Below the pieces are notes generated by a model. It made no database searches and had not been told where the DNA came from. It saw nothing but the letters and a program-made list of their open reading frames with translations. A program made the translations under genes and the position numbers. 64,000 nt of DNA from an uncultured Anaerolineales bacterium (GTDB lineage Bacteria; Chloroflexota; Anaerolineae; Anaerolineales; UBA11858): contig CAYQQX010000007.1 of assembly GCA_964419495.1 (NCBI GenBank), positions 919 to 64,918 on the forward strand, given 5' to 3'. Of the stretch, positions 1-64,000 are shown piece by piece. Within the stretch, counting starts at the first letter, position 1; each line of letters begins with the position of its first letter.

Positions 1-70
1 TTCTCAAACGATCCCATGTTCGTTGGTATAAGAGAAGTATGTGCCGGTTACCGGGATTTCTTTTCGCCAT
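1..70 (-). CDS. 5' end of a hypothetical protein running off the left edge (MAKRNPGNRHILLLYQRTWDRLR...)
   Basis: ATG at 70 on the minus strand, 21 nt after the stop of the kinase gene; open to the window edge; too short to assign a function. Confidence 0.4.
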   Translation of the reverse strand, partial: MAKRNPGNRHILLLYQRTWDRLR

Positions 71-91
71 AAACTATTTTTTTCCTGTTTA

Positions 92-1900
92 TTACTGGTT
101 CGCAGATGTTGGGAGGGTGAACCAGAAGGTGCTGCCTTCATTAAGCTGACTGTTGAACCCAATTTCGCCGCCCATAATGTCAATCAATCTCTGGGTCACA
201 TTCAAGCCTAAGCCCCAACCTGTTTGCTCGCGTACTGCAGCAGACTCAGAACGGAAAAACTGAGTAAAGAGTTTGGTTTGTTCCTCTGTGCTGATACCAA
301 TGCCGGTATCAGATACTTCTACGCAGATTTGCCCGTTTTTTGGATAAGCACGAACGGAAATCTCACCGCCGTCGGGAGTGTATTTCCATGCGTTGCTTAT
401 AAGGTTGGTCAGCACTTGTACAACTCTGCTGGGATCTGCATAGGCCTCTAAGGGGTCTTTAGGGAGATCGGCAAGTAAATTTTGTGATTTTTCTTCGAAT
501 TTATGCCGTAAGCTGCTTAGTGTTTCAAGAACCTGAGTTTGCACTGTGATGATTTCAGGTTTGAGATTTATCTTGCCACGTTCGATTCTGGAGATATCAG
601 AAAGATCTGAAATCAAATCGGTCATGCGGCCAACATTGTTGCCTATTACGTCGAGAAATTCTTTTTGTTGATCGGTGATCTCTCCAACAATTCCCTGGCG
701 GATCAAATCTGTATAGCCTTTGATGGATGTCAAAGGAATGCGCAATTCATGGGTTACAATAGAAACAAATTGGGATTTCGCTTCGTTGGCAAACTCAATT
801 ACTGCATAGAGACGTGCATTCTCGACAGCTGCCGCTGAACGTCCAGCTAAACGCTCCAGGAATTGTTGATCGGAAGCAGAAATTGTCTCAGGATGGGAAA
901 TGATGATTGCACCAATCACTATACCGGCGTGTGTGAGGGGTGCTAAGAAATAGTTAGGGTTGTCTCCTTTAGCGGGTAAAAGTTTGGGAGCAGAATCCTG
1001 TGATATATTGGAAACCACCCAATCGTCAAGTTCGAGAGTAGTTTCATCTTGAGAAGTAGAAACTAAGCTGGTGACTGAGTCTTCCTCATCGCAGAGAACC
1101 ACCCAACTTTCAGCAGCCTTTGTGCCTGTGAGTGCCCATTGGCGTGTGATCTGTAATACATGATCCAAATCTAATTGGGCATTCAGCTCCTGATCGATCA
1201 AGCTGAGGGTTTCTAACTCTGCGACCCGAGCTCCCAACGCCCGATCAGTCTGGGTATAGAGTTTGGCATTTTCTATCGCTACAGCGGCTTGAGTGGCGAA
1301 TGTATTGAGAAGATCGAGATCATCTTGTATAAAGATCCCTGAACGAGCGCGATTATCCACATAGATTACGCCAATAATATTGCCTCGAGCGCGTAAGGGC
1401 GCGCACATGATAGAACGAAGTGCATGAAGGATTACGGATTCTTGATCTGAGAATCTGGGATCATCTTGAGCATCGGTCGTTACAACGCCTCTCCCACTTT
1501 CAATGACAGAGCTGATTACCGTGCGGCTGACGTTCATATCTTCACGCTGGAGATTTTCTTGCTGAATATTTCTGGCAGCAACCAGATTCAATTCAGGCGA
1601 ATCCTTGTTTACCAGCGTGAGAAACCCACGTTCTGCATTGGTCAGTTGAATAACTGCATCCATCACTTGAGTGAGTACTTCATCAAGGTTAAGAGAAACC
1701 CCTAAACTTTGGGAAACACGATAAAGCGCTGCTAAGCGACCTTGCCCCGCGTCCCGTTCAAGTGTATTCTTGAGTTGACCTAGACGACTGCTAGCATTGT
1801 TTAATACTGCCCGCGTATCGACTGGGAGGGTTTGTTTCCCCAGGCGATTTAGCGCTTGCTCGAGTTCGTTTATAGTATTTATGTGTTGTTCTTTCTTCAT
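92..1900 (-). CDS. Cytoplasmic sensor histidine kinase, GAF-GAF-HisKA-HATPase
   Basis: Two GAF-like regions (RSIMCAPLRARGNIIGVIYVDN; APLTHAGIVIGAI), H-box THELRIPLTSIKGY, N-box NLISNAWKYT, G-boxes DTGIGI and GWGLGL; no TM segment. Start placed at ATG 1900 because the ORF-track start (1948) spans a -10-like TATAAT. Confidence 0.92.
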   Translation of the reverse strand: MKKEQHINTINELEQALNRLGKQTLPVDTRAVLNNASSRLGQLKNTLERDAGQGRLAALYRVSQSLGVSLNLDEVLTQVMDAVIQLTNAERGFLTLVNKDSPELNLVAARNIQQENLQREDMNVSRTVISSVIESGRGVVTTDAQDDPRFSDQESVILHALRSIMCAPLRARGNIIGVIYVDNRARSGIFIQDDLDLLNTFATQAAVAIENAKLYTQTDRALGARVAELETLSLIDQELNAQLDLDHVLQITRQWALTGTKAAESWVVLCDEEDSVTSLVSTSQDETTLELDDWVVSNISQDSAPKLLPAKGDNPNYFLAPLTHAGIVIGAIIISHPETISASDQQFLERLAGRSAAAVENARLYAVIEFANEAKSQFVSIVTHELRIPLTSIKGYTDLIRQGIVGEITDQQKEFLDVIGNNVGRMTDLISDLSDISRIERGKINLKPEIITVQTQVLETLSSLRHKFEEKSQNLLADLPKDPLEAYADPSRVVQVLTNLISNAWKYTPDGGEISVRAYPKNGQICVEVSDTGIGISTEEQTKLFTQFFRSESAAVREQTGWGLGLNVTQRLIDIMGGEIGFNSQLNEGSTFWFTLPTSANQ

Positions 1901-1959
1901 TGTATGTTGAAAAATACTGTAAATGCTGGCACATGGATTATACAGCATTTATTGCTTGC

Positions 1960-2376
1960 TTACTTTAATAGCGCTGTATCAACTTCCTGTGCACATCTAA
2001 CGAAGTCAAGTACCACTGGAACATTTCTCATCATGTATGCCATACTGCCTTTGACGCGCAGCTTGCGAGTTATCATTGCTTGCATGGGGTCTAGATCACC
2101 CATGATGATGCGAGTGAAGTTGTTATAAGGTGCGCTGAGTATAAATGCTGGGCTTAGTTCACTTTCTCCGCCTTCATCGACGATGAAAGCCTCACGGCAT
2201 TCACCGTGCCATAAATCGAGATAAAGCATCATGGGTGCATTGAGTGCTCCTTCAGGTTCGATGTTGAACATAAGATCGCCTTCCCATTTGCTGGCGATTC
2301 GAGCATATCGTTCATCGGTATTAAGTTTTTCTTCAAGTGCCTGCAGCCATTCGACGCTGGGAAATAAATGTGCCAT
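1960..2376 (-). CDS. SCP2 sterol/lipid-binding domain protein
   Basis: SCP2-type C-terminus GDLDPMQAMITRKLRVKGSMAYMMR; ATG 2376 preceded by GAGG; this start avoids overlap with the upstream gene. Confidence 0.8.
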   Translation of the reverse strand: MAHLFPSVEWLQALEEKLNTDERYARIASKWEGDLMFNIEPEGALNAPMMLYLDLWHGECREAFIVDEGGESELSPAFILSAPYNNFTRIIMGDLDPMQAMITRKLRVKGSMAYMMRNVPVVLDFVRCAQEVDTALLK

Positions 2377-2401
2377 ATTATGCCTCGCTTTTAGATTTGA
2401 G

Positions 2402-3919
2402 CTATTTCTTTGTTTCGTAAGTTGACAAAAAAGTCTCACAAATGACCAAGGGGATGATTGGAAATGCCCAGGTCATATATTGCCGGAAAAGAACTGAATT
2501 AAAATCGACAAAGATAAGCAAAATGAAGAGTGCAGCCGTATAATGGCTGATTTTTTTGAACCATGCTGCAAGGAAGATGAGTGCCATCAAGATCAACATG
2601 GGAAGTTTTGCGGGTATGCCGGAAAGTCCCAATAAGGTATCAATAGCTGGTGCCCCAAAATGACTTTCTGAAATTCGGGTTGCGGAGACGAAAATAGATT
2701 TCACAAATCCCTTAGCATTCCAAACTAAAAAGGGCAACGAAACGCCGAGTGGAATACTGGCCAAAACGAAATTTAGCTGCAAAAACTGCTTGATCGATTT
2801 GTTTTCAACAGATTGCCAAATCCAAATTACATACAGGGGAATCATGAACATGGCAATATGTTTCACGCTGAGTGAAAATCCAAATGCCAATAATGAGATA
2901 ACTTTATACCTGGGCCATATTACCAATGAGAGCAGCATGAAGAATATGGCGATGAAATCTATTTGGTAGATCATCGTCATGTGTAATGTCCATCGGTTGA
3001 ATAGCCAGAATAATGCTGCGATGATGGCAAATATTATGCTGTGATACCGATGATAGGGAATAAAAAATAGTAAATATGCAATTGCCAGGTTGGCGACCAA
3101 GAAAATGACCCGCCAGAAACCCAGCCAATGGATGAAATCTTCCAGGCCGATATCTTGTGTTATTGATCCAAAAAGATAAAACGTGGGCAAATAAGTGGCA
3201 AATCCCTGGTTCCATGCCATATCGGAATCAAGATCTAACACACGTTTATAAGGGTTTATCCCCTGCTGTAGCCGATCCGCATCACTGAAAAGGGCTTTTA
3301 TATCCTGTTTTTCGAGATCAAATTTGCCATCCTGATTGAAAATAGAATGCGGATCCCAGTCTTTAGGTTGCAATTCCCACAAATATGAATGCATTGCCAA
3401 TCCGCTTATGAGGATGACAAATAAAATTAAGACAGCAATTCCATGAGATCGAAAATACTGTTTCCGAACACCTCTATCGTGAAAGATAAAAACCAATGTT
3501 TGTCCACAAATGATTGTGAACCAAAACATAAAGGGTGCCAATCGTGTGAAGTAACCCTTGATGAAAAGGTCTGTTGTTGTATTGGCAGTAATAATAAAAT
3601 ACGCACCATAAAAAAAACCTGATAAGGAAAGAATGAATCCTGTTGTCAAATTACCATCTGATTGGATAACGGATTCAATTCGCAGTTCAGTTTTCGCTGA
3701 CCATATGGGATCTTTGAATGCTTTCCATGTGATGATGGCTAACCCGAGAAGCATCACAATCATTATTGCTAAGAGAATCAAGCGGAATGTAGAGAAACCA
3801 AAAAATATTCCATTTTCAGGATCACTGGGGATGAAGATTAGCCATAATTGGGCTATGAGCCCGGCAATCAGTGATGCAAGTAGATAGGTTTGTAGAGAAT
3901 ATTTATTTGTTGATTTCAT
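2402..3919 (-). CDS. Polytopic membrane glycosyltransferase, GT-C fold (GT87/DUF2029-like), with an extra N-terminal membrane module
   Basis: Many hydrophobic segments; GT87-like motifs TYLPTFYL, QIDFIAIFFMLLS, LSVKHIAMFMIP. Confidence 0.65.
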   Translation of the reverse strand: MKSTNKYSLQTYLLASLIAGLIAQLWLIFIPSDPENGIFFGFSTFRLILLAIMIVMLLGLAIITWKAFKDPIWSAKTELRIESVIQSDGNLTTGFILSLSGFFYGAYFIITANTTTDLFIKGYFTRLAPFMFWFTIICGQTLVFIFHDRGVRKQYFRSHGIAVLILFVILISGLAMHSYLWELQPKDWDPHSIFNQDGKFDLEKQDIKALFSDADRLQQGINPYKRVLDLDSDMAWNQGFATYLPTFYLFGSITQDIGLEDFIHWLGFWRVIFLVANLAIAYLLFFIPYHRYHSIIFAIIAALFWLFNRWTLHMTMIYQIDFIAIFFMLLSLVIWPRYKVISLLAFGFSLSVKHIAMFMIPLYVIWIWQSVENKSIKQFLQLNFVLASIPLGVSLPFLVWNAKGFVKSIFVSATRISESHFGAPAIDTLLGLSGIPAKLPMLILMALIFLAAWFKKISHYTAALFILLIFVDFNSVLFRQYMTWAFPIIPLVICETFLSTYETKK

Positions 3920-4593
3920 TATTGTTGATCTGATTCTTCTAAGAAGACAGTTGAAAAATAATCACAAAAATCCTGGAGCGGACATTTATTGCAATGTGCC
4001 TGACGCGCCTGGCAAATTTCTCGGCCTAATCGGATTACATTTAAATGTGCCGCGTAATAGCTATCGGGAGGGAATTGTTCGGCGAGATGCTTGTGGGCTT
4101 TATCTGCAGACATCTTTTTTGGTCGTAGGCCAATGCGGCCAGTGACACGGTGGACATGCGTATCAACAGGGAAGGCAGGTTTGCCTAACGAAAACTGTAA
4201 TACAATCGACGCGGTTTTCGGGCCGACACCTCTAAATTTCATTAGCCAATCGTATGCTTCTTCTGATGATAAGTCGTTCAAAAAACCTAAATCCAAGGAA
4301 CCACGTTCCTCAGTGATCTTTTTGAGTATATTTTGGATACGGGGACCTTTTTGGTTGGCGAGTCCGGCGATGCGTATAGCCTCGATGATGTCATCAGAAT
4401 TTGCATCGCGTACTTGCTCCCATGTTGGAAACCGGTCTCGTAGTGAATCGAATGCTTTGTCGCGATTTATGTCGTTTGTGTTTTGAGAGAGAATAGTAGA
4501 AACTAGTTCATCCAGAGCTGGTAAAGGATTTCGCCAGGTTGGTTCCCCATAATGATCTAGTAAACGTTGATGAACTTCTAAAGCTCTATTCAT
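3919..4593 (-). CDS. nth: Endonuclease III (HhH-GPD DNA glycosylase/AP lyase, 4Fe-4S)
   Basis: ILSQNT, HhH GVGPKTA, VDTHVHRV, C-terminal C-x6-C-x2-C-x5-C (CQARQAHCNKCPLQDFC). Confidence 0.9.
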   Translation of the reverse strand: MNRALEVHQRLLDHYGEPTWRNPLPALDELVSTILSQNTNDINRDKAFDSLRDRFPTWEQVRDANSDDIIEAIRIAGLANQKGPRIQNILKKITEERGSLDLGFLNDLSSEEAYDWLMKFRGVGPKTASIVLQFSLGKPAFPVDTHVHRVTGRIGLRPKKMSADKAHKHLAEQFPPDSYYAAHLNVIRLGREICQARQAHCNKCPLQDFCDYFSTVFLEESDQQ

Positions 4594-4596
4594 AAT

Positions 4597-5652
4597 TTAT
4601 TGGTTTGGAAGGTTTATCTCAATTACAGGCCTGAGTTCTCCGACAGTAAGTTTACGCCAATTCTGCAAGATGTAACTGGGACCGAAGGATGACAATTTTT
4701 CTAATTGGGATTGATTCAGTACCCCAAGCTGACGAAGAATTTCTAGAATGGCAGCGGGTCGGGCGCGCATTTTCAAGTCACCGTCCCCAATTTTGATGGC
4801 GATTCCAATGCCAGGCGAATCTTTGCTGATTGCCCCAGGCATAATCCCTATACAGAAGTATCCTTCTGCACCTACTTTGGCGACAACTTTACCTTCAGCG
4901 GCTTCCATGAGATGGGTATCAAAGCGTCCTGGGCCAGCGACCATATCAGGGTAAGAAGTCATGGCATCCGTGATGGTTTTACAAGCTTCAGATCTCTTAG
5001 CAGGAAGATCATGTGGATCACAAAGCCGCGCGAATCCTAGGGCTGTATTCTTTAGGGGAATGGCAAAATTGGGAGCAGAACAACCATCGGTGCCCATTGA
5101 AACAGCCTCGGGGTCGATTCCACACATCTCACAGAAGGTGAGTTTGATCTCTTTTTGGATAGGATGCCCGGGGTTTATATAGTCTGTCATTGGGACATCC
5201 CTTAATTGAGCCAGCGCTAACATGCCCGTATGTTTGCCCGAGCAGTTATGTCGTTTTGGTGTGGGTTCAATCCCTTGTGATCGAAGGGCAAATGACGTTT
5301 CTGGATCAAGCGGGGGATGTGAGCCGCACAACAGATAACCATCATCTACATTGATCTTATTTTGAATTCCAAGAACTGTTTCAGCATGATCGTCTGTTCC
5401 ACCATGGGATGCGCAAATAACAGCGATCTCTTTTTTGGATAATCCCCAATGATGGTGACCATCACTTTCGATAAGCGGTATAGCTTGAAAAGGTTTTGCT
5501 GCAGATCGGAGAAATGAAGTCGCCATCGGGTCGCCGTGAGATGCGAGCAGCTGATTATGCGAATCGACAATAGCAAACGCGCCAAAGTGAATTGACTCTA
5601 CAATGCTTCCACGCGTCAATTCGAGGATAGGGAGGTAAGTTGAATTCGTCAT
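4597..5652 (-). CDS. L-asparaginase II family (Rhizobium etli-type) protein
   Basis: Motifs RSAAKPFQA, CASHGG, HNCSGKH, DGCSAP, AKVGAEG. Confidence 0.88.
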   Translation of the reverse strand: MTNSTYLPILELTRGSIVESIHFGAFAIVDSHNQLLASHGDPMATSFLRSAAKPFQAIPLIESDGHHHWGLSKKEIAVICASHGGTDDHAETVLGIQNKINVDDGYLLCGSHPPLDPETSFALRSQGIEPTPKRHNCSGKHTGMLALAQLRDVPMTDYINPGHPIQKEIKLTFCEMCGIDPEAVSMGTDGCSAPNFAIPLKNTALGFARLCDPHDLPAKRSEACKTITDAMTSYPDMVAGPGRFDTHLMEAAEGKVVAKVGAEGYFCIGIMPGAISKDSPGIGIAIKIGDGDLKMRARPAAILEILRQLGVLNQSQLEKLSSFGPSYILQNWRKLTVGELRPVIEINLPNQ

Positions 5653-5687
5653 AATGTGGATATTTTTGTAAGGGCTTTAAAAATAAT

Positions 5688-6521
5688 TTACTCGAAGTGG
5701 CGCGTATAGTATTCTAAGAGGCCAAACTGCAGGCGTTGGAAGAAAAAATTCTCCATCTTGGATGAGTATGAAAGTTTATCCAATAACGCCGGTATCATCT
5801 TTAAAGTTTCTTCAGGATCGGCATTTCGCTTGGCGATGGTTTTCAATCGCCCGTTGATAGATTTTAAAAATTTACGTTGTTCGCGAACCTGATTGATAGT
5901 TATCGGCCCACCTCTACCGCTGATGATGGTGTAGTCGGAATATTGGCGAGAGGCTAGTAAATTTAACGTTTCATGCCAGATTTCCAGATCCGCTCTGGCC
6001 AGAAATGGGGGTTGACTTGGAGTGACTGCATCACCAATGAATAATATCTTTTTCTCAGGAATATGAACCCATGTTGCACCGGGCGTAGGACCTGGATGAT
6101 GTTCTATACATATTTTTGAATCACCCCAATTTAGGGCGAATTCTTCATTGAAAGTTATATTGGGGCGCTCCCAACGAGTTCCACTGACTTCGGGGAAGTG
6201 TTCCCACTCCGCGCCTCTTTCATTATTTTGACCTTTGAATATCGTGGTTCTTTCTTGAAATGCTTGAGCGGTCAATTCGTGCGCCACAATAGGAAAATCA
6301 ATGGCTCGACTGCCCAGTGTGCGGTCCTCATGGATATCCAGGATAACCATCAGCCTGTGTGTTCCCAAGCTCTGTGTGAGTAGTGAAGATTTCCAAGATT
6401 GGGCTTCATCGGATCGAAGTGGAGAGTCGATGAGTAGCGTTCCTTGGGGATGCGTAACTGCCCCAACCGTCACCCCTGCGTAGGAAGCGTCATAATAAAT
6501 ATTCTTTGCAATAGCTTGCAT
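5688..6521 (-). CDS. Metallo-beta-lactamase-fold protein with degenerate metal motif
   Basis: LLIDSP, DIHEDRTLG in place of HxHxDH, HHPGPTPG, LFIGDAV, IISGRG; ATG 6521 with AAGGAG Shine-Dalgarno. Confidence 0.75.
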   Translation of the reverse strand: MQAIAKNIYYDASYAGVTVGAVTHPQGTLLIDSPLRSDEAQSWKSSLLTQSLGTHRLMVILDIHEDRTLGSRAIDFPIVAHELTAQAFQERTTIFKGQNNERGAEWEHFPEVSGTRWERPNITFNEEFALNWGDSKICIEHHPGPTPGATWVHIPEKKILFIGDAVTPSQPPFLARADLEIWHETLNLLASRQYSDYTIISGRGGPITINQVREQRKFLKSINGRLKTIAKRNADPEETLKMIPALLDKLSYSSKMENFFFQRLQFGLLEYYTRHFE

Positions 6522-6543
6522 AGATGCTCCTTTACGAATATTG

Positions 6544-8643
6544 CTAAAGGTCGGAATCGTCCTCTGCGATGGGAAGTGTGAAAGCAAAGCGAGCTCCACC
6601 CTGTGTAGTGGCATCAACCCAAATGCGACCGCCATGCCCCTCTACAGCCAATCGACAATATGCCAATCCAAGACCAATACCTTTCGGACCGCCTTTCCCA
6701 AGGAGACGTGTGTATTTGTCAAAGATCGTCGGCCGTTTTTCCTCCGGGATCCCAGGCCCAGTATCTTCGACCCAAAAACACAATTCTTGACCCGTTTTCG
6801 CAGCTCCAACGGTTATATGACTTTCGGGTGGTGTGTATTTAACAGCATTCTCTAGTAAATTGATCAATACCCTCTGGATCATATTTTCGTCAACATTTGT
6901 AAGAGGGATACCTTCTTGGATGCGGATATATACTTCTTGATCTTTGTTGTTAGCGATAGGAAGGATGGCGTCAACCGATGCATTGATAATGCTATCTACC
7001 TCAGTTGGGGCAGTGCTCGTGACAGGCTGACCTGCCTCGAGACGGTTGATATCTAATAGAGAGTTTGTCAGCCTTTCGATACGCTTTGTAGAGCGAACCG
7101 CGATCTCGAACAGAGATTGAACCGTCGGGTCATGATCAAAGGATTGGATGCTTTCTAACACATCAAGGCTGGATAAAACGTTCCCTAATGGAGAGCGAAG
7201 ATCGTGGTAGATCATAGAGAGTAAGTCATCTCTCAATTGCTCTAGTTCTTTGCGCTCGGTTATGTTTCGGAAAGTCCACTGAAGGTGATTCATTCCATCA
7301 ATCTGAACGGTATGCACATGAGCTTCGATTGGAATGATCAATTCAGTGGAGGTCACTAACTCGGATTCATAAGAGATGGTTTTATCTGGTGAGATATATT
7401 CGATGCTTTCCCCAATTTCATCCGTGTCTAATTCGTGCACCTCACTGATATGTTTTAGTTGAAGTTGTTCTCTTGTAAACCCAGTGAAATCAAAAGTCTG
7501 GTTATTTACCTCGATAACATGGCCGCGCATATCTGTGATGAGAATGGCATCGATACTGCTATTGTACAGGTCTCGGTAGCGTTTGTGGGCGGCTTGGAGA
7601 TCTTCAAAAAGTTGGGCGTGACGAATAGCAGTTCCGGCCAGACTCCCAATGCCAGTGAGAATGGTTAGTGCATCTGGGCCAAACCTTCCTTCTCGAGGGT
7701 TTAGTGCTTGAATAACACCAATTACTTCGCCTTCTGAAATAATTGGACCGCTGGCAATGGCACGAGTCTCAAAACCGGTAGATCTGTCGAACTGTCTGTA
7801 GAATCTGGGGTCTTGGGTGACATCGGGGACTATAATTCCCTGATTATGTTGTGCAACCCAACCAACGATACCCTGACCAACAGCGACTCTTTTGCCTAGA
7901 ATCGTATCTGCGTTGGCGGTTGTTGCATAGAAAACCAGTGATTCTTTTCTATCATCCAGTAAGGCTAAAGAAACAGCATCCACATTCAGAGCTAGGTTAA
8001 TTTGCTCAAGAATTCGGTTTAACACATCTTCGAGACGCAATGTAGATGTGATCGATGAAGCACTTTTCGCCAATGCACCCATCAGCAGTGCCTGTTGTTG
8101 GCTGGTTTCATACAAGCGCGCGTTTACCACTGCAATGGCTGCCTGATCTGCAATTGCCTGAACTAGTGCTAGATGTTCATCTGTAAAGAAGAGGGGAACT
8201 GGGTGAGATAAGGTGATCACACCGACCAATTGATCTCGAGCAATAAAAGGCACACTCAAAGATGATTTAGCTTTTTCGCTTCCTTCAGATTGCCTTTCAC
8301 TTTTGACCCATCGTTCATCGCGGTTAGTGTTTAGGACGAGAGCTGGTTTGCGATTGTTTACTACCCAACCAGCTAACCCACCTTCTAATAGAGAACGAAT
8401 TTGTTTTGTTGAGTGATCTAAGATTGTATCTTCATAGATTATTGTTGATTCGACAGGGTTTCCCTCATCATTGACAACGATAATACTGCCGCTGACTGCC
8501 CCGATTGTCCTCATTGATAGCGCTAGCACTCGCTGAAGAACAACTGTCAGATCGAGTGTTGAAGCAATCTCTCGACTGATGTGATACAGCAGTTCAAGTG
8601 ATGCTTGCGTGGAAGTATAATCGCTTGCAATTGATGTAACCAT
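6544..8643 (-). CDS. Cytoplasmic sensor histidine kinase, GAF-GAF-PAS-HisKA-HATPase
   Basis: Two GAF regions, PAS-like DAILITDMRGHVIEVN, H-box YHDLRSPL, N-box NLLENAVKYT, DTGPGI, GIGLGL; no TM segment. Confidence 0.92.
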   Translation of the reverse strand: MVTSIASDYTSTQASLELLYHISREIASTLDLTVVLQRVLALSMRTIGAVSGSIIVVNDEGNPVESTIIYEDTILDHSTKQIRSLLEGGLAGWVVNNRKPALVLNTNRDERWVKSERQSEGSEKAKSSLSVPFIARDQLVGVITLSHPVPLFFTDEHLALVQAIADQAAIAVVNARLYETSQQQALLMGALAKSASSITSTLRLEDVLNRILEQINLALNVDAVSLALLDDRKESLVFYATTANADTILGKRVAVGQGIVGWVAQHNQGIIVPDVTQDPRFYRQFDRSTGFETRAIASGPIISEGEVIGVIQALNPREGRFGPDALTILTGIGSLAGTAIRHAQLFEDLQAAHKRYRDLYNSSIDAILITDMRGHVIEVNNQTFDFTGFTREQLQLKHISEVHELDTDEIGESIEYISPDKTISYESELVTSTELIIPIEAHVHTVQIDGMNHLQWTFRNITERKELEQLRDDLLSMIYHDLRSPLGNVLSSLDVLESIQSFDHDPTVQSLFEIAVRSTKRIERLTNSLLDINRLEAGQPVTSTAPTEVDSIINASVDAILPIANNKDQEVYIRIQEGIPLTNVDENMIQRVLINLLENAVKYTPPESHITVGAAKTGQELCFWVEDTGPGIPEEKRPTIFDKYTRLLGKGGPKGIGLGLAYCRLAVEGHGGRIWVDATTQGGARFAFTLPIAEDDSDL

Positions 8644-8737
8644 TTGGCGCTCTCTTCTCCTGCCAAGTATAGCATACTGAAGATAAAAAATTGGCGTGCC
8701 AGCAGGTTATTAGAACAAAAAACTAGAGTCGAATAAA

Positions 8738-8771
8738 CAAAAATAGCTGAGGGAATTGCTCCTCAGCTATT
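8738..8771 (-). terminator. Intrinsic terminator after the lipoprotein gene
   Basis: 11-bp perfect stem AATAGCTGAGG (8742-8752)/CCTCAGCTATT (8761-8771) with an A-run on + (U-tract on -), 18 nt after the stop at 8790. Confidence 0.75.
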
Positions 8772-8789
8772 CAATGGCTAAATGTTTTT

Positions 8790-9338
8790 CTATAGATCGA
8801 TTGGATCTAGGATGTGAACTTTAATGTTCCTCGAAAATTGAGATAAATTGGAGATTTTCACACGAATTGCCTTACCCTGTGGGTAGCCACCAAAAATAAC
8901 AGTCTCGCTAAAATCAGTTTTGGCACCTAACTCTTCAATTTCTAGCAACCCTAATTCGGCAAAGGTGTCGCGATAAAACTGAGCGCATTCATCAATTTCT
9001 AAAGACGTTACAAAATCCATGCGCGTGGCATCTTCCATGGAGACAGAGCCATCGTCAGGTACAGGGATCCCCTCGATGAAGGGTAAAACATCTGTTTCGA
9101 TCCCAGCCATAGCTTCCTGGAAAATACCAGCAGGGGAATCTGCGGGAAGTTCTTCAACTTCGGCCTCGACTGCCAGTTCATCAGATTCAGATGCTTCAGG
9201 TTCAGTGGGTTGAGCTGCTTGAGTCGCTGCAGCAGCTTCTTGAGTGCTTTCAGCCTGTCTTTCCGCAGCGGTCTTGCAGGCAATCTGGGCAAACGCCAAG
9301 CTCAAAGCGATTAAGGCAATCCAAATAATTTTTTTCAT
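8790..9338 (-). CDS. Acidic lipoprotein of unknown function
   Basis: MKK + hydrophobic stretch + lipobox-like QIAC; Glu/Ala/Pro-rich linker; GGAGGAG Shine-Dalgarno. Confidence 0.7.
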   Translation of the reverse strand: MKKIIWIALIALSLAFAQIACKTAAERQAESTQEAAAATQAAQPTEPEASESDELAVEAEVEELPADSPAGIFQEAMAGIETDVLPFIEGIPVPDDGSVSMEDATRMDFVTSLEIDECAQFYRDTFAELGLLEIEELGAKTDFSETVIFGGYPQGKAIRVKISNLSQFSRNIKVHILDPIDL

Positions 9339-9469
9339 AACTTCTCCTCCAATGGTGAATTACGAATGGTCGGCGAACTTGTAAATTATAACCCTCCAAT
9401 TCACCAATCGTTAGTAAATTTATGAAATCTTTTGATTCCCCAAAGATCACACGTTCATTTTCAAAAAAA

Positions 9470-10471
9470 TCAAGAGATAAAAGGAAGGTTTAGCAATAAA
9501 ACTTCTGCTGTCAAACGATTATTGGTGTGACGTTGAAGGCGAGACATTGTTTTCTCTAGATTGGAAACCATCTGTATGGTAGTTACCAAATTCAATCTGT
9601 TTGCAAGATCATTGATAATATTCTCGTAGTCCAGATTTGTGATTGGTGTTTGTGCTCCACTAGCTTTTAGCATGACGTCTCGCCACAGGGAAAGCCAGGT
9701 TTGGAGAACCTGGATGAATTCAGTTCTGTCTTTGGCAAGATTCTCGGCATAGTGAAATCTTTCTGTACGCTTTGCAGATAATAGATGCTGATGCTCTTCA
9801 AGCCAGGCACTGCGTTGTTCTCGATACTCCGGATTTGCAGAAAGCCATTGTGCAAACCCGGGACGTCCATTCGCTAAATGGGCCAATAATTTGGCTTCGT
9901 CCTCTGGGATATCCCATTTCTCTTGTATTCCACGCGTTAACTGTTCAAGAGGAATCGGACGAAGACGAATTACTTCGCAACGCGATACAATGGTGGGAAG
10001 TAGTGTCTCAGTATCTTGGGCAGTGACAAATAGGATAACTTGAGCAGGGGGCTCTTCCAGTGTTTTCAAAAGTGCGTTGGCAGCATTGGGGTTGGCTTCT
10101 TCGAATCGTAACAATAGTGCGATCTTATAAGGTGCTTCATAAGGAGCGAGTGAAAGCCCTCGTTGAAGCTCTCGTACTTGATCCACTTTGAGAGTTCCAC
10201 CAGCCTCTTCTGCTCCAACAACAAGTAGATCAGGATGCTGCATACGATCAATGCGCTGGCAAGTGTGGCAGGATAAGCAAGGTTTACCAGGGGCAACTGG
10301 TTCTTTGCAATTTAATCCCTGGCTTATCCGCAATGCCAGAGTACGCCGACCTACTCCTTGTGGGCCGGTGAATAAATAAGCGTGGCGCATGCGGTTGTTG
10401 GCGAGATGACCTTGTAATAAATCGACCGCCCATTCATGGCCCAAAATACCCCAATTGTTGTCCGTTTGCAT
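9470..10471 (-). CDS. holB: DNA polymerase III subunit delta'
   Basis: HAYLFTGPQGVGRRT, Zn motif CKEP..PCLSCHTC, HPDL, ANALLKTLEEPP, LLPTIVSRC; ATG 10471 lies 6 nt after a -10 box. Confidence 0.93.
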   Translation of the reverse strand: MQTDNNWGILGHEWAVDLLQGHLANNRMRHAYLFTGPQGVGRRTLALRISQGLNCKEPVAPGKPCLSCHTCQRIDRMQHPDLLVVGAEEAGGTLKVDQVRELQRGLSLAPYEAPYKIALLLRFEEANPNAANALLKTLEEPPAQVILFVTAQDTETLLPTIVSRCEVIRLRPIPLEQLTRGIQEKWDIPEDEAKLLAHLANGRPGFAQWLSANPEYREQRSAWLEEHQHLLSAKRTERFHYAENLAKDRTEFIQVLQTWLSLWRDVMLKASGAQTPITNLDYENIINDLANRLNLVTTIQMVSNLEKTMSRLQRHTNNRLTAEVLLLNLPFIS

Positions 10472-10477
10472 GGTCTG

Positions 10478-10506
10478 ATTGTAGCGCGGAGGCAAACGAT
10501 TGACAA
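10478..10506 (-). promoter_or_regulatory. Sigma70-type promoter of holB (probably leaderless)
   Basis: Minus strand TTGTCA-N17-TACAAT, then 6 nt, then ATG. Confidence 0.7.
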
Positions 10507-10599
10507 CGTTTTGAAGAAGTGCAAGGGATCAACAGCGCTTGGGAGCAGAGGTGACATCCCATCAACTCCCTTGCTTCCCCACTCCTATGCTCAAACTGC

Positions 10600-10628
10600 T
10601 TGTCAAACCAAAGTCGCGGAGATACAAT
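10600..10628 (+). promoter_or_regulatory. Sigma70-type promoter of pcrA (probably leaderless)
   Basis: TTGTCA (10600-10605)-N17-TACAAT (10623-10628), then 7 nt, then ATG 10636. Confidence 0.7.
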
Positions 10629-10635
10629 TCCTCGC

Positions 10636-12831
10636 ATGGATGTGCTTCGCGATCTCAACCCACAACAACAACAAGCTGTCATGGCTGGCACAGGTCCAGT
10701 TCTCGTTTTAGCTGGACCTGGCTCAGGAAAAACCCGTGTCCTTACGCAGCGCATTGCCTATTTGATTGGTCAGATGGGAGTGCGGCCTTACCATGTTTTA
10801 GCTGTCACATTTACAAATAAAGCCGCTCGCGAAATGGGCGACCGTGTTGATCGAATGCTTGGGCAGAGAGGTCGTGGCCTCACCCTTGGAACATTTCATT
10901 CTACCTGTGGGCGTATACTGCGACGTGAGGCAGAACATTTTCCTTTTGATTCAAATTATGTTATTTTCGATGCTGATGACCAAATTCGCGTTGTCAAACA
11001 AGTCATCAAAGATCTAAACCTGGATGATAAACGTTACCGCCCTCATGGCGTGCATGCATCCATTTCAAGGGCCAAAAACGAACTGCTATTTGCAGATGAT
11101 TTTCCCGTCCAAACTTATCGTGATGAAGTCGTCAAACGAGTTTACCTGCGCTACCAGCAGACCCTGCTAGCCAGCAATGCTGTCGATTTTGACGATATGC
11201 TCTTATGGACGGCTTACCTATTGGAAGATAAACTAGCTGTCCGTGAGCGCTATGCCCGCCGTTACGAGCACATCTTGGTGGATGAATTTCAAGATACCAA
11301 TATGGCGCAGTATTCGCTGCTCAAACATCTGGCGTCTTTCCATCAGAATATTTTTGTGGTTGGGGACCCTGATCAATCTATTTATCGCTGGCGCGGCGCA
11401 GATTTCCGCAATGTTTTGCGCTTCGATGAGGATTTCCCCAGTGCACAAATCATTTTGCTGGAGCAAAATTATCGCTCTACACAGAATATTCTCGACTCGG
11501 CTATGGCGGTGATCGATGGCAATCCCCACCGCACCAAAAAAGAGCTCTTTACGGAGCGTGGAGAGGGACAGAAGATCCGATTACAGGAATTGTATGATGA
11601 TCGGGAAATGGCATCCTTTGTGGTAGAGCGTATCGTCCGCTCAGTGGCTTCTAAGCGCACACAACCTGGCGATTTCGCAGTCATGTACCGTACTAACGCC
11701 CAATCCCGAATTTTGGAAGAAGCTTTTCTTGCGGTGAACTTGCCCTATAAATTAGTTGGCGCGCAACGTTTCTATGGACGGCGTGAGATCAAGGATATTC
11801 TCGGTTACCTGCGGTTGGCGCATAATCCCAAAGATGAGATCAGCATGATTAGAGTGATCAATACGCCTCGGCGTGGGATTGGGACAAAGACAATTGCTGC
11901 GCTGCGCACCTATGCTCAGAGTATAAACCTTTCTCCTGGGGAAGTTCTTCTGGACTTAGGGTTGGGTGCTGAGTCCGAGCATTGGGAATCGCTCCCAAAC
12001 AGAGTCCGAACGATCCTTTCCCCATTCGGGAAATTGCTCTCGATCTGGTGTGGTCTCAAAGACGATATTTCCCCTCTCGAACTGATGGATCAAATAATCA
12101 AAGATACTGCATTTCGAAACTATATTGAAGATGGCAGCGAAGATGGCAGCGAAGATGGCAGCGAAGAGGGAGCAGAGCGCTGGGAGAACGTCATGGAGTT
12201 CCGGCGTTTGGCAGCTGAATACAATGAAAAAAGTTTGATCGCTTTCTTGGAAGATGTTGCACTGGTATCTGATCAAGATACTCTGGATGCCAGCGCAAAT
12301 GTGCCTACCTTAATGACATTGCACGCAGCGAAAGGATTAGAATTCCCTGTAGTATTTATTGTGGGTCTAAATGACGGCACACTGCCGCATATCCGCTCCT
12401 TCGATGATCCCGAAGCGATGCAAGAAGAGCGACGCTTACTTTATGTGGGCATCACTCGCGCCGAAGATTCGCTGTATTTGTTACACTCTCTCAATCGTTA
12501 TAACTTTGGCTATACCGAACCAGCAGAACCTTCGCGTTATCTAGATGATATCCCCATGTCCTTAATTGATGATGGTTATTCAGGTGGTCGGCAGCGAAAA
12601 TCCCGCTCGTCAATTTTCCGGCCTGAAAAGTGGGAGTCACCTGAATACACAGACCGGGTTGTAGAGAAAGAATACTCTCCAGGCATGCGCGTTGACCATC
12701 CCGCCTGGGGGGAAGGCATGATCTTGAGCAGCAAGATCGAAGACAACGAAGAGATTGTCGATATTTTCTTTGAAGATATCGGATTGAAGCGGGTGGTTGT
12801 GTCGTTAGCGAATCTGACCGTTTTGTCGTGA
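10636..12831 (+). CDS. pcrA: UvrD/PcrA superfamily-1 DNA helicase
   Basis: LNPQQQQAV, AGPGSGKT, VTFTNKAA, VDEFQDTN, VGDPDQSIYRWRGA, LEQNYRS, TLHAAKGLEF, EERRLLYVGITRA, C-terminal Tudor-like RVDHPAWGEG; the ORF-track TTG start at 10600 is the -35 box. Confidence 0.95.
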   Translation: MDVLRDLNPQQQQAVMAGTGPVLVLAGPGSGKTRVLTQRIAYLIGQMGVRPYHVLAVTFTNKAAREMGDRVDRMLGQRGRGLTLGTFHSTCGRILRREAEHFPFDSNYVIFDADDQIRVVKQVIKDLNLDDKRYRPHGVHASISRAKNELLFADDFPVQTYRDEVVKRVYLRYQQTLLASNAVDFDDMLLWTAYLLEDKLAVRERYARRYEHILVDEFQDTNMAQYSLLKHLASFHQNIFVVGDPDQSIYRWRGADFRNVLRFDEDFPSAQIILLEQNYRSTQNILDSAMAVIDGNPHRTKKELFTERGEGQKIRLQELYDDREMASFVVERIVRSVASKRTQPGDFAVMYRTNAQSRILEEAFLAVNLPYKLVGAQRFYGRREIKDILGYLRLAHNPKDEISMIRVINTPRRGIGTKTIAALRTYAQSINLSPGEVLLDLGLGAESEHWESLPNRVRTILSPFGKLLSIWCGLKDDISPLELMDQIIKDTAFRNYIEDGSEDGSEDGSEEGAERWENVMEFRRLAAEYNEKSLIAFLEDVALVSDQDTLDASANVPTLMTLHAAKGLEFPVVFIVGLNDGTLPHIRSFDDPEAMQEERRLLYVGITRAEDSLYLLHSLNRYNFGYTEPAEPSRYLDDIPMSLIDDGYSGGRQRKSRSSIFRPEKWESPEYTDRVVEKEYSPGMRVDHPAWGEGMILSSKIEDNEEIVDIFFEDIGLKRVVVSLANLTVLS
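12127..12167 (+). repeat. In-frame 12-bp tandem repeat (GAAGATGGCAGC x3 plus GAAGA) in pcrA
   Basis: Perfect copies at 12127, 12139 and 12151 encoding EDGS-EDGS-EDGS-EE. Confidence 0.95.
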
Positions 12832-12850
12832 AGCGTTTTACGTTTATAAT
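12823..12850 (+). promoter_or_regulatory. Sigma70-type promoter of tsaE (probably leaderless)
   Basis: TTGTCG-N16-TATAAT, then 6 nt, then ATG 12857; no Shine-Dalgarno. Confidence 0.55.
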
Positions 12851-12856
12851 CAACAT

Positions 12857-13357
12857 ATGGCCCCCATCCTTGAGCCACATTCCTTCGAGATTATCAGCCG
12901 GAGCACAGAGCAGACACGACGTGTGGGTATGCGCTTAGGCGCCTATTTGGGGAAGGGCGATGTGGTGGGCTTGGTGGGGGATTTAGGAGCCGGAAAGACC
13001 ACCTTGATGCAAGGCATTGCAGCGGGTTGGGGTTCGCTAGACCCTGTTTCCAGCCCGACTTTTGTCCTTGTCAATGCATATCGGCGGGTTGATGAACAGC
13101 AACTTTATCATCTAGATGCCTACCGACTAAGCGGGTCAGCTGAAGCTATTGACCTGGATTTAGATGGCATGATGGAAAGAGGCCCACTGGTGATTGAGTG
13201 GGCTGACAGGATTGAAGATGCACTACCCAAAGAGCGCTTCTGGATAAGCCTGGAATGGCTGGACGATACTCAACGACAGTTCTTGATTTCAGCTCGAGGA
13301 ACCTATAACCAAGATTTATTGCAGAGTCTTCGAAAACAGATTTTTGGAGTTTCGTGA
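12857..13357 (+). CDS. tsaE: tRNA threonylcarbamoyladenosine biosynthesis ATPase TsaE
   Basis: GDLGAGKTT, VSSPTFVLVNAY, YHLDAYRL, IEWADR. Confidence 0.93.
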   Translation: MAPILEPHSFEIISRSTEQTRRVGMRLGAYLGKGDVVGLVGDLGAGKTTLMQGIAAGWGSLDPVSSPTFVLVNAYRRVDEQQLYHLDAYRLSGSAEAIDLDLDGMMERGPLVIEWADRIEDALPKERFWISLEWLDDTQRQFLISARGTYNQDLLQSLRKQIFGVS

Positions 13358-14025
13358 TGTTATTAGCTGTAGATACATCTACACGCATGGTAGGTATTGC
13401 ACTTTATGATGGCAACCAGGTGTTGGCCGAAATGACTTGGAGCAGCCACAGCTACCATACCGTAGAACTCGCCCCAGCCGTCGAAGCGATGCTAGAAAAG
13501 ACAGGTATCACTATTGGGGAATTGAGCGCTTTGGGTGTGGCAACAGGCCCAGGTTCATTTACTGCTCTGCGAATTGGACTGGCGTTGGTCAAGGGGCTGG
13601 CATTCAGTGAACATCTGCCCATTGTTGGAATTCCGACTCTCGATATTGTTGCCGCCGCGCAGCCCCTTGCAAATATCCAAATGGCATGTGTATTGGTAGC
13701 CGGACGAAGGCGATTTGCAGCGGGTTGGTATCAAAACATCAATGATAAGTGGGAATTCACTGGAAAGCTTGAGAATTTGACATTGGATGACTTCGCTGAA
13801 AGCATTCGAGAACCTACATTGATTTGTGGTGAGCTTAATGATGAAGTTCGGCAGCGATTGGGCAGGAAATATAAAAACGTCGTTTTGGCATCGCCAGCTC
13901 ACTCAGTCCGCCGGCCAGCAATTCTCGCGGAAATCGCTTGGCAACGTTGGAAAACGGGTGATGTTGATAACCCCGCAACGCTTTCACCAACATATCTCCA
14001 TCACGGAGAACCAATTCCCGGGTGA
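13354..14025 (+). CDS. tsaB: tRNA threonylcarbamoyladenosine biosynthesis protein TsaB
   Basis: LAVDTST, GPGSFTALRIG, P-x-Y C-terminal motif; coupled to tsaE (GTG 13354 or ATG 13357). Confidence 0.92.
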   Translation: MMLLAVDTSTRMVGIALYDGNQVLAEMTWSSHSYHTVELAPAVEAMLEKTGITIGELSALGVATGPGSFTALRIGLALVKGLAFSEHLPIVGIPTLDIVAAAQPLANIQMACVLVAGRRRFAAGWYQNINDKWEFTGKLENLTLDDFAESIREPTLICGELNDEVRQRLGRKYKNVVLASPAHSVRRPAILAEIAWQRWKTGDVDNPATLSPTYLHHGEPIPG

Positions 14026-14057
14026 ATCTTTCATTCATTACAAATCGCTAAAGGAGA

Positions 14058-14693
14058 ATGAGTTTCATGAATTCCGATGAAGTCCTTGCCAAAATCGCAC
14101 AGGAAGTTCAAGATTGCAAAATATGTGAGTTACATTTTTCTCGCAAGAAGGGTGTGCCTGGGGATGGGCCATCTTCTGCTGAGATCATGTTCATTGGTGA
14201 GGGACCAGGATTTCATGAAAATGAGCAGGGAAAACCATTCGTTGGAGCAGCTGGCAGTTTTTTAGATGAATTATTGGAACTTGTAAATATGCGACGTGAA
14301 CAAGTGTTTATCGGCAATGTGGTGAAATGCCGACCACCGGGTAACCGGGATCCGCGCTCCGAAGAGTTGGCTGCATGTGATGTTTACTTAGAGCAACAAA
14401 TTCAAGCCATCAATCCTAAGGTAATCGTAACCTTGGGACGTTTCTCGATGGAACGGTTTATCCCCAACGCCAAGATAAGCGAAATTCATGGCAAGGCTTT
14501 GCGCATAAGAGGCCGCCTTGTTGTGCCGATGTATCATCCTGCGGCAGCTTTGCATCAACCATCTTTGCGATCTTCGGTCGAAGGTGATTTTCTTCAATTA
14601 CCAGATTTGATTGCCTCAGCAGAAAGCGCCCCCGAACTCGAAATAAATGCACCCGAAGAGAAATCAGGTCCCAAACAACTCAGCATGTTTTGA
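14058..14693 (+). CDS. Uracil-DNA glycosylase, family 4 (4Fe-4S)
   Basis: CKICELH, GEGPGFHE, PFVGAAG, NVVKCRPPGNRDP, MYHPAAAL. Confidence 0.92.
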   Translation: MSFMNSDEVLAKIAQEVQDCKICELHFSRKKGVPGDGPSSAEIMFIGEGPGFHENEQGKPFVGAAGSFLDELLELVNMRREQVFIGNVVKCRPPGNRDPRSEELAACDVYLEQQIQAINPKVIVTLGRFSMERFIPNAKISEIHGKALRIRGRLVVPMYHPAAALHQPSLRSSVEGDFLQLPDLIASAESAPELEINAPEEKSGPKQLSMF

Positions 14694-14701
14694 TGATTTA
14701 A

Positions 14702-14765
14702 TTGATGTTACCCAACCTGATGAGAATCTCCCAGGGAAACCTCGCTACGTGTGCATAACATGAGT
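14702..14765 (+). repeat. Conserved structured intergenic element, copy 1 (no central hairpin)
   Basis: TTGATGTTACCCAACCTGATGAGAATCTCCC|AGGGAAACCTCGCTACGTGTGCATAACATGAGT; same 31-nt left and 33-nt right blocks as the copies at 33411 and 63669. Confidence 0.9.
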
Positions 14766-14847
14766 GATTTAAGTCAGAGTTGGGATTTTACTGATTTATG
14801 GTTTAATTTGATGTCTGTTCGAAAATTAATCAACTGAGAGATTACAC

Positions 14848-16164
14848 ATGAAAACAAAAGATGCTCTAATAGAGAAACTCCAAAATAAAACCTCCACCGT
14901 GGCGGTTCTTGGATTAGGTTATGTTGGCTTACCTTTTGCGACTGTTTTCGCAGAAGCTGGATTTAATGTGGTGGGAATTGATCCTGATGAACGAAAAATT
15001 GAGAAGCTTGAGTTGGGTGAAAGCTATATTCAGGATGTGCCCACTGAAGTGGTCGCAACTTTGGTGGAGAATGGAAAACTTAAGGCAACCACGGACTTCT
15101 CTGTACTGGCTGATGCTGATGCTGTCAGTATATGTGTTCCCACCCCTTTACGTAAGACTGGCGATCCCGATCTATCATTTATTCTCTCGGTGACCACCGA
15201 ATTGGCTAAGTATATGCACCCCGGAATGGTTGTGGTACTTGAGTCCACGACTTACCCGGGAACGACGCGGGAAATTCTCCTACCTCAATTAGGTGAGCAG
15301 AAAAATCTAAAAGTTGGTGAGGATTATTTCCTTGCATTTTCGCCAGAGCGTGTTGATCCGGGGCGGGAGGATTGGACCACCATTAATACCCCCAAAGTCG
15401 TCGGCGGCATCACAGAAGACTGTTCGGAAGTAGCATCCACTTGGTATCAGGGTGCCCTCAATACAGTCGTTCCTGTTTCTTCTTCCGAAGTGGCGGAAAT
15501 GGCCAAATTGCTAGAGAATACTTTCCGTATGATTAACATTGGCCTGGTCAACGAATTGGCTGTGATGTGTGATCGCCTCGATATTGATGTTTGGGAAGTC
15601 ATCGATGCCGCAGCCACAAAACCTTTTGGTTTTATGAAATTTACACCAGGACCTGGTTTGGGCGGACACTGTATCCCGATTGACCCGCTCTACCTTTCTT
15701 GGAAGCTTAAATCTCTCAATTACACGGCGCGGTTTATTGAATTGGCTTCTGAGATCAACCTTGGCATGCCTCGCTACGTTGTGCGTAAAGTGCAAGATTC
15801 GTTGAATGAATTGGGCAAGCCATTGAAAGGCAGCAAGATTTTAGTTCTTGGTGCGGCATACAAACCTGATATTGACGATATGCGCGAATCGCCGGCTCTT
15901 GATGTAATTGGTCTTCTTGAGCAAAGTGGTTCCGAAGTGAGTTATCACGACCCATATGTTGCCAGCATTAAGGAAGAAGAGTTTGAGTTGGAAAGTGTCA
16001 CTGATTTGATGGGTGCAGTTGGAAATGCCGATTGTGTGGTGATCATTACCAACCATAGCAACTATGATTACAACGCAATCCTGGATGCTGCTGCTTGTAT
16101 CATTGATACGCGTAATGCTCTAGGAAATTTAGGACGTAATAATCCTAAGGTTGTGCGCCTGTAA
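14848..16164 (+). CDS. Nucleotide-sugar 6-dehydrogenase (UDP-GlcNAc/UDP-Glc dehydrogenase, WbpA/WecC-like)
   Basis: GLGYVG, ICVPTP, LESTTYPGTT, FSPERVDPG, KLLENTFR, GGHCIPIDP, AYKPDIDDMRESP. Confidence 0.92.
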   Translation: MKTKDALIEKLQNKTSTVAVLGLGYVGLPFATVFAEAGFNVVGIDPDERKIEKLELGESYIQDVPTEVVATLVENGKLKATTDFSVLADADAVSICVPTPLRKTGDPDLSFILSVTTELAKYMHPGMVVVLESTTYPGTTREILLPQLGEQKNLKVGEDYFLAFSPERVDPGREDWTTINTPKVVGGITEDCSEVASTWYQGALNTVVPVSSSEVAEMAKLLENTFRMINIGLVNELAVMCDRLDIDVWEVIDAAATKPFGFMKFTPGPGLGGHCIPIDPLYLSWKLKSLNYTARFIELASEINLGMPRYVVRKVQDSLNELGKPLKGSKILVLGAAYKPDIDDMRESPALDVIGLLEQSGSEVSYHDPYVASIKEEEFELESVTDLMGAVGNADCVVIITNHSNYDYNAILDAAACIIDTRNALGNLGRNNPKVVRL

Positions 16165-16186
16165 ATACAGAACTAAAAAAATTGAC

Positions 16187-16250
16187 CGCCGACCGCTGCT
16201 CTGAATTATCAGGATGACCTGCGGTCGGCGTTCTGACGTATGTCGTCAGA
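16187..16250. repeat. REP-like intergenic double hairpin
   Basis: CGCCGACCGC (16187-16196)/GCGGTCGGCG (16221-16230) 10-bp stem, then TCTGACG/CGTCAGA 7-bp stem (16232-16250). Confidence 0.6.
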
Positions 16251-16270
16251 GATGAAAGTCGAGTGAGTTT

Positions 16271-17248
16271 ATGGCAAATTACTTAGTTACTGGCGTTGCT
16301 GGCTTCATTGCTGCCCGCGTTGCAGAAATGCTGTTGGATGCCGGGCATAAGGTTGTGGGTATCGACAATATGAATGATGCCTACGATGTGCGCATGAAAG
16401 AACACCGCTTGAAGCAGCTTATGAGCCGAGATGGTTTTTCGTTCTATAAAATTGATATCAGCAGTTGGGACGATATTGAACGTTTAACTTTGGACATCGA
16501 ACATTTAGATGCTGTCATCAACCTTGCCGCCCGTGCTGGGGTGCGCGCTAGTGTGGAGAATCCCTGGGTTTATGTGGATACCAATGTGACTGGCACGCTC
16601 AATCTTTTAGAATTATGCCAACGAATGGGGATCTCAAAATTCATATTAGCCTCAACTTCGAGTATTTATGGTGCTGATGCTCCCCTGCCTACATCCGAAG
16701 ATGCGGATAGTGCCCGCCCTCTTCAAGCATATGCTGCCAGCAAAAAAGGGGCTGAGGCCATGGCGCATGCATATCATTACCTGTATGACATCGATGTGAG
16801 TATTGTGCGCTTCTTTACGGTTTATGGCCCCGCAGGACGTCCGGATATGTCCGTTTTTCGGTTCATCCGTTGGATCACCGAAGGCGAAACTCTACAACTC
16901 AATGGTGATGGCACCCAATCACGCGGTTTCACCTATATCGACGATATTGCTCGAGGCGTGATTCAGGGGCTGAAGCCTGTTGGTTTTGAAATCTTCAATT
17001 TGGGTGGCCATGAAGTCATTGAGATGAACGGATTAATCAACTTAATTGAGAAAACTGTTGGTCGTCAAGCAAATATTGAATATCATCCCTTTCCTAAGGC
17101 GGATATGAAGGCCAATCAGGCCAATGTAACTAAGGCTGGAGAACAATTAGGGTGGGAACCGGCAATCGGTTTGGAAGAGGGTATCCGACGATCAATCGAA
17201 TGGTATAACAATAACCGCCAATGGGCAAAGGATTTGGAGATTGTCTAA
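16271..17248 (+). CDS. NAD-dependent epimerase/dehydratase (UDP-uronate 4-epimerase-like SDR)
   Basis: TGVAGFIA, NLAARAGVRAS, ASTSSIYG, YAASKK, RFFTVYGPAGRPDM. Confidence 0.88.
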   Translation: MANYLVTGVAGFIAARVAEMLLDAGHKVVGIDNMNDAYDVRMKEHRLKQLMSRDGFSFYKIDISSWDDIERLTLDIEHLDAVINLAARAGVRASVENPWVYVDTNVTGTLNLLELCQRMGISKFILASTSSIYGADAPLPTSEDADSARPLQAYAASKKGAEAMAHAYHYLYDIDVSIVRFFTVYGPAGRPDMSVFRFIRWITEGETLQLNGDGTQSRGFTYIDDIARGVIQGLKPVGFEIFNLGGHEVIEMNGLINLIEKTVGRQANIEYHPFPKADMKANQANVTKAGEQLGWEPAIGLEEGIRRSIEWYNNNRQWAKDLEIV

Positions 17249-17280
17249 GAAAGGAAATTCTTAGATTCTCGATATCGCGT

Positions 17281-18633
17281 ATGCTATCCAACCTGCAAAA
17301 AATTTATGCTCGAATTCTTGAAAACGAGCTTCTCAGGCGCATCGTTACCAACGCCAGTTATTTATTGAGCGCTACAGGCTTGGCGGCGGGGATGAGTGTT
17401 TTTCAGAGTATATTGGCTGGTCGGCTTCTTGGTCCAGCCAATTTTGGCATCTTAGGCGCAATTACACAATTTACCAGTGTGGTCAATCGCTTTGCATCCT
17501 TCCGCATGAACGAACTGGTTGTGCGCTATGTTGGGAAGTACCAGGAAGAAGGAGATCAGGAAAGGGCTTCTGCAGTTTTCAAGATGGCCAGCTTCCTAGA
17601 GTTTGGTGGCTCGATGCTGGCATTGATCTTGATCTGGATCTTAGCTCCTCTGGGTGCACAATTTTTTGCTCAGGATGCCAGCCTGGCATTTTGGTTTCAG
17701 ATTTATGGATTCATCATATTAGCCAATGTGATGTTTGAGACAGCCAGCGGTTTACTGCAAATATTTGATCGATTCCGCATTATTGCAATTGCCACTGCAG
17801 CTCAAAGCGCCATCACATTGACATTGATCGTGATCATTTTCTTTGTCAAAGCGGGGTTGACCGAAGTAATCGTCGCATACATGATAGGCAAGATTGTCTA
17901 CTCCCTTTCAGTTACAGTTGCCTCATTGGTCGAAGCTCGACGCGCTTGGGGGGAGGGATGGTGGCAGACACCCCTAAGCATTTTGAAGGATGAACGCCGC
18001 AGCCTTCTGACATTTGCATTCAGTACCAATCTCAGCAGTACGGTTAGTCTTGTAGCCAAGGATAGCGAAGTGTTGTGGGTTTCAGCTTTCTTAGGTCCTG
18101 TTCAAGCTGGATATTACAAAACAGCCTTAGCCATTACCAATTTACTTCAACTCCCGGTCAGTCCATTGCCCAAAGCCACTTTCCCAGAATTATCACGAGA
18201 AATTGCTCGCCGTAATTGGGATAATGTCCGTTACGTGCTCCGACAAGGCTCGCGCCTCTCAGCAATCTATTCTGTGCCTGTAACACTGGTTTTAATCATC
18301 TTTGGTAAATGGCTGATCGCCGCCACTTATGGCCCGGAATATTTGCCCACCTACTCTGCACTAGTCATTCTCCTCGTTGGCTATACCTTTGTCAATATCT
18401 TCTATTGGAACCGTGTAGCCCTGCTCTCTCTAGGTCGTGCCGTATTTCCCACGATTATCAACTTTACAGGAATGATATTGAAAGTAGCGGCTATATTCTT
18501 ATTAGTTCCTAATTATGGTTATCTGGCTTTTGCGGCGCTTCTGGCTGGCTATTATTTCTATACAGTCGGTGCTGCCGTGATACGCGTTTTCCTCGATGTG
18601 CGCTCCCAATCTCAGGTTGAATTAACTGGATGA
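17281..18633 (+). CDS. wzx: Wzx-like oligosaccharide flippase (MOP superfamily)
   Basis: About 12 TM segments, GRLLGPANFG, GPVQAGYY, FPELSR; start at ATG 17281 rather than the overlapping 17221. Confidence 0.75.
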   Translation: MLSNLQKIYARILENELLRRIVTNASYLLSATGLAAGMSVFQSILAGRLLGPANFGILGAITQFTSVVNRFASFRMNELVVRYVGKYQEEGDQERASAVFKMASFLEFGGSMLALILIWILAPLGAQFFAQDASLAFWFQIYGFIILANVMFETASGLLQIFDRFRIIAIATAAQSAITLTLIVIIFFVKAGLTEVIVAYMIGKIVYSLSVTVASLVEARRAWGEGWWQTPLSILKDERRSLLTFAFSTNLSSTVSLVAKDSEVLWVSAFLGPVQAGYYKTALAITNLLQLPVSPLPKATFPELSREIARRNWDNVRYVLRQGSRLSAIYSVPVTLVLIIFGKWLIAATYGPEYLPTYSALVILLVGYTFVNIFYWNRVALLSLGRAVFPTIINFTGMILKVAAIFLLVPNYGYLAFAALLAGYYFYTVGAAVIRVFLDVRSQSQVELTG

Positions 18634-19763
18634 AGATCTGCCTGATTGCCCCAACTTATCTCCCCGCCCGCAGAGCAAACACCATTCAGGTGATGAAAAT
18701 GGCTCAGGCGATGACGGCTCTGGGACATGAAGTCATAGTGACCGTTCCTGGGAAGCCCCAAAGTGGGCAATTACCTTCTTGGGATCAACTCGCCAACCAT
18801 TATGGGTTGCAGAACCGGTTCAAAGTTGAATGGCTGCCAGTTCGTGAATGGATGCGGCGTTATGATTATGGATATCAAGCAGTTCAAATTGCGCGCAAAA
18901 ATACTGTTGATGTAATCCATACTCGATTGCCACAAGCAGCAAGTCTCGCCAGTCTCCGAGGATTGCCCACAATTTTTGAGATGCATGATTTGCCGCAAGC
19001 GCGGCGCCTGCGATTTTTGTTGAACACTTATTTGAAAGGTAGGGGGGCGCGACGTTTGGTGTTGATCACACGCGCCCTTAGGGCTGATCTGTCTCCAATG
19101 ATTGATTCAATAAAATTAGAAGCTGATGTGATCATCGCCCCCGATGGTGTTGACCTGGAGCGATACCTTGATATGCCATCTCCTGCAGCTGCGCGTAAAG
19201 ATATCTCACTTTCAGAAAAGTTTACTGTCGGTTATACAGGACACTTATATCCGGGCCGCGGTATTGAGCTGATCTTCGCGCTAGCAATGAGATTGCCAGA
19301 GGTCAATTTCATACTTGTCGGCGGTAACCCCGATGATGTCGCTAGAGTTAAGGTTGAAGTTGAGCATGCCAACCTAAAGAATATGGTTCTAACAGGGTTT
19401 GTGCCAAACGCTATCTTGCCGCTTTATCAAGCGGCTTGTGATATTCTGTTGATGCCCTACCAGCGGAAAGTTTCTGCTTCATCTGGTGGTGATATTTCGC
19501 GCTATCTCAGCCCGATGAAGTTATTTGAATATATGGCTTCTGAACGCCCGATCATCTCCAGTGATCTCCCCGTATTATGTGAAACCCTTAACCAAGCGAA
19601 CGCGATTTTGCTTTCTCCAGATGATATCGATGTCTGGGTCAAGGCCATTCAAGAACTGGGTTCAGATGCCAATCGCCGCGATAAACTAGCACGTCAGGCT
19701 CGTAGGGATGTGCAACAATATACTTGGAAATCTCGGGCTAAGAAATTATTGGAAGGTTTCTAA
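18630..19763 (+). CDS. Glycosyltransferase family 4
   Basis: GT-B; YTGHLYPGRG, CDILLMP, SPMKLFEYMASERPII. Confidence 0.9.
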   Translation: MKICLIAPTYLPARRANTIQVMKMAQAMTALGHEVIVTVPGKPQSGQLPSWDQLANHYGLQNRFKVEWLPVREWMRRYDYGYQAVQIARKNTVDVIHTRLPQAASLASLRGLPTIFEMHDLPQARRLRFLLNTYLKGRGARRLVLITRALRADLSPMIDSIKLEADVIIAPDGVDLERYLDMPSPAAARKDISLSEKFTVGYTGHLYPGRGIELIFALAMRLPEVNFILVGGNPDDVARVKVEVEHANLKNMVLTGFVPNAILPLYQAACDILLMPYQRKVSASSGGDISRYLSPMKLFEYMASERPIISSDLPVLCETLNQANAILLSPDDIDVWVKAIQELGSDANRRDKLARQARRDVQQYTWKSRAKKLLEGF

Positions 19764-19768
19764 TTTCA

Positions 19769-21337
19769 ATGTATCGGCGCATACTTTCAATTGGTATTGG
19801 CATAATCGTTCTTTCACTCGGGATGGCCTGGATCTCATCCAGATTTGAAACGCTTCAGGGGTGGGGTGCATTTTTAGCTGTTTCCGCATTGGGAACAGGC
19901 ATAATCTTAGGGGTACTGCAAGCCGCACGAAAGGAATCATTCCCTCGCTGGCTTGTCTGGATTATGCTTGGCGGCTTGATTCTCCGTCTGAGCATGGGTA
20001 TATTCTGGTATGTCGCTCTTCCAATTTGGGGGTATAACAGTGAAGCGGAAGCTGCTGGATATGTTATGGCGGATGCGTATTCCAGAGATACCGCTGCCTG
20101 GGGATTAGCAAGCTCAGAACGACCCTTAGGTGATGCATTTTCTGACTACGGTTCCACAGATCAATATGGGGGTTTATTGTTCTTTAGCGCAGCCATATAT
20201 CGATATCTCGGCGGGGAAGCACATCATCCATTGTTAATTGTTATCCTGACTGCCACTGTCTCAGCCCTGGCAGTTCTCTTCATCTGGGCATTTGTAAGGC
20301 GTATGATGGGCGATGGTGCTGCTCAAGTCGCCGCGTGGATATACCTGCTCTATCCTGATGCCGTGTTATTGGGTAGTTCGCAGATGCGTGAGGCGTTCAC
20401 CATGACATTCGCAGCTATGGCTGTATATGGCTTTTTGTTGGCGCTGCATCAAAGGAACTGGCATGGTTGGTTGTGGATGTCGACTGCATTAGGATTGTCG
20501 GTACCGCTCTCACCTGCATTTACTATTTTATTGGTGGTCGTACTTGGTCTGTCAACCTTGTTTCTGATTGGAAATCGCTGGCTGCGCAATTGGCGATTGT
20601 GGGTAGTGGTTGGGGGCCTTGTGATAGTTGGTTTCTTGGGTCTGTTGTTTTTTGGTGCCCAAATTTCACAAGGCGATCAGACCAATCCCGTTGCGGTATT
20701 TCAATTGTGGGTAGAGCGAACGGGCATCTGGCAGACAATTCTCAGTTTCCAGTCTTCAGGGTGGATGTATAAACTATCTCAAAATATTCCAGTGGCTTTG
20801 TATAAATGGGTGGTATTAGTTTATGGTGTTGTACAACCTTTCTTGCCGGCGGCGTTAATTGCTAATGGGAATTGGCTTTGGCGTTCTATTGCTATCTGGC
20901 GTGCAGTAGGGTGGACGTTATTACTACCTCTCATGGTGTATGCGCCCGTGAGGGCTGTGCGTAAACCGCGTCAATGGTGGATCTTTGGAATGAGCCTCGC
21001 GATATGGCTGGTGGTATTTGCTGCCTCATTCCGCAGTGGTGGCGACCAATGGGATAATCCTCGCTATCGGGTGGCCTTTGTTTGTTTGCAGGTTGCCTTA
21101 GCAGCTTGGGTTTTGGTTGACCAAAAGCATTCCCCGGACCCATGGTTACGCAGGATTTTAGTTTGTGCCGTTTTGGTAATTGCCTGGTTTTTACCCTGGT
21201 ATCTACGCAGATATGCTGCATTTGATTGGCCCGTTGTTGATATCTTCAAAGTATTTGGGTTGGGTCTCTCGAGTTCAGCGTTGTATCTGGTTTGGGATTG
21301 GAGTCGTACCCAGCATGTTGATCGCAGCCAGCCTTGA
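19769..21337 (+). CDS. Polytopic membrane protein, GT-C/Wzy-like
   Basis: Many TM segments, acidic external loop (ADAYSRD, STDQYGG), YPDAVLLGSSQMREAF; polymerase versus transferase cannot be resolved. Confidence 0.55.
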   Translation: MYRRILSIGIGIIVLSLGMAWISSRFETLQGWGAFLAVSALGTGIILGVLQAARKESFPRWLVWIMLGGLILRLSMGIFWYVALPIWGYNSEAEAAGYVMADAYSRDTAAWGLASSERPLGDAFSDYGSTDQYGGLLFFSAAIYRYLGGEAHHPLLIVILTATVSALAVLFIWAFVRRMMGDGAAQVAAWIYLLYPDAVLLGSSQMREAFTMTFAAMAVYGFLLALHQRNWHGWLWMSTALGLSVPLSPAFTILLVVVLGLSTLFLIGNRWLRNWRLWVVVGGLVIVGFLGLLFFGAQISQGDQTNPVAVFQLWVERTGIWQTILSFQSSGWMYKLSQNIPVALYKWVVLVYGVVQPFLPAALIANGNWLWRSIAIWRAVGWTLLLPLMVYAPVRAVRKPRQWWIFGMSLAIWLVVFAASFRSGGDQWDNPRYRVAFVCLQVALAAWVLVDQKHSPDPWLRRILVCAVLVIAWFLPWYLRRYAAFDWPVVDIFKVFGLGLSSSALYLVWDWSRTQHVDRSQP

Positions 21338-21361
21338 CCAAGCTATAATTGCCATTATAAT
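21334..21361 (+). promoter_or_regulatory. Internal sigma70-type promoter upstream of gmd-1
   Basis: TTGACC (21334-21339)-N16-TATAAT (21356-21361). Confidence 0.55.
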
Positions 21362-21416
21362 CAGCCGCTGATTTCAACCCCTGGCATTAGACGCTGATTT
21401 GTTACTAGGAAATTTC

Positions 21417-22385
21417 ATGCCAACTGCGCTCATCACAGGAATTGCTGGTCAAGATGGTTCATATATGGCGGAACTATTGTTGTCTAAGGACTATAAAGTT
21501 CTTGGCATCGATCGTTTCTCCAGCATGGTTACCTATGAGAATTTGAAGCATTTCCAGGATGAGATTACTTTAGTAGAAGGAAATTTACTTGATCAGGGTT
21601 CTCTGGTAGCTATCTTAGAAGAATATTCTCCTGACGAGGTTTATAACTTTGCTGCATTATCGTTTCCCGCGGGGTCATGGTCTCAGCCCGTTGTCACTGG
21701 AGATTCAACGGCGTTGGGCGTGACTCGCATGTTGGAGGCTATTCGCCTGGTATCCCCGGAAACTCGTTTTTATCAGGCATCTTCGAGCGAAATGTTTGGC
21801 CACGTGCGTGAAGTTCCTCAAACCGAGAGCACGCCATTCTATCCCCGCAACCCCTATGGGGCTGCAAAGATGTACGGGCACTGGATCACGATTACTTATC
21901 GCGATCATTATGGTATGTTTACCTGTTCTGGAATATTGTATAACCATGAAAGCCCGCGTCGGGGCTTAGAATATGTTACTCGCAAAATCACGCATGGTGC
22001 CGCGCGTATCAAACTCGGTTTAACCAATGAACTACGCTTAGGGAATTTGGATGCTCGACGCGATTGGGGATTCGCAGGTGATTATGCAGAAGCCATGTGG
22101 TTGATGTTGCAACAGGACCAGCCGGATGATTATGTGGTTTGCACTGGCGAAACTCACTCAGTGCGCGAATTTTGTGATTCAGCATTCAGTCATGTAGGAT
22201 TAGATTATCAGGAATTTGTCATTCAAGATGAACGCTTCTACCGTCCTGCAGAAGCCAGTTTGCTGGTAGGTAATCCCAAGCGAGCGAAAGAAAAACTCGG
22301 TTGGGAACCACGGGTTAGTTTTGATCAATTAGTCACCATGATGGTCGATGCCGATCTTCAGTATTTGGGGAAGGAAATCCTTTGA
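21417..22385 (+). CDS. gmd: GDP-mannose 4,6-dehydratase (paralog 1)
   Basis: [51 protein letters not shown]; ATG 21417 with AGGA upstream. Confidence 0.92.
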   Translation: MPTALITGIAGQDGSYMAELLLSKDYKVLGIDRFSSMVTYENLKHFQDEITLVEGNLLDQGSLVAILEEYSPDEVYNFAALSFPAGSWSQPVVTGDSTALGVTRMLEAIRLVSPETRFYQASSSEMFGHVREVPQTESTPFYPRNPYGAAKMYGHWITITYRDHYGMFTCSGILYNHESPRRGLEYVTRKITHGAARIKLGLTNELRLGNLDARRDWGFAGDYAEAMWLMLQQDQPDDYVVCTGETHSVREFCDSAFSHVGLDYQEFVIQDERFYRPAEASLLVGNPKRAKEKLGWEPRVSFDQLVTMMVDADLQYLGKEIL

Positions 22386-24304
22386 TGGATTGGCGAAGCC
22401 GGTTTGGCCACATTGCAGGCACTCCATGGGTTGCCGAGACGCTGGCGATCTTGGGGGGAATACTTTACGCTGCCCAATCTTGGGCATATGCCCACACGCA
22501 ATCATCGATTCTGGACGAAGGCGCTTATTTGCTCAAGGGTTACCTCTTCGCGACCGGGAAATATACGCCATTTCAGGAATATGGTCCCTGGTCAAACCAC
22601 ATGCCTTTCTCATTTCTTATTCCTGGCTATGCCCAGATAATATTTGGCCCCGGGTTGCGAACTGGTCGTTATTTTGCATTTGCTATTGGTCTGGTAACTC
22701 TACTTGGAATTTGGATGCTGGCGCGCAGGTTGGGAAACCGTTGGTGGGCTGTGGTTGCAGTTTGGTTGGTGGCGCTCAATATCCCCTTGATCAAGACTTT
22801 CAGCGTGATGGCCTCACAAGGTTTAGTGGCTTGCATGTTTGTGTGGGTCTTGGTGCTGGCTTTAGGGAAACAGCGACCTACCTGGCAAATTCTACTTGGC
22901 ACGGCTTTAGCTGGATTGATGATGTTGACGCGCATCAATCTGACGCCTGTGCTGCCATTACTAATTCTTTATATCTTTTGGGAAAATGGTAGAAAAATTG
23001 GGGCATGGAGCCTGCTTTTGGGAATTGTCGTTTTCTGTGTTGGGCATGCCCTGTTTTGGCCGGGGATCCTGAGGTTGTGGGTTGCCTGGTTGCCCTTGCA
23101 GTGGATCCCGTTCTTTGAACAATTTGCAAAACCCATTGGTGCCCTGCCCAATTGGAACCCAGACGTCAGTGTTGGGGTCCGCTTGTTTAGTTTCTTCCAA
23201 GGCATGCGCATCCAGTTTTTTGCCGTTGTTGGCACGCTTTTTGCCTGGATATGGTGGCCATCAAAATCTGGATGGCGTTCAGAATGGCGTTTTCGGGTTG
23301 CGGTATTCCTTTCTGTAGTTTTTGGTGTTCTGTTTGTCTTTCACCTTTGGGCCTCTTTGGGGAAGAATTACTGCGTATTTTGTTTCTCGACATATTTATC
23401 GTTTTTCAGTTTCCTGGGCATGCTGCTGTTGATTCTTTTTTTTAGTTCAATCGAAGAATTCAGGAATCGTTTTGGCAGGTGGCTGCCTCCTCTGATTATC
23501 TTTATCCTTTCTGTTGGCATCGGTTTCAGCGCCAAAGGAATTTGGGCGGAGCAGCAAACTGTGGAGCATCTGACGCGGGAAATTCTGCGCACGGAACTGC
23601 CCAGGTTTAGTGGTTTCCGCATCCAGGAGGGGGTTGTTCCGTTCTGGGGTTTGCTGTCCAATAAATTTGGTTGGACGGAGATGGAAATTTTCACCACGGC
23701 CTTTGATGTGGTTCGAGCTGCGGCCCCTATACTGATAGGCTTATTACTAAGTTTGCTACTTCTGAAATTTGGATCAAATTGGTGGAACAGGATCGTAGGG
23801 AGGGTTTGGCAAATTTCGTTTACTCCCAGCGCAGGTGTTTATTCGCTCTTCCTCTTTGTGGGAACGCTAATTACGTTGGGCCTGGGATTCCCCCCTGGTG
23901 ACCGAGATTGCGGTTGGGATGTGATCGAATCCTACGAATCGGGGGGCGCGCATCTCGCCGAGCAGATTCCCCCTGGATCAAAAGTATATTGGTGGGGTGG
24001 TCTTTCAACCGTGCCCTTGTTGTATCTCCCTGATGTGGAAATCTATCCGCCTCAGATCAATAATGGTTACTCCTTCCGCTTGGGTGGTGATCCCGATGAC
24101 CTGCTGCGCTACGGTTGGTGGAGCCAGGAATTAGCCGATCAATGGATTCACGAAGCGGATGTCCTGTTGATCGAGGCGCGTTTGTATGGTGGGTTTGCCA
24201 CAACTTTTGCCGAAAGTGATGCCTTTGACGAAGTGTCGCCCACTAACGCTTTGGTTCCTTGTAGAAGCAATTCAGCGATTCATATTTTTGTGAGAGAGCA
24301 GTAG
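22385..24304 (+). CDS. ArnT/PMT-like (GT39/GT83-type) GT-C membrane glycosyltransferase
   Basis: SILDEGAYL acidic motif after TM1, HMPFSFLIPG, GRYFA, many TM segments, external C-terminal domain. Confidence 0.72.
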   Translation: MDWRSRFGHIAGTPWVAETLAILGGILYAAQSWAYAHTQSSILDEGAYLLKGYLFATGKYTPFQEYGPWSNHMPFSFLIPGYAQIIFGPGLRTGRYFAFAIGLVTLLGIWMLARRLGNRWWAVVAVWLVALNIPLIKTFSVMASQGLVACMFVWVLVLALGKQRPTWQILLGTALAGLMMLTRINLTPVLPLLILYIFWENGRKIGAWSLLLGIVVFCVGHALFWPGILRLWVAWLPLQWIPFFEQFAKPIGALPNWNPDVSVGVRLFSFFQGMRIQFFAVVGTLFAWIWWPSKSGWRSEWRFRVAVFLSVVFGVLFVFHLWASLGKNYCVFCFSTYLSFFSFLGMLLLILFFSSIEEFRNRFGRWLPPLIIFILSVGIGFSAKGIWAEQQTVEHLTREILRTELPRFSGFRIQEGVVPFWGLLSNKFGWTEMEIFTTAFDVVRAAAPILIGLLLSLLLLKFGSNWWNRIVGRVWQISFTPSAGVYSLFLFVGTLITLGLGFPPGDRDCGWDVIESYESGGAHLAEQIPPGSKVYWWGGLSTVPLLYLPDVEIYPPQINNGYSFRLGGDPDDLLRYGWWSQELADQWIHEADVLLIEARLYGGFATTFAESDAFDEVSPTNALVPCRSNSAIHIFVREQ

Positions 24305-24308
24305 CATA

Positions 24309-25463
24309 ATGCGGGTACTGGTTGTTATCTACGAGTTTCCCCCTGTTGGTGGAGGTGGGGGGCGGGTGGCCGAGGACATTTGCAGGGGGTTGTCAAAGCG
24401 AGGCCATGATATTCTGATTCTGACATCCCATATCAAGGGGCTGCCAAAGGTTGAAAATCAGGATGGACTAGAAATATTACGAGTCCCCGTTGGTCGTCGG
24501 TCTCCATTCAAGGCCGGTTTCATAGATATGCTGGGGTATGTCATATCGGGATTCTTACCGGGGCTGAAAATAATTACCCAATGGAAACCGGATGTGATAC
24601 ATGTGCACTTTGCAGTTCCAAGTGGAGCATTGGCAAGATTATTGTCTTTGGTGACAGGTGTGCCCTATCTCATTACTGCTCATTTGGGCGATGTCCCAGG
24701 CGGTGTGCCTGATAAGACCGATCGGTGGTTCAAATGGATATTCCCTTTCACCCCACCGATTTGGAAATCCGCGGCCAAAGTTTGTGCCGTCAGTGAGTTC
24801 ACGCAGCAATTGGCTCAAAAAAGTTATTCCGTAGATGCCCAGGTGATCCCCAATGGCGTCGATCTGGCCATGTTGAACCCAGGAGAAATCAACCCTGGAA
24901 AACCACCGCGTATCATCTTTGCCGGGCGGTTTGTTTCCCAAAAGAACCCGCTTCAAATTGTGCGTTCGCTCGCTCAACTGGCTGATTTGCCTTGGAATTG
25001 TGTCATGGTGGGCGATGGCCCTCTCCGCTCGGAGATCGAAGCAGAGATAGCGCATCAGGGCCTAAAAGATCGTTTTACACTCACTGGCTGGGTAACCCCC
25101 AATGATGTCATCGAGTGGTTTCGCAAGAGTGATATTTTATTTATGCCCTCACTTTCCGAGGGTTTACCTGTGGTTGGGGTGCAAGCCCTGGCCATGGGAT
25201 TGGCCATCGTCGCCAGCCGCATTGGGGGATTTATCGAACTGGTCGAGCAGGATCAAAATGGTTATTTGCTGGATGGGTATGATGATTCCATGGGCGTTGA
25301 TGAATTAAGACAGTTGATTTCATCGCCTGAGCGTTTGAGCGAATTTCGCCAAAAGAGTCGTCAGCTTGCCAGCCGATTTGATGTCGAACACATCGTTGAT
25401 TCCTACGAACACGAGCTGCAAAATGTGATTGATTCGCTCAAAGCCTCGGAGGCAGAGAAATAG
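24309..25463 (+). CDS. Glycosyltransferase family 4
   Basis: YEFPPVGGGGG, HLGDVPG, IPNGVD, FAGRFVSQK, SEGLPVVGVQALAMG. Confidence 0.9.
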   Translation: MRVLVVIYEFPPVGGGGGRVAEDICRGLSKRGHDILILTSHIKGLPKVENQDGLEILRVPVGRRSPFKAGFIDMLGYVISGFLPGLKIITQWKPDVIHVHFAVPSGALARLLSLVTGVPYLITAHLGDVPGGVPDKTDRWFKWIFPFTPPIWKSAAKVCAVSEFTQQLAQKSYSVDAQVIPNGVDLAMLNPGEINPGKPPRIIFAGRFVSQKNPLQIVRSLAQLADLPWNCVMVGDGPLRSEIEAEIAHQGLKDRFTLTGWVTPNDVIEWFRKSDILFMPSLSEGLPVVGVQALAMGLAIVASRIGGFIELVEQDQNGYLLDGYDDSMGVDELRQLISSPERLSEFRQKSRQLASRFDVEHIVDSYEHELQNVIDSLKASEAEK

Positions 25464-25464
25464 T

Positions 25465-27162
25465 ATGGGAGCTGGATCAACACCAAAGGGAGTCCAGGAG
25501 ACCGCGCCAAAACTGATTGTATTGGGTTGGGATGCCGCCACCTGGGATCTACTATCCCCGTGGGTTGCTGAAGGCAAATTACCCAATCTAGCCAAACTGA
25601 TGCAATCCGGCAGTTACGGACCGATCCGCTCGACTTCCCTACCAGTCAGCCCTGCGGCCTGGAGCACGATCATCACTGGGCAGAATCCGGCCAAGCACGG
25701 GGTTTTCGATTGGTTCGCCCGCAAAGATGGCAGCTATAATGTGGAGTATGTGCACACGGGTCAGATCAAAGCCAAACCGATGTGGGGATATTTCAACGAG
25801 GCCGGAAAACGCATTGGTGTGTTCAATTTACCTATGCTATACCCCGCGGTCCCCATAGATGGATTCATGTTTTCAGGGTTGGCCGCGCCGGATGCTGCCT
25901 CGAGCGGATTCGCCTACCCCAAAGAACTAATCCAGGAATTGGAAGACAATGTCGGCCCCTTCTGGCATGCTGAAACCGAAGTGTATAAATATGGTCGCGA
26001 ACAGGCATATTTGGAAAATGTATTGGATTTATTGGATTACCAGAAACGTGTGATTGAATATCTAATGCGGGAACACCCTTGTGATGCCTATCTGCTGGTC
26101 TTCATGCAGACTGATCACGTGCAGCACAAATTCTGGCGCTACATCGATCCGACGTATCCGGATTTCGACCAGGGATATGACGCCCAGTTCCAGGATGCTA
26201 TCTTGCAAGTTTACCAGGGGGTCGATGAGCAATTAGGTGATTTATTGGCCGCCTATGGCGATGATACCAATTTCATAGTGCTTTCCGATCACGGCGGCGG
26301 ACCGGTGCATGGCATCATGTATATTAACCGCTGGCTGCATGAGATTGGAATGCTGCATTTGCGTGATGATTTCTCTACGCGGGCCAAGTTCTGGTTGGCG
26401 AAGACTGACCTGATAGGCAAGGTTTATCGCATCGTGAGTAAGCTGGGGTTGGGGAAAGTGGCCAATCTGGTTTCGAAACCCGCTCGTAATAAAGTGCTCA
26501 ATTCGTTTATGTCTTTTGATGATATTGACTGGGCGCGCACAAAAGCCTATGCCCGAGGTGCTTTTGGTCAGATCTTTGTCAATTTGAAAGCACGTGAACC
26601 GGAAGGTATCATTGAGCCGGGTGATGCATATGAAGAAATTATCACTCAACTGATTGAGGCCCTGGAAGAATTACCCCATCCCGAAACTGGCGAGCCATTG
26701 ATTACGGATATTCATAGAAAATCAGAGATTTTCAACGGGCCTTATCTTGAGAATGCCGCCGATGTGATATTCTCGATCCAGAACTATTTATATCAATCTT
26801 CGGTGAAGATGGGACTGGATAGCGAAAGCATCTTGGGGAAATCAGAATATGAAGATTCTGGCAGCCATCGGCTAGACGGCATTATTGTCATGTCTGGACC
26901 TGGTATCGCCGAAGGCTCATCAATTTCAAATGCCACGATAGCCGATATCCTACCGACGATGTTGGCGCTGGCCGGATTGCCCGTACCAGAAGATTTAGAT
27001 GGCCAACCTCTCGTCCAGGCCTTCACCGATGCACAAAAGCAAGCTATCAAGTTTGTCTCTGGATCATCGAACACTGCTGGCGAAACGTCGACTCCTGACC
27101 TGGATGAGTCGGAATTGACAGAGATTGAAGATCGTCTGCGAAGTTTGGGGTATTTAGGATGA
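25465..27162 (+). CDS. Alkaline-phosphatase superfamily (nucleotide pyrophosphatase/phosphodiesterase type) protein
   Basis: LGWDAA, RSTSLPVSPAAWSTIITGQNPAKHG, TDHVQH, LSDHG, GSHRLDG, C-terminal RLRSLGYL; no signal peptide evident. Confidence 0.82.
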   Translation: MGAGSTPKGVQETAPKLIVLGWDAATWDLLSPWVAEGKLPNLAKLMQSGSYGPIRSTSLPVSPAAWSTIITGQNPAKHGVFDWFARKDGSYNVEYVHTGQIKAKPMWGYFNEAGKRIGVFNLPMLYPAVPIDGFMFSGLAAPDAASSGFAYPKELIQELEDNVGPFWHAETEVYKYGREQAYLENVLDLLDYQKRVIEYLMREHPCDAYLLVFMQTDHVQHKFWRYIDPTYPDFDQGYDAQFQDAILQVYQGVDEQLGDLLAAYGDDTNFIVLSDHGGGPVHGIMYINRWLHEIGMLHLRDDFSTRAKFWLAKTDLIGKVYRIVSKLGLGKVANLVSKPARNKVLNSFMSFDDIDWARTKAYARGAFGQIFVNLKAREPEGIIEPGDAYEEIITQLIEALEELPHPETGEPLITDIHRKSEIFNGPYLENAADVIFSIQNYLYQSSVKMGLDSESILGKSEYEDSGSHRLDGIIVMSGPGIAEGSSISNATIADILPTMLALAGLPVPEDLDGQPLVQAFTDAQKQAIKFVSGSSNTAGETSTPDLDESELTEIEDRLRSLGYLG

Positions 27163-28148
27163 GCGAGCAGAATCAAAATCAATCTCGACGATTCTCGTTT
27201 AACCTGCGGTGGGTTCGCTGGGCTGGCACAATTGTCACTTCAGGATTGTTCATCTGGCTGTTGACCCAGCAAGATTGGAAACTGATGTGGGAAACTCTGA
27301 GCCGCATCCCAGCCTGGGTATTTCCTTTGGCGTTCGTTTTATATTTCTTAGGTGTGCTTTCCAACTCGCTGCGTTGGTTTATTTTGCTGAAATCTCAAGA
27401 GATTGAAGTTCCCTACGGAGAGTTTCTGAAGATAGTATTAGCTGGGAATTTTGCCTCCAATTTCTTGCCTTCAACTGTAGGCGGGGATACTGTACGCATT
27501 GTCAGTGCTGCCCGTTTTACCGGTTGGTCAGTGAGTTTCGCTTCGGTAGTGGTCGATCGATTATTGAATGTTCTCGTAATGATGGCCCTGCTGCCATTTT
27601 CCTGGTTTTCGTTTAAGGTGTTTGGTGGATTTTTTAGCGCTGTTTCAACAGGTGATCAGATTAGAACTGCAATTTTGAAAGCAGGGTTTGTCTCCGGTTG
27701 GGTTTCTAAAGCTGTGCGATTGGTTGCTCGCTGGTTGAAGAAAATTCTAGAAGCATTCTTTGTTTGGAGGAATCGAAAAGATGCCCTGGGGTGGGGGCTA
27801 TTGATAGCCCTTGCAGCTCGATTGAGTGTATTTTCCGCCGTTTGGTTCTTGGCACGTGGTCTAGATATCTCAGTCACAATATCTCAAGTAATAGGGGTTG
27901 GTGCAATCACTTACGTTTTGTCACTGCTGCCCATTTCGATCAATGGATTTGGCTTGCGTGAAGTTACAATGACCACCCTGTATGTACAATTAGGTGCTAC
28001 TTTGGAACAAGCTTCGGCTTTGGTAGTTGTGACGCGTTTTATATTAATGGTTGAAACGCTCCCGGGAGCGCTGTGGATTTCCGACATGTTGGTTCGGAAG
28101 GAAGATCAGAAAAACTTAGAGCAAGAAACACCATCTGTTACCGATTGA
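27159..28148 (+). CDS. Lysylphosphatidylglycerol-synthase TM-domain (UPF0104/AglD-like flippase-type) protein 1
   Basis: SLRWFILL, GNFASNFLPSTVGGD, VVVDR, LPISINGFGLRE, TR..LPG. Confidence 0.85.
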   Translation: MSEQNQNQSRRFSFNLRWVRWAGTIVTSGLFIWLLTQQDWKLMWETLSRIPAWVFPLAFVLYFLGVLSNSLRWFILLKSQEIEVPYGEFLKIVLAGNFASNFLPSTVGGDTVRIVSAARFTGWSVSFASVVVDRLLNVLVMMALLPFSWFSFKVFGGFFSAVSTGDQIRTAILKAGFVSGWVSKAVRLVARWLKKILEAFFVWRNRKDALGWGLLIALAARLSVFSAVWFLARGLDISVTISQVIGVGAITYVLSLLPISINGFGLREVTMTTLYVQLGATLEQASALVVVTRFILMVETLPGALWISDMLVRKEDQKNLEQETPSVTD

Positions 28149-28226
28149 TCAACAACTAATGTGATTAGTATCTGTATGATATTGGCGCAATGCCACGGTA
28201 ATTCCTGGAAACCCTTTTTGGCCAGC

Positions 28227-28255
28227 TTGACCGCTCAAAATGGGTAGGCTACAAT
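28227..28255 (+). promoter_or_regulatory. Internal sigma70-type promoter upstream of the GT2 gene
   Basis: TTGACC (28227-28232)-N17-TACAAT (28250-28255). Confidence 0.65.
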
Positions 28256-28286
28256 GCGCCATGTCTGTGTAAATTGAGAAAAATAT

Positions 28287-29249
28287 ATGGAAGAACTATC
28301 TGTTGTAATCCCTGTCTATAATGAGAGTGAGAGCCTGCATAAACTGCACGAGGCTCTTCACAAAGCATTAGGCACTATTAATATGCCTTGGGAAATCGTT
28401 TATGTTGATGATGGCAGCATTGATGGAAGTGTACAAGTGCTCGAAGAGTTAGCTGATCAGGATCAAGAACATACCCGTGTGATCGCCCTGCGACGAAATT
28501 TTGGCCAGACAGCGGCCATCGCTGCCGGAATTGATAACACCCACGGTGATATTATTGTCTTGATGGATGCCGATATGCAGAATGACCCTGCCGATATTCC
28601 TATGATGATTGAGAAAATGGGAGAAGGCTATGATGTGGTCAGTGGTTGGCGGGTACGGCGCAAAGACACATTTATCACGCGCACATTGCCCTCTCGGATT
28701 GCTAACTGGCTGATCTCATGGGTTACTGGAGTCAAACTGCGCGACTATGGCTGCACGTTGAAAGCCTATCGACGTGAAGTCATCACCGGCTTTCGACTCT
28801 ATGGTGAGATGCACCGCTTCATACCAGCTTATGCTGGATACGTTGGTGCGCGCATCATCGAGATCCCTGTGCAGCATCACCCCCGGGAACACGGAAAAAC
28901 CAAATATGGCCTGGAACGTATTGTAAAAGTAATCCTCGATCTGCTAACGGTTAAATTTCTGATCAGTTATGGGCACAAACCCAATTACCTCTTTGGTGGT
29001 CCTGGGATGGCGATGATGGGTTTGGGCACCTTGTTGTTAGCATTTCTTGTGGTGCGACGTGTTGTCACTTTGATTTCGGTTTTCGAATCGCCCTTTTTTC
29101 CAGTTAGCCTGATGCTCATGTATATGGGTTTCCAGTCGATCTTGATGGGTTTGTTGGCTGAATTGCAGGTGCGCACCTATCACGAGGCGCAGCAAAAACC
29201 CACCTACACGGTTCGCCAGGTGATCAACACCTCGTCCGATGAAGAGTGA
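28287..29249 (+). CDS. GT2 polyprenol-phosphate glycosyltransferase (ArnC/GtrB/DPM-synthase-like)
   Basis: VIPVYNE, VDDGSID, RRNFGQTAA, MDADMQNDP, YGEMHRFIP, two C-terminal TM helices. Confidence 0.88.
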   Translation: MEELSVVIPVYNESESLHKLHEALHKALGTINMPWEIVYVDDGSIDGSVQVLEELADQDQEHTRVIALRRNFGQTAAIAAGIDNTHGDIIVLMDADMQNDPADIPMMIEKMGEGYDVVSGWRVRRKDTFITRTLPSRIANWLISWVTGVKLRDYGCTLKAYRREVITGFRLYGEMHRFIPAYAGYVGARIIEIPVQHHPREHGKTKYGLERIVKVILDLLTVKFLISYGHKPNYLFGGPGMAMMGLGTLLLAFLVVRRVVTLISVFESPFFPVSLMLMYMGFQSILMGLLAELQVRTYHEAQQKPTYTVRQVINTSSDEE

Positions 29250-30183
29250 TCTTACGGAAGACACCAAGACAACTTCATATCTGCGCTGGGGGGGGACGCT
29301 CTTAGCGATCGCGCTGTTGGTATATTTGTTTAGCAGGCAGGGGTGGGGAGAGATTTTTGGTGCCATTGGCCAAATTCCCGTAGGCTTTATCATAATCGCA
29401 TTCGTGCTTACGATCGTTTCTCGTTTGGCAGTTGCAGGACGTTGGCATGCCTTGTTGGCAGTTACCGATATGGATGTCACCTGGTGGCAGACTCTGCAGC
29501 TGACCTTCGCAGGATTATTTGCTTCAAATTTTTTACCCACAACTGTGGGTGGTGATGTAGTACGCCTGGCCGGGGCCGTGCAGATGAAGTTCGATAGCGC
29601 GATTAGCACAGCTTCATTAGTAGTTGACCGCCTGGTTGGATTGTTTGGCATGGCGCTGGCAGTGCCGCTTGGCGCGGGACCTTTATGGGTTTGGTTGGTG
29701 ACCGCTCAGGGATGGAGAGACGCTTTTTCTACAGGATATGCTCTCCCCTTAGTGATCCAGAAGATAACAAAACGTGTCAAAGAATTGTTTCGCCGTTTGT
29801 TGAAGTCGTTCTCGCTTTGGAAAGACCATCCAACATCCTTGTTGATTTCTCTGGGAATGACAATGCTGCATATGTTCTGTTTGTACCTTTCCCTTGCCCT
29901 AATGCTCAATGGCCTGGATGATCCCATGCCCATCTGGTTGATTGGTGGCCTATGGAGTTTTGTTTACCTGGTAACCTTGTTGCCAATTTCTATCAATGGT
30001 TATGGGGTTCAAGAAATCTCCTTGACCTTGATCTTCACCAACGTCGGCGGAATTTCACTGAAAAGTGGTTTGACAATCGCCTTGCTGATTCGGACCTTGC
30101 AAATGGTTGCAAGCTTGCCAGGTGCAGCCTTCGTACCTTCTATCATAGTCGGACTTCGTAAGGATGATAGAAAAAATGACTGA
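29239..30183 (+). CDS. Lysylphosphatidylglycerol-synthase TM-domain (flippase-type) protein 2
   Basis: GRWHALL, GLFASNFLPTTVGGD, LVVDR, LPISINGYGVQE. Confidence 0.85.
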   Translation: MKSDLTEDTKTTSYLRWGGTLLAIALLVYLFSRQGWGEIFGAIGQIPVGFIIIAFVLTIVSRLAVAGRWHALLAVTDMDVTWWQTLQLTFAGLFASNFLPTTVGGDVVRLAGAVQMKFDSAISTASLVVDRLVGLFGMALAVPLGAGPLWVWLVTAQGWRDAFSTGYALPLVIQKITKRVKELFRRLLKSFSLWKDHPTSLLISLGMTMLHMFCLYLSLALMLNGLDDPMPIWLIGGLWSFVYLVTLLPISINGYGVQEISLTLIFTNVGGISLKSGLTIALLIRTLQMVASLPGAAFVPSIIVGLRKDDRKND

Positions 30184-32227
30184 TCATTCACATCTCAACG
30201 ATGATTTTAATACGATGCTGGAGCCAGCAAAACCCATTAGGGATTTGCGATGGGTTTTGGGTATATTTATTGTCTTATTTCTTGGTTCTGCATACCAGAT
30301 TGCTCAGCAGGTATTAGCTGTCGGTGTGACCTTTACGCCCCGGGCACAGCGCTGGCTTATTGTCATTGGACTGGTCGGAATTGCCCTATTTGACCTGGGA
30401 TTACTCGCAGCTTCTTGGACGAACTGGGGGAAGAGCCTAAGCCTAAAGTTGATCCAGTTCCCTGAGTTTTTGCTTCGCTTCCGGGGGTTATCCTGGCTAT
30501 TATTAGCCCTGGTAGTAATCGGCTTCCCAATTCTTGTCCTGGGTTTTATGGGCGATCTTCTGATTGACCCCTTCCCGAGGCTTTTGGTTTTCGGTGTTTT
30601 CGTAATCATAGGCGCGATTTCTCTGAAAACTCTATTCCCAAAAATTCCATCCAGGGGAGCGGGAATCGGCATAGGCTTGATCATCGCTTTTGTTTATCAT
30701 ATGGCGACCTTATTAGTTCAAGTCACTGACTATCCTTTTTCCTTGAGTTGGTCGGAAACCAGCCGCTATTATTTGGGCTCTTTATTCGCTGCTGAGAAAA
30801 TCTATGGCATGCAGGTGCCGCCCTCGGTGCTGCACCCAACCCGATATTTGATGCAAGCGATCCCGTTTTTTGTGAACGATATTCCACTATGGGGGCACCG
30901 TCTCTGGCAAATGCTTGTATGGATCATCTTCACAGTTTGGGCGGGATATTTGCTTGCTCGTCGACTAGAACTGAACAGCAAATACGTCACCATACTAATT
31001 TCGCTTTGGGTTTATCTTTCTTTATTCCAAGGGCCAGTTTATTATCACTTGCTGGTCCCCGTGATCATTATCCTGGGGTGGTTTGATTCTCAGAAGTTCT
31101 GGCGCAACTTGGTTTTAGTGATCCTGGCTTCTGCATGGGCAGGGATCAGTCGAGTAAATTGGTATCCTGTTCCTGCCATGTTGGCGGCGGTATTGTATAT
31201 CTTGGAAAAGAAGCAAGGTGACGAAACCCTTTGGAAGTATCTGATCCAGCCTGCCATCTGGGGAATCATTGGAGTGGGGGTGGCTTTTGGTTCGCAAACT
31301 CTATATATGCTGACATCGGGCCACGACCCTGAATTGTTTACATCTAGCTTTTCATCAGATCTATTGTGGTACCGCTTGTTCCCCAACGTCACCTATCCTC
31401 TGGGAATTTTATTCAATGTGTTAATTGTCTCATTCCCGTTGTTATGGATCGTTTTAGCGCAATCTTTCGATGACCGTCAAAACTGGTCTATCATGCGTGT
31501 GATTGTACAATGGGCGGCAATCTTGGTACTGTTAGCTGGTGGATTAGTGGTTAGCGTTAAAATTGGCGGGGGTAGTAACCTTCATAACGTTGATGCATAC
31601 CTTGTTGTATTGATTGTGATTGTGGGGTACATCTATTTCCGCCGTTATACTGGTGAGTCGGAAAAAACTGATATTTTAAAGAAATCCTGGCCTGGTACTC
31701 TTTTCCTGGTAGCAATACCAGTTTATTTTGCGACAGTTTCAGGGGGACCGCTGGAATTGCCTGATTCGAGAATCGTGGCTGCTTCTCTAGATGCTGTTCA
31801 TCAGCATGTCAATTATGCAGCCAGCGATGGTGAAGATATTCTATTCATATCGCAGCGTCATCTCCTACATTTTGATGACCGGGTTGAACTTGCGTTAATC
31901 CCTGAATATGAGAAGGTATTCTTCATGGAAATGATCATGGCGAGGAATCCAACTTATTTGAGTGACTTCTATGTAGATCTGCAATCTCAGCGTTTTGCCG
32001 CCATCGTCTCAGACCAAGTCGTAGAACGTTACAAGGATCGTGATGAAGCCTGGTCAGAAGAGCATAATGTCTGGGCGCAATTTGTTTCTAGGCCGCTGTT
32101 GTGCTACTATCAACCTCGCCTGACTCTCAGAGTAGTACAAGCTCAAATCCTGTTTCCCAGGACAAACGTAGAGAACTGTCCAGCAATTTCAGAGAATCAG
32201 CAAATTTTGGCTGAGATCTCCCCATAA
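30164..32227 (+). CDS. Large polytopic membrane protein, probable GT-C fold
   Basis: More than 12 TM segments; SLSWSETSRY and HPTRYL in the first large external loop; soluble C-terminal domain; alternative start 30176. Confidence 0.55.
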   Translation: MIEKMTDHSHLNDDFNTMLEPAKPIRDLRWVLGIFIVLFLGSAYQIAQQVLAVGVTFTPRAQRWLIVIGLVGIALFDLGLLAASWTNWGKSLSLKLIQFPEFLLRFRGLSWLLLALVVIGFPILVLGFMGDLLIDPFPRLLVFGVFVIIGAISLKTLFPKIPSRGAGIGIGLIIAFVYHMATLLVQVTDYPFSLSWSETSRYYLGSLFAAEKIYGMQVPPSVLHPTRYLMQAIPFFVNDIPLWGHRLWQMLVWIIFTVWAGYLLARRLELNSKYVTILISLWVYLSLFQGPVYYHLLVPVIIILGWFDSQKFWRNLVLVILASAWAGISRVNWYPVPAMLAAVLYILEKKQGDETLWKYLIQPAIWGIIGVGVAFGSQTLYMLTSGHDPELFTSSFSSDLLWYRLFPNVTYPLGILFNVLIVSFPLLWIVLAQSFDDRQNWSIMRVIVQWAAILVLLAGGLVVSVKIGGGSNLHNVDAYLVVLIVIVGYIYFRRYTGESEKTDILKKSWPGTLFLVAIPVYFATVSGGPLELPDSRIVAASLDAVHQHVNYAASDGEDILFISQRHLLHFDDRVELALIPEYEKVFFMEMIMARNPTYLSDFYVDLQSQRFAAIVSDQVVERYKDRDEAWSEEHNVWAQFVSRPLLCYYQPRLTLRVVQAQILFPRTNVENCPAISENQQILAEISP

Positions 32228-32254
32228 TTTCCTTGTATCATCCATTAAATTCAA

Positions 32255-33391
32255 ATGCGCATACTAATCATCAACAGTGAATATCCACCCATTGGTGGAG
32301 GTGCTGGGAATGCCAGTGCAAACATTGCTCGCGAACTCGTAAGGCTTGGACAAGAAGTCACCGTACTGACCGCCCATTTTGGGAATTTGCCGCGCGCATC
32401 AAATCTGGATGGCGTGCAAGTTTTGCGCATCAAGGCGATGCGACGCCATTTGGATCGCTCTAGTGCAATCGAACAGATCGTTTTCATGATTGCCAGCAGT
32501 TTTTACACCTTGAATTTGATTCGAAAATGGCGACCTGATGTGGTTATAGCGTTTTTTGGCGTTCCTAGCGGAGCCGCGGCTTGGTGTGCCAATTTAATTT
32601 CCGGTATCCCTTACTACATTTCACTTCGCGGCGGTGATGTTCCTGGATTTAGGCCTTATGATTTTGCTCTATACCATAAACTCATCGCGCCTTTGCTGCG
32701 CAGTATTTGGAGGCGCTCATTAGGGTTGGTGGCCAATAGTTCAGGGTTGAGAGATTTAGCGGCTGCCTTTGATAAAGATGTGCCCATTCTAGTAATCCCA
32801 AATGGCGTCGATTTAGAACATTTTAAGCCGATGGATAGAGATTGGGAAAACCCGCAGATTCTCTTTGTGGGAAGGTTGGTATTCCAAAAAGGGTTAGATA
32901 TCTTATTTAAAGCTTTGAAGGATTTGAAAGATCAACCCTGGAAGTTAGCCGTAGTTGGGGATGGCCCAGAGCGCGAAACTTTGCAGTCGATGGTTCAAGC
33001 TTACGGTATCTCCGACCGGGTTAAGTTTGAGTGCTGGTTGGGTGGAAATGCCTTGTTACACCAACTTCAAAAAGCGAACTTGTTTGTTTTCCCATCAAGG
33101 CATGAAGGCATGCCTAACGCAGTTCTGGAAGCTATGGCCTGCGGTTTGCCAGTTATCGCTTCCCACATCGCTGGAAATGAAGAATTGGTGATCGATGGTG
33201 AGAATGGGTTATTAGTTCCAGCTGAAGACTCCATTGCCATGCGAGATGCCTTAAGCGAGTTGTTAGGAAACTCAAATAAGAGGCAACAAATGGGGGCTGC
33301 CAGCCGAAAAAGTATTGAAGCGAACTATTCTTGGAGTCAGATTGCGAAACAATACCTGACTTTGATTGAGAAAGGAAGCAGTAACCTGTAA
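32255..33391 (+). CDS. Glycosyltransferase family 4 (paralog of 24309)
   Basis: SEYPPIGGGAG, LRGGDVPG, IPNGVD, FVGRLVFQKG, HEGMPNAVLEAMACG. Confidence 0.9.
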   Translation: MRILIINSEYPPIGGGAGNASANIARELVRLGQEVTVLTAHFGNLPRASNLDGVQVLRIKAMRRHLDRSSAIEQIVFMIASSFYTLNLIRKWRPDVVIAFFGVPSGAAAWCANLISGIPYYISLRGGDVPGFRPYDFALYHKLIAPLLRSIWRRSLGLVANSSGLRDLAAAFDKDVPILVIPNGVDLEHFKPMDRDWENPQILFVGRLVFQKGLDILFKALKDLKDQPWKLAVVGDGPERETLQSMVQAYGISDRVKFECWLGGNALLHQLQKANLFVFPSRHEGMPNAVLEAMACGLPVIASHIAGNEELVIDGENGLLVPAEDSIAMRDALSELLGNSNKRQQMGAASRKSIEANYSWSQIAKQYLTLIEKGSSNL

Positions 33392-33410
33392 ATAGTAATC
33401 TATTTACTTG

Positions 33411-33515
33411 TTGATGTTACGCAACTTGCCGAGAATCTCCCTGGAATAGGGGGTGGGGGCTTTGGACCCCACCCCCTATTCCAGGAAAACCTCGCTACGT
33501 GTGCGTAACATGAGT
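33411..33515 (+). repeat. Conserved structured intergenic element, copy 2 (19-bp central hairpin)
   Basis: Outer perfect inverted repeat ATGTTACGCA (33414-33423)/TGCGTAACAT (33502-33511); inner stem 33440-33458/33467-33485. Confidence 0.92.
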
Positions 33516-33532
33516 TACTTATAAACTCTCCT

Positions 33533-35452
33533 ATGTGTGGAATATGTGGAATTACGCATCAAGATAGTCGCCCGGTAGATCGAGAATTGGTGCAGGCGAT
33601 GAATACGGCTATTACTCACCGCGGCCCAGATGGCGATGGATTTTATTTTGCGCCTGGAGTCGGATTGGCCATGCGGCGTCTGGCAGTAATTGATCTCAAT
33701 ACTGGGGATCAGCCAATCGCCAACGAAGATGAATCGGTGTGGATCGTTTTCAATGGAGAAATTTTCAATTTTCCATCCTTACGCGCAGATCTGGAAGCCC
33801 GAGGACACCATTTCCGCACGCAGACAGATACCGAGTGCATCGTTCATCTGTACGAAGATTTTGGTGACGATTGCATTCAACATTTGCGCGGGCAGTTTGC
33901 TTTTGCACTGTGGGATAGCAAAGAGCGGCGATTGCTCATTGCTCGTGATCGCTTCGGACAAAAACCACTTTACTACACATTGAGCGGCGATACGCTTTAT
34001 TTCAGTTCTGAATTATCCAGTCTGTTAGAAGCCCTACCCTCGCGGCCCAATATCCATCTCCCGGCGATTGACCTTTATCTTAGTTTGCAATATATTCCTG
34101 AACCGCTGACTCCTTATGAAGGGATATTCAAACTTCCAGCTGCGCACAAGTTAACATTTGAACGTGGACCCATTCGACACGATCTCCGATCGCAGGGCAA
34201 GCTGTTAAATGTTGAACGTTATTGGCAATTGGAATATGAACCAAAACTGACGGGATCAGAAGAAGATCTCATCGAAGAGCTGCGCGCCCGAATGCGGGAT
34301 GCCGTTGTGATGCGCATGATCAGCGATGTGCCCTTGGGAGCGCATCTCAGTGGTGGTATTGACTCTAGTGTCGTTGTGGCACTGATGGCGCAGGCCAGCT
34401 CACTGCCGGTGAAGACCTTTTCAGTTGGTTTCGAGGAAGCCTCGTTTTCGGAGCTGCCCTATGCCCAGGCTGTGGCGCAGCGTTATGCCACCGACCATCA
34501 AGAATTCACACTAACCTTTGGGGATATCCCCGCAACAATCTTAAAGTTGATCACCCATTTTGGTGAGCCGCTGGCTGATCCTTCGGCATTGCCGTTGTTT
34601 CATCTAGCGCGCTTGACCCGACAGCATGTCACTGTGGCTTTGAATGGAGATGGAGGGGATGAAGCCTTTGCAGGATATCATCGCTACTGGCTGGACCCAT
34701 GGGCTAATCGATATACTAAGTTGCCGGTGATCCTAACCGAAAAGCTGATTCCTGCTCTTACAAGCCTGCTACCGAACCGAAAAGATAGCCCGGTGGGGAG
34801 CAACTTGATTGATGGGCTCAAACGCCTTGAGCAGCTCGCAGCCATTGACGCGCGGGCCAGCATCCTGCGTTGGGGTTCCTATTTTTCTCCAGCTTTGAAG
34901 GCCAATCTCTGGCGTGATGAATTCCGTGCTCAATTTGGGAATCGCCCCGCGGAAACTTTTCTCGTCAACAAGTTTGAAGGTGCTTTCGCAGACTCTTTCA
35001 TCGATCGCACCCTTTTTGCAGATATTCATTCCTATTTGCCGGGAGATTTGCTGGTCAAAGCAGATCGCATGACCATGGCGCACTCATTGGAAGGCCGTTC
35101 ACCGTTCTTGGATCATGAACTGGCAAGCTGGGCAGCCCGTCTGCCAGAAAACATGAAAGTTCGCGGCCGTACAGGGAAATATATTCTGCGAAAGGCCTTT
35201 GCCAAGGATTTGCCACCACGCGTCCAAACCAGAGGCAAGCAGGGGTTTGGAATCCCCTTAGGGGACTGGTTCCGAGGACCGCTTGCTGAGTGGGCAAGCG
35301 ATGTTATTCTTGATCCCCAGAGTCGTTTGGATCAATGGCTTAAATCCTCTTCCCGCCAGCAGCTGTTGGATGAACACGCCTCTGGACGCGCCAATCATGG
35401 CAAACGGATTTATGCATTGCTTGTTTTGGGGCTTTGGGCTTCAGTAAATTAG
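33533..35452 (+). CDS. asnB: Asparagine synthase (glutamine-hydrolysing) family amidotransferase, glycan-associated
   Basis: MCGICG, HRGPDG, FNGEIFN, RDRFGQKPLYY, LSGGIDSS, LNGDGGDE, SLEGRSPFLD; probably a sugar amidotransferase rather than for Asn supply. Confidence 0.9.
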   Translation: MCGICGITHQDSRPVDRELVQAMNTAITHRGPDGDGFYFAPGVGLAMRRLAVIDLNTGDQPIANEDESVWIVFNGEIFNFPSLRADLEARGHHFRTQTDTECIVHLYEDFGDDCIQHLRGQFAFALWDSKERRLLIARDRFGQKPLYYTLSGDTLYFSSELSSLLEALPSRPNIHLPAIDLYLSLQYIPEPLTPYEGIFKLPAAHKLTFERGPIRHDLRSQGKLLNVERYWQLEYEPKLTGSEEDLIEELRARMRDAVVMRMISDVPLGAHLSGGIDSSVVVALMAQASSLPVKTFSVGFEEASFSELPYAQAVAQRYATDHQEFTLTFGDIPATILKLITHFGEPLADPSALPLFHLARLTRQHVTVALNGDGGDEAFAGYHRYWLDPWANRYTKLPVILTEKLIPALTSLLPNRKDSPVGSNLIDGLKRLEQLAAIDARASILRWGSYFSPALKANLWRDEFRAQFGNRPAETFLVNKFEGAFADSFIDRTLFADIHSYLPGDLLVKADRMTMAHSLEGRSPFLDHELASWAARLPENMKVRGRTGKYILRKAFAKDLPPRVQTRGKQGFGIPLGDWFRGPLAEWASDVILDPQSRLDQWLKSSSRQQLLDEHASGRANHGKRIYALLVLGLWASVN

Positions 35453-35488
35453 GGATTTAGCCCAAAGTATGGGCGGGAGCTGCCTTTC

Positions 35489-35517
35489 TTGACAAACCTG
35501 TATGATGGTGGCAAGAT
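35489..35517 (+). promoter_or_regulatory. Putative promoter upstream of wzm-1
   Basis: TTGACA (35489-35494)-N17 ending TGG-CAAGAT (35512-35517); -10 is imperfect. Confidence 0.45.
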
Positions 35518-35545
35518 TCTTTTGCCAAACTTAGATGGAAAAACC

Positions 35546-35572
35546 AAGTGGGTCACGTACCCACTTTTATTT
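35546..35572 (+). terminator. Intrinsic-terminator-like hairpin 30 nt before wzm-1
   Basis: AAGTGGGT-cacgt-ACCCACTT running into TTTTATTT. Confidence 0.6.
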
Positions 35573-35602
35573 CGCAATTTTGCCGAAATATTTTAAAGTA
35601 AC

Positions 35603-36460
35603 ATGACACGAGACCTAGTCGCGACAAAAAATAAAATCAAAACATTCAGAACACGGATCCAGCGATCAAGTGGTTGGTCTGCGCTTAATATTGTAGAGCT
35701 TTGGAAGTATCGGGATCTATTCTGGATTCTGGCAATGCGGGATGTGAAATTGCGCTATAAGCAAACCGCGCTGGGTGTCTCTTGGGTCATTATTCAGCCT
35801 ATTCTCACATCCGGTATTTTTGCTCTAATATTTGGTGTGCTGGCAGATCTGCCTTCAGATGATTCCCCATATTTGTTGTTTGCCTTTGCTGGTACTTTAC
35901 CTTGGACTTTGTTTGCTCAATCCCTCCAACGCGCCGGTAGTAGCCTGGTAGGCGGGCGGGAATTGATCGCCAAGGTTTATTTTCCTCGATTAATCTTGCC
36001 TATCGCAAGTTCCTTTTCTGTCGTCGTCGATTTTTTGGTGGGTTTGGCATCGATCAGTATATTGTTTATCATTTATAAGGTGCCCCTAACCTGGAATCTA
36101 CTGGCTATCCCAGGGTTAGTTTTAGCAAATCTTCTGATCGCCATTGGGGTGAGTTTCTGGATTTCGGCATTCAGTGTGCATTACCGAGATTTCATTTACG
36201 CGCTGCCATTTTTGGTACAGGCCTGGATGTATGCTTCCCCTGTAGCCTATGCCAGCAGCATCATACCAGACCAATGGATGGCAATTTATTCATTGAACCC
36301 AATGGTGGGGATCATCGAGGGCTTCCGTTGGGCCTTATTAGGGCAAGGTGAATTTTCCTGGATTTCCTTCGGGATATCGTTGGGGGTGGGAATCGTTGTC
36401 TTTGTATTCGGCGCTCTGGTTTTCCGCCGCATTGAGCGGGGATTTGCGGATGTGATTTGA
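35603..36460 (+). CDS. wzm: ABC-2 polysaccharide exporter permease (copy 1)
   Basis: RDVKLRYKQTALG, KVYFPR, YASPVAY, LNPMVGIIEGFR. Confidence 0.9.
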   Translation: MTRDLVATKNKIKTFRTRIQRSSGWSALNIVELWKYRDLFWILAMRDVKLRYKQTALGVSWVIIQPILTSGIFALIFGVLADLPSDDSPYLLFAFAGTLPWTLFAQSLQRAGSSLVGGRELIAKVYFPRLILPIASSFSVVVDFLVGLASISILFIIYKVPLTWNLLAIPGLVLANLLIAIGVSFWISAFSVHYRDFIYALPFLVQAWMYASPVAYASSIIPDQWMAIYSLNPMVGIIEGFRWALLGQGEFSWISFGISLGVGIVVFVFGALVFRRIERGFADVI

Positions 36461-37716
36461 TGAGAAATCAAGCAATCAGCCTTCAAAACATAAGTAAGGT
36501 GTACCGAATCGACCCGACTACGGGAGGAGTGGCTTCGAGAACCCTGCAGGAAGATCTTGTGCGTGTTGTTAAGAGTCCATTGCGCTTTGCCGCACCTTCA
36601 AAGAAACAGGAAGTATGGGCGTTAGATGATGTTTCCTTTGATGTAAATGAAGGCGAAGTCATTGGTTTGATTGGACGCAATGGGGCTGGCAAGAGTACGT
36701 TATTAAAAATCCTCTCTCGTATCACTGAGCCTACCTCAGGCTATGCTGATTTGAACGGTCGGGTGGGTGCTTTGTTAGAGGTGGGTACTGGTTTCCACAC
36801 AGAGCTGACTGGCCGAGAAAATATTTACTTGAGCGGGGCAATTTTGGGAATGAGAAGGTCAGAGATCAATCGAAAATTTGACCAAATTGTCGAATTCTCA
36901 GGCGTGAGCCAGTATATTGAGACACCCATCAAACGCTATTCAAGCGGAATGGCCGTTAGGTTGGCGTTTGCTGTCGCTGCACATCTCGAGCCAGAAATTC
37001 TGCTGGTAGATGAAGTGCTCGCGGTTGGTGATGCAGCTTTTCAGAAGAAATCTTTGGGAAAGATGTCCGAAGTTGCAGAGAGCGGCCGCACAATTATTTT
37101 TGTCAGCCACAATATGGGTGCGATAAAAAACCTTTGTACCCGCGCAGTGCTCCTTGATGATGGCAGAGTTCTGGCCGACGGTGATGTTGATGGCGTTGTC
37201 CAAGAGTATTTAGTCACTGCCAGCGAAAAAGGGGAATGGCATACAGACATTGCAAGCCGAACAGACCGGCAGGGAGATGGAAAGCTGCGTTTCACAGATT
37301 TCCAGCTATTGGGAGCAAATGGAGATGAGGTAGATGCAGCCATCGCTGGCGAATCGATTGATTTTGTGCTCCATTACCAACGCTATTCAGAGAAGATCCA
37401 GCATGGCAGAATCTATATCTGGTTGCGCGATGCATTTACGAAGGGGTTGCTCAGGTTCGGGACTGATCTTACGGGGCAGGATTTCGAGGATCTTCCCCCA
37501 GAAGGCAGAATTGTTTGTTCTGTGCCAAAATTCTCTCTACGGCCTGGACGATATTATGTTGATCTTGGAGCGGATATTGATGGAGTCAAAGCGGATAGAG
37601 TGATCCGAGCGGAGACATTGGATGTAATTGGTGGGGATTATTATGGAAGCGGCAAAGTTCCAACCCATCCTAATGATGGTGATCTATTGTGCGATCACTC
37701 ATGGAGTTTAGACTGA
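36460..37716 (+). CDS. wzt: ABC polysaccharide exporter ATPase with C-terminal Wzt_C domain (copy 1)
   Basis: GRNGAGKST, YSSGM, LLVDEVLAVGD, VSH, about 170-aa C-terminal extension. Confidence 0.92.
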   Translation: MRNQAISLQNISKVYRIDPTTGGVASRTLQEDLVRVVKSPLRFAAPSKKQEVWALDDVSFDVNEGEVIGLIGRNGAGKSTLLKILSRITEPTSGYADLNGRVGALLEVGTGFHTELTGRENIYLSGAILGMRRSEINRKFDQIVEFSGVSQYIETPIKRYSSGMAVRLAFAVAAHLEPEILLVDEVLAVGDAAFQKKSLGKMSEVAESGRTIIFVSHNMGAIKNLCTRAVLLDDGRVLADGDVDGVVQEYLVTASEKGEWHTDIASRTDRQGDGKLRFTDFQLLGANGDEVDAAIAGESIDFVLHYQRYSEKIQHGRIYIWLRDAFTKGLLRFGTDLTGQDFEDLPPEGRIVCSVPKFSLRPGRYYVDLGADIDGVKADRVIRAETLDVIGGDYYGSGKVPTHPNDGDLLCDHSWSLD

Positions 37717-37723
37717 GGGTGAG

Positions 37724-39268
37724 ATGGTAAGAGCGATCTATACGGGTTTTGGTGAAACTTTTTGGTTGCATATGGCGCAGCGATTTTCTGAAAATCATGA
37801 CTGGCAGCCAGTCTATTGGGTTGCCGATCCCCAGGTGCAAACAAATGTAGAACGAGATTATCCAGGAACAATTTTCCACTCGGTCTTTGATGCTATCAAG
37901 GGGATTCCCGCATCCGAGTACGTAAATCGTAAGCTAAAACCACTGGACGAAGAGATCCTAAAGGATAATTCCACTAGTCAATTGATATTGCTAAGGATGA
38001 TGGACCGCATCAGCGCATTGGGGTCTTTTGATTATAACGAACGCGTAAGGCTGCTTTATAAACAATTGAAATATTGGCGGGTAGTTTTAGACGATCTTCA
38101 ACCTGAAGTTGTTTTCTTTTCTGTCATCCCACACATGATCTATGATTTTGTGATCTACAAATACTGTAAACAACGTGGGATAAAGACGCTCATGTTCGAG
38201 AGTATTCCTGTCCGGGGCATGACCATTGCCATGGATGATTATTTGGCTCCGACTAGAACTGCAAGATTGTATGAGCAACTATTAAAAGATTATAGTTTAG
38301 AAGATGTCCAGTTATCAGATGGAATGGAAGAATTCTTGCATGCCTTGCAAGGTTCTTACCGCGATGCGCCCGATTATGTTCGCAGGGTCTATAAGGAAAA
38401 ACCCTATGAAGGTGTGCGTTCGTCCTCAGAAAGCATCATTCAAAAGTTACTTGATGTACAGCGCTATAAGGATTATTACGAAAAACAAAAGAAGATTTGG
38501 CTTTCTCGATTCCGCCCTCCCAAGAATTACTTAAAGCAAAAACATAAGAAGCTCGAAGATTCCAAGATGAATTGGATTGAGTATCGAATGTTTAGATTGG
38601 GATCTCATCTTAAGATGCGCAATCTGATTCGGTATTATCACCGATTGGCTGGGGAAGTGGATTTTGAGAAGCCTTACATCTATGTAGCTTTGAGTTTTCA
38701 GCCTGAGCGCACGACATCGCCCATGGGCTCTTTCTATGTTGAGCAGTTGTTGATGGTGGATTTGCTTTCCAAAGTTGTCCCTGATGGATGGCAAATTTAT
38801 GTAAAGGATCATCCTTTTGGATTTTCTCCATCGAAATTTCATCGGGCGCAGAGTGGTCGTTCCCGAGATCTTTATGATGATATTTCAAGCATACCTAATG
38901 TAACTCTGGTACCCATGCCGATAAACTCCTATGATTTAATTGATGGTTCCAAGGCAGTAGCTGCTGTAACTGGAACCGTGGGTTGGGAATCATTGCATCG
39001 AGGTAAACCCGTGCTTTTGTTCGGATATCCCTGGTATCGAGGGTGTGAGGGCACATTTAAGATTGATACTTTAGAGAGTTGCATAGACGCAATTAATACA
39101 ATTCGTGATGGTTATGAAGTTGATCATAAAAAACTGCGACTATTTGCTTATGCTCTTGAGCAGACAGCAATCTATGCCTCAGTTGAACCCCATTTGCGGA
39201 TTGAAGCAATTTCTGATGAAGAAGCGGCGACTCGACTTGTGCGAGGCATCGAACCATTGCTGTCTTAG
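37724..39268 (+). CDS. KpsS/capsule-synthesis-like GT-B protein, candidate nonulosonate transferase
   Basis: YVALSFQPERTT, YVKDHP, TGTVGWES..RGKPVLLFG; directly upstream of neuB/C/A. Confidence 0.65.
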   Translation: MVRAIYTGFGETFWLHMAQRFSENHDWQPVYWVADPQVQTNVERDYPGTIFHSVFDAIKGIPASEYVNRKLKPLDEEILKDNSTSQLILLRMMDRISALGSFDYNERVRLLYKQLKYWRVVLDDLQPEVVFFSVIPHMIYDFVIYKYCKQRGIKTLMFESIPVRGMTIAMDDYLAPTRTARLYEQLLKDYSLEDVQLSDGMEEFLHALQGSYRDAPDYVRRVYKEKPYEGVRSSSESIIQKLLDVQRYKDYYEKQKKIWLSRFRPPKNYLKQKHKKLEDSKMNWIEYRMFRLGSHLKMRNLIRYYHRLAGEVDFEKPYIYVALSFQPERTTSPMGSFYVEQLLMVDLLSKVVPDGWQIYVKDHPFGFSPSKFHRAQSGRSRDLYDDISSIPNVTLVPMPINSYDLIDGSKAVAAVTGTVGWESLHRGKPVLLFGYPWYRGCEGTFKIDTLESCIDAINTIRDGYEVDHKKLRLFAYALEQTAIYASVEPHLRIEAISDEEAATRLVRGIEPLLS

Positions 39269-39274
39269 GAATTT

Positions 39275-40300
39275 ATGACAAAAAATATCTCATCCGAGAA
39301 AAAATCAACATTTATCATTGCCGAAGTCGGTTCAGTCCATGATGGTAGTTTCGGTAATGCCAAGAAGTTAATCGAAGCTGCGGCAGGCTGCGGGGTCGAC
39401 GCGGTTAAATTCCAAACGCATATCCCCGAGGCCGAGACCTTGCCTGATGCACCCATGCCCCCGTACTTCAAAGGGGAACCAAGATTCGAATACTTTCAGC
39501 GAACTGGCTTTTCCTTAGAACAATGGCAGAAATTGAAAAGTCATTGTGATCTTAATGATGTAATTTTTCTTTCATCGCCGTTTTCCGAAGAGGCAGTTGA
39601 CTTGTTGGAATTAGTGGGTATGCTCCAATTTAAGATCCCCTCGGGCGAAGTGACCAACTTGCCAATGCTGGAAAAGATTGCTCGACTTGGGACACCAGTT
39701 ATCCTCTCTTCGGGCATGAGCGCTTGGGATGAGTTAGACAGCGCGGTGGAAGTCATCAAAAAACATAATGAAAAACTGACTGTGCTCCAGTGTACCAGTG
39801 AATATCCCTGCCCCTATGAGCAAGTTGGACTCAATGTCATGCTTGAAATGGCAGAGCGCTATCAGGTTCCTATAGGTCTCTCAGATCATACACTGACAAA
39901 TTACGCGGTTTTTGCGGCTGTGACGTTGGGAGCATCAGTGATCGAGAAGCATTTTACTTTTAGCCGCAGGATGTATGGAAGCGACGCGCCTCATTCACTT
40001 GAACCAAGAGAGATGACTGACCTTGTAAATGGTGTGCGTGCCATTGAAGCCATGTTGACTAACCCTGTGGAAAAGGATCATGTTGATCCATACACTGGGA
40101 TGAAACGAATTTTTGAAAAAAGTCTGGTAGCAAAAGTTGATATTCCAGCAGGAACACTACTCACCCGCGAATTGATTGGAATCAAGAAACCGGGCACGGG
40201 GATTTCTGCAGCGCGATTAGGCGAATTTTTGGGAAAAAAAGTGTCTAAGGATATTTGCGCGGGAGCAATTTTTGCAGAAGATGATTTTATTGAAGAATAG
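39275..40300 (+). CDS. neuB: Nonulosonic acid synthase, NeuB family, with SAF domain (copy 1)
   Basis: IIAEVGSVHDG, AVKFQT, FKIPSGE, LSSGMS, QCTSEYP, GLSDHT, IEKHFT, KKPGTG. Confidence 0.9.
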   Translation: MTKNISSEKKSTFIIAEVGSVHDGSFGNAKKLIEAAAGCGVDAVKFQTHIPEAETLPDAPMPPYFKGEPRFEYFQRTGFSLEQWQKLKSHCDLNDVIFLSSPFSEEAVDLLELVGMLQFKIPSGEVTNLPMLEKIARLGTPVILSSGMSAWDELDSAVEVIKKHNEKLTVLQCTSEYPCPYEQVGLNVMLEMAERYQVPIGLSDHTLTNYAVFAAVTLGASVIEKHFTFSRRMYGSDAPHSLEPREMTDLVNGVRAIEAMLTNPVEKDHVDPYTGMKRIFEKSLVAKVDIPAGTLLTRELIGIKKPGTGISAARLGEFLGKKVSKDICAGAIFAEDDFIEE

Positions 40301-40309
40301 ATTGCAAAT

Positions 40310-41464
40310 ATGAGAAAAGTTTGTGTAGTTGTTGGTTCGCGAGCAAATTACAGCAGTATCAAAAGTGTAATGCATGCAGTGCAGGATCACCCTGAATTGC
40401 AGTTGCAGGTTGTTGCCGGTGCTTCCGCTCTATTGGATCGTTTTGGCGCGGTAGTTGAGACGGTTGAAGCAGATGGCTTTACCCCAGATGCCAGAGTTCT
40501 TATGATCATCGAGGGTGAGACACCTACAACGATGGCAAAATCTACAGGATTGGGTTTATTAGAACTGCCGACTGTGTTCGATAACCTCCAGCCCGATGTT
40601 GTTGTAACTGTAGGTGATCGCTTCGAAACTATGGCTACGGCTATAGCCGCAGCATATATGAATATACCTCTAGCCCACACAATGGGTGGTGAAATTTCAG
40701 GGACGATCGATGAGAATATTCGTCACGCTGTCACAAAACTATCTCACATCCATTTTCCTGCCAATCAGGGTGCAGCCGAACGCATCATTCGCATGGGGGA
40801 AGACCCTTCGGTAGTTCATGTGGTGGGTTGTCCACGAATCGATTTGGTCGCTGAGATTGCTGATGAGAACCATCGTTTACCTGAACGTGCCTGGCTGGAG
40901 TATGAAGGTGTTGGCGGTCAAATAAATCTCGAAGACCCCTTTTTATTGGTTTCACAGCATCCAGTGACAACCGAGTATGGTGATGGCGAACACCAAATCA
41001 CTGAAACGTTAATGGCTTTACACGAATTGCAGATGCCGACAATTATGCTATGGCCAAACGTGGATGCAGGGTCTGAAGATATTGCTCGAGGGATGCGAAA
41101 ATTCCGCGAGCATTATGATCACGATTACATCCGTTTCTACAAAAATTTCTCTGTCGAAACATATGTGAGATTGATGAAGCGTTGTGCCTGCAAAATTGGC
41201 AACTCTAGTGCCTCGATACGTGAAGGCCCATTTTTGGGAATGCCTGCAGTGAATATCGGTACTCGCCAAATTGATCGTGAACGAGGAGCCAATGTCTTTG
41301 ATGTAGATTATGATCGCGGTCAAATCGTTAATGCTGTAAGAGAACAAGTTCAGCACGGTTCTTATCCATCCGAATCAATTTATGGGGATGGCCATGCTGG
41401 AAAACGCATTGCAGATATCTTGGCTGTTGCCGATTTCAATATTCACAAACGGATGTCATACTAG
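40310..41464 (+). CDS. neuC: Hydrolysing UDP-N-acetylglucosamine 2-epimerase, NeuC/LegG family
   Basis: VGSRANY, GDRFE, GGEISGTIDENIRHAVTKL, QHPVTTE, WPNVDAG, IGNSS, NIGTRQ. Confidence 0.9.
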   Translation: MRKVCVVVGSRANYSSIKSVMHAVQDHPELQLQVVAGASALLDRFGAVVETVEADGFTPDARVLMIIEGETPTTMAKSTGLGLLELPTVFDNLQPDVVVTVGDRFETMATAIAAAYMNIPLAHTMGGEISGTIDENIRHAVTKLSHIHFPANQGAAERIIRMGEDPSVVHVVGCPRIDLVAEIADENHRLPERAWLEYEGVGGQINLEDPFLLVSQHPVTTEYGDGEHQITETLMALHELQMPTIMLWPNVDAGSEDIARGMRKFREHYDHDYIRFYKNFSVETYVRLMKRCACKIGNSSASIREGPFLGMPAVNIGTRQIDRERGANVFDVDYDRGQIVNAVREQVQHGSYPSESIYGDGHAGKRIADILAVADFNIHKRMSY

Positions 41465-41466
41465 CT

Positions 41467-42174
41467 GTGAATGTACTTGGCCTGATACCCGCGCGCGGGG
41501 GTTCTAAAGCGATAAACAAGAAGAATATCGCACACCTTGCTGGGAAACCTTTGTTGGCATATACCTGTGAGGCTGCTTTGTCTTCTTTGCGGTTATCGCG
41601 CGTAGTTCTCAATACAGATGATCCAGAGATAGCGGATGTCGGGCGAGCGTGGGGGGTGGATACTCCCTTCATGCGACCTGCTGATTTAGCTAAAGATGAT
41701 ACGCCAATTCTTCCAGTGATCCAGCATTCGCTTGCTTGGTTGCAGAAGCAGCAAAAATTCCTCGTTGATATCGTCGTTTTGTTGCAGCCCACTTCGCCAC
41801 TGCGTAGAGCGGATCATATTGATACTGCTGTAGATTTACTTTTAGAGTCTGGTGCAGACACAGTTGTCTCTGTAATGGCTGTGCCCCATAACTTCAACCC
41901 GGTTTCGGTGATGCACCTCGATGAGCAGGGTTATCTGGCACCTTTTGAGGCCGGCCCGATGATCCTCAGGCGTCAGGAAAAGCCCCGAGTTTTTGCCCGC
42001 AACGGTCCGGCTGTATTGGCTGTGCGACGAGAAACCATCGAAAGCGGCAGGCTCTATGGTGATGTTGTGCTCCCCTTGGAGATGGGTCGTATCGAATCGA
42101 TAGATATTGACGATGCTGATGATATGGCAATGGCTGAGTTTTGGCTGAAGCGTATGATGAAAAGTAATTTATGA
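41467..42174 (+). CDS. neuA: CMP-nonulosonate synthetase (acylneuraminate cytidylyltransferase)
   Basis: IPARGGSK, KNI, GKPLL, LLQPTSPLR, RQE, SIDIDDADD; GTG start. Confidence 0.9.
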   Translation: MNVLGLIPARGGSKAINKKNIAHLAGKPLLAYTCEAALSSLRLSRVVLNTDDPEIADVGRAWGVDTPFMRPADLAKDDTPILPVIQHSLAWLQKQQKFLVDIVVLLQPTSPLRRADHIDTAVDLLLESGADTVVSVMAVPHNFNPVSVMHLDEQGYLAPFEAGPMILRRQEKPRVFARNGPAVLAVRRETIESGRLYGDVVLPLEMGRIESIDIDDADDMAMAEFWLKRMMKSNL

Positions 42175-43496
42175 AAAAAGTTGACATCATATATTTTGTT
42201 GAGCATGTTGCTCGCGAGTTAGACATTGCTTGTGCAGTCAAAGCACTCTTGGAAATAAACACAGATGTTTCTTTGAAGATTGCTTCGATAGCTCATGGGC
42301 TGGAAGATGTGCTTGACATATACCAACCCAATGTTGTCGCTTTGCCCTATTGTGTCGCTCTACATGAAGCTGGCCTGGATAATATTGTGAAACGCTGGCC
42401 TAAAGCAAAATATATAAATCTTGCATATGAACAAGTTTTAGGAAAAGCCCAAAAAAATCTAAATTCTCCCAAGGATGATTTTGCACGCGAGTATGTCGTG
42501 CATCACGCCTGGGGTGATTTTTTCGCAAAATACCTGCATACTAACAATGTGCCAAAACAGCATGTTGTAGTCAATGGCAATCCATCCTATTCTTTGTATC
42601 AATATCCGTACAAGAAGTATTATGAAGACCAACGTCTAGAACTAGCAAATAAATTTGGGCTGGATCCCGATAAACGCTGGGTCTTCATTCCCGAAAACTA
42701 CGGGTGGGCATTTTTCCATGACCATATGGTGCGTGCTCGTATCCGAAGGGGATTTGATCCTGAACAGGCATACCAATATCGTGATTTCTCACGCCAGTCG
42801 CTTTATAAATCGACGCAGTGGTGGCTTAGCGCTTCAGATATTGATTCGATTGAATTGATCATCAGGCCGCGCCCTGCAATTCCGACTGAGCGTTTTATGG
42901 AAACGGTTATTGAGATGGCAGATAACACGCTCGAGAAAGTGCACTTTATTAAATATGGCACTGTTCGAGAGTGGATTCTCGCCAGTGATATGGTAATCTC
43001 GAATTTCAGCACAACGCTGCTCGAAGCCGCGGTTGCTCAAAAGCCGATTTATATGCAAGCCCCAATTCCTTTTCCAGAATTCCTCGAAGCCGATTGGTAC
43101 GAGATGGTCGAAAAAATTACATCTTCAGAATCTTTCAATGCAATTGTTACTCAGCAAAGGTTCACAGAGAATTGGAAGGGTTTGGAAAGCTGGGTAATAA
43201 ATTCAATGATAAGTCGTGGTGATGCTATTTCCGGTTTAGTAAATATGCTGGTTTCTGTGCTTGATGGGGAATTATTTACGCCTAGAGCATTAGAAATTGT
43301 TAGTCAAATAAATAGTTTTAGTTTCAAGAATGTCAAAAGATCTCTCAGGAAGCATGGTTGGAATCTATTTCAATCGGGCTTGGATTTTCTGGGAATTCAG
43401 TCAAAAAGCCAAAATTGGACACTTCATGAAGATGACCTTGTGTCAACAGAAGCTATTGACTTGCGTGTAAGGCGATGGAAGGAGTTATTAAGTTGA
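42171..43496 (+). CDS. Surface-carbohydrate biosynthesis protein (GT-B-like), second candidate nonulosonate transferase
   Basis: EHVARELD N-terminus, NGNP, IIRPRP, SNFSTTLLEAA..KP; coupled to neuA. Confidence 0.5.
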   Translation: MKKVDIIYFVEHVARELDIACAVKALLEINTDVSLKIASIAHGLEDVLDIYQPNVVALPYCVALHEAGLDNIVKRWPKAKYINLAYEQVLGKAQKNLNSPKDDFAREYVVHHAWGDFFAKYLHTNNVPKQHVVVNGNPSYSLYQYPYKKYYEDQRLELANKFGLDPDKRWVFIPENYGWAFFHDHMVRARIRRGFDPEQAYQYRDFSRQSLYKSTQWWLSASDIDSIELIIRPRPAIPTERFMETVIEMADNTLEKVHFIKYGTVREWILASDMVISNFSTTLLEAAVAQKPIYMQAPIPFPEFLEADWYEMVEKITSSESFNAIVTQQRFTENWKGLESWVINSMISRGDAISGLVNMLVSVLDGELFTPRALEIVSQINSFSFKNVKRSLRKHGWNLFQSGLDFLGIQSKSQNWTLHEDDLVSTEAIDLRVRRWKELLS

Positions 43497-43503
43497 GGAA
43501 TTT

Positions 43504-44439
43504 ATGCCAACTGTAAGCGTCATAATACCTACCTACAATCGCTCGAACTTTATTCTCGAGACTTTAGAGAGTGTTTTTGCACAAACCTATTCTGATTATG
43601 AGATCATTGTCATAAACGACGGATCAACAGATGATACAGAAGACATATTGAAGCCTCTGATTAGTTCTGGGTCAATTCGATATCTATTTCAGGCTAATCA
43701 AGGAGAATCAGCAGCGCGCAACCATGGCATTCGTTTGGCTCATGGGAGATATATTGCTTTCCTTGATTCTGATGATCTAATACTGCCAAAGAAACTTGAG
43801 AAACAAGTAGAATTCTTAGAAAACAATCCAGAGATAGGGTTCGTACACTCAAGTTTTGTGCGGTTTAATGACAGTGGAGAAGAAATTGGGTTTCGTGATA
43901 CATCGCATTTGACAGGCTGGGTGTACCCTGATTATTTATTGGATTGGTCAGTTCTCATACCACCTTCGACCGTTATGGTGTGTGCTGAAATTTTTAGCGA
44001 GGTGGGTGGTTTTCTTGTGGGTATGCGTTGGGGCCCCGATCTCGATATGTGGCGTCGGATTACGAAACAATACCCAATTGGAGCAATTCCAGAAGCGTTG
44101 ACGAAAATGCGCTCTCATTCAGGAAGTGTTTCTGCGAATAAAGTTGCTGCAGTTGCATCCTTTGAACGGTATCTGCAAAGGGCTTTTGACGACGATCACA
44201 AACTGGATAATCGTTTCCGCCGCCGTGTATTTGCAAAGATGTATAGTAATGCGGGACACAATATTCTGGCCGAAGGGATCACGGAGCAAATGCCATATGT
44301 CCGTGAATTCAGTTTCAAAGCCATCCAGAATTGGCCATTTCAATGGAGTGCATATGTAGGATGGTTAGCATCGTACCTGGGAAGTGAAATTCGTGGATTG
44401 CTGCTCAAACTATGGCGCAAATATAGGTACAATGAGTGA
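43504..44439 (+). CDS. Glycosyltransferase family 2 (GT-A)
   Basis: SVIIPTYNR, INDGSTD, GESAARNHG, AFLDSDD. Confidence 0.9.
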   Translation: MPTVSVIIPTYNRSNFILETLESVFAQTYSDYEIIVINDGSTDDTEDILKPLISSGSIRYLFQANQGESAARNHGIRLAHGRYIAFLDSDDLILPKKLEKQVEFLENNPEIGFVHSSFVRFNDSGEEIGFRDTSHLTGWVYPDYLLDWSVLIPPSTVMVCAEIFSEVGGFLVGMRWGPDLDMWRRITKQYPIGAIPEALTKMRSHSGSVSANKVAAVASFERYLQRAFDDDHKLDNRFRRRVFAKMYSNAGHNILAEGITEQMPYVREFSFKAIQNWPFQWSAYVGWLASYLGSEIRGLLLKLWRKYRYNE

Positions 44440-44442
44440 TTT

Positions 44443-45624
44443 ATGGATTTGTCAATTCTCTTGTTAGGGACACAAATTACAGTCGGGGGAGCACAGAATG
44501 TGCTGTTATCTCAGGCTCAGTGGTTTCGTGAAAAGGGTTATTCAGTTACTGCGGCATTTTTTTACGACAAAGATAATATGTGTGCAGAGTGGGATTCTAA
44601 ATATGCTTTCCCGGTAATTGATTTAGGTGCCTGGCATCCCCATAAATCTAGAGTCACCAACCTTTTGTTATTGGTCGTTGGTTTATTTCGATTAGTGATT
44701 TTGTTGCGCACCAATAAGATTGATGTCATTGAAACATTTACGCCTGATAGCAATATTCTGGGCCTCTTAGCAGCTCGTTTGGCCGGAACGCCTGTGCGGA
44801 TTGCTTCTCACCATGGGTATATAGAAGGGGCAAAATCCTGGTCTGGCAGACTCCATGGATGGATGGTGAATCGAGGCTTCGCCCATCGCTTAGTGGTGGT
44901 ATCTGACCAGGTGCGCCGAATCGCGATTTCAGAAGAGAAGATCAATGCCGAAAAAGTAGTTGTGATTTTGAATGGCATTACGCCGGTGCGCATTCGTGAT
45001 TCTAAAGAGGATGTGCGCAGCCGAGTAAGTAGAAATTTAAATTTAAACGCAGATGATCTACTTGTATTAACCGTCGGGCGATTGACAATCCAAAAAGGGC
45101 ATACATACTTGCTTGATGCAATTCCAAATATCTTGGAACATTGCCCTAAGGCAAAATTCCTCATTGCCGGCGATGGACATCTTCGCTCAGCATTGGAAGA
45201 GAAAGTTGCAAATTTGGGAATCGGTAATTCTACCTACATTCTGGGGACACGAGCTGATATTCCGGATCTTTTATATTCCGCAGATGTATTTATTCTGTCT
45301 TCTTTGTGGGAAGGATTACCCCTTGCTTTATTAGAAGCAATGAGTACAGGACTTCCAATTGTGGCGACTCAAGTGGAGGGGGTGAAATCGATAATTGCTA
45401 ATAATGTAAACGGCTTCATTATCCCATCGAAAGATGCAGGTGCTATCTCTGAAGCGCTTATAAAAATATTGGGTGACTCCAAAGCTCGTAAACGATTTGG
45501 AGATCACAATAAAATGCTGGTGGAGAACGAATATACCATTGATCGCATGTGTGAGCGTTATGAAGAATTATTCCAACAAGAATTTTCTAAAAACACTAAA
45601 CAACGGCGAGTTACCGTTCATTGA
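44443..45624 (+). CDS. Glycosyltransferase family 4
   Basis: VGGAQ, ILNGI, VGRLTIQKGH, SLWEGLPLALLEAMSTG. Confidence 0.9.
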   Translation: MDLSILLLGTQITVGGAQNVLLSQAQWFREKGYSVTAAFFYDKDNMCAEWDSKYAFPVIDLGAWHPHKSRVTNLLLLVVGLFRLVILLRTNKIDVIETFTPDSNILGLLAARLAGTPVRIASHHGYIEGAKSWSGRLHGWMVNRGFAHRLVVVSDQVRRIAISEEKINAEKVVVILNGITPVRIRDSKEDVRSRVSRNLNLNADDLLVLTVGRLTIQKGHTYLLDAIPNILEHCPKAKFLIAGDGHLRSALEEKVANLGIGNSTYILGTRADIPDLLYSADVFILSSLWEGLPLALLEAMSTGLPIVATQVEGVKSIIANNVNGFIIPSKDAGAISEALIKILGDSKARKRFGDHNKMLVENEYTIDRMCERYEELFQQEFSKNTKQRRVTVH

Positions 45625-48242
45625 AGATTAGAGCAATCCAAATCTATTTCCTCGCCGCGGTGTTGGAAGGTATCGCGGCAATTATCATCTTAATTCAAGA
45701 ACCCAGCGAAGTCAGTTTTCTTTTTGGGCTCTCGAAAACGCGCCTGCTCCTTGCTGTAGGGAACCTCATTTGGGTTGCGGCAAATGCATTAGTGTTTGGG
45801 AGATTGTGGATTGACGACAAGCGGCAGTCGATAATTGTGGGTCGAATTAATGGGATTATTCAGAATAACATCCTCTATGGAATTCTGATTGTAGTGGCTC
45901 TGTTGGGGTTCATTTTCAGCAGCCAACTTTGGCATCTTGCTGGAACGGCAATTGATCCCTTTGTCCGAGGATATTTGGGACGATTGATTCCGGTGTTGGT
46001 ATTGATCTGTTGTTTTAGTTTGCAGAATATTGTGCTCATTCCATTAATCCGTTTTGGGTGGATTGATCTGGGGAAGATGGTTTCTGGAAAATTGCTGCGG
46101 TTGATTGGACTCCTTTTAGGGTTGCTTCTGTTATTTTGGGCTTTGATTGCTCTCACGCGATTTGGTCTGATGCCCGACCAAATTGGCTGGGATCCCCCTG
46201 GTGTACCTGTTATAGCAGTGCAAGTATGGTTGGCTTGTTTGATAGGCATTCTTTTATTGGTGTTGGAATACTTTTTCGATAAGAGTAAAAATCCTCAGTA
46301 TTTAATCCTAGATATTGTTCTTAGTATCATGATTTGGGGCTCGGCAACATATCTCTGGATACAACAACCCATAAACCCAGATTATTTTGCCTTGTCTCCC
46401 CAGGCACCCAATTTCGAGCTTTATCCCTATTCGGATGCTGCTACGCATGATGTTTTGGCACAGCGATTATTAATAGGGGAAGGATTTCCCGGTATAGCAC
46501 GAAAACCCATGTATGTGATCTTTCTGGCTTTACTGCACGCGCTGGCAGGCCAGGGCTATGAGGATGTAGCAATTTTTCAGGTGATGGTGATTGCGTTAAT
46601 CCCTGTGGTGATATATTGGCTCACTAAATCTATGCATTTGCGACTTTCTGGGGTCATAGCTGCGGTTTTAATCATGCTAAGAGAAAAAAATGCCATGGCT
46701 TTATCGGGGCAGATCGGTGTTTCTCATGCCAAGTTGCTGATGTCCGATCTCCCGGCCACCCTGGGTGTTGTGTTGCTGACCTGGGTGGTCGTTTCCTGGT
46801 TGAGCAAACCTCAATCTCGGCGGGTATACCCACTAGCGATCGGTGGGATTCTGGGTGTGTTGCTATTGATCCGCCCTCAGATTGTGATCTTTTTGCCAGC
46901 GGTCGTTTTACTACTCGCTATTCTATTTTTTCGCAAAATTGAGATAGGAGTTAAAAGCCTAGCACTTATGGGTATAGGGCTGGCATTGGTTCTTGTCCCC
47001 TGGTTGTGGCGCAGCTATCAGTTGACCGGTGAGTTTGTTCTCAATGATCCCCTTCAAAATGCGTTTTTAACCCAACAATATACACACACTCCGGGGTATG
47101 GCCGGATAAAGCGCCAGCTAGGCGAATCGGACGGGGAATTTGCTCACCGCATTGATGAGTATCTCTCAGATTTCATCGCCAATAACCCTGGTGTGGTTGC
47201 AGGCTTTATCAATTCCCATGTCTCGCACAATATCATAGAGATGATGATCACGCTGCCCATGTCACCCTGGGTTGTGCAAAACGCTGCATCAGATTTATTC
47301 CCTCATTGGGTACAGCAAGCTGATAAATTATGGGATGATTGTTGTTCGTCCGCGGCTTATGTGGATGCAATGCCTTTTTGGGTTCAGTGGACAGGCAAAG
47401 TGACCGGTGAAATGATTTTTTCCATCTTCCTAAACCTGGTAGTGCTGGCTGTTGGATTGGGGATTGCCATCAAAAGGCGCGATATTGTTGGCTTGATTCC
47501 TCTGGGTGTTAGCCTGGCTTATGTGTTGAGCACCTCGGTAGGGAGATATTCTGGCTGGCGATTGATCCTCCCAGCCGACTGGGCCTTATTCCTCTACTTC
47601 GCGATTGGGTTAGCACAAATCTTATTATGGGTGTTGTTCTATTTTACGCGGAAAACCCCATCGATAGTGAGCTTGTCCAAAACAGAAAATACCTGGAATA
47701 AAATCTCGCTGGATCAGCGCAATAGAAATTTCCCGTATCTACAAGGAATCGTTATAGGAATTATTCTTGTGGGGTTGGGTTTTTCTCCCATTCTTTTTGA
47801 GAAATTTGTTCCTCAACGGCATTCTGACCTTTCTATAATTACTGCCCTAGATGAAGTCGAGCGAATTGATGATGAGGGGGATTATCTGTCATCAATAGAG
47901 AATTTATTAACTGATGAGCGTTCCATTGTTTTTGATGGGCGTGCTTTATACCCGCGTTTTTACAAGAGGGGCGATGGTGAACCGGGTGGTGAATGGCCGG
48001 CATTTTCCCCTAGAGAATACCCTCGTTTAGGTTTCGTGGTTGTTGGACCCCAGCAGCACAATGTGGTTTTCCCATTAGGAGAATCTCCAACATATTTTCC
48101 TCATGCATCTGATGTGATCGTGATCGGCTGCCGCGCTGATGACCATGTCAGTGCCAGAGTCGTTGTCATTCTAGATGATGGCGAGTATACTTTGGCGCAT
48201 TTGCCTGAAGGGCAGTTATCTTGCTCGCTGGCCTTACCGTAA
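45621..48242 (+). CDS. Very large polytopic membrane protein, ArnT/PMT-like GT-C core with extra N- and C-terminal domains
   Basis: YPYSDAATHD, RKPMYVIFLA, LLMSDLP, LIRPQ; many TM segments; TTG start coupled to the upstream stop. Confidence 0.6.
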   Translation: MKIRAIQIYFLAAVLEGIAAIIILIQEPSEVSFLFGLSKTRLLLAVGNLIWVAANALVFGRLWIDDKRQSIIVGRINGIIQNNILYGILIVVALLGFIFSSQLWHLAGTAIDPFVRGYLGRLIPVLVLICCFSLQNIVLIPLIRFGWIDLGKMVSGKLLRLIGLLLGLLLLFWALIALTRFGLMPDQIGWDPPGVPVIAVQVWLACLIGILLLVLEYFFDKSKNPQYLILDIVLSIMIWGSATYLWIQQPINPDYFALSPQAPNFELYPYSDAATHDVLAQRLLIGEGFPGIARKPMYVIFLALLHALAGQGYEDVAIFQVMVIALIPVVIYWLTKSMHLRLSGVIAAVLIMLREKNAMALSGQIGVSHAKLLMSDLPATLGVVLLTWVVVSWLSKPQSRRVYPLAIGGILGVLLLIRPQIVIFLPAVVLLLAILFFRKIEIGVKSLALMGIGLALVLVPWLWRSYQLTGEFVLNDPLQNAFLTQQYTHTPGYGRIKRQLGESDGEFAHRIDEYLSDFIANNPGVVAGFINSHVSHNIIEMMITLPMSPWVVQNAASDLFPHWVQQADKLWDDCCSSAAYVDAMPFWVQWTGKVTGEMIFSIFLNLVVLAVGLGIAIKRRDIVGLIPLGVSLAYVLSTSVGRYSGWRLILPADWALFLYFAIGLAQILLWVLFYFTRKTPSIVSLSKTENTWNKISLDQRNRNFPYLQGIVIGIILVGLGFSPILFEKFVPQRHSDLSIITALDEVERIDDEGDYLSSIENLLTDERSIVFDGRALYPRFYKRGDGEPGGEWPAFSPREYPRLGFVVVGPQQHNVVFPLGESPTYFPHASDVIVIGCRADDHVSARVVVILDDGEYTLAHLPEGQLSCSLALP

Positions 48243-48250
48243 TAGAATAA

Positions 48251-48314
48251 GGGTAGCTAGCCCATCCGTGATGGGCGATTCCTAAAGCCGTCTATCGCGG
48301 ATGGACTTCTACCC
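48251..48314. repeat. Inverted REP doublet (GTAG-family, REPIN-like)
   Basis: + strand GGGTAG-cta-GCCCATC-cgt-GATGGGC; - strand GGGTAG-aa-GTCCATC-cgc-GATAGAC; two related hairpins, each with a GTAG foot, facing each other. Confidence 0.6.
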
Positions 48315-48329
48315 AGAAATATAAAAATA

Positions 48330-49820
48330 ATGAAATCAATCGTTCTTATTAACCCTAATTTGGTCGTGCAGCGTAATGACCCCTTTACTACCGGCATCAT
48401 ATACATGCCGGTAGGTTTGGCTTATGTGGCCGCATCGCTGCGCGCGGCAGGGTTTGATGTCAACGTGATTGATGCTTTTGCTGAATACCCTCGTCAGGCC
48501 CGACGGGAGGGGAAATTTACACTGATGGGGCTGCGTGATAATGAAGTATTGGAACAGTTCCCAGAAGATACAGGGTTAGTTTTGATTTTCGCATTGAACT
48601 TGACCAATCATATTGCCACCGCCAATATCCTGCAAACTGTAAAAGAAAATCATTCCGAACTCCCGGTCGTGATTTTGGAAAATACCCAGGCGGTTACAGC
48701 CTACGCATTAAGGAATGTGATGGGTGAGTTCTTTGGTCTTGGTGCAGATTATGTTTTGACTGGAGAAGGGGAACATCGGGCGGTTGATTTAGTGAAAGCT
48801 CTTTGGGAAGAAGAGGGTCATAAATCGCTGAATCAACTCGATGGTCTGGGCAGCCCAGCCTTCTTCAATCCGCCTGAAAATGTCATCCAAGATTTGGATA
48901 ATTTGCCTTTCCCAGCTTGGGATTTATTCCCACTGGAAAATTACTGGAACCTGAGGTTTGCTCATGGTCCCCAGCGCGAGAATCGTTATCTTCCATTGCT
49001 CACATCTCGGGGATGTCCATACCCTTGTAGGTTTTGTGTTATCCCCTCAACAAATGATCAGAAATGGCGTGCCCGTTCAGCTGTCAATGTTGTTGATGAA
49101 ATCGAATTTTGTGTGAACACCTTTGGGGTGAGAGAGTTCCACATCGAGGATTTGGACCCAACGATTTCAGATAACCGCATTCGTGAGATAGCGGAAGAAA
49201 TTCTCAACCGTGAGTTGGATATCACCTGGAAAATTGTTGCGGGTACAAAGGTCGAGACGATCCGCTCTGAAGATACTATCGATCTCATGGCGAAATCTGG
49301 ATGTACGTATATTTCGATTTCGCCAGAAACGGGTTCGCCGCGCGTACTCAAGTTGATGCGCAAACCCTTTGACCTGGATCATGCTGTCAGGCTTGTCAAG
49401 CGTATGAATCAGGTTGGAATTCGATCTCAGGCCTGCTTTGTGTTGGGTTTCCCAGGTGAAACAGTAGAAGACTTGCAAATGACCTGGGATTTGGTGCACG
49501 ACTTGACCAAAAAAGGCGTTGATGAGATCGCATTGTTTATTATTACACCAGTACCAGGCTCTGCGATTTTTGAAGAATTTCAGGGATATACTTCGTTGTC
49601 TGAGATGAACTTCACCCCTACCTGGCGTACCGATTATGAAGCCTTAAGTAATTTCCGTTTGAAACTCTATGCTCAGTTTTTATGGTGGAAAATACGTTAT
49701 TATCCGGGTAAGATTGTGCGGCAGTCCATGAATTTCATGCGTCGTAGGTTTGAAACAAAAATGGAAATGGTGCCTTATCGAGCCATAGTACTCAAATGGC
49801 TTGATCGTAATGCCATCTGA
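48330..49820 (+). CDS. B12-binding radical SAM protein (class B methyltransferase-like)
   Basis: N-terminal cobalamin-binding region (PVGLAYVAASL), SRGCPYPCRFC (CxxxCxxC), FVLGFPGET. Confidence 0.88.
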   Translation: MKSIVLINPNLVVQRNDPFTTGIIYMPVGLAYVAASLRAAGFDVNVIDAFAEYPRQARREGKFTLMGLRDNEVLEQFPEDTGLVLIFALNLTNHIATANILQTVKENHSELPVVILENTQAVTAYALRNVMGEFFGLGADYVLTGEGEHRAVDLVKALWEEEGHKSLNQLDGLGSPAFFNPPENVIQDLDNLPFPAWDLFPLENYWNLRFAHGPQRENRYLPLLTSRGCPYPCRFCVIPSTNDQKWRARSAVNVVDEIEFCVNTFGVREFHIEDLDPTISDNRIREIAEEILNRELDITWKIVAGTKVETIRSEDTIDLMAKSGCTYISISPETGSPRVLKLMRKPFDLDHAVRLVKRMNQVGIRSQACFVLGFPGETVEDLQMTWDLVHDLTKKGVDEIALFIITPVPGSAIFEEFQGYTSLSEMNFTPTWRTDYEALSNFRLKLYAQFLWWKIRYYPGKIVRQSMNFMRRRFETKMEMVPYRAIVLKWLDRNAI

Positions 49821-49840
49821 TAGGATTAGAGCAAACAAAT

Positions 49841-50765
49841 ATGATCAACGATAATAAATACTCAATCGCGGTTGCTATCCCTTGTTATAACGAAGCCATC
49901 ACTGTTGAGAAAGTAGTCAGTGATTTTCGTGCTCAACTCCCTGATGCTTCGATCTATGTTTTTGACAATAATTCAACGGATGATACCGCTCAAATTGCAT
50001 TGAATGCTGGTGCCCTCGTCCACAAGGTGCGCAAACAAGGTAAGGGGCATGTGTTGCAGGCAATATTTGATACGATCGTGGCCGACGCGATTGTTTTGGT
50101 CGATGGTGATGACACTTATTTCGCCGAGGATGTTCATCGCTTGTTAACGCCTGTTTTGGAGGGGGGATGTAGATATGGTTGTGGGCAACCGCTTGCCCTC
50201 TGCCTCGGACGAAACCATGCGCAAGCATAGACATCTTGGTAACAAGTTGATTGTCACTAGCATCAACTTAATGTTTGGAACCAAATACTGCGACATCCTT
50301 TCAGGTTATCGAATTTTCAGCCGCCGGTTTGTAAAAACGGTTCCATTGTTGACACCAGGGTTTGAAACGGAAACTGAGATGACCCTCCAGGCTCTTGAAG
50401 AGGGTATGATCATTGAAGAGATGCCTATTTCATATCGCAGCCGACCTGCTGACAGTCACTCCAAACTCAATGCGGTGCGCGATGGCTACCGTATCATGAT
50501 GACGGCGGCGATTTTGCTACGCGATCATTACCCCTTGCGGCTATTTGGGCTGGTATCGTTTGTATTATTCATCGTCGTGCTTGTCTTGTTGGGGTTGTTG
50601 TCGCTAACAGCTCAAAATATCTTGCAATTGAACACACTGTCTTTAATTGCGGGGATTGCCTTGCTGATGTTGCTGAGCGCTTTGGCTTTCTCTCTGGGGT
50701 TGATCTTGAATGCCGTAAACACGCGCTTTCGCCAACTTAAGCAAATCTTACAAAGGAATAAATAA
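49841..50765 (+). pseudogene. GT2 polyprenol-phosphate glycosyltransferase split by a single-base frameshift in a G6 run (50161-50166)
   Basis: First ORF has AIPCYNE, FDNNSTD, VDGDDTY; second frame continues MVVGNR, DILSGYR, GFETETE plus two TM helices; removing one G gives LEGDVDMVVGNR. Confidence 0.8.
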
Positions 50766-50769
50766 TTGT

Positions 50770-51717
50770 ATGTCTGATCTTGTGAAAGATTATCAATCTA
50801 TGCTGGAAGATGTTTCCTGCAATTTATGTGGCGCGGATGAATATGATGTTGTCTACCCTCCTCAGTACGAAAATGCGCAGCCCGATGAGATCATGGAAAC
50901 CTTTCGCTCATCTGGTGATGAAATCCTTGTTGATCAACTAGTGCGCTGCAAGCAATGCGGCTTGCAGTATCTGACGCCGCGTTTGAAGGGTGATGTTATT
51001 CTTACTGGCTACAGTGAGGGAACAGACGAAAACTTCATCTCACAGAATCCTGCCCGAGAGCGTACTTTTGCCAAATCGTTAGATCTCATCGAAAAATTGG
51101 TCCCCAAAAAAGGTCGCATCCTCGATATCGGTACTGCAGCTGGTGCGTTTCTAGGTGTTGCCAAACGCCGTGGCTGGGAAGTCGCTGGCAGTGAGCCAAA
51201 CCGCTGGATGGCGGAATGGGGCAGCGAACATTATGGTATTGATATTCAACCTGGAACAGTCTTCGATATGGATTTGCCCGATGCGCACTTTGATGTGGTC
51301 ACACTGTGGGATGTGCTCGAACACACCCCCGACCCCAAGGCTGTGCTGGAAGAATGTCGACGGGTGTTGAAACCCAATGGTTTGCTGGTTGTCAATTATC
51401 CAGATATTGGCTCCTTGGTTGCCCGATTGATGGGGCGCAAATGGGTCTTTCTCATCTCGGTGCATTTATACTTTTTCACTGTCGAAACGATTCGTGAAAT
51501 ACTCAATCAGACTGGATTTAAGATGCAGCGCTCGAAGATGCACTGGCAAAGCTTGGAATTAGGTTATATCTTCTTCCGCATGGGACCTTATATCTCGTGG
51601 CTGTCAAGGCTGGGTACGAAGATCGCTACCGCTGTACGAATTCAACATATGCAAATCCCCTATTGGATGGGGCAGACTTTGGTGCTTGCTCGTCGAGCAG
51701 ATAACGGAGGGTCGTGA
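50770..51717 (+). CDS. Class I SAM-dependent methyltransferase with N-terminal Cys pairs
   Basis: CNLC...CKQC, ILDIGTAAG, FDVVTLWDVLEHTPDP. Confidence 0.88.
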   Translation: MSDLVKDYQSMLEDVSCNLCGADEYDVVYPPQYENAQPDEIMETFRSSGDEILVDQLVRCKQCGLQYLTPRLKGDVILTGYSEGTDENFISQNPARERTFAKSLDLIEKLVPKKGRILDIGTAAGAFLGVAKRRGWEVAGSEPNRWMAEWGSEHYGIDIQPGTVFDMDLPDAHFDVVTLWDVLEHTPDPKAVLEECRRVLKPNGLLVVNYPDIGSLVARLMGRKWVFLISVHLYFFTVETIREILNQTGFKMQRSKMHWQSLELGYIFFRMGPYISWLSRLGTKIATAVRIQHMQIPYWMGQTLVLARRADNGGS

Positions 51718-53141
51718 TTTTGGAACAGAAAGAGAAAGTTGTTGTCTTAGGGGCAGGTATTGGTGGGCTCTCGGCGGGTTATTTCCTGGCCAAGACAGGC
51801 AAGTATGAAGTAACCGTGTTGGAGAAAGCACCTGTGATTGGTGGATTTTGTGCAAGCTTTGAGCATAACGATTTCACTCTTGATTATGGAGCGCATAAAA
51901 TATATTCCGTTATCCCAGGTGTGCTGGATGAAATTCAAGAATTAATGACTGACCGACTGTTGACGCTGCCTAAGAAGAACCGCCTGTTTTTGCGCGGGCA
52001 TCTGGTGGATTATCCTCTCAAATTAGGCAATTTGGCTGGTGTTTTAGGGGTGACCACCTTTTTGAAGTTGGGCTTCGGATATGCTTTTGAGTTGGTGCGC
52101 GGGTTTGTGAATCGTCAGCCCCCGAATTCGTACGAGGAATATATGGTCCAACGTTTTGGGCGTCCTGCTTACGAGTTGGTTTTCGAACCCCTGGCGGATA
52201 AGGTTTGGGGTGAACCTTCAACACTGCACCCTGAAATGGCCAGAGCACGCGTACCAGCCTCGGGTGGGATGGAAGTCATTTTGAAATTGTTGGGCATTAA
52301 GAAAGAGACTGCTGAAACCAATGCTGAGTTCTTCTATTACCCTGAAAAAGGCTTTGGAGATTTTCCCGAGGCAATGCGCGAGTATATCGAGGATGCAGGC
52401 GGACGAGTCATTGTCAATGTTGATGTTCAAGAGCTAGTTCAGAAAGATGTAAAAGTTACTGCTGTCAAAGGGAAGGTAGATGGCTCGGACGCAGAGTTCG
52501 AGTCGGATTATCTGGTATCTTCTATCCCGCTGCCCGTGTTAGGCCGGCTGGTGTTTGGCCAAGCTGCAGAAGATTTCATCGGTTCCGTTGATGATTTGCA
52601 GTTCCGCCACCTAGTGTTGGTGTATATTTTTGCTAATCGGTCTCTTGCTCTGGAAGATCAGTGGATTTTCTTGCCAGAGCGCGAATACATTTTCAGCCGA
52701 ATTTTTGAGCAAAAACAGATGAATCCTGCATTAGGACCTGCAGACCAGACAGCCATTTGCTGTGATTTCACGTGCGACGAGAATAGTTGGCAGTGGGGTG
52801 CAACAGATGAAGAACTTGCTCAAAAAACTATAGATGGATTAGTAGATGCTGGATTTATTAACGCTGATGAAGTAACAGGGTATATGGTAAAGCGAACTCG
52901 GAATTTCTATCCCCGGTATGATTTGAAATATGTGGAGAAAATGCAGAAGGTAAACAGTCATCTGCAGAACGTAAAAAACTTGCTTCTGACTGGCCGTATT
53001 GGCATGTACAACTACAACAATTCCGATCATTGTGTAGATATGGGGCGCTTCATTGCAGAGAATTTAGCAATCGGTGAGAAGCCAGTGGATATTTGGAACG
53101 AACTGGAGAGAAGAGTAGCTAATTACAAGATCGTTGACTAG
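51714..53141 (+). CDS. FAD-dependent oxidoreductase (UDP-galactopyranose-mutase/HemY-like)
   Basis: VLGAGIGGL, LEK..IGG, DYGAH, TGRIGMYNYNNSDH; GTG start. Confidence 0.75.
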   Translation: MILEQKEKVVVLGAGIGGLSAGYFLAKTGKYEVTVLEKAPVIGGFCASFEHNDFTLDYGAHKIYSVIPGVLDEIQELMTDRLLTLPKKNRLFLRGHLVDYPLKLGNLAGVLGVTTFLKLGFGYAFELVRGFVNRQPPNSYEEYMVQRFGRPAYELVFEPLADKVWGEPSTLHPEMARARVPASGGMEVILKLLGIKKETAETNAEFFYYPEKGFGDFPEAMREYIEDAGGRVIVNVDVQELVQKDVKVTAVKGKVDGSDAEFESDYLVSSIPLPVLGRLVFGQAAEDFIGSVDDLQFRHLVLVYIFANRSLALEDQWIFLPEREYIFSRIFEQKQMNPALGPADQTAICCDFTCDENSWQWGATDEELAQKTIDGLVDAGFINADEVTGYMVKRTRNFYPRYDLKYVEKMQKVNSHLQNVKNLLLTGRIGMYNYNNSDHCVDMGRFIAENLAIGEKPVDIWNELERRVANYKIVD

Positions 53142-53258
53142 GCCGTGTGGACATTTGGGGATTTCTTTCTTAAACAAGCTGTTTCCAATCGCGCTCGTTT
53201 CTCTAGAAAATGTCTGAAATGTCAACACTACCTAGAAAAATGTTTGGAATATTGAAGC

Positions 53259-53288
53259 AAAAGGCTTGGTAGTGAACCAGGCCTTTTT
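53259..53288 (+). terminator. Intrinsic terminator (possibly bidirectional)
   Basis: AAAAGGCTTGGT-agtga-ACCAGGCCTTTT(T), 12-bp stem with one G-U pair. Confidence 0.7.
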
Positions 53289-53304
53289 GAGTGTCTAAAA
53301 AGCC

Positions 53305-53332
53305 TTGACCTATTTACACCTGCGGTTATAAT
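53305..53332 (+). promoter_or_regulatory. Promoter of the wHTH regulator block
   Basis: TTGACC (53305-53310)-N16-TATAAT (53327-53332), immediately after the terminator. Confidence 0.65.
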
Positions 53333-53370
53333 TCAGTGACTGAATTTTAGAAAAGATTTTGGATTCTGAT

Positions 53371-53850
53371 ATGGAATTGGATACGTCGCAAGAGCAGCGC
53401 GAGTTGATTCTCCTGGAACAAATAGAAGAAGACCCCGATATTACCCAGGCATCCCTGGCGGATAAGCTTGATGTTGCAGTTGGCACTGTAAATTGGCATA
53501 TTAAACGTATGGTCAATAAGGGGTATATCAAGTTAAAACGAGCTGAGAGGAAAAAACTCCGCTATATTATTACGCCAGAGGGCATATCTTTTCGAGCTCA
53601 ATTAACAGTCAAATATATAGAAAATTCTATGCTGTTATTTCGCCGAACTCGCAACCGCGTAATCCGATTGTTATCAGAGGCACGCGATGCTGGTTTTGAA
53701 AGTGTTCGTATTACCGGAGATGGTGACCTTGCAGAAGTAATTCGGCTTACCTGCATCGAACAAGGTGTCAAAATTGATCACCATCCAGAATTACCTGCTT
53801 TAGAAGTGCGCGGCTGGAAAGTATATTTGAATTTGAACGGTGAGGGATAA
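53371..53850 (+). CDS. Winged-HTH transcriptional regulator, EPS-associated MarR-like family
   Basis: LLEQIEEDPDITQASLADKLDVAVGTVNWHIKRMVNKGYIK..RYIITPEG; start ATG 53371 or TTG 53359. Confidence 0.82.
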   Translation: MELDTSQEQRELILLEQIEEDPDITQASLADKLDVAVGTVNWHIKRMVNKGYIKLKRAERKKLRYIITPEGISFRAQLTVKYIENSMLLFRRTRNRVIRLLSEARDAGFESVRITGDGDLAEVIRLTCIEQGVKIDHHPELPALEVRGWKVYLNLNGEG

Positions 53851-53852
53851 CA

Positions 53853-54863
53853 GTGGAAAACCACATCCTGATTACCGGCGGAGCGGGATATATTGGCTCA
53901 TTTTTAGCAGGTAAGCTCCTCCGATTAGGCTACTATGTAACTGTGGTTGATGATTTGCTGTACGGTGGCGAATCATTAATCTCGTATTTGTCAAACGAAC
54001 GCTTCCATTTCGTCAAAGCAGATGTATGGGAGTCGCGGGCCATTCGCAATGCTCTTCGGGATGATTGGCCAATCCCTATTGCTGTTGTCCACTTAGCCGC
54101 GATTACGGGTTTTCCTGCCTGCCAATCTGTGGGACGCTTAGTTGCCTGGCGTTACAACGTTGAAGCCACTCAGCATGTTTTTGAACAGGCAAACTCCCTG
54201 GAAGTTGAAAGATTCATTTTTATATCATCATATAGTAATTATGGACTTTCATCAAACGGAAATCCTGTTGAAGAAGATTCGCCTCTCAATCCACAATCTT
54301 TGTATGCAGAAACCAAGGTGGCTGCTGAGCGATTTCTCTTGAATCAGGCAGATAGAAGTAATTGTGCACCATTACTTTTTCGATCAGCAACTTTGTATGG
54401 ATTATCCCCCAGACCACGCTTTGATCTCATCATAAACCAGTTTGTTCTGGATGCTCTTACCCGGAGAAAATTGATGATTTATCAGCGCGGTTATTCGCGC
54501 TCATTTATTCACATTGCAGATGCGGTTAATGGTATTATTCTGGGTCTTCGTTCGCCGCTCGAAAAGATTCGTGGACAAGTATTTAACATTGGGACTGCGC
54601 ACGGAAATTTGACAAAAGATCAGGTTGTAACGTTGATCCTAAAACGCTTGCCAGAGACGCAAGTTAACTACAAAGATATTACCTTTGGCGGTGATCTGCG
54701 CGATATAACCGCCTCATTCGAGAAAATTAAGCGTGAATTAAGGTTTTCACCCCAATTTACAGTTGACGCTGGCATTCGAGAAGTATTGTATGCCTTGCAG
54801 AATGGGATTATTCAAGATCCAGGTGATCCGCGCTATCGAAATGCGCGCTTCATCGTTCAATAA
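53853..54863 (+). CDS. NAD-dependent epimerase/dehydratase (extended SDR)
   Basis: ITGGAGYIG, HLAAITG, SSYSNYG, YAETK, RPRFDLIIN. Confidence 0.85.
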   Translation: MENHILITGGAGYIGSFLAGKLLRLGYYVTVVDDLLYGGESLISYLSNERFHFVKADVWESRAIRNALRDDWPIPIAVVHLAAITGFPACQSVGRLVAWRYNVEATQHVFEQANSLEVERFIFISSYSNYGLSSNGNPVEEDSPLNPQSLYAETKVAAERFLLNQADRSNCAPLLFRSATLYGLSPRPRFDLIINQFVLDALTRRKLMIYQRGYSRSFIHIADAVNGIILGLRSPLEKIRGQVFNIGTAHGNLTKDQVVTLILKRLPETQVNYKDITFGGDLRDITASFEKIKRELRFSPQFTVDAGIREVLYALQNGIIQDPGDPRYRNARFIVQ

Positions 54864-54878
54864 AATAAGGAAGAAAAA

Positions 54879-55946
54879 ATGAAAAAAGCTTTGATCACAG
54901 GCATTTCTGGCCAAGATGGCTCCTATCTTACGGAGTTGCTGATGTCTAAAGGGTACGAGGTTCACGGCATGATCCGGAGATCAAGTACATTTAATACCGG
55001 TCGCATCGACCACATTTATCGAGATCCTCACAATGGCGATAATGCCAGATTGCTTCTCCACCATGGTGATTTAGCCAGTACGATTAGTATGGCAAATTTG
55101 ATTTCCGAAATTGAGCCAGATGAAATCTATAATTTGGCTGCGCAGAGTCATGTGCGAGTGAGTTTCGATCTACCAGAATATACGGGTGATGTCACTGGAA
55201 TCGGAACTTTGCGTATTTTGGATGCCATTCGAAGTTCTGGAATCGATACCCGGTTCTATCAGGCTTCCACAAGCGAGATGTTTGGTGGTGCAAAGCCTCC
55301 TCAGACAGAGGCGACACCTTTTGCACCGCAGAGTCCTTATGCTGCTGCAAAAACTTACGCTCATTGGGTAACTAAGAATTACCGGGAAGCGTATGATATT
55401 TTTGCCTGCAGTGGCATTCTTTTCAATCATGAATCCCCCCGCCGAGGGGAAACCTTCGTTACACGAAAAGTCACGCGTGCAGTTGCAGCTATAAAAGCAG
55501 GGAAGCAAAAACACATTTATATGGGTAATTTAGATGCCAAACGTGATTGGGGATACGCTCCCGAATATGTCGAAGTAATGTGGCGATTATTGCAGCATGA
55601 AGAACCCATGGACATTGTCATTGGTACTGGAGAATCACGAACGGTGCGCGAATTCCTCGACGAAGCTTTTGGATATGTTGGCTTAGATTATCAGGATTAC
55701 GTACGGATAGATGAACGCTATTTCCGCCCTACAGAGGTAGATTACCTCTTAGCTGATCCTCGTAAGGCTCGCGAAGTTTTGGGTTGGGAACCCAAGATCA
55801 AGTTCAAGGATTTGGTTCGCATTATGATGGATGCTGACCTGGAATTGCAGGGGCTCGAAGCACCCGGCGAAGGTAAGAGTCTCCTGAGTGAGCGTTTTGA
55901 TGGTTGGCACCGCTGGGATGACCAATTAGTTAGTATGGATAAATGA
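54879..55946 (+). CDS. gmd: GDP-mannose 4,6-dehydratase (paralog 2)
   Basis: [54 protein letters not shown]. Confidence 0.95.
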
Positions 55947-56923
55947 TCATGGACGAAAAAATGTTCCCAAACCCAGAAGAGTTCTGGGCAGATCGACGAG
56001 TGTGCGTAACTGGCGGTGCTGGTTTCCTGGGCTCTTTCGTTCAAGAAGTTCTCCAAGAACGCGGCGCATCAGATATCTTCATTCCGAAAATCGAAAACTA
56101 TGATCTGACGAAATTGGAAGATATCCAAAGTATGATAGAAGATGCCAATCCCAATATAATCATTCATTTGGCAGCCCTGGCTGGCGGGATTGGTGCTAAC
56201 CGTGCACGCCCGGCCGAGTTTTTTTATAAAAACTTAATGATGGGCGTCCCCTTGATGCACGAAGCCTGGAAATCTGGCGTCGAGAAATTTGTTGCCATTG
56301 GCACGATCTGCGCCTACCCCAAATTTACACCCGTTCCTTTCAAAGAAGAGAATTTGTGGGATGGCTACCCCGAGGAAACCAATGCTCCGTATGGGTTGGC
56401 AAAGAAGATGCTTCTTGTTCAGGCACAGGCTTATCGCGAGCAATATGATTTCAATGCAGTATATTTGCTTCCAGTTAACTTGTATGGCCCGCGCGATAAT
56501 TTCAATCTAGAAACTTCTCATGTTATTCCAGCTTTGGTCCGCAAGATGATTGCCGCTCAACAGCGCGGCGATGCTGAAGTCGTGCTTTGGGGAGACGGCT
56601 CTCCGACGCGCGAATTTTTCTATGCGGGTGATGCTGCGCGTGGTATTGTGATGGCTGCCGAACGTTATAATAGTTCTGAGCCGGTCAATTTGGGCGCTGG
56701 TATGGAAATTAGCATCAAAGATTTGGCAGCGCTGGTGGCAAAATTAACTGGGTTCGAAGGCGAGATTGTTTGGGATACCAGCAAACCCAATGGTCAACCC
56801 CGTCGAGGCCTGGATGTAAAACGTGCAAAAGAATCCTTCGGCTTCGAAGCGCAAATGCCATTTGAAGATGGATTGCGCCGCACCATTGAGTGGTTCAAAG
56901 AAAATCAGGATCGGATACCCTGA
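55943..56923 (+). CDS. fcl: GDP-L-fucose synthase
   Basis: [54 protein letters not shown]; follows gmd. Confidence 0.92.
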
Positions 56924-56943
56924 AGTTTTGCGATTAGCTATTT

Positions 56944-57801
56944 ATGATTGAAACTCCATTGACGACAAAAGATATTCCAGAAACGATCCTATTACGTCCA
57001 ACGCGCGGTTGGTCGGCTCTAAACTTGAAGGATCTCTGGCGCTATCGCGAGTTGATTTTCTTCTTAACCTGGAGAGATATCAAAGTCCGTTATAAGCAAA
57101 CTGTTTTGGGTATGGCCTGGGCGATCATTCGTCCAGTGATATCTATGATCGTATACTCGCTGATCTTTGGCCAGCTGGCCAATCTTGATTCAGAGGGTGT
57201 TCCTTATACGATCTTTACTTTCGTGGCATTATTGCCATGGCAGTTATTCTCCAAGGCTATGAATGATACCGGGCGCTCTATGGTATCGAATCGCAATATG
57301 ATAACCAAGGTGTATTTCCCACGATTGGTGATCCCTATTTCGACTGTCCTTAGCGGTCTGGTTGATTTTTTGATTGCGTTCGTGATCTTGATTGGCATGA
57401 TGATCTATTACGATATTTCGGTGACATCAGCCATTTGGACATTGCCGCTTTTCTTGTTACTGACATTGATATCAGCTTTGGGCGTTGGCTTATGGTTTTC
57501 TTCCCTGAATGTTCTCTATCGGGATGTTGGCTATATGCTGCCCTTCCTGACAGAGATGTGGAAGTATCTCACACCCGTTGCCTATTCCGCACAGTATGTT
57601 ACTGGTTCTTGGAAAATCATCTACTCGCTTAACCCGATGGCTGGGGTTGTACAGGGTTTCCGTTGGGCATTGCTTGGCATTGAGTTGGATTCTACGGCAA
57701 CTTTGACAATGTCGATTTCAATTGGTGTATCAATTTTGGTATTGATCAGTGGTTTGTTCTATTTCCGACGTATGGAACGCACCTTTGCGGATATGGTTTG
57801 A
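56944..57801 (+). CDS. wzm: ABC-2 polysaccharide exporter permease (copy 2)
   Basis: RDIKVRYKQTVLG, KVYFPR, YLTPVAY, LNPMAGVVQGFR. Confidence 0.9.
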   Translation: MIETPLTTKDIPETILLRPTRGWSALNLKDLWRYRELIFFLTWRDIKVRYKQTVLGMAWAIIRPVISMIVYSLIFGQLANLDSEGVPYTIFTFVALLPWQLFSKAMNDTGRSMVSNRNMITKVYFPRLVIPISTVLSGLVDFLIAFVILIGMMIYYDISVTSAIWTLPLFLLLTLISALGVGLWFSSLNVLYRDVGYMLPFLTEMWKYLTPVAYSAQYVTGSWKIIYSLNPMAGVVQGFRWALLGIELDSTATLTMSISIGVSILVLISGLFYFRRMERTFADMV

Positions 57802-57857
57802 TGGACGGGACACCAATTATTCATCAAGTTACAAGCATTTAGAAAAAGTTTACGAAA

Positions 57858-59186
57858 ATGAATTCATCTATTCCGTCTCCTGTCCTCAGTCGTCCCTCGC
57901 CGGATGGCCTAGCCATCCGAGTTGAAAATCTCGGCAAACAATATCGCATCGGATTAGCCCCGGAGAAATACCAAACATTGAGGGATTCTATAGTCAATGT
58001 GGTTACCTGGCCGATTCAACGCATCCGGCGTGGATTGGCTCCTTCAGGTGAAGATCATTTGGATACGATCTGGGCTCTTCGTGATGTCTCATTCAATGTG
58101 GAACAGGGCCAAATTTTAGGGGTGATTGGCCGCAATGGAGCTGGAAAAAGCACCTTGCTCAAAGTGTTGTCTCGAGTTACAGAACCGACCGAAGGTGAAG
58201 TTGAGATTCGCGGTCGAGTTGGTTCTCTTCTGGAAGTGGGTACAGGTTTTCATCCAGAGTTGACTGGTAGAGAAAACATATATCTAAACGGCGCTATCTT
58301 GGGAATGAAGCGTACCGAGATCGATATCAAATTCGATGAAATTGTAGATTTTTCTGGGGTAGAAAAGTTCATCGATACGCCAGTTAAGCGCTATTCTAGC
58401 GGCATGTATCTGCGCTTAGCCTTTGCCGTTGCAGCCCACTTGGAACCCGAAATCTTAGTTGTAGATGAGGTGTTGGCCGTTGGTGATGCTGAATTTCAGC
58501 GCAAATGTCTTGGCAAAATGAGCGATGTAGCCCAAGAGGGCCGTACCGTTTTGTTTGTGAGTCATGATATGTCGTCGATCTTGCGGTTAACGGAAGAAGC
58601 CATCGTTCTGGACAAAGGCCAAATTGTATACCGAGCTCCAACAGTTGAAGCCGTTGATTATTATATGGTGTCAGGTTTTTCAGAAGCAGGCGAACGCATT
58701 TGGGATGCTGATGAAATCCCTGATGCTTCAAAACCATTTAAACCCATGGCACTGCGCGTGCGTAACGCCAGCGGAAACAATGTTGACGTGGTCCGCTCGA
58801 CAGAGGCAATCACCCTCGAGGTTGAATATTCTTTAGATCAACCCATCCAAGGGTTGCGTGTTGGTCTCTACTTGATGAGCGCGCGTGGTGAATACGTCAT
58901 GACCACCTTCGACACTGATGAACCTGATCAATATGATAAATTCGGTGTACGACCCGCAGGGCACTTTGTCAGCAGCTGCACTATCCCTGCTGATCTGCTC
59001 AACGAAGGGCGTTATACGGTTGGGATGAATGCCAGCTCATTTCGTGTCAAACGCTATTTTATGGATGAGCGAGCGTTGACGTTCACCGTTGATGGCATGG
59101 GTGCACCTGGGAAACAATGGTCTGAAACCCGTATGGGATTAGTGAGACCGCGGCTATCTTGGCAAATCAGATCGGTTGGAAAATAG
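57858..59186 (+). CDS. wzt: ABC polysaccharide exporter ATPase with C-terminal Wzt_C domain (copy 2)
   Basis: GRNGAGKST, YSSGM, LVVDEVLAVGD, VSH, C-terminal extension. Confidence 0.92.
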   Translation: MNSSIPSPVLSRPSPDGLAIRVENLGKQYRIGLAPEKYQTLRDSIVNVVTWPIQRIRRGLAPSGEDHLDTIWALRDVSFNVEQGQILGVIGRNGAGKSTLLKVLSRVTEPTEGEVEIRGRVGSLLEVGTGFHPELTGRENIYLNGAILGMKRTEIDIKFDEIVDFSGVEKFIDTPVKRYSSGMYLRLAFAVAAHLEPEILVVDEVLAVGDAEFQRKCLGKMSDVAQEGRTVLFVSHDMSSILRLTEEAIVLDKGQIVYRAPTVEAVDYYMVSGFSEAGERIWDADEIPDASKPFKPMALRVRNASGNNVDVVRSTEAITLEVEYSLDQPIQGLRVGLYLMSARGEYVMTTFDTDEPDQYDKFGVRPAGHFVSSCTIPADLLNEGRYTVGMNASSFRVKRYFMDERALTFTVDGMGAPGKQWSETRMGLVRPRLSWQIRSVGK

Positions 59187-59188
59187 CA

Positions 59189-60778
59189 ATGCTTTCAAAT
59201 GACAAGATTAAGAACATCCTTGGTGAAATTCCACTGACTGCCGAATTGGTCTGGTTGATGCGTCAAAGTGGGTCCCCTCCTGTGGGAGGATATCATCTCG
59301 ATAGGGTTATCGAAAATCTTCCACTTTGGCTCTCACAAGCGAAAGCAGCTTCTCGAAAAATTGACAATCCCAAGAACATCCTGATTTTTAGTATGCTCAG
59401 TTATTGGATTGAACACAGCCTGTTGATGGCGCTGACCTTCGCGGCTTTGGGGCACGATGTCACCCTGGCATATTTGCCCTATTCCCAATGGAAAAAACCG
59501 ATCAATCGTTTTGACCTGCGCAGACAAAATATCTATATTCAAGAAACACTGAAACCAGCAGAATCATTTATCAAAATAGTGCCCTTTTTGGACGCGTCCT
59601 TGTCTAATTCATTGCCCTCTGATTTGGAAAAGAAAATGGAATCGGCTGCGTTTCGTGATACGCAATACAGCCAACTTCGGGAAGATGTGGATACAGATAG
59701 TGATTTGTATCGTTTAAGAATGGAGCGCAATCGAATCCATGCCAGGAGAATGCTAGCACACATTGAAAAAGATCGACCAGACGTTGTGGTGGTACCCAAT
59801 GGCAGTATCCTGGAATTTGGTATCACTTATCACGTGGCACGCTCATCGCATGTGTCAGTCATGTCGTTTGAATTTGGCGAGCAGAATGACCGCATGTGGC
59901 TGGCACAAAATGATGATGTTATGCGTCAGGATACGAGCAAGTTGTGGGATGCTAAGAAAAGTGTTCCACTTTCTGAAGATGAGTGGGGAAGAGTCAAAGA
60001 TTTCTTTGCTGCACGTCAAAAGGGTGATCTTTGGGAAACCTTCGTGCGACTTTGGCAGGAAACACCTGTTCAATTGGGGGGCGATGTTCGACAGGAATTG
60101 GGACTTGATTCTCGCCCCGTGGTTTTTCTTCCCACCAATGTGCTCGGAGATAGCCTAACCCTCGGGAGGCAACTCTTCAGTGAAAGCATGACTGAATGGC
60201 TGAAGAAGACAATCGAATACTTCATCCAACGCCACGATGTCCAATTTGTAATCAAAACGCATCCTGGAGAACTTATTGGCTGGGGTCCGGCCGTTTATGA
60301 TATTTTGAATAATATGTTCCCTGAGTTACCCGAACATATCCATCTTTTGGCAGCGGATGCCAAGATCAATGCCTACGATTTGGTGCATATGGCCGATGTG
60401 GGTCTTGTTTTTACGACAACCATGGGTATGGAGATGGCAATGAGCGGGTTGCCGGTTATCGTAACAGGCCAGACGCATTATCGGGATAAAGGTTTTACTT
60501 TGGACCCAGATTCGTGGGACTCATTTTTCGAGATTCTCCAGCGGGTGTTGGAAAATCCAGAAAAGCACCGACCAACTCGGGCTCAGGTTGAATCTGCCTG
60601 GACATATGCATATCGCTTCTTCTTTGAATATCCCCAGCCCTATCCATGGCATGTGCAATATTTTGAAGAAGATATTAGCCGTTGGCCATTAGAAAAGGTT
60701 TTATCGGAAGAAGGGTTATCGAAATTTGGTGCCTCCTTTGAATATTTGCTTGGAAAACCCATGAAATGGGATTTGTAA
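59189..60778 (+). CDS. KpsS/capsule-synthesis-like GT-B protein, candidate nonulosonate transferase
   Basis: FLPTNVLGDS, FVIKTHPGE, TTTMGMEMAMSGLPVIV..HY..KGFT; start ATG 59189. Confidence 0.6.
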   Translation: MLSNDKIKNILGEIPLTAELVWLMRQSGSPPVGGYHLDRVIENLPLWLSQAKAASRKIDNPKNILIFSMLSYWIEHSLLMALTFAALGHDVTLAYLPYSQWKKPINRFDLRRQNIYIQETLKPAESFIKIVPFLDASLSNSLPSDLEKKMESAAFRDTQYSQLREDVDTDSDLYRLRMERNRIHARRMLAHIEKDRPDVVVVPNGSILEFGITYHVARSSHVSVMSFEFGEQNDRMWLAQNDDVMRQDTSKLWDAKKSVPLSEDEWGRVKDFFAARQKGDLWETFVRLWQETPVQLGGDVRQELGLDSRPVVFLPTNVLGDSLTLGRQLFSESMTEWLKKTIEYFIQRHDVQFVIKTHPGELIGWGPAVYDILNNMFPELPEHIHLLAADAKINAYDLVHMADVGLVFTTTMGMEMAMSGLPVIVTGQTHYRDKGFTLDPDSWDSFFEILQRVLENPEKHRPTRAQVESAWTYAYRFFFEYPQPYPWHVQYFEEDISRWPLEKVLSEEGLSKFGASFEYLLGKPMKWDL

Positions 60779-60779
60779 A

Positions 60780-61646
60780 ATGACATCAGAATTAGAAATT
60801 AAACAGAATGTACGGGAATTCTATGATCAGGTGGGCTGGCAAGAGGTCAGCGAGGGGATTTATCAGAACGCGCGTTATGAAGATTTACGGCCGGTATCAC
60901 GTGAATATATCCATCGTTGTCATCTAAGAGTATTGCGCCATTTGGAGTCTGAGGGCAAGTACTTACTGGACGCAGGCAGCGGACCTATCCAATATCCTGA
61001 ATATTTGGAATATTCTAAGGGATATGATTTCCGTGTATGCGTCGATATCTCCCACGTGGCATTGAAAGATGCTTGCAAACGCACTGGTGAGCATGGCCTA
61101 TGTGTTGTTGCCGATGTTGCAAACCTTCCTTTCAAGCCGGGTGTATTTGAAGGCCTTGTCTCATTGCATACTATTCACCATTTACCTTCTGACGAGCATG
61201 TCCCGGCATACCAGGAGTTGTACCGCGTTCTGGCTAAAGAATGCCAGGCGGTTATTGTCAATGGTTGGGGTGAGGCCTTAATCCCTCAAATTTTAGCTTC
61301 CCCAATGCGCTGGACTAATCGGATCATAGGTATTTTACGCAGGATATTTGGTGTTGCACCACCAGTGCACCCAGCAAAACCTAAGAAAGATTCCGATGAA
61401 AACAAACCCAAAAGTACCTTTGTTCGCAAGTATGGCGCTGAATGGCTTAAAAGCCAATTATCCCCTTTGATGCCGTTTGAGATTTTTGTCTGGCGTGGAG
61501 TTGGCGTAAAGCATTTGCGTACTTTTATACATAAAGGATTTGGCGGACGCATCTTATTGCGTTTGTTGTTTTGGCTAGAAGATATGTTTCCGCATTTCTT
61601 TGGTGAGAATGGTCAATACCCGATGTTTGTCATCCGAAAATCCTAA
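60780..61646 (+). CDS. Class I SAM-dependent methyltransferase
   Basis: LLDAGSG, VCVDIS, ADVANLPF, SLHTIHH. Confidence 0.85.
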   Translation: MTSELEIKQNVREFYDQVGWQEVSEGIYQNARYEDLRPVSREYIHRCHLRVLRHLESEGKYLLDAGSGPIQYPEYLEYSKGYDFRVCVDISHVALKDACKRTGEHGLCVVADVANLPFKPGVFEGLVSLHTIHHLPSDEHVPAYQELYRVLAKECQAVIVNGWGEALIPQILASPMRWTNRIIGILRRIFGVAPPVHPAKPKKDSDENKPKSTFVRKYGAEWLKSQLSPLMPFEIFVWRGVGVKHLRTFIHKGFGGRILLRLLFWLEDMFPHFFGENGQYPMFVIRKS

Positions 61647-61677
61647 AAATTGATATTGTGATTATGATGGAGATAAT

Positions 61678-62685
61678 ATGAACTGGAAAGATAAAGTTGT
61701 CTTAGTTACCGGAGGTACCGGTTCTTTTGGAAAAAAATTCACCAGAGTTTTGCTAGATGAGTTTCAGCCAGCTAAACTGATTGTGTTTAGCCGTGATGAA
61801 CTGAAACAGCATGAAATGCGGGTGGCAGGTTTCGATCACCCCAATTTGCGCTATTTTATTGGCGATGTGCGTGATCTAGAACGTCTCAAACGAGCGATGC
61901 AATCTGTGGATATTGTGGTACATGCGGCTGCTCTCAAGCAGGTTCCAGCGTGCGAATATAATCCCATGGAAGCAGTAAAAACAAATATCCTTGGCAGCAG
62001 CAATGTGGTCGATGCCGCCTTAGATACTGGTGTCAAAAAAGTGTTGGCTCTAAGTACAGATAAAGCTGTGAATCCAGTAAATTTGTACGGAGCCACAAAA
62101 CTCGCCGCCGAAAAGCTGGTCATCCAAAGCAATGCCTATGCCGGGAAGTACGAAACTCGGTTGAGCTGCGTTCGTTATGGTAATGTTGTTGGCAGCCGCG
62201 GTAGCGTGGTCCCCGTGTTCCTACGTCAACGAGAAAATGGCCAACTGACCATTACCGATAAACGGATGACACGCTTCTGGCTCTCCTTAGAGCAGGGTGT
62301 TCGCTTTGTGATCAAAAATATTGAAAACATGCAGGGTGGTGAAGTCTTCGTGCCAAAAATCCCTAGTATGAAAGTTGTTGATTTAGCGAAAGCCATGGCT
62401 CCAGATGCGGAATTAGATTTTATTGGCATTCGCCCAGGCGAGAAGCTGCATGAGATGTTGATTTCACGGGATGAGTCTCGCACTACCATTGAGCTAGATG
62501 ATATGTTCGTTGTCCAACCAGCAGAAGCCTTCTGGTTTGGTGGTGGCTGGAAAGAGAAAGGAGAACCTGTTTCCGATGGTTTCCGTTATTCCAGCGCAGA
62601 AAATCCGGTATGGCTCGATGTTGAACAAATTGGTGAAATTGTAAAACCTTTTGAAGATGCATACGCCCAAGGGAATCTGACTTGA
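61678..62685 (+). CDS. pseB: UDP-N-acetylglucosamine 4,6-dehydratase (C5-inverting)
   Basis: TGGTGSFG, FSRDELKQ, HAAALKQVPACEYNP, LSTDKAVNPVNLYGATK, RYGNVVGSRGSV, RMTRFW, GGEVFVPKIPSM. Confidence 0.9.
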   Translation: MNWKDKVVLVTGGTGSFGKKFTRVLLDEFQPAKLIVFSRDELKQHEMRVAGFDHPNLRYFIGDVRDLERLKRAMQSVDIVVHAAALKQVPACEYNPMEAVKTNILGSSNVVDAALDTGVKKVLALSTDKAVNPVNLYGATKLAAEKLVIQSNAYAGKYETRLSCVRYGNVVGSRGSVVPVFLRQRENGQLTITDKRMTRFWLSLEQGVRFVIKNIENMQGGEVFVPKIPSMKVVDLAKAMAPDAELDFIGIRPGEKLHEMLISRDESRTTIELDDMFVVQPAEAFWFGGGWKEKGEPVSDGFRYSSAENPVWLDVEQIGEIVKPFEDAYAQGNLT

Positions 62686-62690
62686 TGATG

Positions 62691-62747
62691 TTTGCCTTGT
62701 ATTTGTTGTTTACTCGATGATGAAGTAAGCAATAAATACAGGGTAAA
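62691..62747 (+). other. 24-bp intercistronic RNA hairpin covering the translation-initiation region of the next gene
   Basis: 62691-62714 pairs with 62724-62747 with no mismatch if four G-U pairs are allowed; ends 4 nt before ATG 62752. Confidence 0.75.
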
Positions 62748-62751
62748 GACA

Positions 62752-63672
62752 ATGCGAATACTGATAACTGGTACGGGTGGTTTACTGGGGAGTAATCTGG
62801 CCTTAGAAGCTGCCAGTACCCACACTGTTTTCGGAGTTGACCGCAGTTGTTCTCAGAAAACAGAGGCCTTCACTCCAATTGTGGCCGATTTGTTAGACCC
62901 GGGTGCCGTGGAACGTATCCTTGATGATACTCAACCAGATTGGGTGATCCACTGTGCCGCACAGGCAAATGTAGATGCATGCGAGGACGATCCGGAAGCT
63001 GCCCGGGAATTGAATACAGAAGTACCACGAAAACTGGCACAGCATGTCGCCAGGGGCGGAGCGCGCCTGCTGCATGTTTCGACTGATGCAGTATTCGACG
63101 GTCAAGATGGGAATTATGCTGAGACTGACGTGCCAATTCCAATCAATGTCTATGCACAAACAAAGCTAGATGGGGAGAATGCCGTCCTCGCTGAGGCATC
63201 TAATGCCATTGTAGCTCGCATCAATATGTTTGGATGGAGCCCCACTGGCAAACGAAGTCTAGCAGAATTCTTCTATAACAATCTACGAGATGGCAATCAG
63301 GTAAAGGGTTTTACAGATGTTTATTTTTGTCCCTTGTTGGTAAATGACCTCGCGGGTATCTTTTATCAGATGTTAGAGAAGGGGCTCAATGGACTTTATC
63401 ATGTGGTTAGTAGTGAGAATATCAACAAATACGATTTTGGGGTCGCGATTGCTAATCGATTTGGCTTTGACACTCAACTTATTACACCCATATCCGTCAC
63501 ACAATCTGGGCTCAAGGCTGTTCGTTCTCCACAGCTAACGCTAAAAGTTGACAAACTTATCCACGATTTGGGGATCGTTCCTCCGGGTTTATCCCCAGCT
63601 ATAGATCGCTTTTATTCACTTTATCAACAGGGTTATCCACAAGTTATTCAGTCATTGTGTATTAATTATTGA
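62752..63672 (+). CDS. RmlD-like NAD(P)H-dependent 4-keto-sugar reductase (SDR)
   Basis: ITGTGGLLG, HCAAQANVDACE, HVSTDAVFDG, PINVYAQTK. Confidence 0.82.
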   Translation: MRILITGTGGLLGSNLALEAASTHTVFGVDRSCSQKTEAFTPIVADLLDPGAVERILDDTQPDWVIHCAAQANVDACEDDPEAARELNTEVPRKLAQHVARGGARLLHVSTDAVFDGQDGNYAETDVPIPINVYAQTKLDGENAVLAEASNAIVARINMFGWSPTGKRSLAEFFYNNLRDGNQVKGFTDVYFCPLLVNDLAGIFYQMLEKGLNGLYHVVSSENINKYDFGVAIANRFGFDTQLITPISVTQSGLKAVRSPQLTLKVDKLIHDLGIVPPGLSPAIDRFYSLYQQGYPQVIQSLCINY

Positions 63673-63777
63673 TGGTATGCAACCTAAAGAGAATCTGCCT
63701 GGAAATAGGGGGTCGGGGAGAATTCTCCCCGACCCCCTATTTCCAGGGAAACCTCACTACGTGTGCGTAACATGAGT
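63669..63777 (+). repeat. Conserved structured intergenic element, copy 3 (perfect 50-bp central palindrome)
   Basis: Same left and right blocks as copies 1 and 2; 63698-63747 is a perfect palindrome centred on GAATTC; its TTGA overlaps the upstream stop codon. Confidence 0.92.
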
Positions 63778-63839
63778 TTGTTAGCTATGCAGCAGCATAA
63801 GGATCAATCGTATTCCTAATCGAAGGCAGAGGTGTAACC

Positions 63840-64000
63840 ATGAATATCCCTTCTCCAGAAATTACAATTGCTGATCGAAAAGTCGGTCTAAATTACCCCA
63901 CATATTTTATTGCTGATATTGCCGCTAACCATGATGGTGATCTTGAGCGAGCCAAAATGCTCATTCTCCTTGCAAAAGATGCCGGCGCTGAAGCGGCTAA
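63840..64000 (+). CDS. neuB: Second NeuB-family nonulosonic acid synthase, 5' part (runs off the right edge)
   Basis: MNIPSPEITIADRKVGLNYPTYFIADIAANHDGDLERAKMLILLAKDAGAEAAK, the typical NeuB N-terminus; GAGG upstream. Confidence 0.85.
   Translation, partial: MNIPSPEITIADRKVGLNYPTYFIADIAANHDGDLERAKMLILLAKDAGAEAA

Follow-up and report, generated by a model that had tools for sequence, protein, structure and literature searches.

Two separate glycan modules of the ABC-transporter type lie side by side in the genome of a marine Anaerolineales bacterium (Chloroflexota), within the 64,000-nucleotide stretch of DNA analysed here (the window), and each brings together a Wzm/Wzt exporter, a KpsS/KpsC-like transferase and a pathway of its own for a nine-carbon acidic sugar. 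In both, a wzm-wzt pair (35603-37716 and 56944-59186) is followed directly 3', with a spacing of 3-8 nt from the wzt stop to the transferase start, by the gene of a soluble, GT-B-like protein that bears an HP motif, and then by a NeuB-type synthase gene. An earlier note on this DNA had placed two Wzm-Wzt, KpsS-like and NeuB modules in one locus, and their named genes are all found where it located them, on the + strand; the other genes described below are on the + strand as well. It had further proposed two different glycans, and the pathways, NeuC/NeuB/NeuA in one module versus PseB/reductase/divergent NeuB in the other, clearly differ. We regard two separate exported ulosonate-containing glycans as highly probable and lean, on balance, towards two independent ulosonate-glycan assembly lines, each with a cap read by Wzt, as the best explanation of the whole. 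The combination of a KpsS/KpsC-like transferase with Wzm/Wzt export is a variant of a known way of constructing cell-surface polysaccharides; the variant itself is new, and no characterised system of this type from Chloroflexota was found in the literature searched, in agreement with the same note.

In module 1, the exporter consists of the ABC-2 permease Wzm-1 (35603..36460; PF01061 ABC2_membrane 65 bits; five hydrophobic windows) and of Wzt-1 (36457..37716), an ATPase with a C-terminal carbohydrate-binding domain (ABC_tran 80 bits; Wzt_C 43.8 bits, cut-off 30.4). KpsS-like transferase 1 (37724..39268; PF05159 Capsule_synth 32 bits, cut-off 20), related to GT107/GT118 and a candidate CMP-nonulosonate transferase, precedes neuB-1 (39275..40300), which encodes a nonulosonate synthase of the Neu5Ac type by context (PF03102 263 bits; TIGR03569 361 bits against a cut-off of 399.65) whose best PDB match is NeuB of N. 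meningitidis (181 bits versus 160 bits for PseI). It is followed by neuC, for a hydrolysing UDP-GlcNAc 2-epimerase (40310..41464; TIGR03568 393 bits, cut-off 235.9), and by a neuA-like gene for a CMP-nonulosonate synthetase (41467..42174; CTP_transf_3 72 bits; PseF model 142 bits against a cut-off of 205.7), and together neuB-neuC-neuA look like a Neu5Ac-type route. A second candidate nonulosonate transferase (42171..43496), whose homologue is always 3' of neuA in the Anaerolineales loci reaching that far, matches TIGR04396 (78 bits, cut-off 125) and BFO_1060 (54.5 bits, cut-off 200) over aa 7-330, both below cut-off, and has neither a Pfam match nor the HP motif. In T. forsythia, terminal addition of Pse to the O-glycan requires Tanf_01245, the BFO_1060 orthologue (PMC5420450). 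Further downstream, Pfam identifies a GT2 (43504-44439) and a GT4 (44443-45624) glycosyltransferase, in an order kept in seven Anaerolineales loci, and an 873-aa polytopic membrane protein (45621..48242; about 16 hydrophobic windows) with a weak GT-C match (PMT_2 20 bits, below cut-off) is found 3' of the GT4 in relatives too. The gene order of module 1 is kept in eight Anaerolineales genomes.

Module 2 had been described as running from wzm-wzt to neuB-2; these genes are present, but the conserved unit starts earlier, at a MarR/wHTH regulator gene (53359..53850; HTH_24 53 bits), and ends about 8 kb beyond the window. Most of the longer loci listed (>9 kb), where their sequence goes that far upstream, have this regulator at the head of the conserved order; here, the best sigma-70-like match of its region lies at 53305-53332. 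The next genes, for an SDR epimerase/dehydratase, Gmd and an Fcl-like protein (53853..56923; Gmd TIGR01472 507 bits, cut-off 415; Fcl model 294 bits against a cut-off of 500), are kept upstream of wzm-2 in relatives and are predicted to supply GDP-6-deoxyhexose to module 2. They are followed by the permease Wzm-2 (56944..57801; PF01061 ABC2_membrane 63.5 bits), by Wzt-2, an ATPase with a differing C-terminal carbohydrate-binding domain (57858..59186; ABC_tran 80 bits; Wzt_C 34.3 bits, cut-off 30.4), and by KpsS-like transferase 2 (59189..60778), a remote GT107/GT118 relative whose PF05159 Capsule_synth score, 19.1 bits, narrowly misses the cut-off of 20. A SAM methyltransferase lies 3' of it (60780..61646; Methyltransf_11 47 bits) and is found in most of the longer loci listed; then come a PseB-type inverting UDP-GlcNAc 4,6-dehydratase (61678..62685; TIGR03589 495 bits, cut-off 407.75) and an RmlD-like 4-keto reductase (62752..63672, with its start as called taken from locus L001; RmlD_sub_bind 206 bits; TIGR01214 187 bits against a cut-off of 224). 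The spacer between the reductase gene and neuB-2 holds a perfect palindrome of 25+25 nt (63698..63747) that is unique in the window, from which neuB-2 itself runs off (5' end at 63840..64000; complete, with 360 aa, on identical contigs). In metagenome loci this order is well kept, wzt adjoining transferase 2 in 50 of 52, with pseB in place in 40 of 43 and neuB in 20 of 23.

The sugar made by module 2 is less readily assigned. NeuB2 scores 242 bits with the NeuB model and 222 bits with the PseI model, both below cut-off, and is equidistant from NeuB, PseI and SpsE; likewise, the cytidylyltransferase of the module scores 95 bits with KdsB models versus 28 bits, below cut-off, with PseF. An aminotransferase, PseG and PseH are all missing from the window, from the 10 kb beyond it and from those orthologous loci that reach far enough downstream, and no module 2 protein was recognised as a UDP-sugar hydrolase of the PseG or NeuC type. 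Since the aminotransferase is absent from every orthologous locus, module 2 is not the canonical pseudaminic acid pathway. Accordingly, of the nonulosonate synthesis ascribed to it in the earlier note, PseB, the reductase and a divergent NeuB hold, while a pseudaminic type is not established.

The two modules share 44% identity in Wzm, 48% in Wzt, 22% over 112 aa in the transferases and 29% in NeuB, values low enough to rule out a recent duplication. The twins are old paralogues or analogues that diverged anciently. The arrangement recurs, with the same 21.4 kb spacing, in GCA_028278545.1, and the nearest named relatives of three of the proteins belong to Anaerolineales/Chloroflexota MAGs, with identities of up to 76% in GTDB representatives, which supports placing the DNA in Chloroflexota.

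Both KpsS-like proteins are probably ulosonate transferases. As the earlier note had remarked, each carries the HP motif, exactly once, at H363-P364 (37724) and H358-P359 (59189), and HPGE at 358-361 is invariant in the transferase 2 family; the PF05159 match in transferase 1 is limited to aa 350-440. Both lack hydrophobic segments and are therefore cytoplasmic. The Kdo transferase KpsC is the only PDB match of the transferase 1 family profile (E 4.6e-10) and of transferase 2 (E 0.019), and hhalign aligns family 1 with transferase 2 over 85 columns at a probability of 93.8%. The AF2 models (pLDDT 86.8 and 84.3, respectively) are GT-B-like and reach their highest TM-scores against KpsC and WbbB (0.49 and 0.37 for transferase 1, 0.52 and 0.47 for transferase 2), in line with the glycosyltransferase fold that had been supposed. 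KpsS1, a Pse transferase, is related to KpsS, KpsC and WbbB (PMC12887879). Family 1 homologues have NeuB or PseB genes as neighbours in 22 of the 24 genome loci, which come from Chloroflexota, Patescibacteria and Fraserbacteria, and likewise in a haloarchaeon; in L005 a pair of Wzt and a family 1 homologue is followed by a canonical PseB/C/F/G-H/I set.

We hypothesize that in each line cytoplasmic enzymes would make a CMP-activated NeuB-type ulosonic acid, in module 1 via NeuC, NeuB and NeuA, with Neu5Ac as the most economical product, and in module 2 via PseB, the 4-reductase, the divergent NeuB and the KdsB-like cytidylyltransferase, with no amination step and possibly with a 5-acetamido-7-hydroxy-9-deoxy nonulosonate as product. 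The soluble GT-B-like enzyme encoded directly after wzt would attach this sugar to a glycan assembled at the inner membrane face, presumably on a polyprenol carrier, by the neighbouring GT2/GT4 enzymes, and the finished chain would be exported by the module's own Wzm-Wzt pump towards its putative final acceptor. At the non-reducing end the acidic sugar would be a cap that stops chain growth and is read by Wzt to license export. A β-Kdo cap is read for export in Klebsiella O12. Likewise, the terminal β-Kdo added by WbbB in Raoultella terrigena ends elongation and enables export (PMC12887879), and the cap proposed here, predicted from genes and models, would be similar.

A cap at the non-reducing end is the most likely position of the acidic sugar, because both Wzt proteins carry carbohydrate-binding domains that differ strongly between the modules (28% identity in the C-terminal domain versus 65% in the ATPase domain), although we put forward the cap-and-read mechanism as such only tentatively. 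In both, Wzt_C scores above the gathering score and the alignment to Aquifex aeolicus Wzt extends beyond the ATPase domain, the best PDB match of Wzt-1 being the full-length protein (8dku, aligned aa 50-368). These domains were overlooked in the earlier note and suggest a more specific mechanism. Wzt carbohydrate-binding domains recognise the modified chain end (PMC9445017). Across the orthologues of module 1, divergence of the Wzt C-terminal domain goes with that of the transferase and not with that of NeuC: with 91% identity in NeuC and 83% in the ATPase domain, L012 and L014 show 50% in the Wzt C-terminal domain and 41-42% in the transferase. This co-variation rests on about 2-3 independent allele groups and could stem from one recombination tract across two adjacent genes. 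No such co-variation of Wzt C-terminal domain and transferase is seen in module 2 (rho 0.16, n=35), where in L040 the former is 90% and the latter 60% identical; what Wzt reads there may be the sugar as such or a different mark, for instance a methyl group added by the conserved methyltransferase.

This independence of the transferase allele would also suit acidic sugars that are building blocks of the chain, as a homopolymer or as a copolymer alternating with 6-deoxyhexose, with the KpsS-like enzymes (together with 42171 in module 1 and the GT4 in module 2) acting as polymerases and with methyl or nothing as end signal, a possible but rather doubtful alternative. The conserved core of module 2 holds only two glycosyltransferases, KpsS-like 2 and a GT4, besides the methyltransferase, and module 1 has two candidate nonulosonate transferases (37724 and 42171), so a polymer or a di-nonulosonate fits module 1 as well as a cap does. 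Precedents exist, as KrkA and KpsC polymerise Kdo-containing chains (PMC12887879), and the O-antigen of Legionella pneumophila serogroup 1 is a legionaminic acid homopolymer whose locus encodes Wzm/Wzt, described as an O-antigen ABC transporter (PMC3766260). However, the best-studied Wzt proteins with carbohydrate-binding domains go with end-capped chains, the tight wzt-transferase pairing and the co-variation in module 1 fit a cap better, and the GT2 and GT4 of module 1 could build a neutral backbone.

PseB-like dehydratases paired with RmlD-like reductases in O-antigen loci lead to UDP-L-RhaNAc-type sugars. PseB and the reductase of module 2 might similarly provide a UDP-6-deoxy-L-hexosamine for the backbone rather than feed NeuB2; a non-amino, Kdn-like ulosonate would then arise from a common hexose phosphate through NeuB2 and the KdsB-like cytidylyltransferase. 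The missing aminotransferase, PseG and PseH, the equidistant NeuB2 and the KdsB-like scores agree with such a split, which we nevertheless consider fairly unlikely: it sets three donors (GDP-6-deoxyhexose, UDP-6-deoxyhexosamine and CMP-ulosonate) against two conserved glycosyltransferases, pseB, the reductase gene and neuB2 are contiguous and co-conserved, and a phosphatase for a Kdn-9-phosphate route was not recognised.

A reducing-end role like that of KpsS in group 2 capsules, in which the KpsS-like enzymes would place a first ulosonic acid on a membrane lipid as a primer or anchor that others extend, is improbable. The sole family-level homology of these enzymes is to KpsS/KpsC-type proteins (PF05159), and anchoring on a lipid would be suitable for a cell that lacks an outer membrane. 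A Pfam scan covered + strand ORFs of at least 100 aa (30000-64000) or at least 120 aa (1-30000) and - strand ORFs before 10500; within this scope no window ORF matched the Poly_export/Wza, Wzz/KpsE, LPS or BAM families, which bears out the reported absence of outer-membrane export genes from the window. The window also holds no initiating phosphoglycosyltransferase, including one for polyprenol phosphate, which would favour such a primer, and no Wzy_C-type or LCP ligase; lipid-linked glycans destined for the S-layer, proteins or the wall, as earlier suggested, are thus not established. In contrast to group 2 capsules, with their KpsMT exporter, the exporters here are Wzm/Wzt with Wzt_C (KpsM model 28 bits, cut-off 300), neither a KpsC-like extender nor KpsE/KpsD was found, and the family 1 homologues of archaeal and Patescibacteria nonulosonate clusters, which lack any ABC exporter, fit a general glycan-decorating transferase.

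Decay or silence of either module, or of both, is hardly credible, for although one intermodule GT2 is frameshifted at a G6 run and RNA support is thin (12 short contigs from one metatranscriptome), the module genes are all intact and tightly packed, their order and sequence are conserved in many genomes from many habitats (50-94% identity), and identical copies occur on at least 24 contigs. The frameshifted GT2 (49841-50765), intact in locus L030, belongs to a variable middle segment (48330..53141) in which Pfam and NCBIfam also identify a B12/radical-SAM methyltransferase, a SAM methyltransferase and an FAD oxidoreductase, and in whose place L110 carries other genes.

A single large plus-strand island of cell-surface glycan genes fills the window from about 14.8 kb onwards and continues past its right end; the housekeeping genes UvrD, TsaE and holB lie to the left of the island. 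ORF calling and a Pfam/NCBIfam profile check upheld the gene list of the earlier note for positions 35603-64000, in which two modules each combine Wzm-Wzt, a KpsS-like protein and nonulosonate synthesis; the observation stands and its interpretation was borne out in part; a product of the pseudaminic type for module 2 was not. Module 1 (35603-48242) begins with wzm-1 (ABC2_membrane) and wzt-1 (ABC_tran plus the C-terminal carbohydrate-binding domain Wzt_C, 43.8 bits against a cut-off of 30.4), followed by the 514-aa KpsS-like transferase 1 (37724; PF05159, 32 bits against a gathering score of 20), NeuB (361 bits, NeuB cut-off 399.65), NeuC (393 bits, cut-off 236), a CTP_transf_3 cytidylyltransferase whose only curated match, PseF, lies below cut-off, and a 441-aa protein at 42171; a GT2, a GT4 and an 873-aa polytopic GT-C-like protein close the module. 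Module 2 runs from the MarR gene at 53359 to about 8 kb past the window, and encodes wzm-2 and wzt-2 (Wzt_C, 34.3 bits against 30.4), the 529-aa KpsS-like transferase 2 (59189; PF05159, 19.1 bits, just under the gathering score), a methyltransferase, PseB (TIGR03589, 495 bits, cut-off 407.75), an RmlD-like reductase and, at the right end from 63840, the first 53 codons of a second NeuB gene. The remainder was taken from contigs with an identical PseB and the same gene calls throughout, and comprises NeuB2 (360 aa), a GT4, a methyltransferase, an AAC(3)-like acetyltransferase, a DUF4910/M28-like protein, a KdsB-like cytidylyltransferase and a conserved 295-aa protein without a match in a PDB sequence search.

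A recent tandem duplication is excluded by the pairwise identities between the modules, which range from 22 to 48%. Wzm-1 and Wzm-2 are 44% identical, Wzt-1 and Wzt-2 48%, NeuB and NeuB2 29%, and the two KpsS-like proteins 22%, the last figure holding only for a 112-residue stretch that surrounds the HP motif. The ATPase domains of the two Wzt proteins share 65% of their residues, their C-terminal carbohydrate-binding domains 28%. This divergence of permease, ATPase, synthase and transferase argues for two functionally parallel systems with different specificities.

The CMP-ulosonic-acid transferases KpsS, KpsC (GT107), WbbB (GT99) and KpsS1 (GT118), the last of which transfers pseudaminic acid, belong together structurally (PMC12887879), and several lines of evidence place both window proteins close to it. 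A profile of family 1, built from 29 sequences around 37724, matched KpsC alone among all PDB sequences (E 4.6e-10, in the C-terminal nucleotide-binding stretch), and KpsC was likewise the sole, marginal match of family 2, that of 59189 (E 0.019); the two families match each other with an hhalign probability of 93.8%. The alignment of KpsC to both proteins covers the stretch TGTVGWE...KPVL.FG.PWY, the C-terminal nucleotide-binding motif. Each protein has one HP motif (363-364 in 37724, 358-359 in 59189), as the earlier note had seen, and this is also invariant in the close-homologue alignments A4 and A2; the genome scan for relatives of transferase 1 was based on 10 closer sequences, the 29-sequence alignment A1 being without a conserved stretch. 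Hydrophobic segments are absent from both. The structural comparison proposed earlier had the same outcome, the AlphaFold models being confident (pLDDT 86.8 for 37724, 84.3 for 59189), of double Rossmann, GT-B-like fold and KpsC-resembling, with target-normalised TM-scores to KpsC of 0.49 (37724, 6mgd) and 0.52 (59189, 8fux) and to WbbB of 0.37 and 0.47, respectively, the highest scores obtained. Foldseek E-values for both models lie between 1e-5 and 1e-7, a range that general GT-B proteins also reach. Family 2 comprises 3,729 representatives of 50% clusters at E <= 0.001 and is captured by no curated model, some close homologues of 59189 carrying a precomputed PF05159 label. Nothing further of relevance was found in the GT118 literature.

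The second candidate transferase of module 1, protein 42171, is of a different kind. Its matches to BFO_1060 (54.5 bits, cut-off 200) and TIGR04396 (77.8 bits, cut-off 125) are both sub-threshold, it has no match in a PDB sequence search, and an invariant RPRP takes the place of the HP motif. No relation to the two KpsS-like families was shown, hhalign probabilities being only 6.7 and 21%. Many homologues are labelled 'surface carbohydrate biosynthesis protein' by JGI. In length (441 against 445 aa), in a match over most of that length and in its position directly after the CMP-nonulosonate genes, 42171 resembles the Pse/Leg transferases Tanf_01245/BFO_1060 of Tannerella forsythia; it differs in its low score and its RP motif, and in T. 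forsythia such an enzyme completes an O-glycan on protein, the paper concerned (PMC5420450) describing no Wzm/Wzt.

Both modules contain an ABC-2 permease and an ATPase with Wzt_C above its gathering score, and both Wzt proteins align with the full-length Wzt of A. aeolicus (8dku, 228 bits). In the WbbB system a single beta-Kdo ends the O-chain and enables its export (PMC12887879). By analogy, we tentatively hypothesize for both modules that the KpsS-like enzyme would add a nonulosonate cap, which the Wzt domain would then read for export, a mechanism that we favour because a binding domain is present on both Wzt proteins and the transferase gene abuts wzt. Among orthologues of module 1, divergence of the Wzt C-terminal domain goes hand in hand with that of the transferase, not with that of NeuC or the ATPase domain: in two related loci, L012 and L014, NeuC is 91% identical, the ATPase domain 83%, the C-terminal domain 50% and the transferase 41-42%. 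This co-divergence could reflect a single recombination tract, and in module 2 no co-variation of the C-terminal domain with transferase 2 was found (rho 0.16, n=35), the domain tracking PseB instead (rho 0.63). These two points leave room for other roles of the KpsS-like enzymes, of which an acidic sugar within the polymer chain rather than at its end is possible but doubtful, while the making of a reducing-end primer is very improbable.

Module 2 loci with flanks of about 90% identity include a 60% transferase allele together with an extra sulfotransferase gene, and on such comparisons the transferase position of module 2 is a hot spot of allelic cassette replacement. In close relatives (L040 at 10001-12614, also L042, L046 and L053), identity to the window is 84-93% for the genes on either side but only about 60% for the KpsS-like 2 gene. 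In L040 the latter is followed by an extra gene for a 334-aa sulfotransferase (Sulfotransfer_3, 111 bits, from ORF listing and Pfam); L042, L046 and L053 show a gap of about 1 kb at the same place, the ORFs themselves being confirmed only in L040.

Neither KpsD, KpsE and Wza, whose absence the earlier note had remarked on, nor other outer-membrane or periplasm-spanning export families were found in any window ORF scanned by Pfam. An initiating transferase and a ligase were not found in the window either; a polyprenol carrier is presumed, and the final acceptor may be an S-layer protein, the wall or a lipid. Chloroflexota are generally treated as devoid of an outer membrane and LPS. Recent tomography of the phylum revealed multilayered envelopes, in which the outer layers have been suggested, but no more than suggested, to consist of polysaccharide or protein (bioRxiv 10.1101/2025.08.19.671072), and a literature search found no nonulosonate study in Chloroflexota.

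Among known systems, that of Raoultella terrigena, in which WbbB acts with Wzm/Wzt, offers several parallels: assembly is ABC-transporter-dependent, Wzt has a C-terminal carbohydrate-binding domain, and a CMP-ulosonic-acid transferase of the same structural superfamily, among the best by TM-score, acts on the chain. Klebsiella pneumoniae O12 likewise combines a WbbB terminator with a Wzm/Wzt carrying a binding domain. In contrast, the donor is predicted here to be a NeuB-type nine-carbon sugar instead of Kdo, and the transferases, 514-529 aa long, stand alone, whereas the WbbB transferase forms the N-terminal part of a polymerase that has several domains and a coiled-coil ruler. LPS and an outer membrane are probably absent from the host, and the cap role here is a proposal. 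KpsS1 of Acinetobacter baumannii, a retaining Pse5Ac7Ac transferase of capsules (PMC12887879), is also KpsS-related and encoded with a nonulosonate pathway, the corresponding activity here being predicted from the genes. Both window proteins have an invariant F/Y-E at the end of an N-domain strand, which corresponds, as a motif only, to the YE general base reported for KpsS1 and KrkA; KpsS1 is likened by description and motif, its donor sugar differs, and it serves a Wzy-dependent capsule of a diderm. KpsS and KpsC of group 2 capsules are the sole sequence-detectable homologues with solved structures and share the HP and C-terminal nucleotide-binding motifs, yet the similarity is confined to about 65-130 residues with N-terminal halves unrelated by sequence, and the neighbours here are NeuB-type synthases and Wzm/Wzt rather than Kdo genes, KpsMT or KpsE/KpsD. 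The O-antigen locus of Legionella pneumophila serogroup 1 also pairs Wzm/Wzt with neuA/B/C-type genes for a nonulosonate polysaccharide (PMC3766260), but its product is a legionaminic acid homopolymer on the LPS of a diderm, and no KpsS-like transferase was noted there. The S-layer glycans of Geobacillus and Aneurinibacillus are a monoderm case, in which Wzm/Wzt exports a polyprenol-linked chain with an O-methyl cap at its non-reducing end. Their synthesis is not known to involve a nonulosonate, and the loci include WsaB, an oligosaccharyl:protein transferase of the Wzy_C type, no counterpart of which was found in the window.

In module 1, the synthase gene, whose product is nearest to meningococcal NeuB, stands with genes for a hydrolysing 2-epimerase and a cytidylyltransferase, and neither a dehydratase nor a DegT aminotransferase gene occurs in the module or its orthologues. 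CMP-Neu5Ac would be the economical product of this enzyme set; legionaminic acid is unlikely, since neuB-neuC-neuA occur without dehydratase, aminotransferase or acetyltransferase in all Anaerolineales loci compared.

For module 2, the canonical pseudaminic acid pathway is excluded: PseC, PseH and PseG were found in none of the module 2 orthologous loci screened, NeuB2 reaches 222 bits against a PseI cut-off of 340 and also misses the NeuB cut-off, and the cytidylyltransferase scores 28 bits against 206 for PseF. As PseB alone of the set passes, the module should not be named a pseudaminic acid pathway. Among Pfam-annotated gene calls, neither DegT nor Glyco_tran_28_C turns up within the window, over the 10 kb that follow it or at the related loci L004 and L110, and the other module 2 loci, searched by tblastn with window proteins only, keep an uninterrupted pseB-reductase-neuB2 order. 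We slightly favour a reading in which PseB, the reductase and NeuB2 would together yield a mono-amino 9-deoxy nonulosonate, in view of two conserved glycosyltransferases for the donors. The alternative, a backbone sugar from PseB and the reductase together with a Kdn-like acid from NeuB2, is unlikely. Starting from the mono-amino product, module 2 might be an operon deeply conserved across the Chloroflexota for a major envelope polymer with an undescribed, amination-free nonulosonate, the transferase being its surface-diversifying allelic hot spot, a combination that we consider quite unlikely as a whole. Its gene order is MarR-SDR-(Gmd)-Fcl-Wzm-Wzt-transferase-methyltransferase-PseB-reductase-NeuB-GT4-cytidylyltransferase-unknown; PseB, 4-reduction and PEP condensation would lead to a 5-acetamido-7-hydroxy-3,5,9-trideoxy acid of about 293 Da, and the polymer would possibly lie in the outer layers or sheath of outer-membrane-less cells.

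Both modules are conserved beyond this genome. The closest named relatives of the three candidate transferases belong to MAGs of Anaerolineales/Chloroflexota, the best GTDB representative being 76% identical, and island DNA is found in marine and seawater metagenomes. The synteny proposed for inspection was confirmed, the order wzm-wzt-transferase-neuB-neuC-neuA-42171-GT2-GT4 being kept to the contig ends in eight Anaerolineales genomes (one contig, L009, stops after neuC). Conservation of module 2 is even higher: among 80 metagenome loci compared, wzt adjoins the transferase upstream in 50 of 52 testable loci, pseB comes after transferase 2 in 40 of 43 loci, neuB does so in 20 of 23, and MarR-SDR-(Gmd)-Fcl is the usual start of the unit. 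Both modules recur in GCA_028278545.1, 21.4 kb apart as in the window, with a different middle segment. Of 24 genome loci from Anaerolineales, Fraserbacteria and several Patescibacteria, 22 have a family 1 homologue adjoining a NeuB or PseB gene. In a distant relative, L005, the canonical Pse pathway is complete and is preceded by Wzt and a family 1 protein; family 1 therefore accompanies whatever nonulosonate pathway a locus contains. A Halostagnicola locus shows the association, too. In that locus (JASJOC010000002.1, 1805-11491), a homologue 32% identical to transferase 1 lies in a nonulosonate cluster of two dehydratase-type SDRs, DegT, NeuB, an acetyltransferase, a cytidylyltransferase and a weak GT52/polysialyltransferase-like protein, without Wzm/Wzt. 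Of three metatranscriptomes examined, one, from seawater, contained identical short contigs, nine over module 2 and three over module 1, which, DNA carry-over being possible, give weak support to expression of both modules; the other two held no matching contigs. Of the promoter-like matches in the region, the best is located immediately upstream of the MarR gene, the promoter and terminator scans being overall no better than chance.

All parts of these modules are of known kinds. What is new is that a Wzt binding domain is combined with a predicted nonulosonate transferase of the KpsS-like kind that stands alone, and that this pairing occurs twice in a phylum considered to be without an outer membrane. 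Also new are the PseB route free of amination, which if true may yield a new sialic-acid-like sugar, and the breadth of the uncharacterised family 2. The KpsS/KpsC/WbbB/KpsS1 superfamily is thereby extended into monoderms (Chloroflexota, Patescibacteria) and archaea. Chloroflexota are abundant in oceans, sediments and bioreactors and their envelope is chemically undefined; the conserved exporter-linked gene set provides concrete candidates for knock-out, expression and analysis, and the natural pair of Wzt binding domains and transferases a test case for chain-end recognition controlling export.

Several further features of the island were observed. Its left part (14848-35452) holds a third, Wzx-type route, with a Polysacc_synt flippase (17221-18633), Ugd, an SDR, GT4s, a second Gmd and two PMT_2 GT-C proteins (19769 and 22382), as well as a GT2 flanked by two LPG_synthase_TM proteins (27159-30183), a type I phosphodiesterase, a 687-aa protein and an AsnB-like amidotransferase (33533-35452); the 687-aa protein, a 505-aa protein and a downstream 695-aa protein have no Pfam match. 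A B12-binding radical SAM enzyme (48330-49820), whose best, sub-threshold match is the Sden_1168 P-methyltransferase family, may C- or P-methylate a sugar. Next to it, a GT2 with a hydrophobic C-terminal tail of the polyprenol-phosphate glycosyltransferase type (49841-50765) falls into two ORFs that overlap at a G6 run (about 50161-50166), while its counterpart in the relative L030 (882-1775) is intact in one frame. The break may stem from a sequencing error or mark a pseudogene or a phase-variable tract. This GT2 and the 873-aa GT-C-like protein may form an extracytoplasmic side-chain glycosylation system. The AAC(3)-like N-acetyltransferase and the DUF4910/DUF2172/M28-like protein (15581-17664 in L001, the identical extended contig; 15056-17200 in L021) are an optional insert of module 2 and also adjoin PseB and a family 1 transferase in one Patescibacteria genome; the pair may act as a sugar-remodelling de-N-acylase/N-acyltransferase. 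Finally, between the reductase gene and neuB-2, a spacer of 168 nt contains a perfect, loop-less palindrome of 25+25 nt (63698-63747), with no second copy in the window and no T-run after it; it may act as an operator, form an RNA hairpin or represent a small mobile element.
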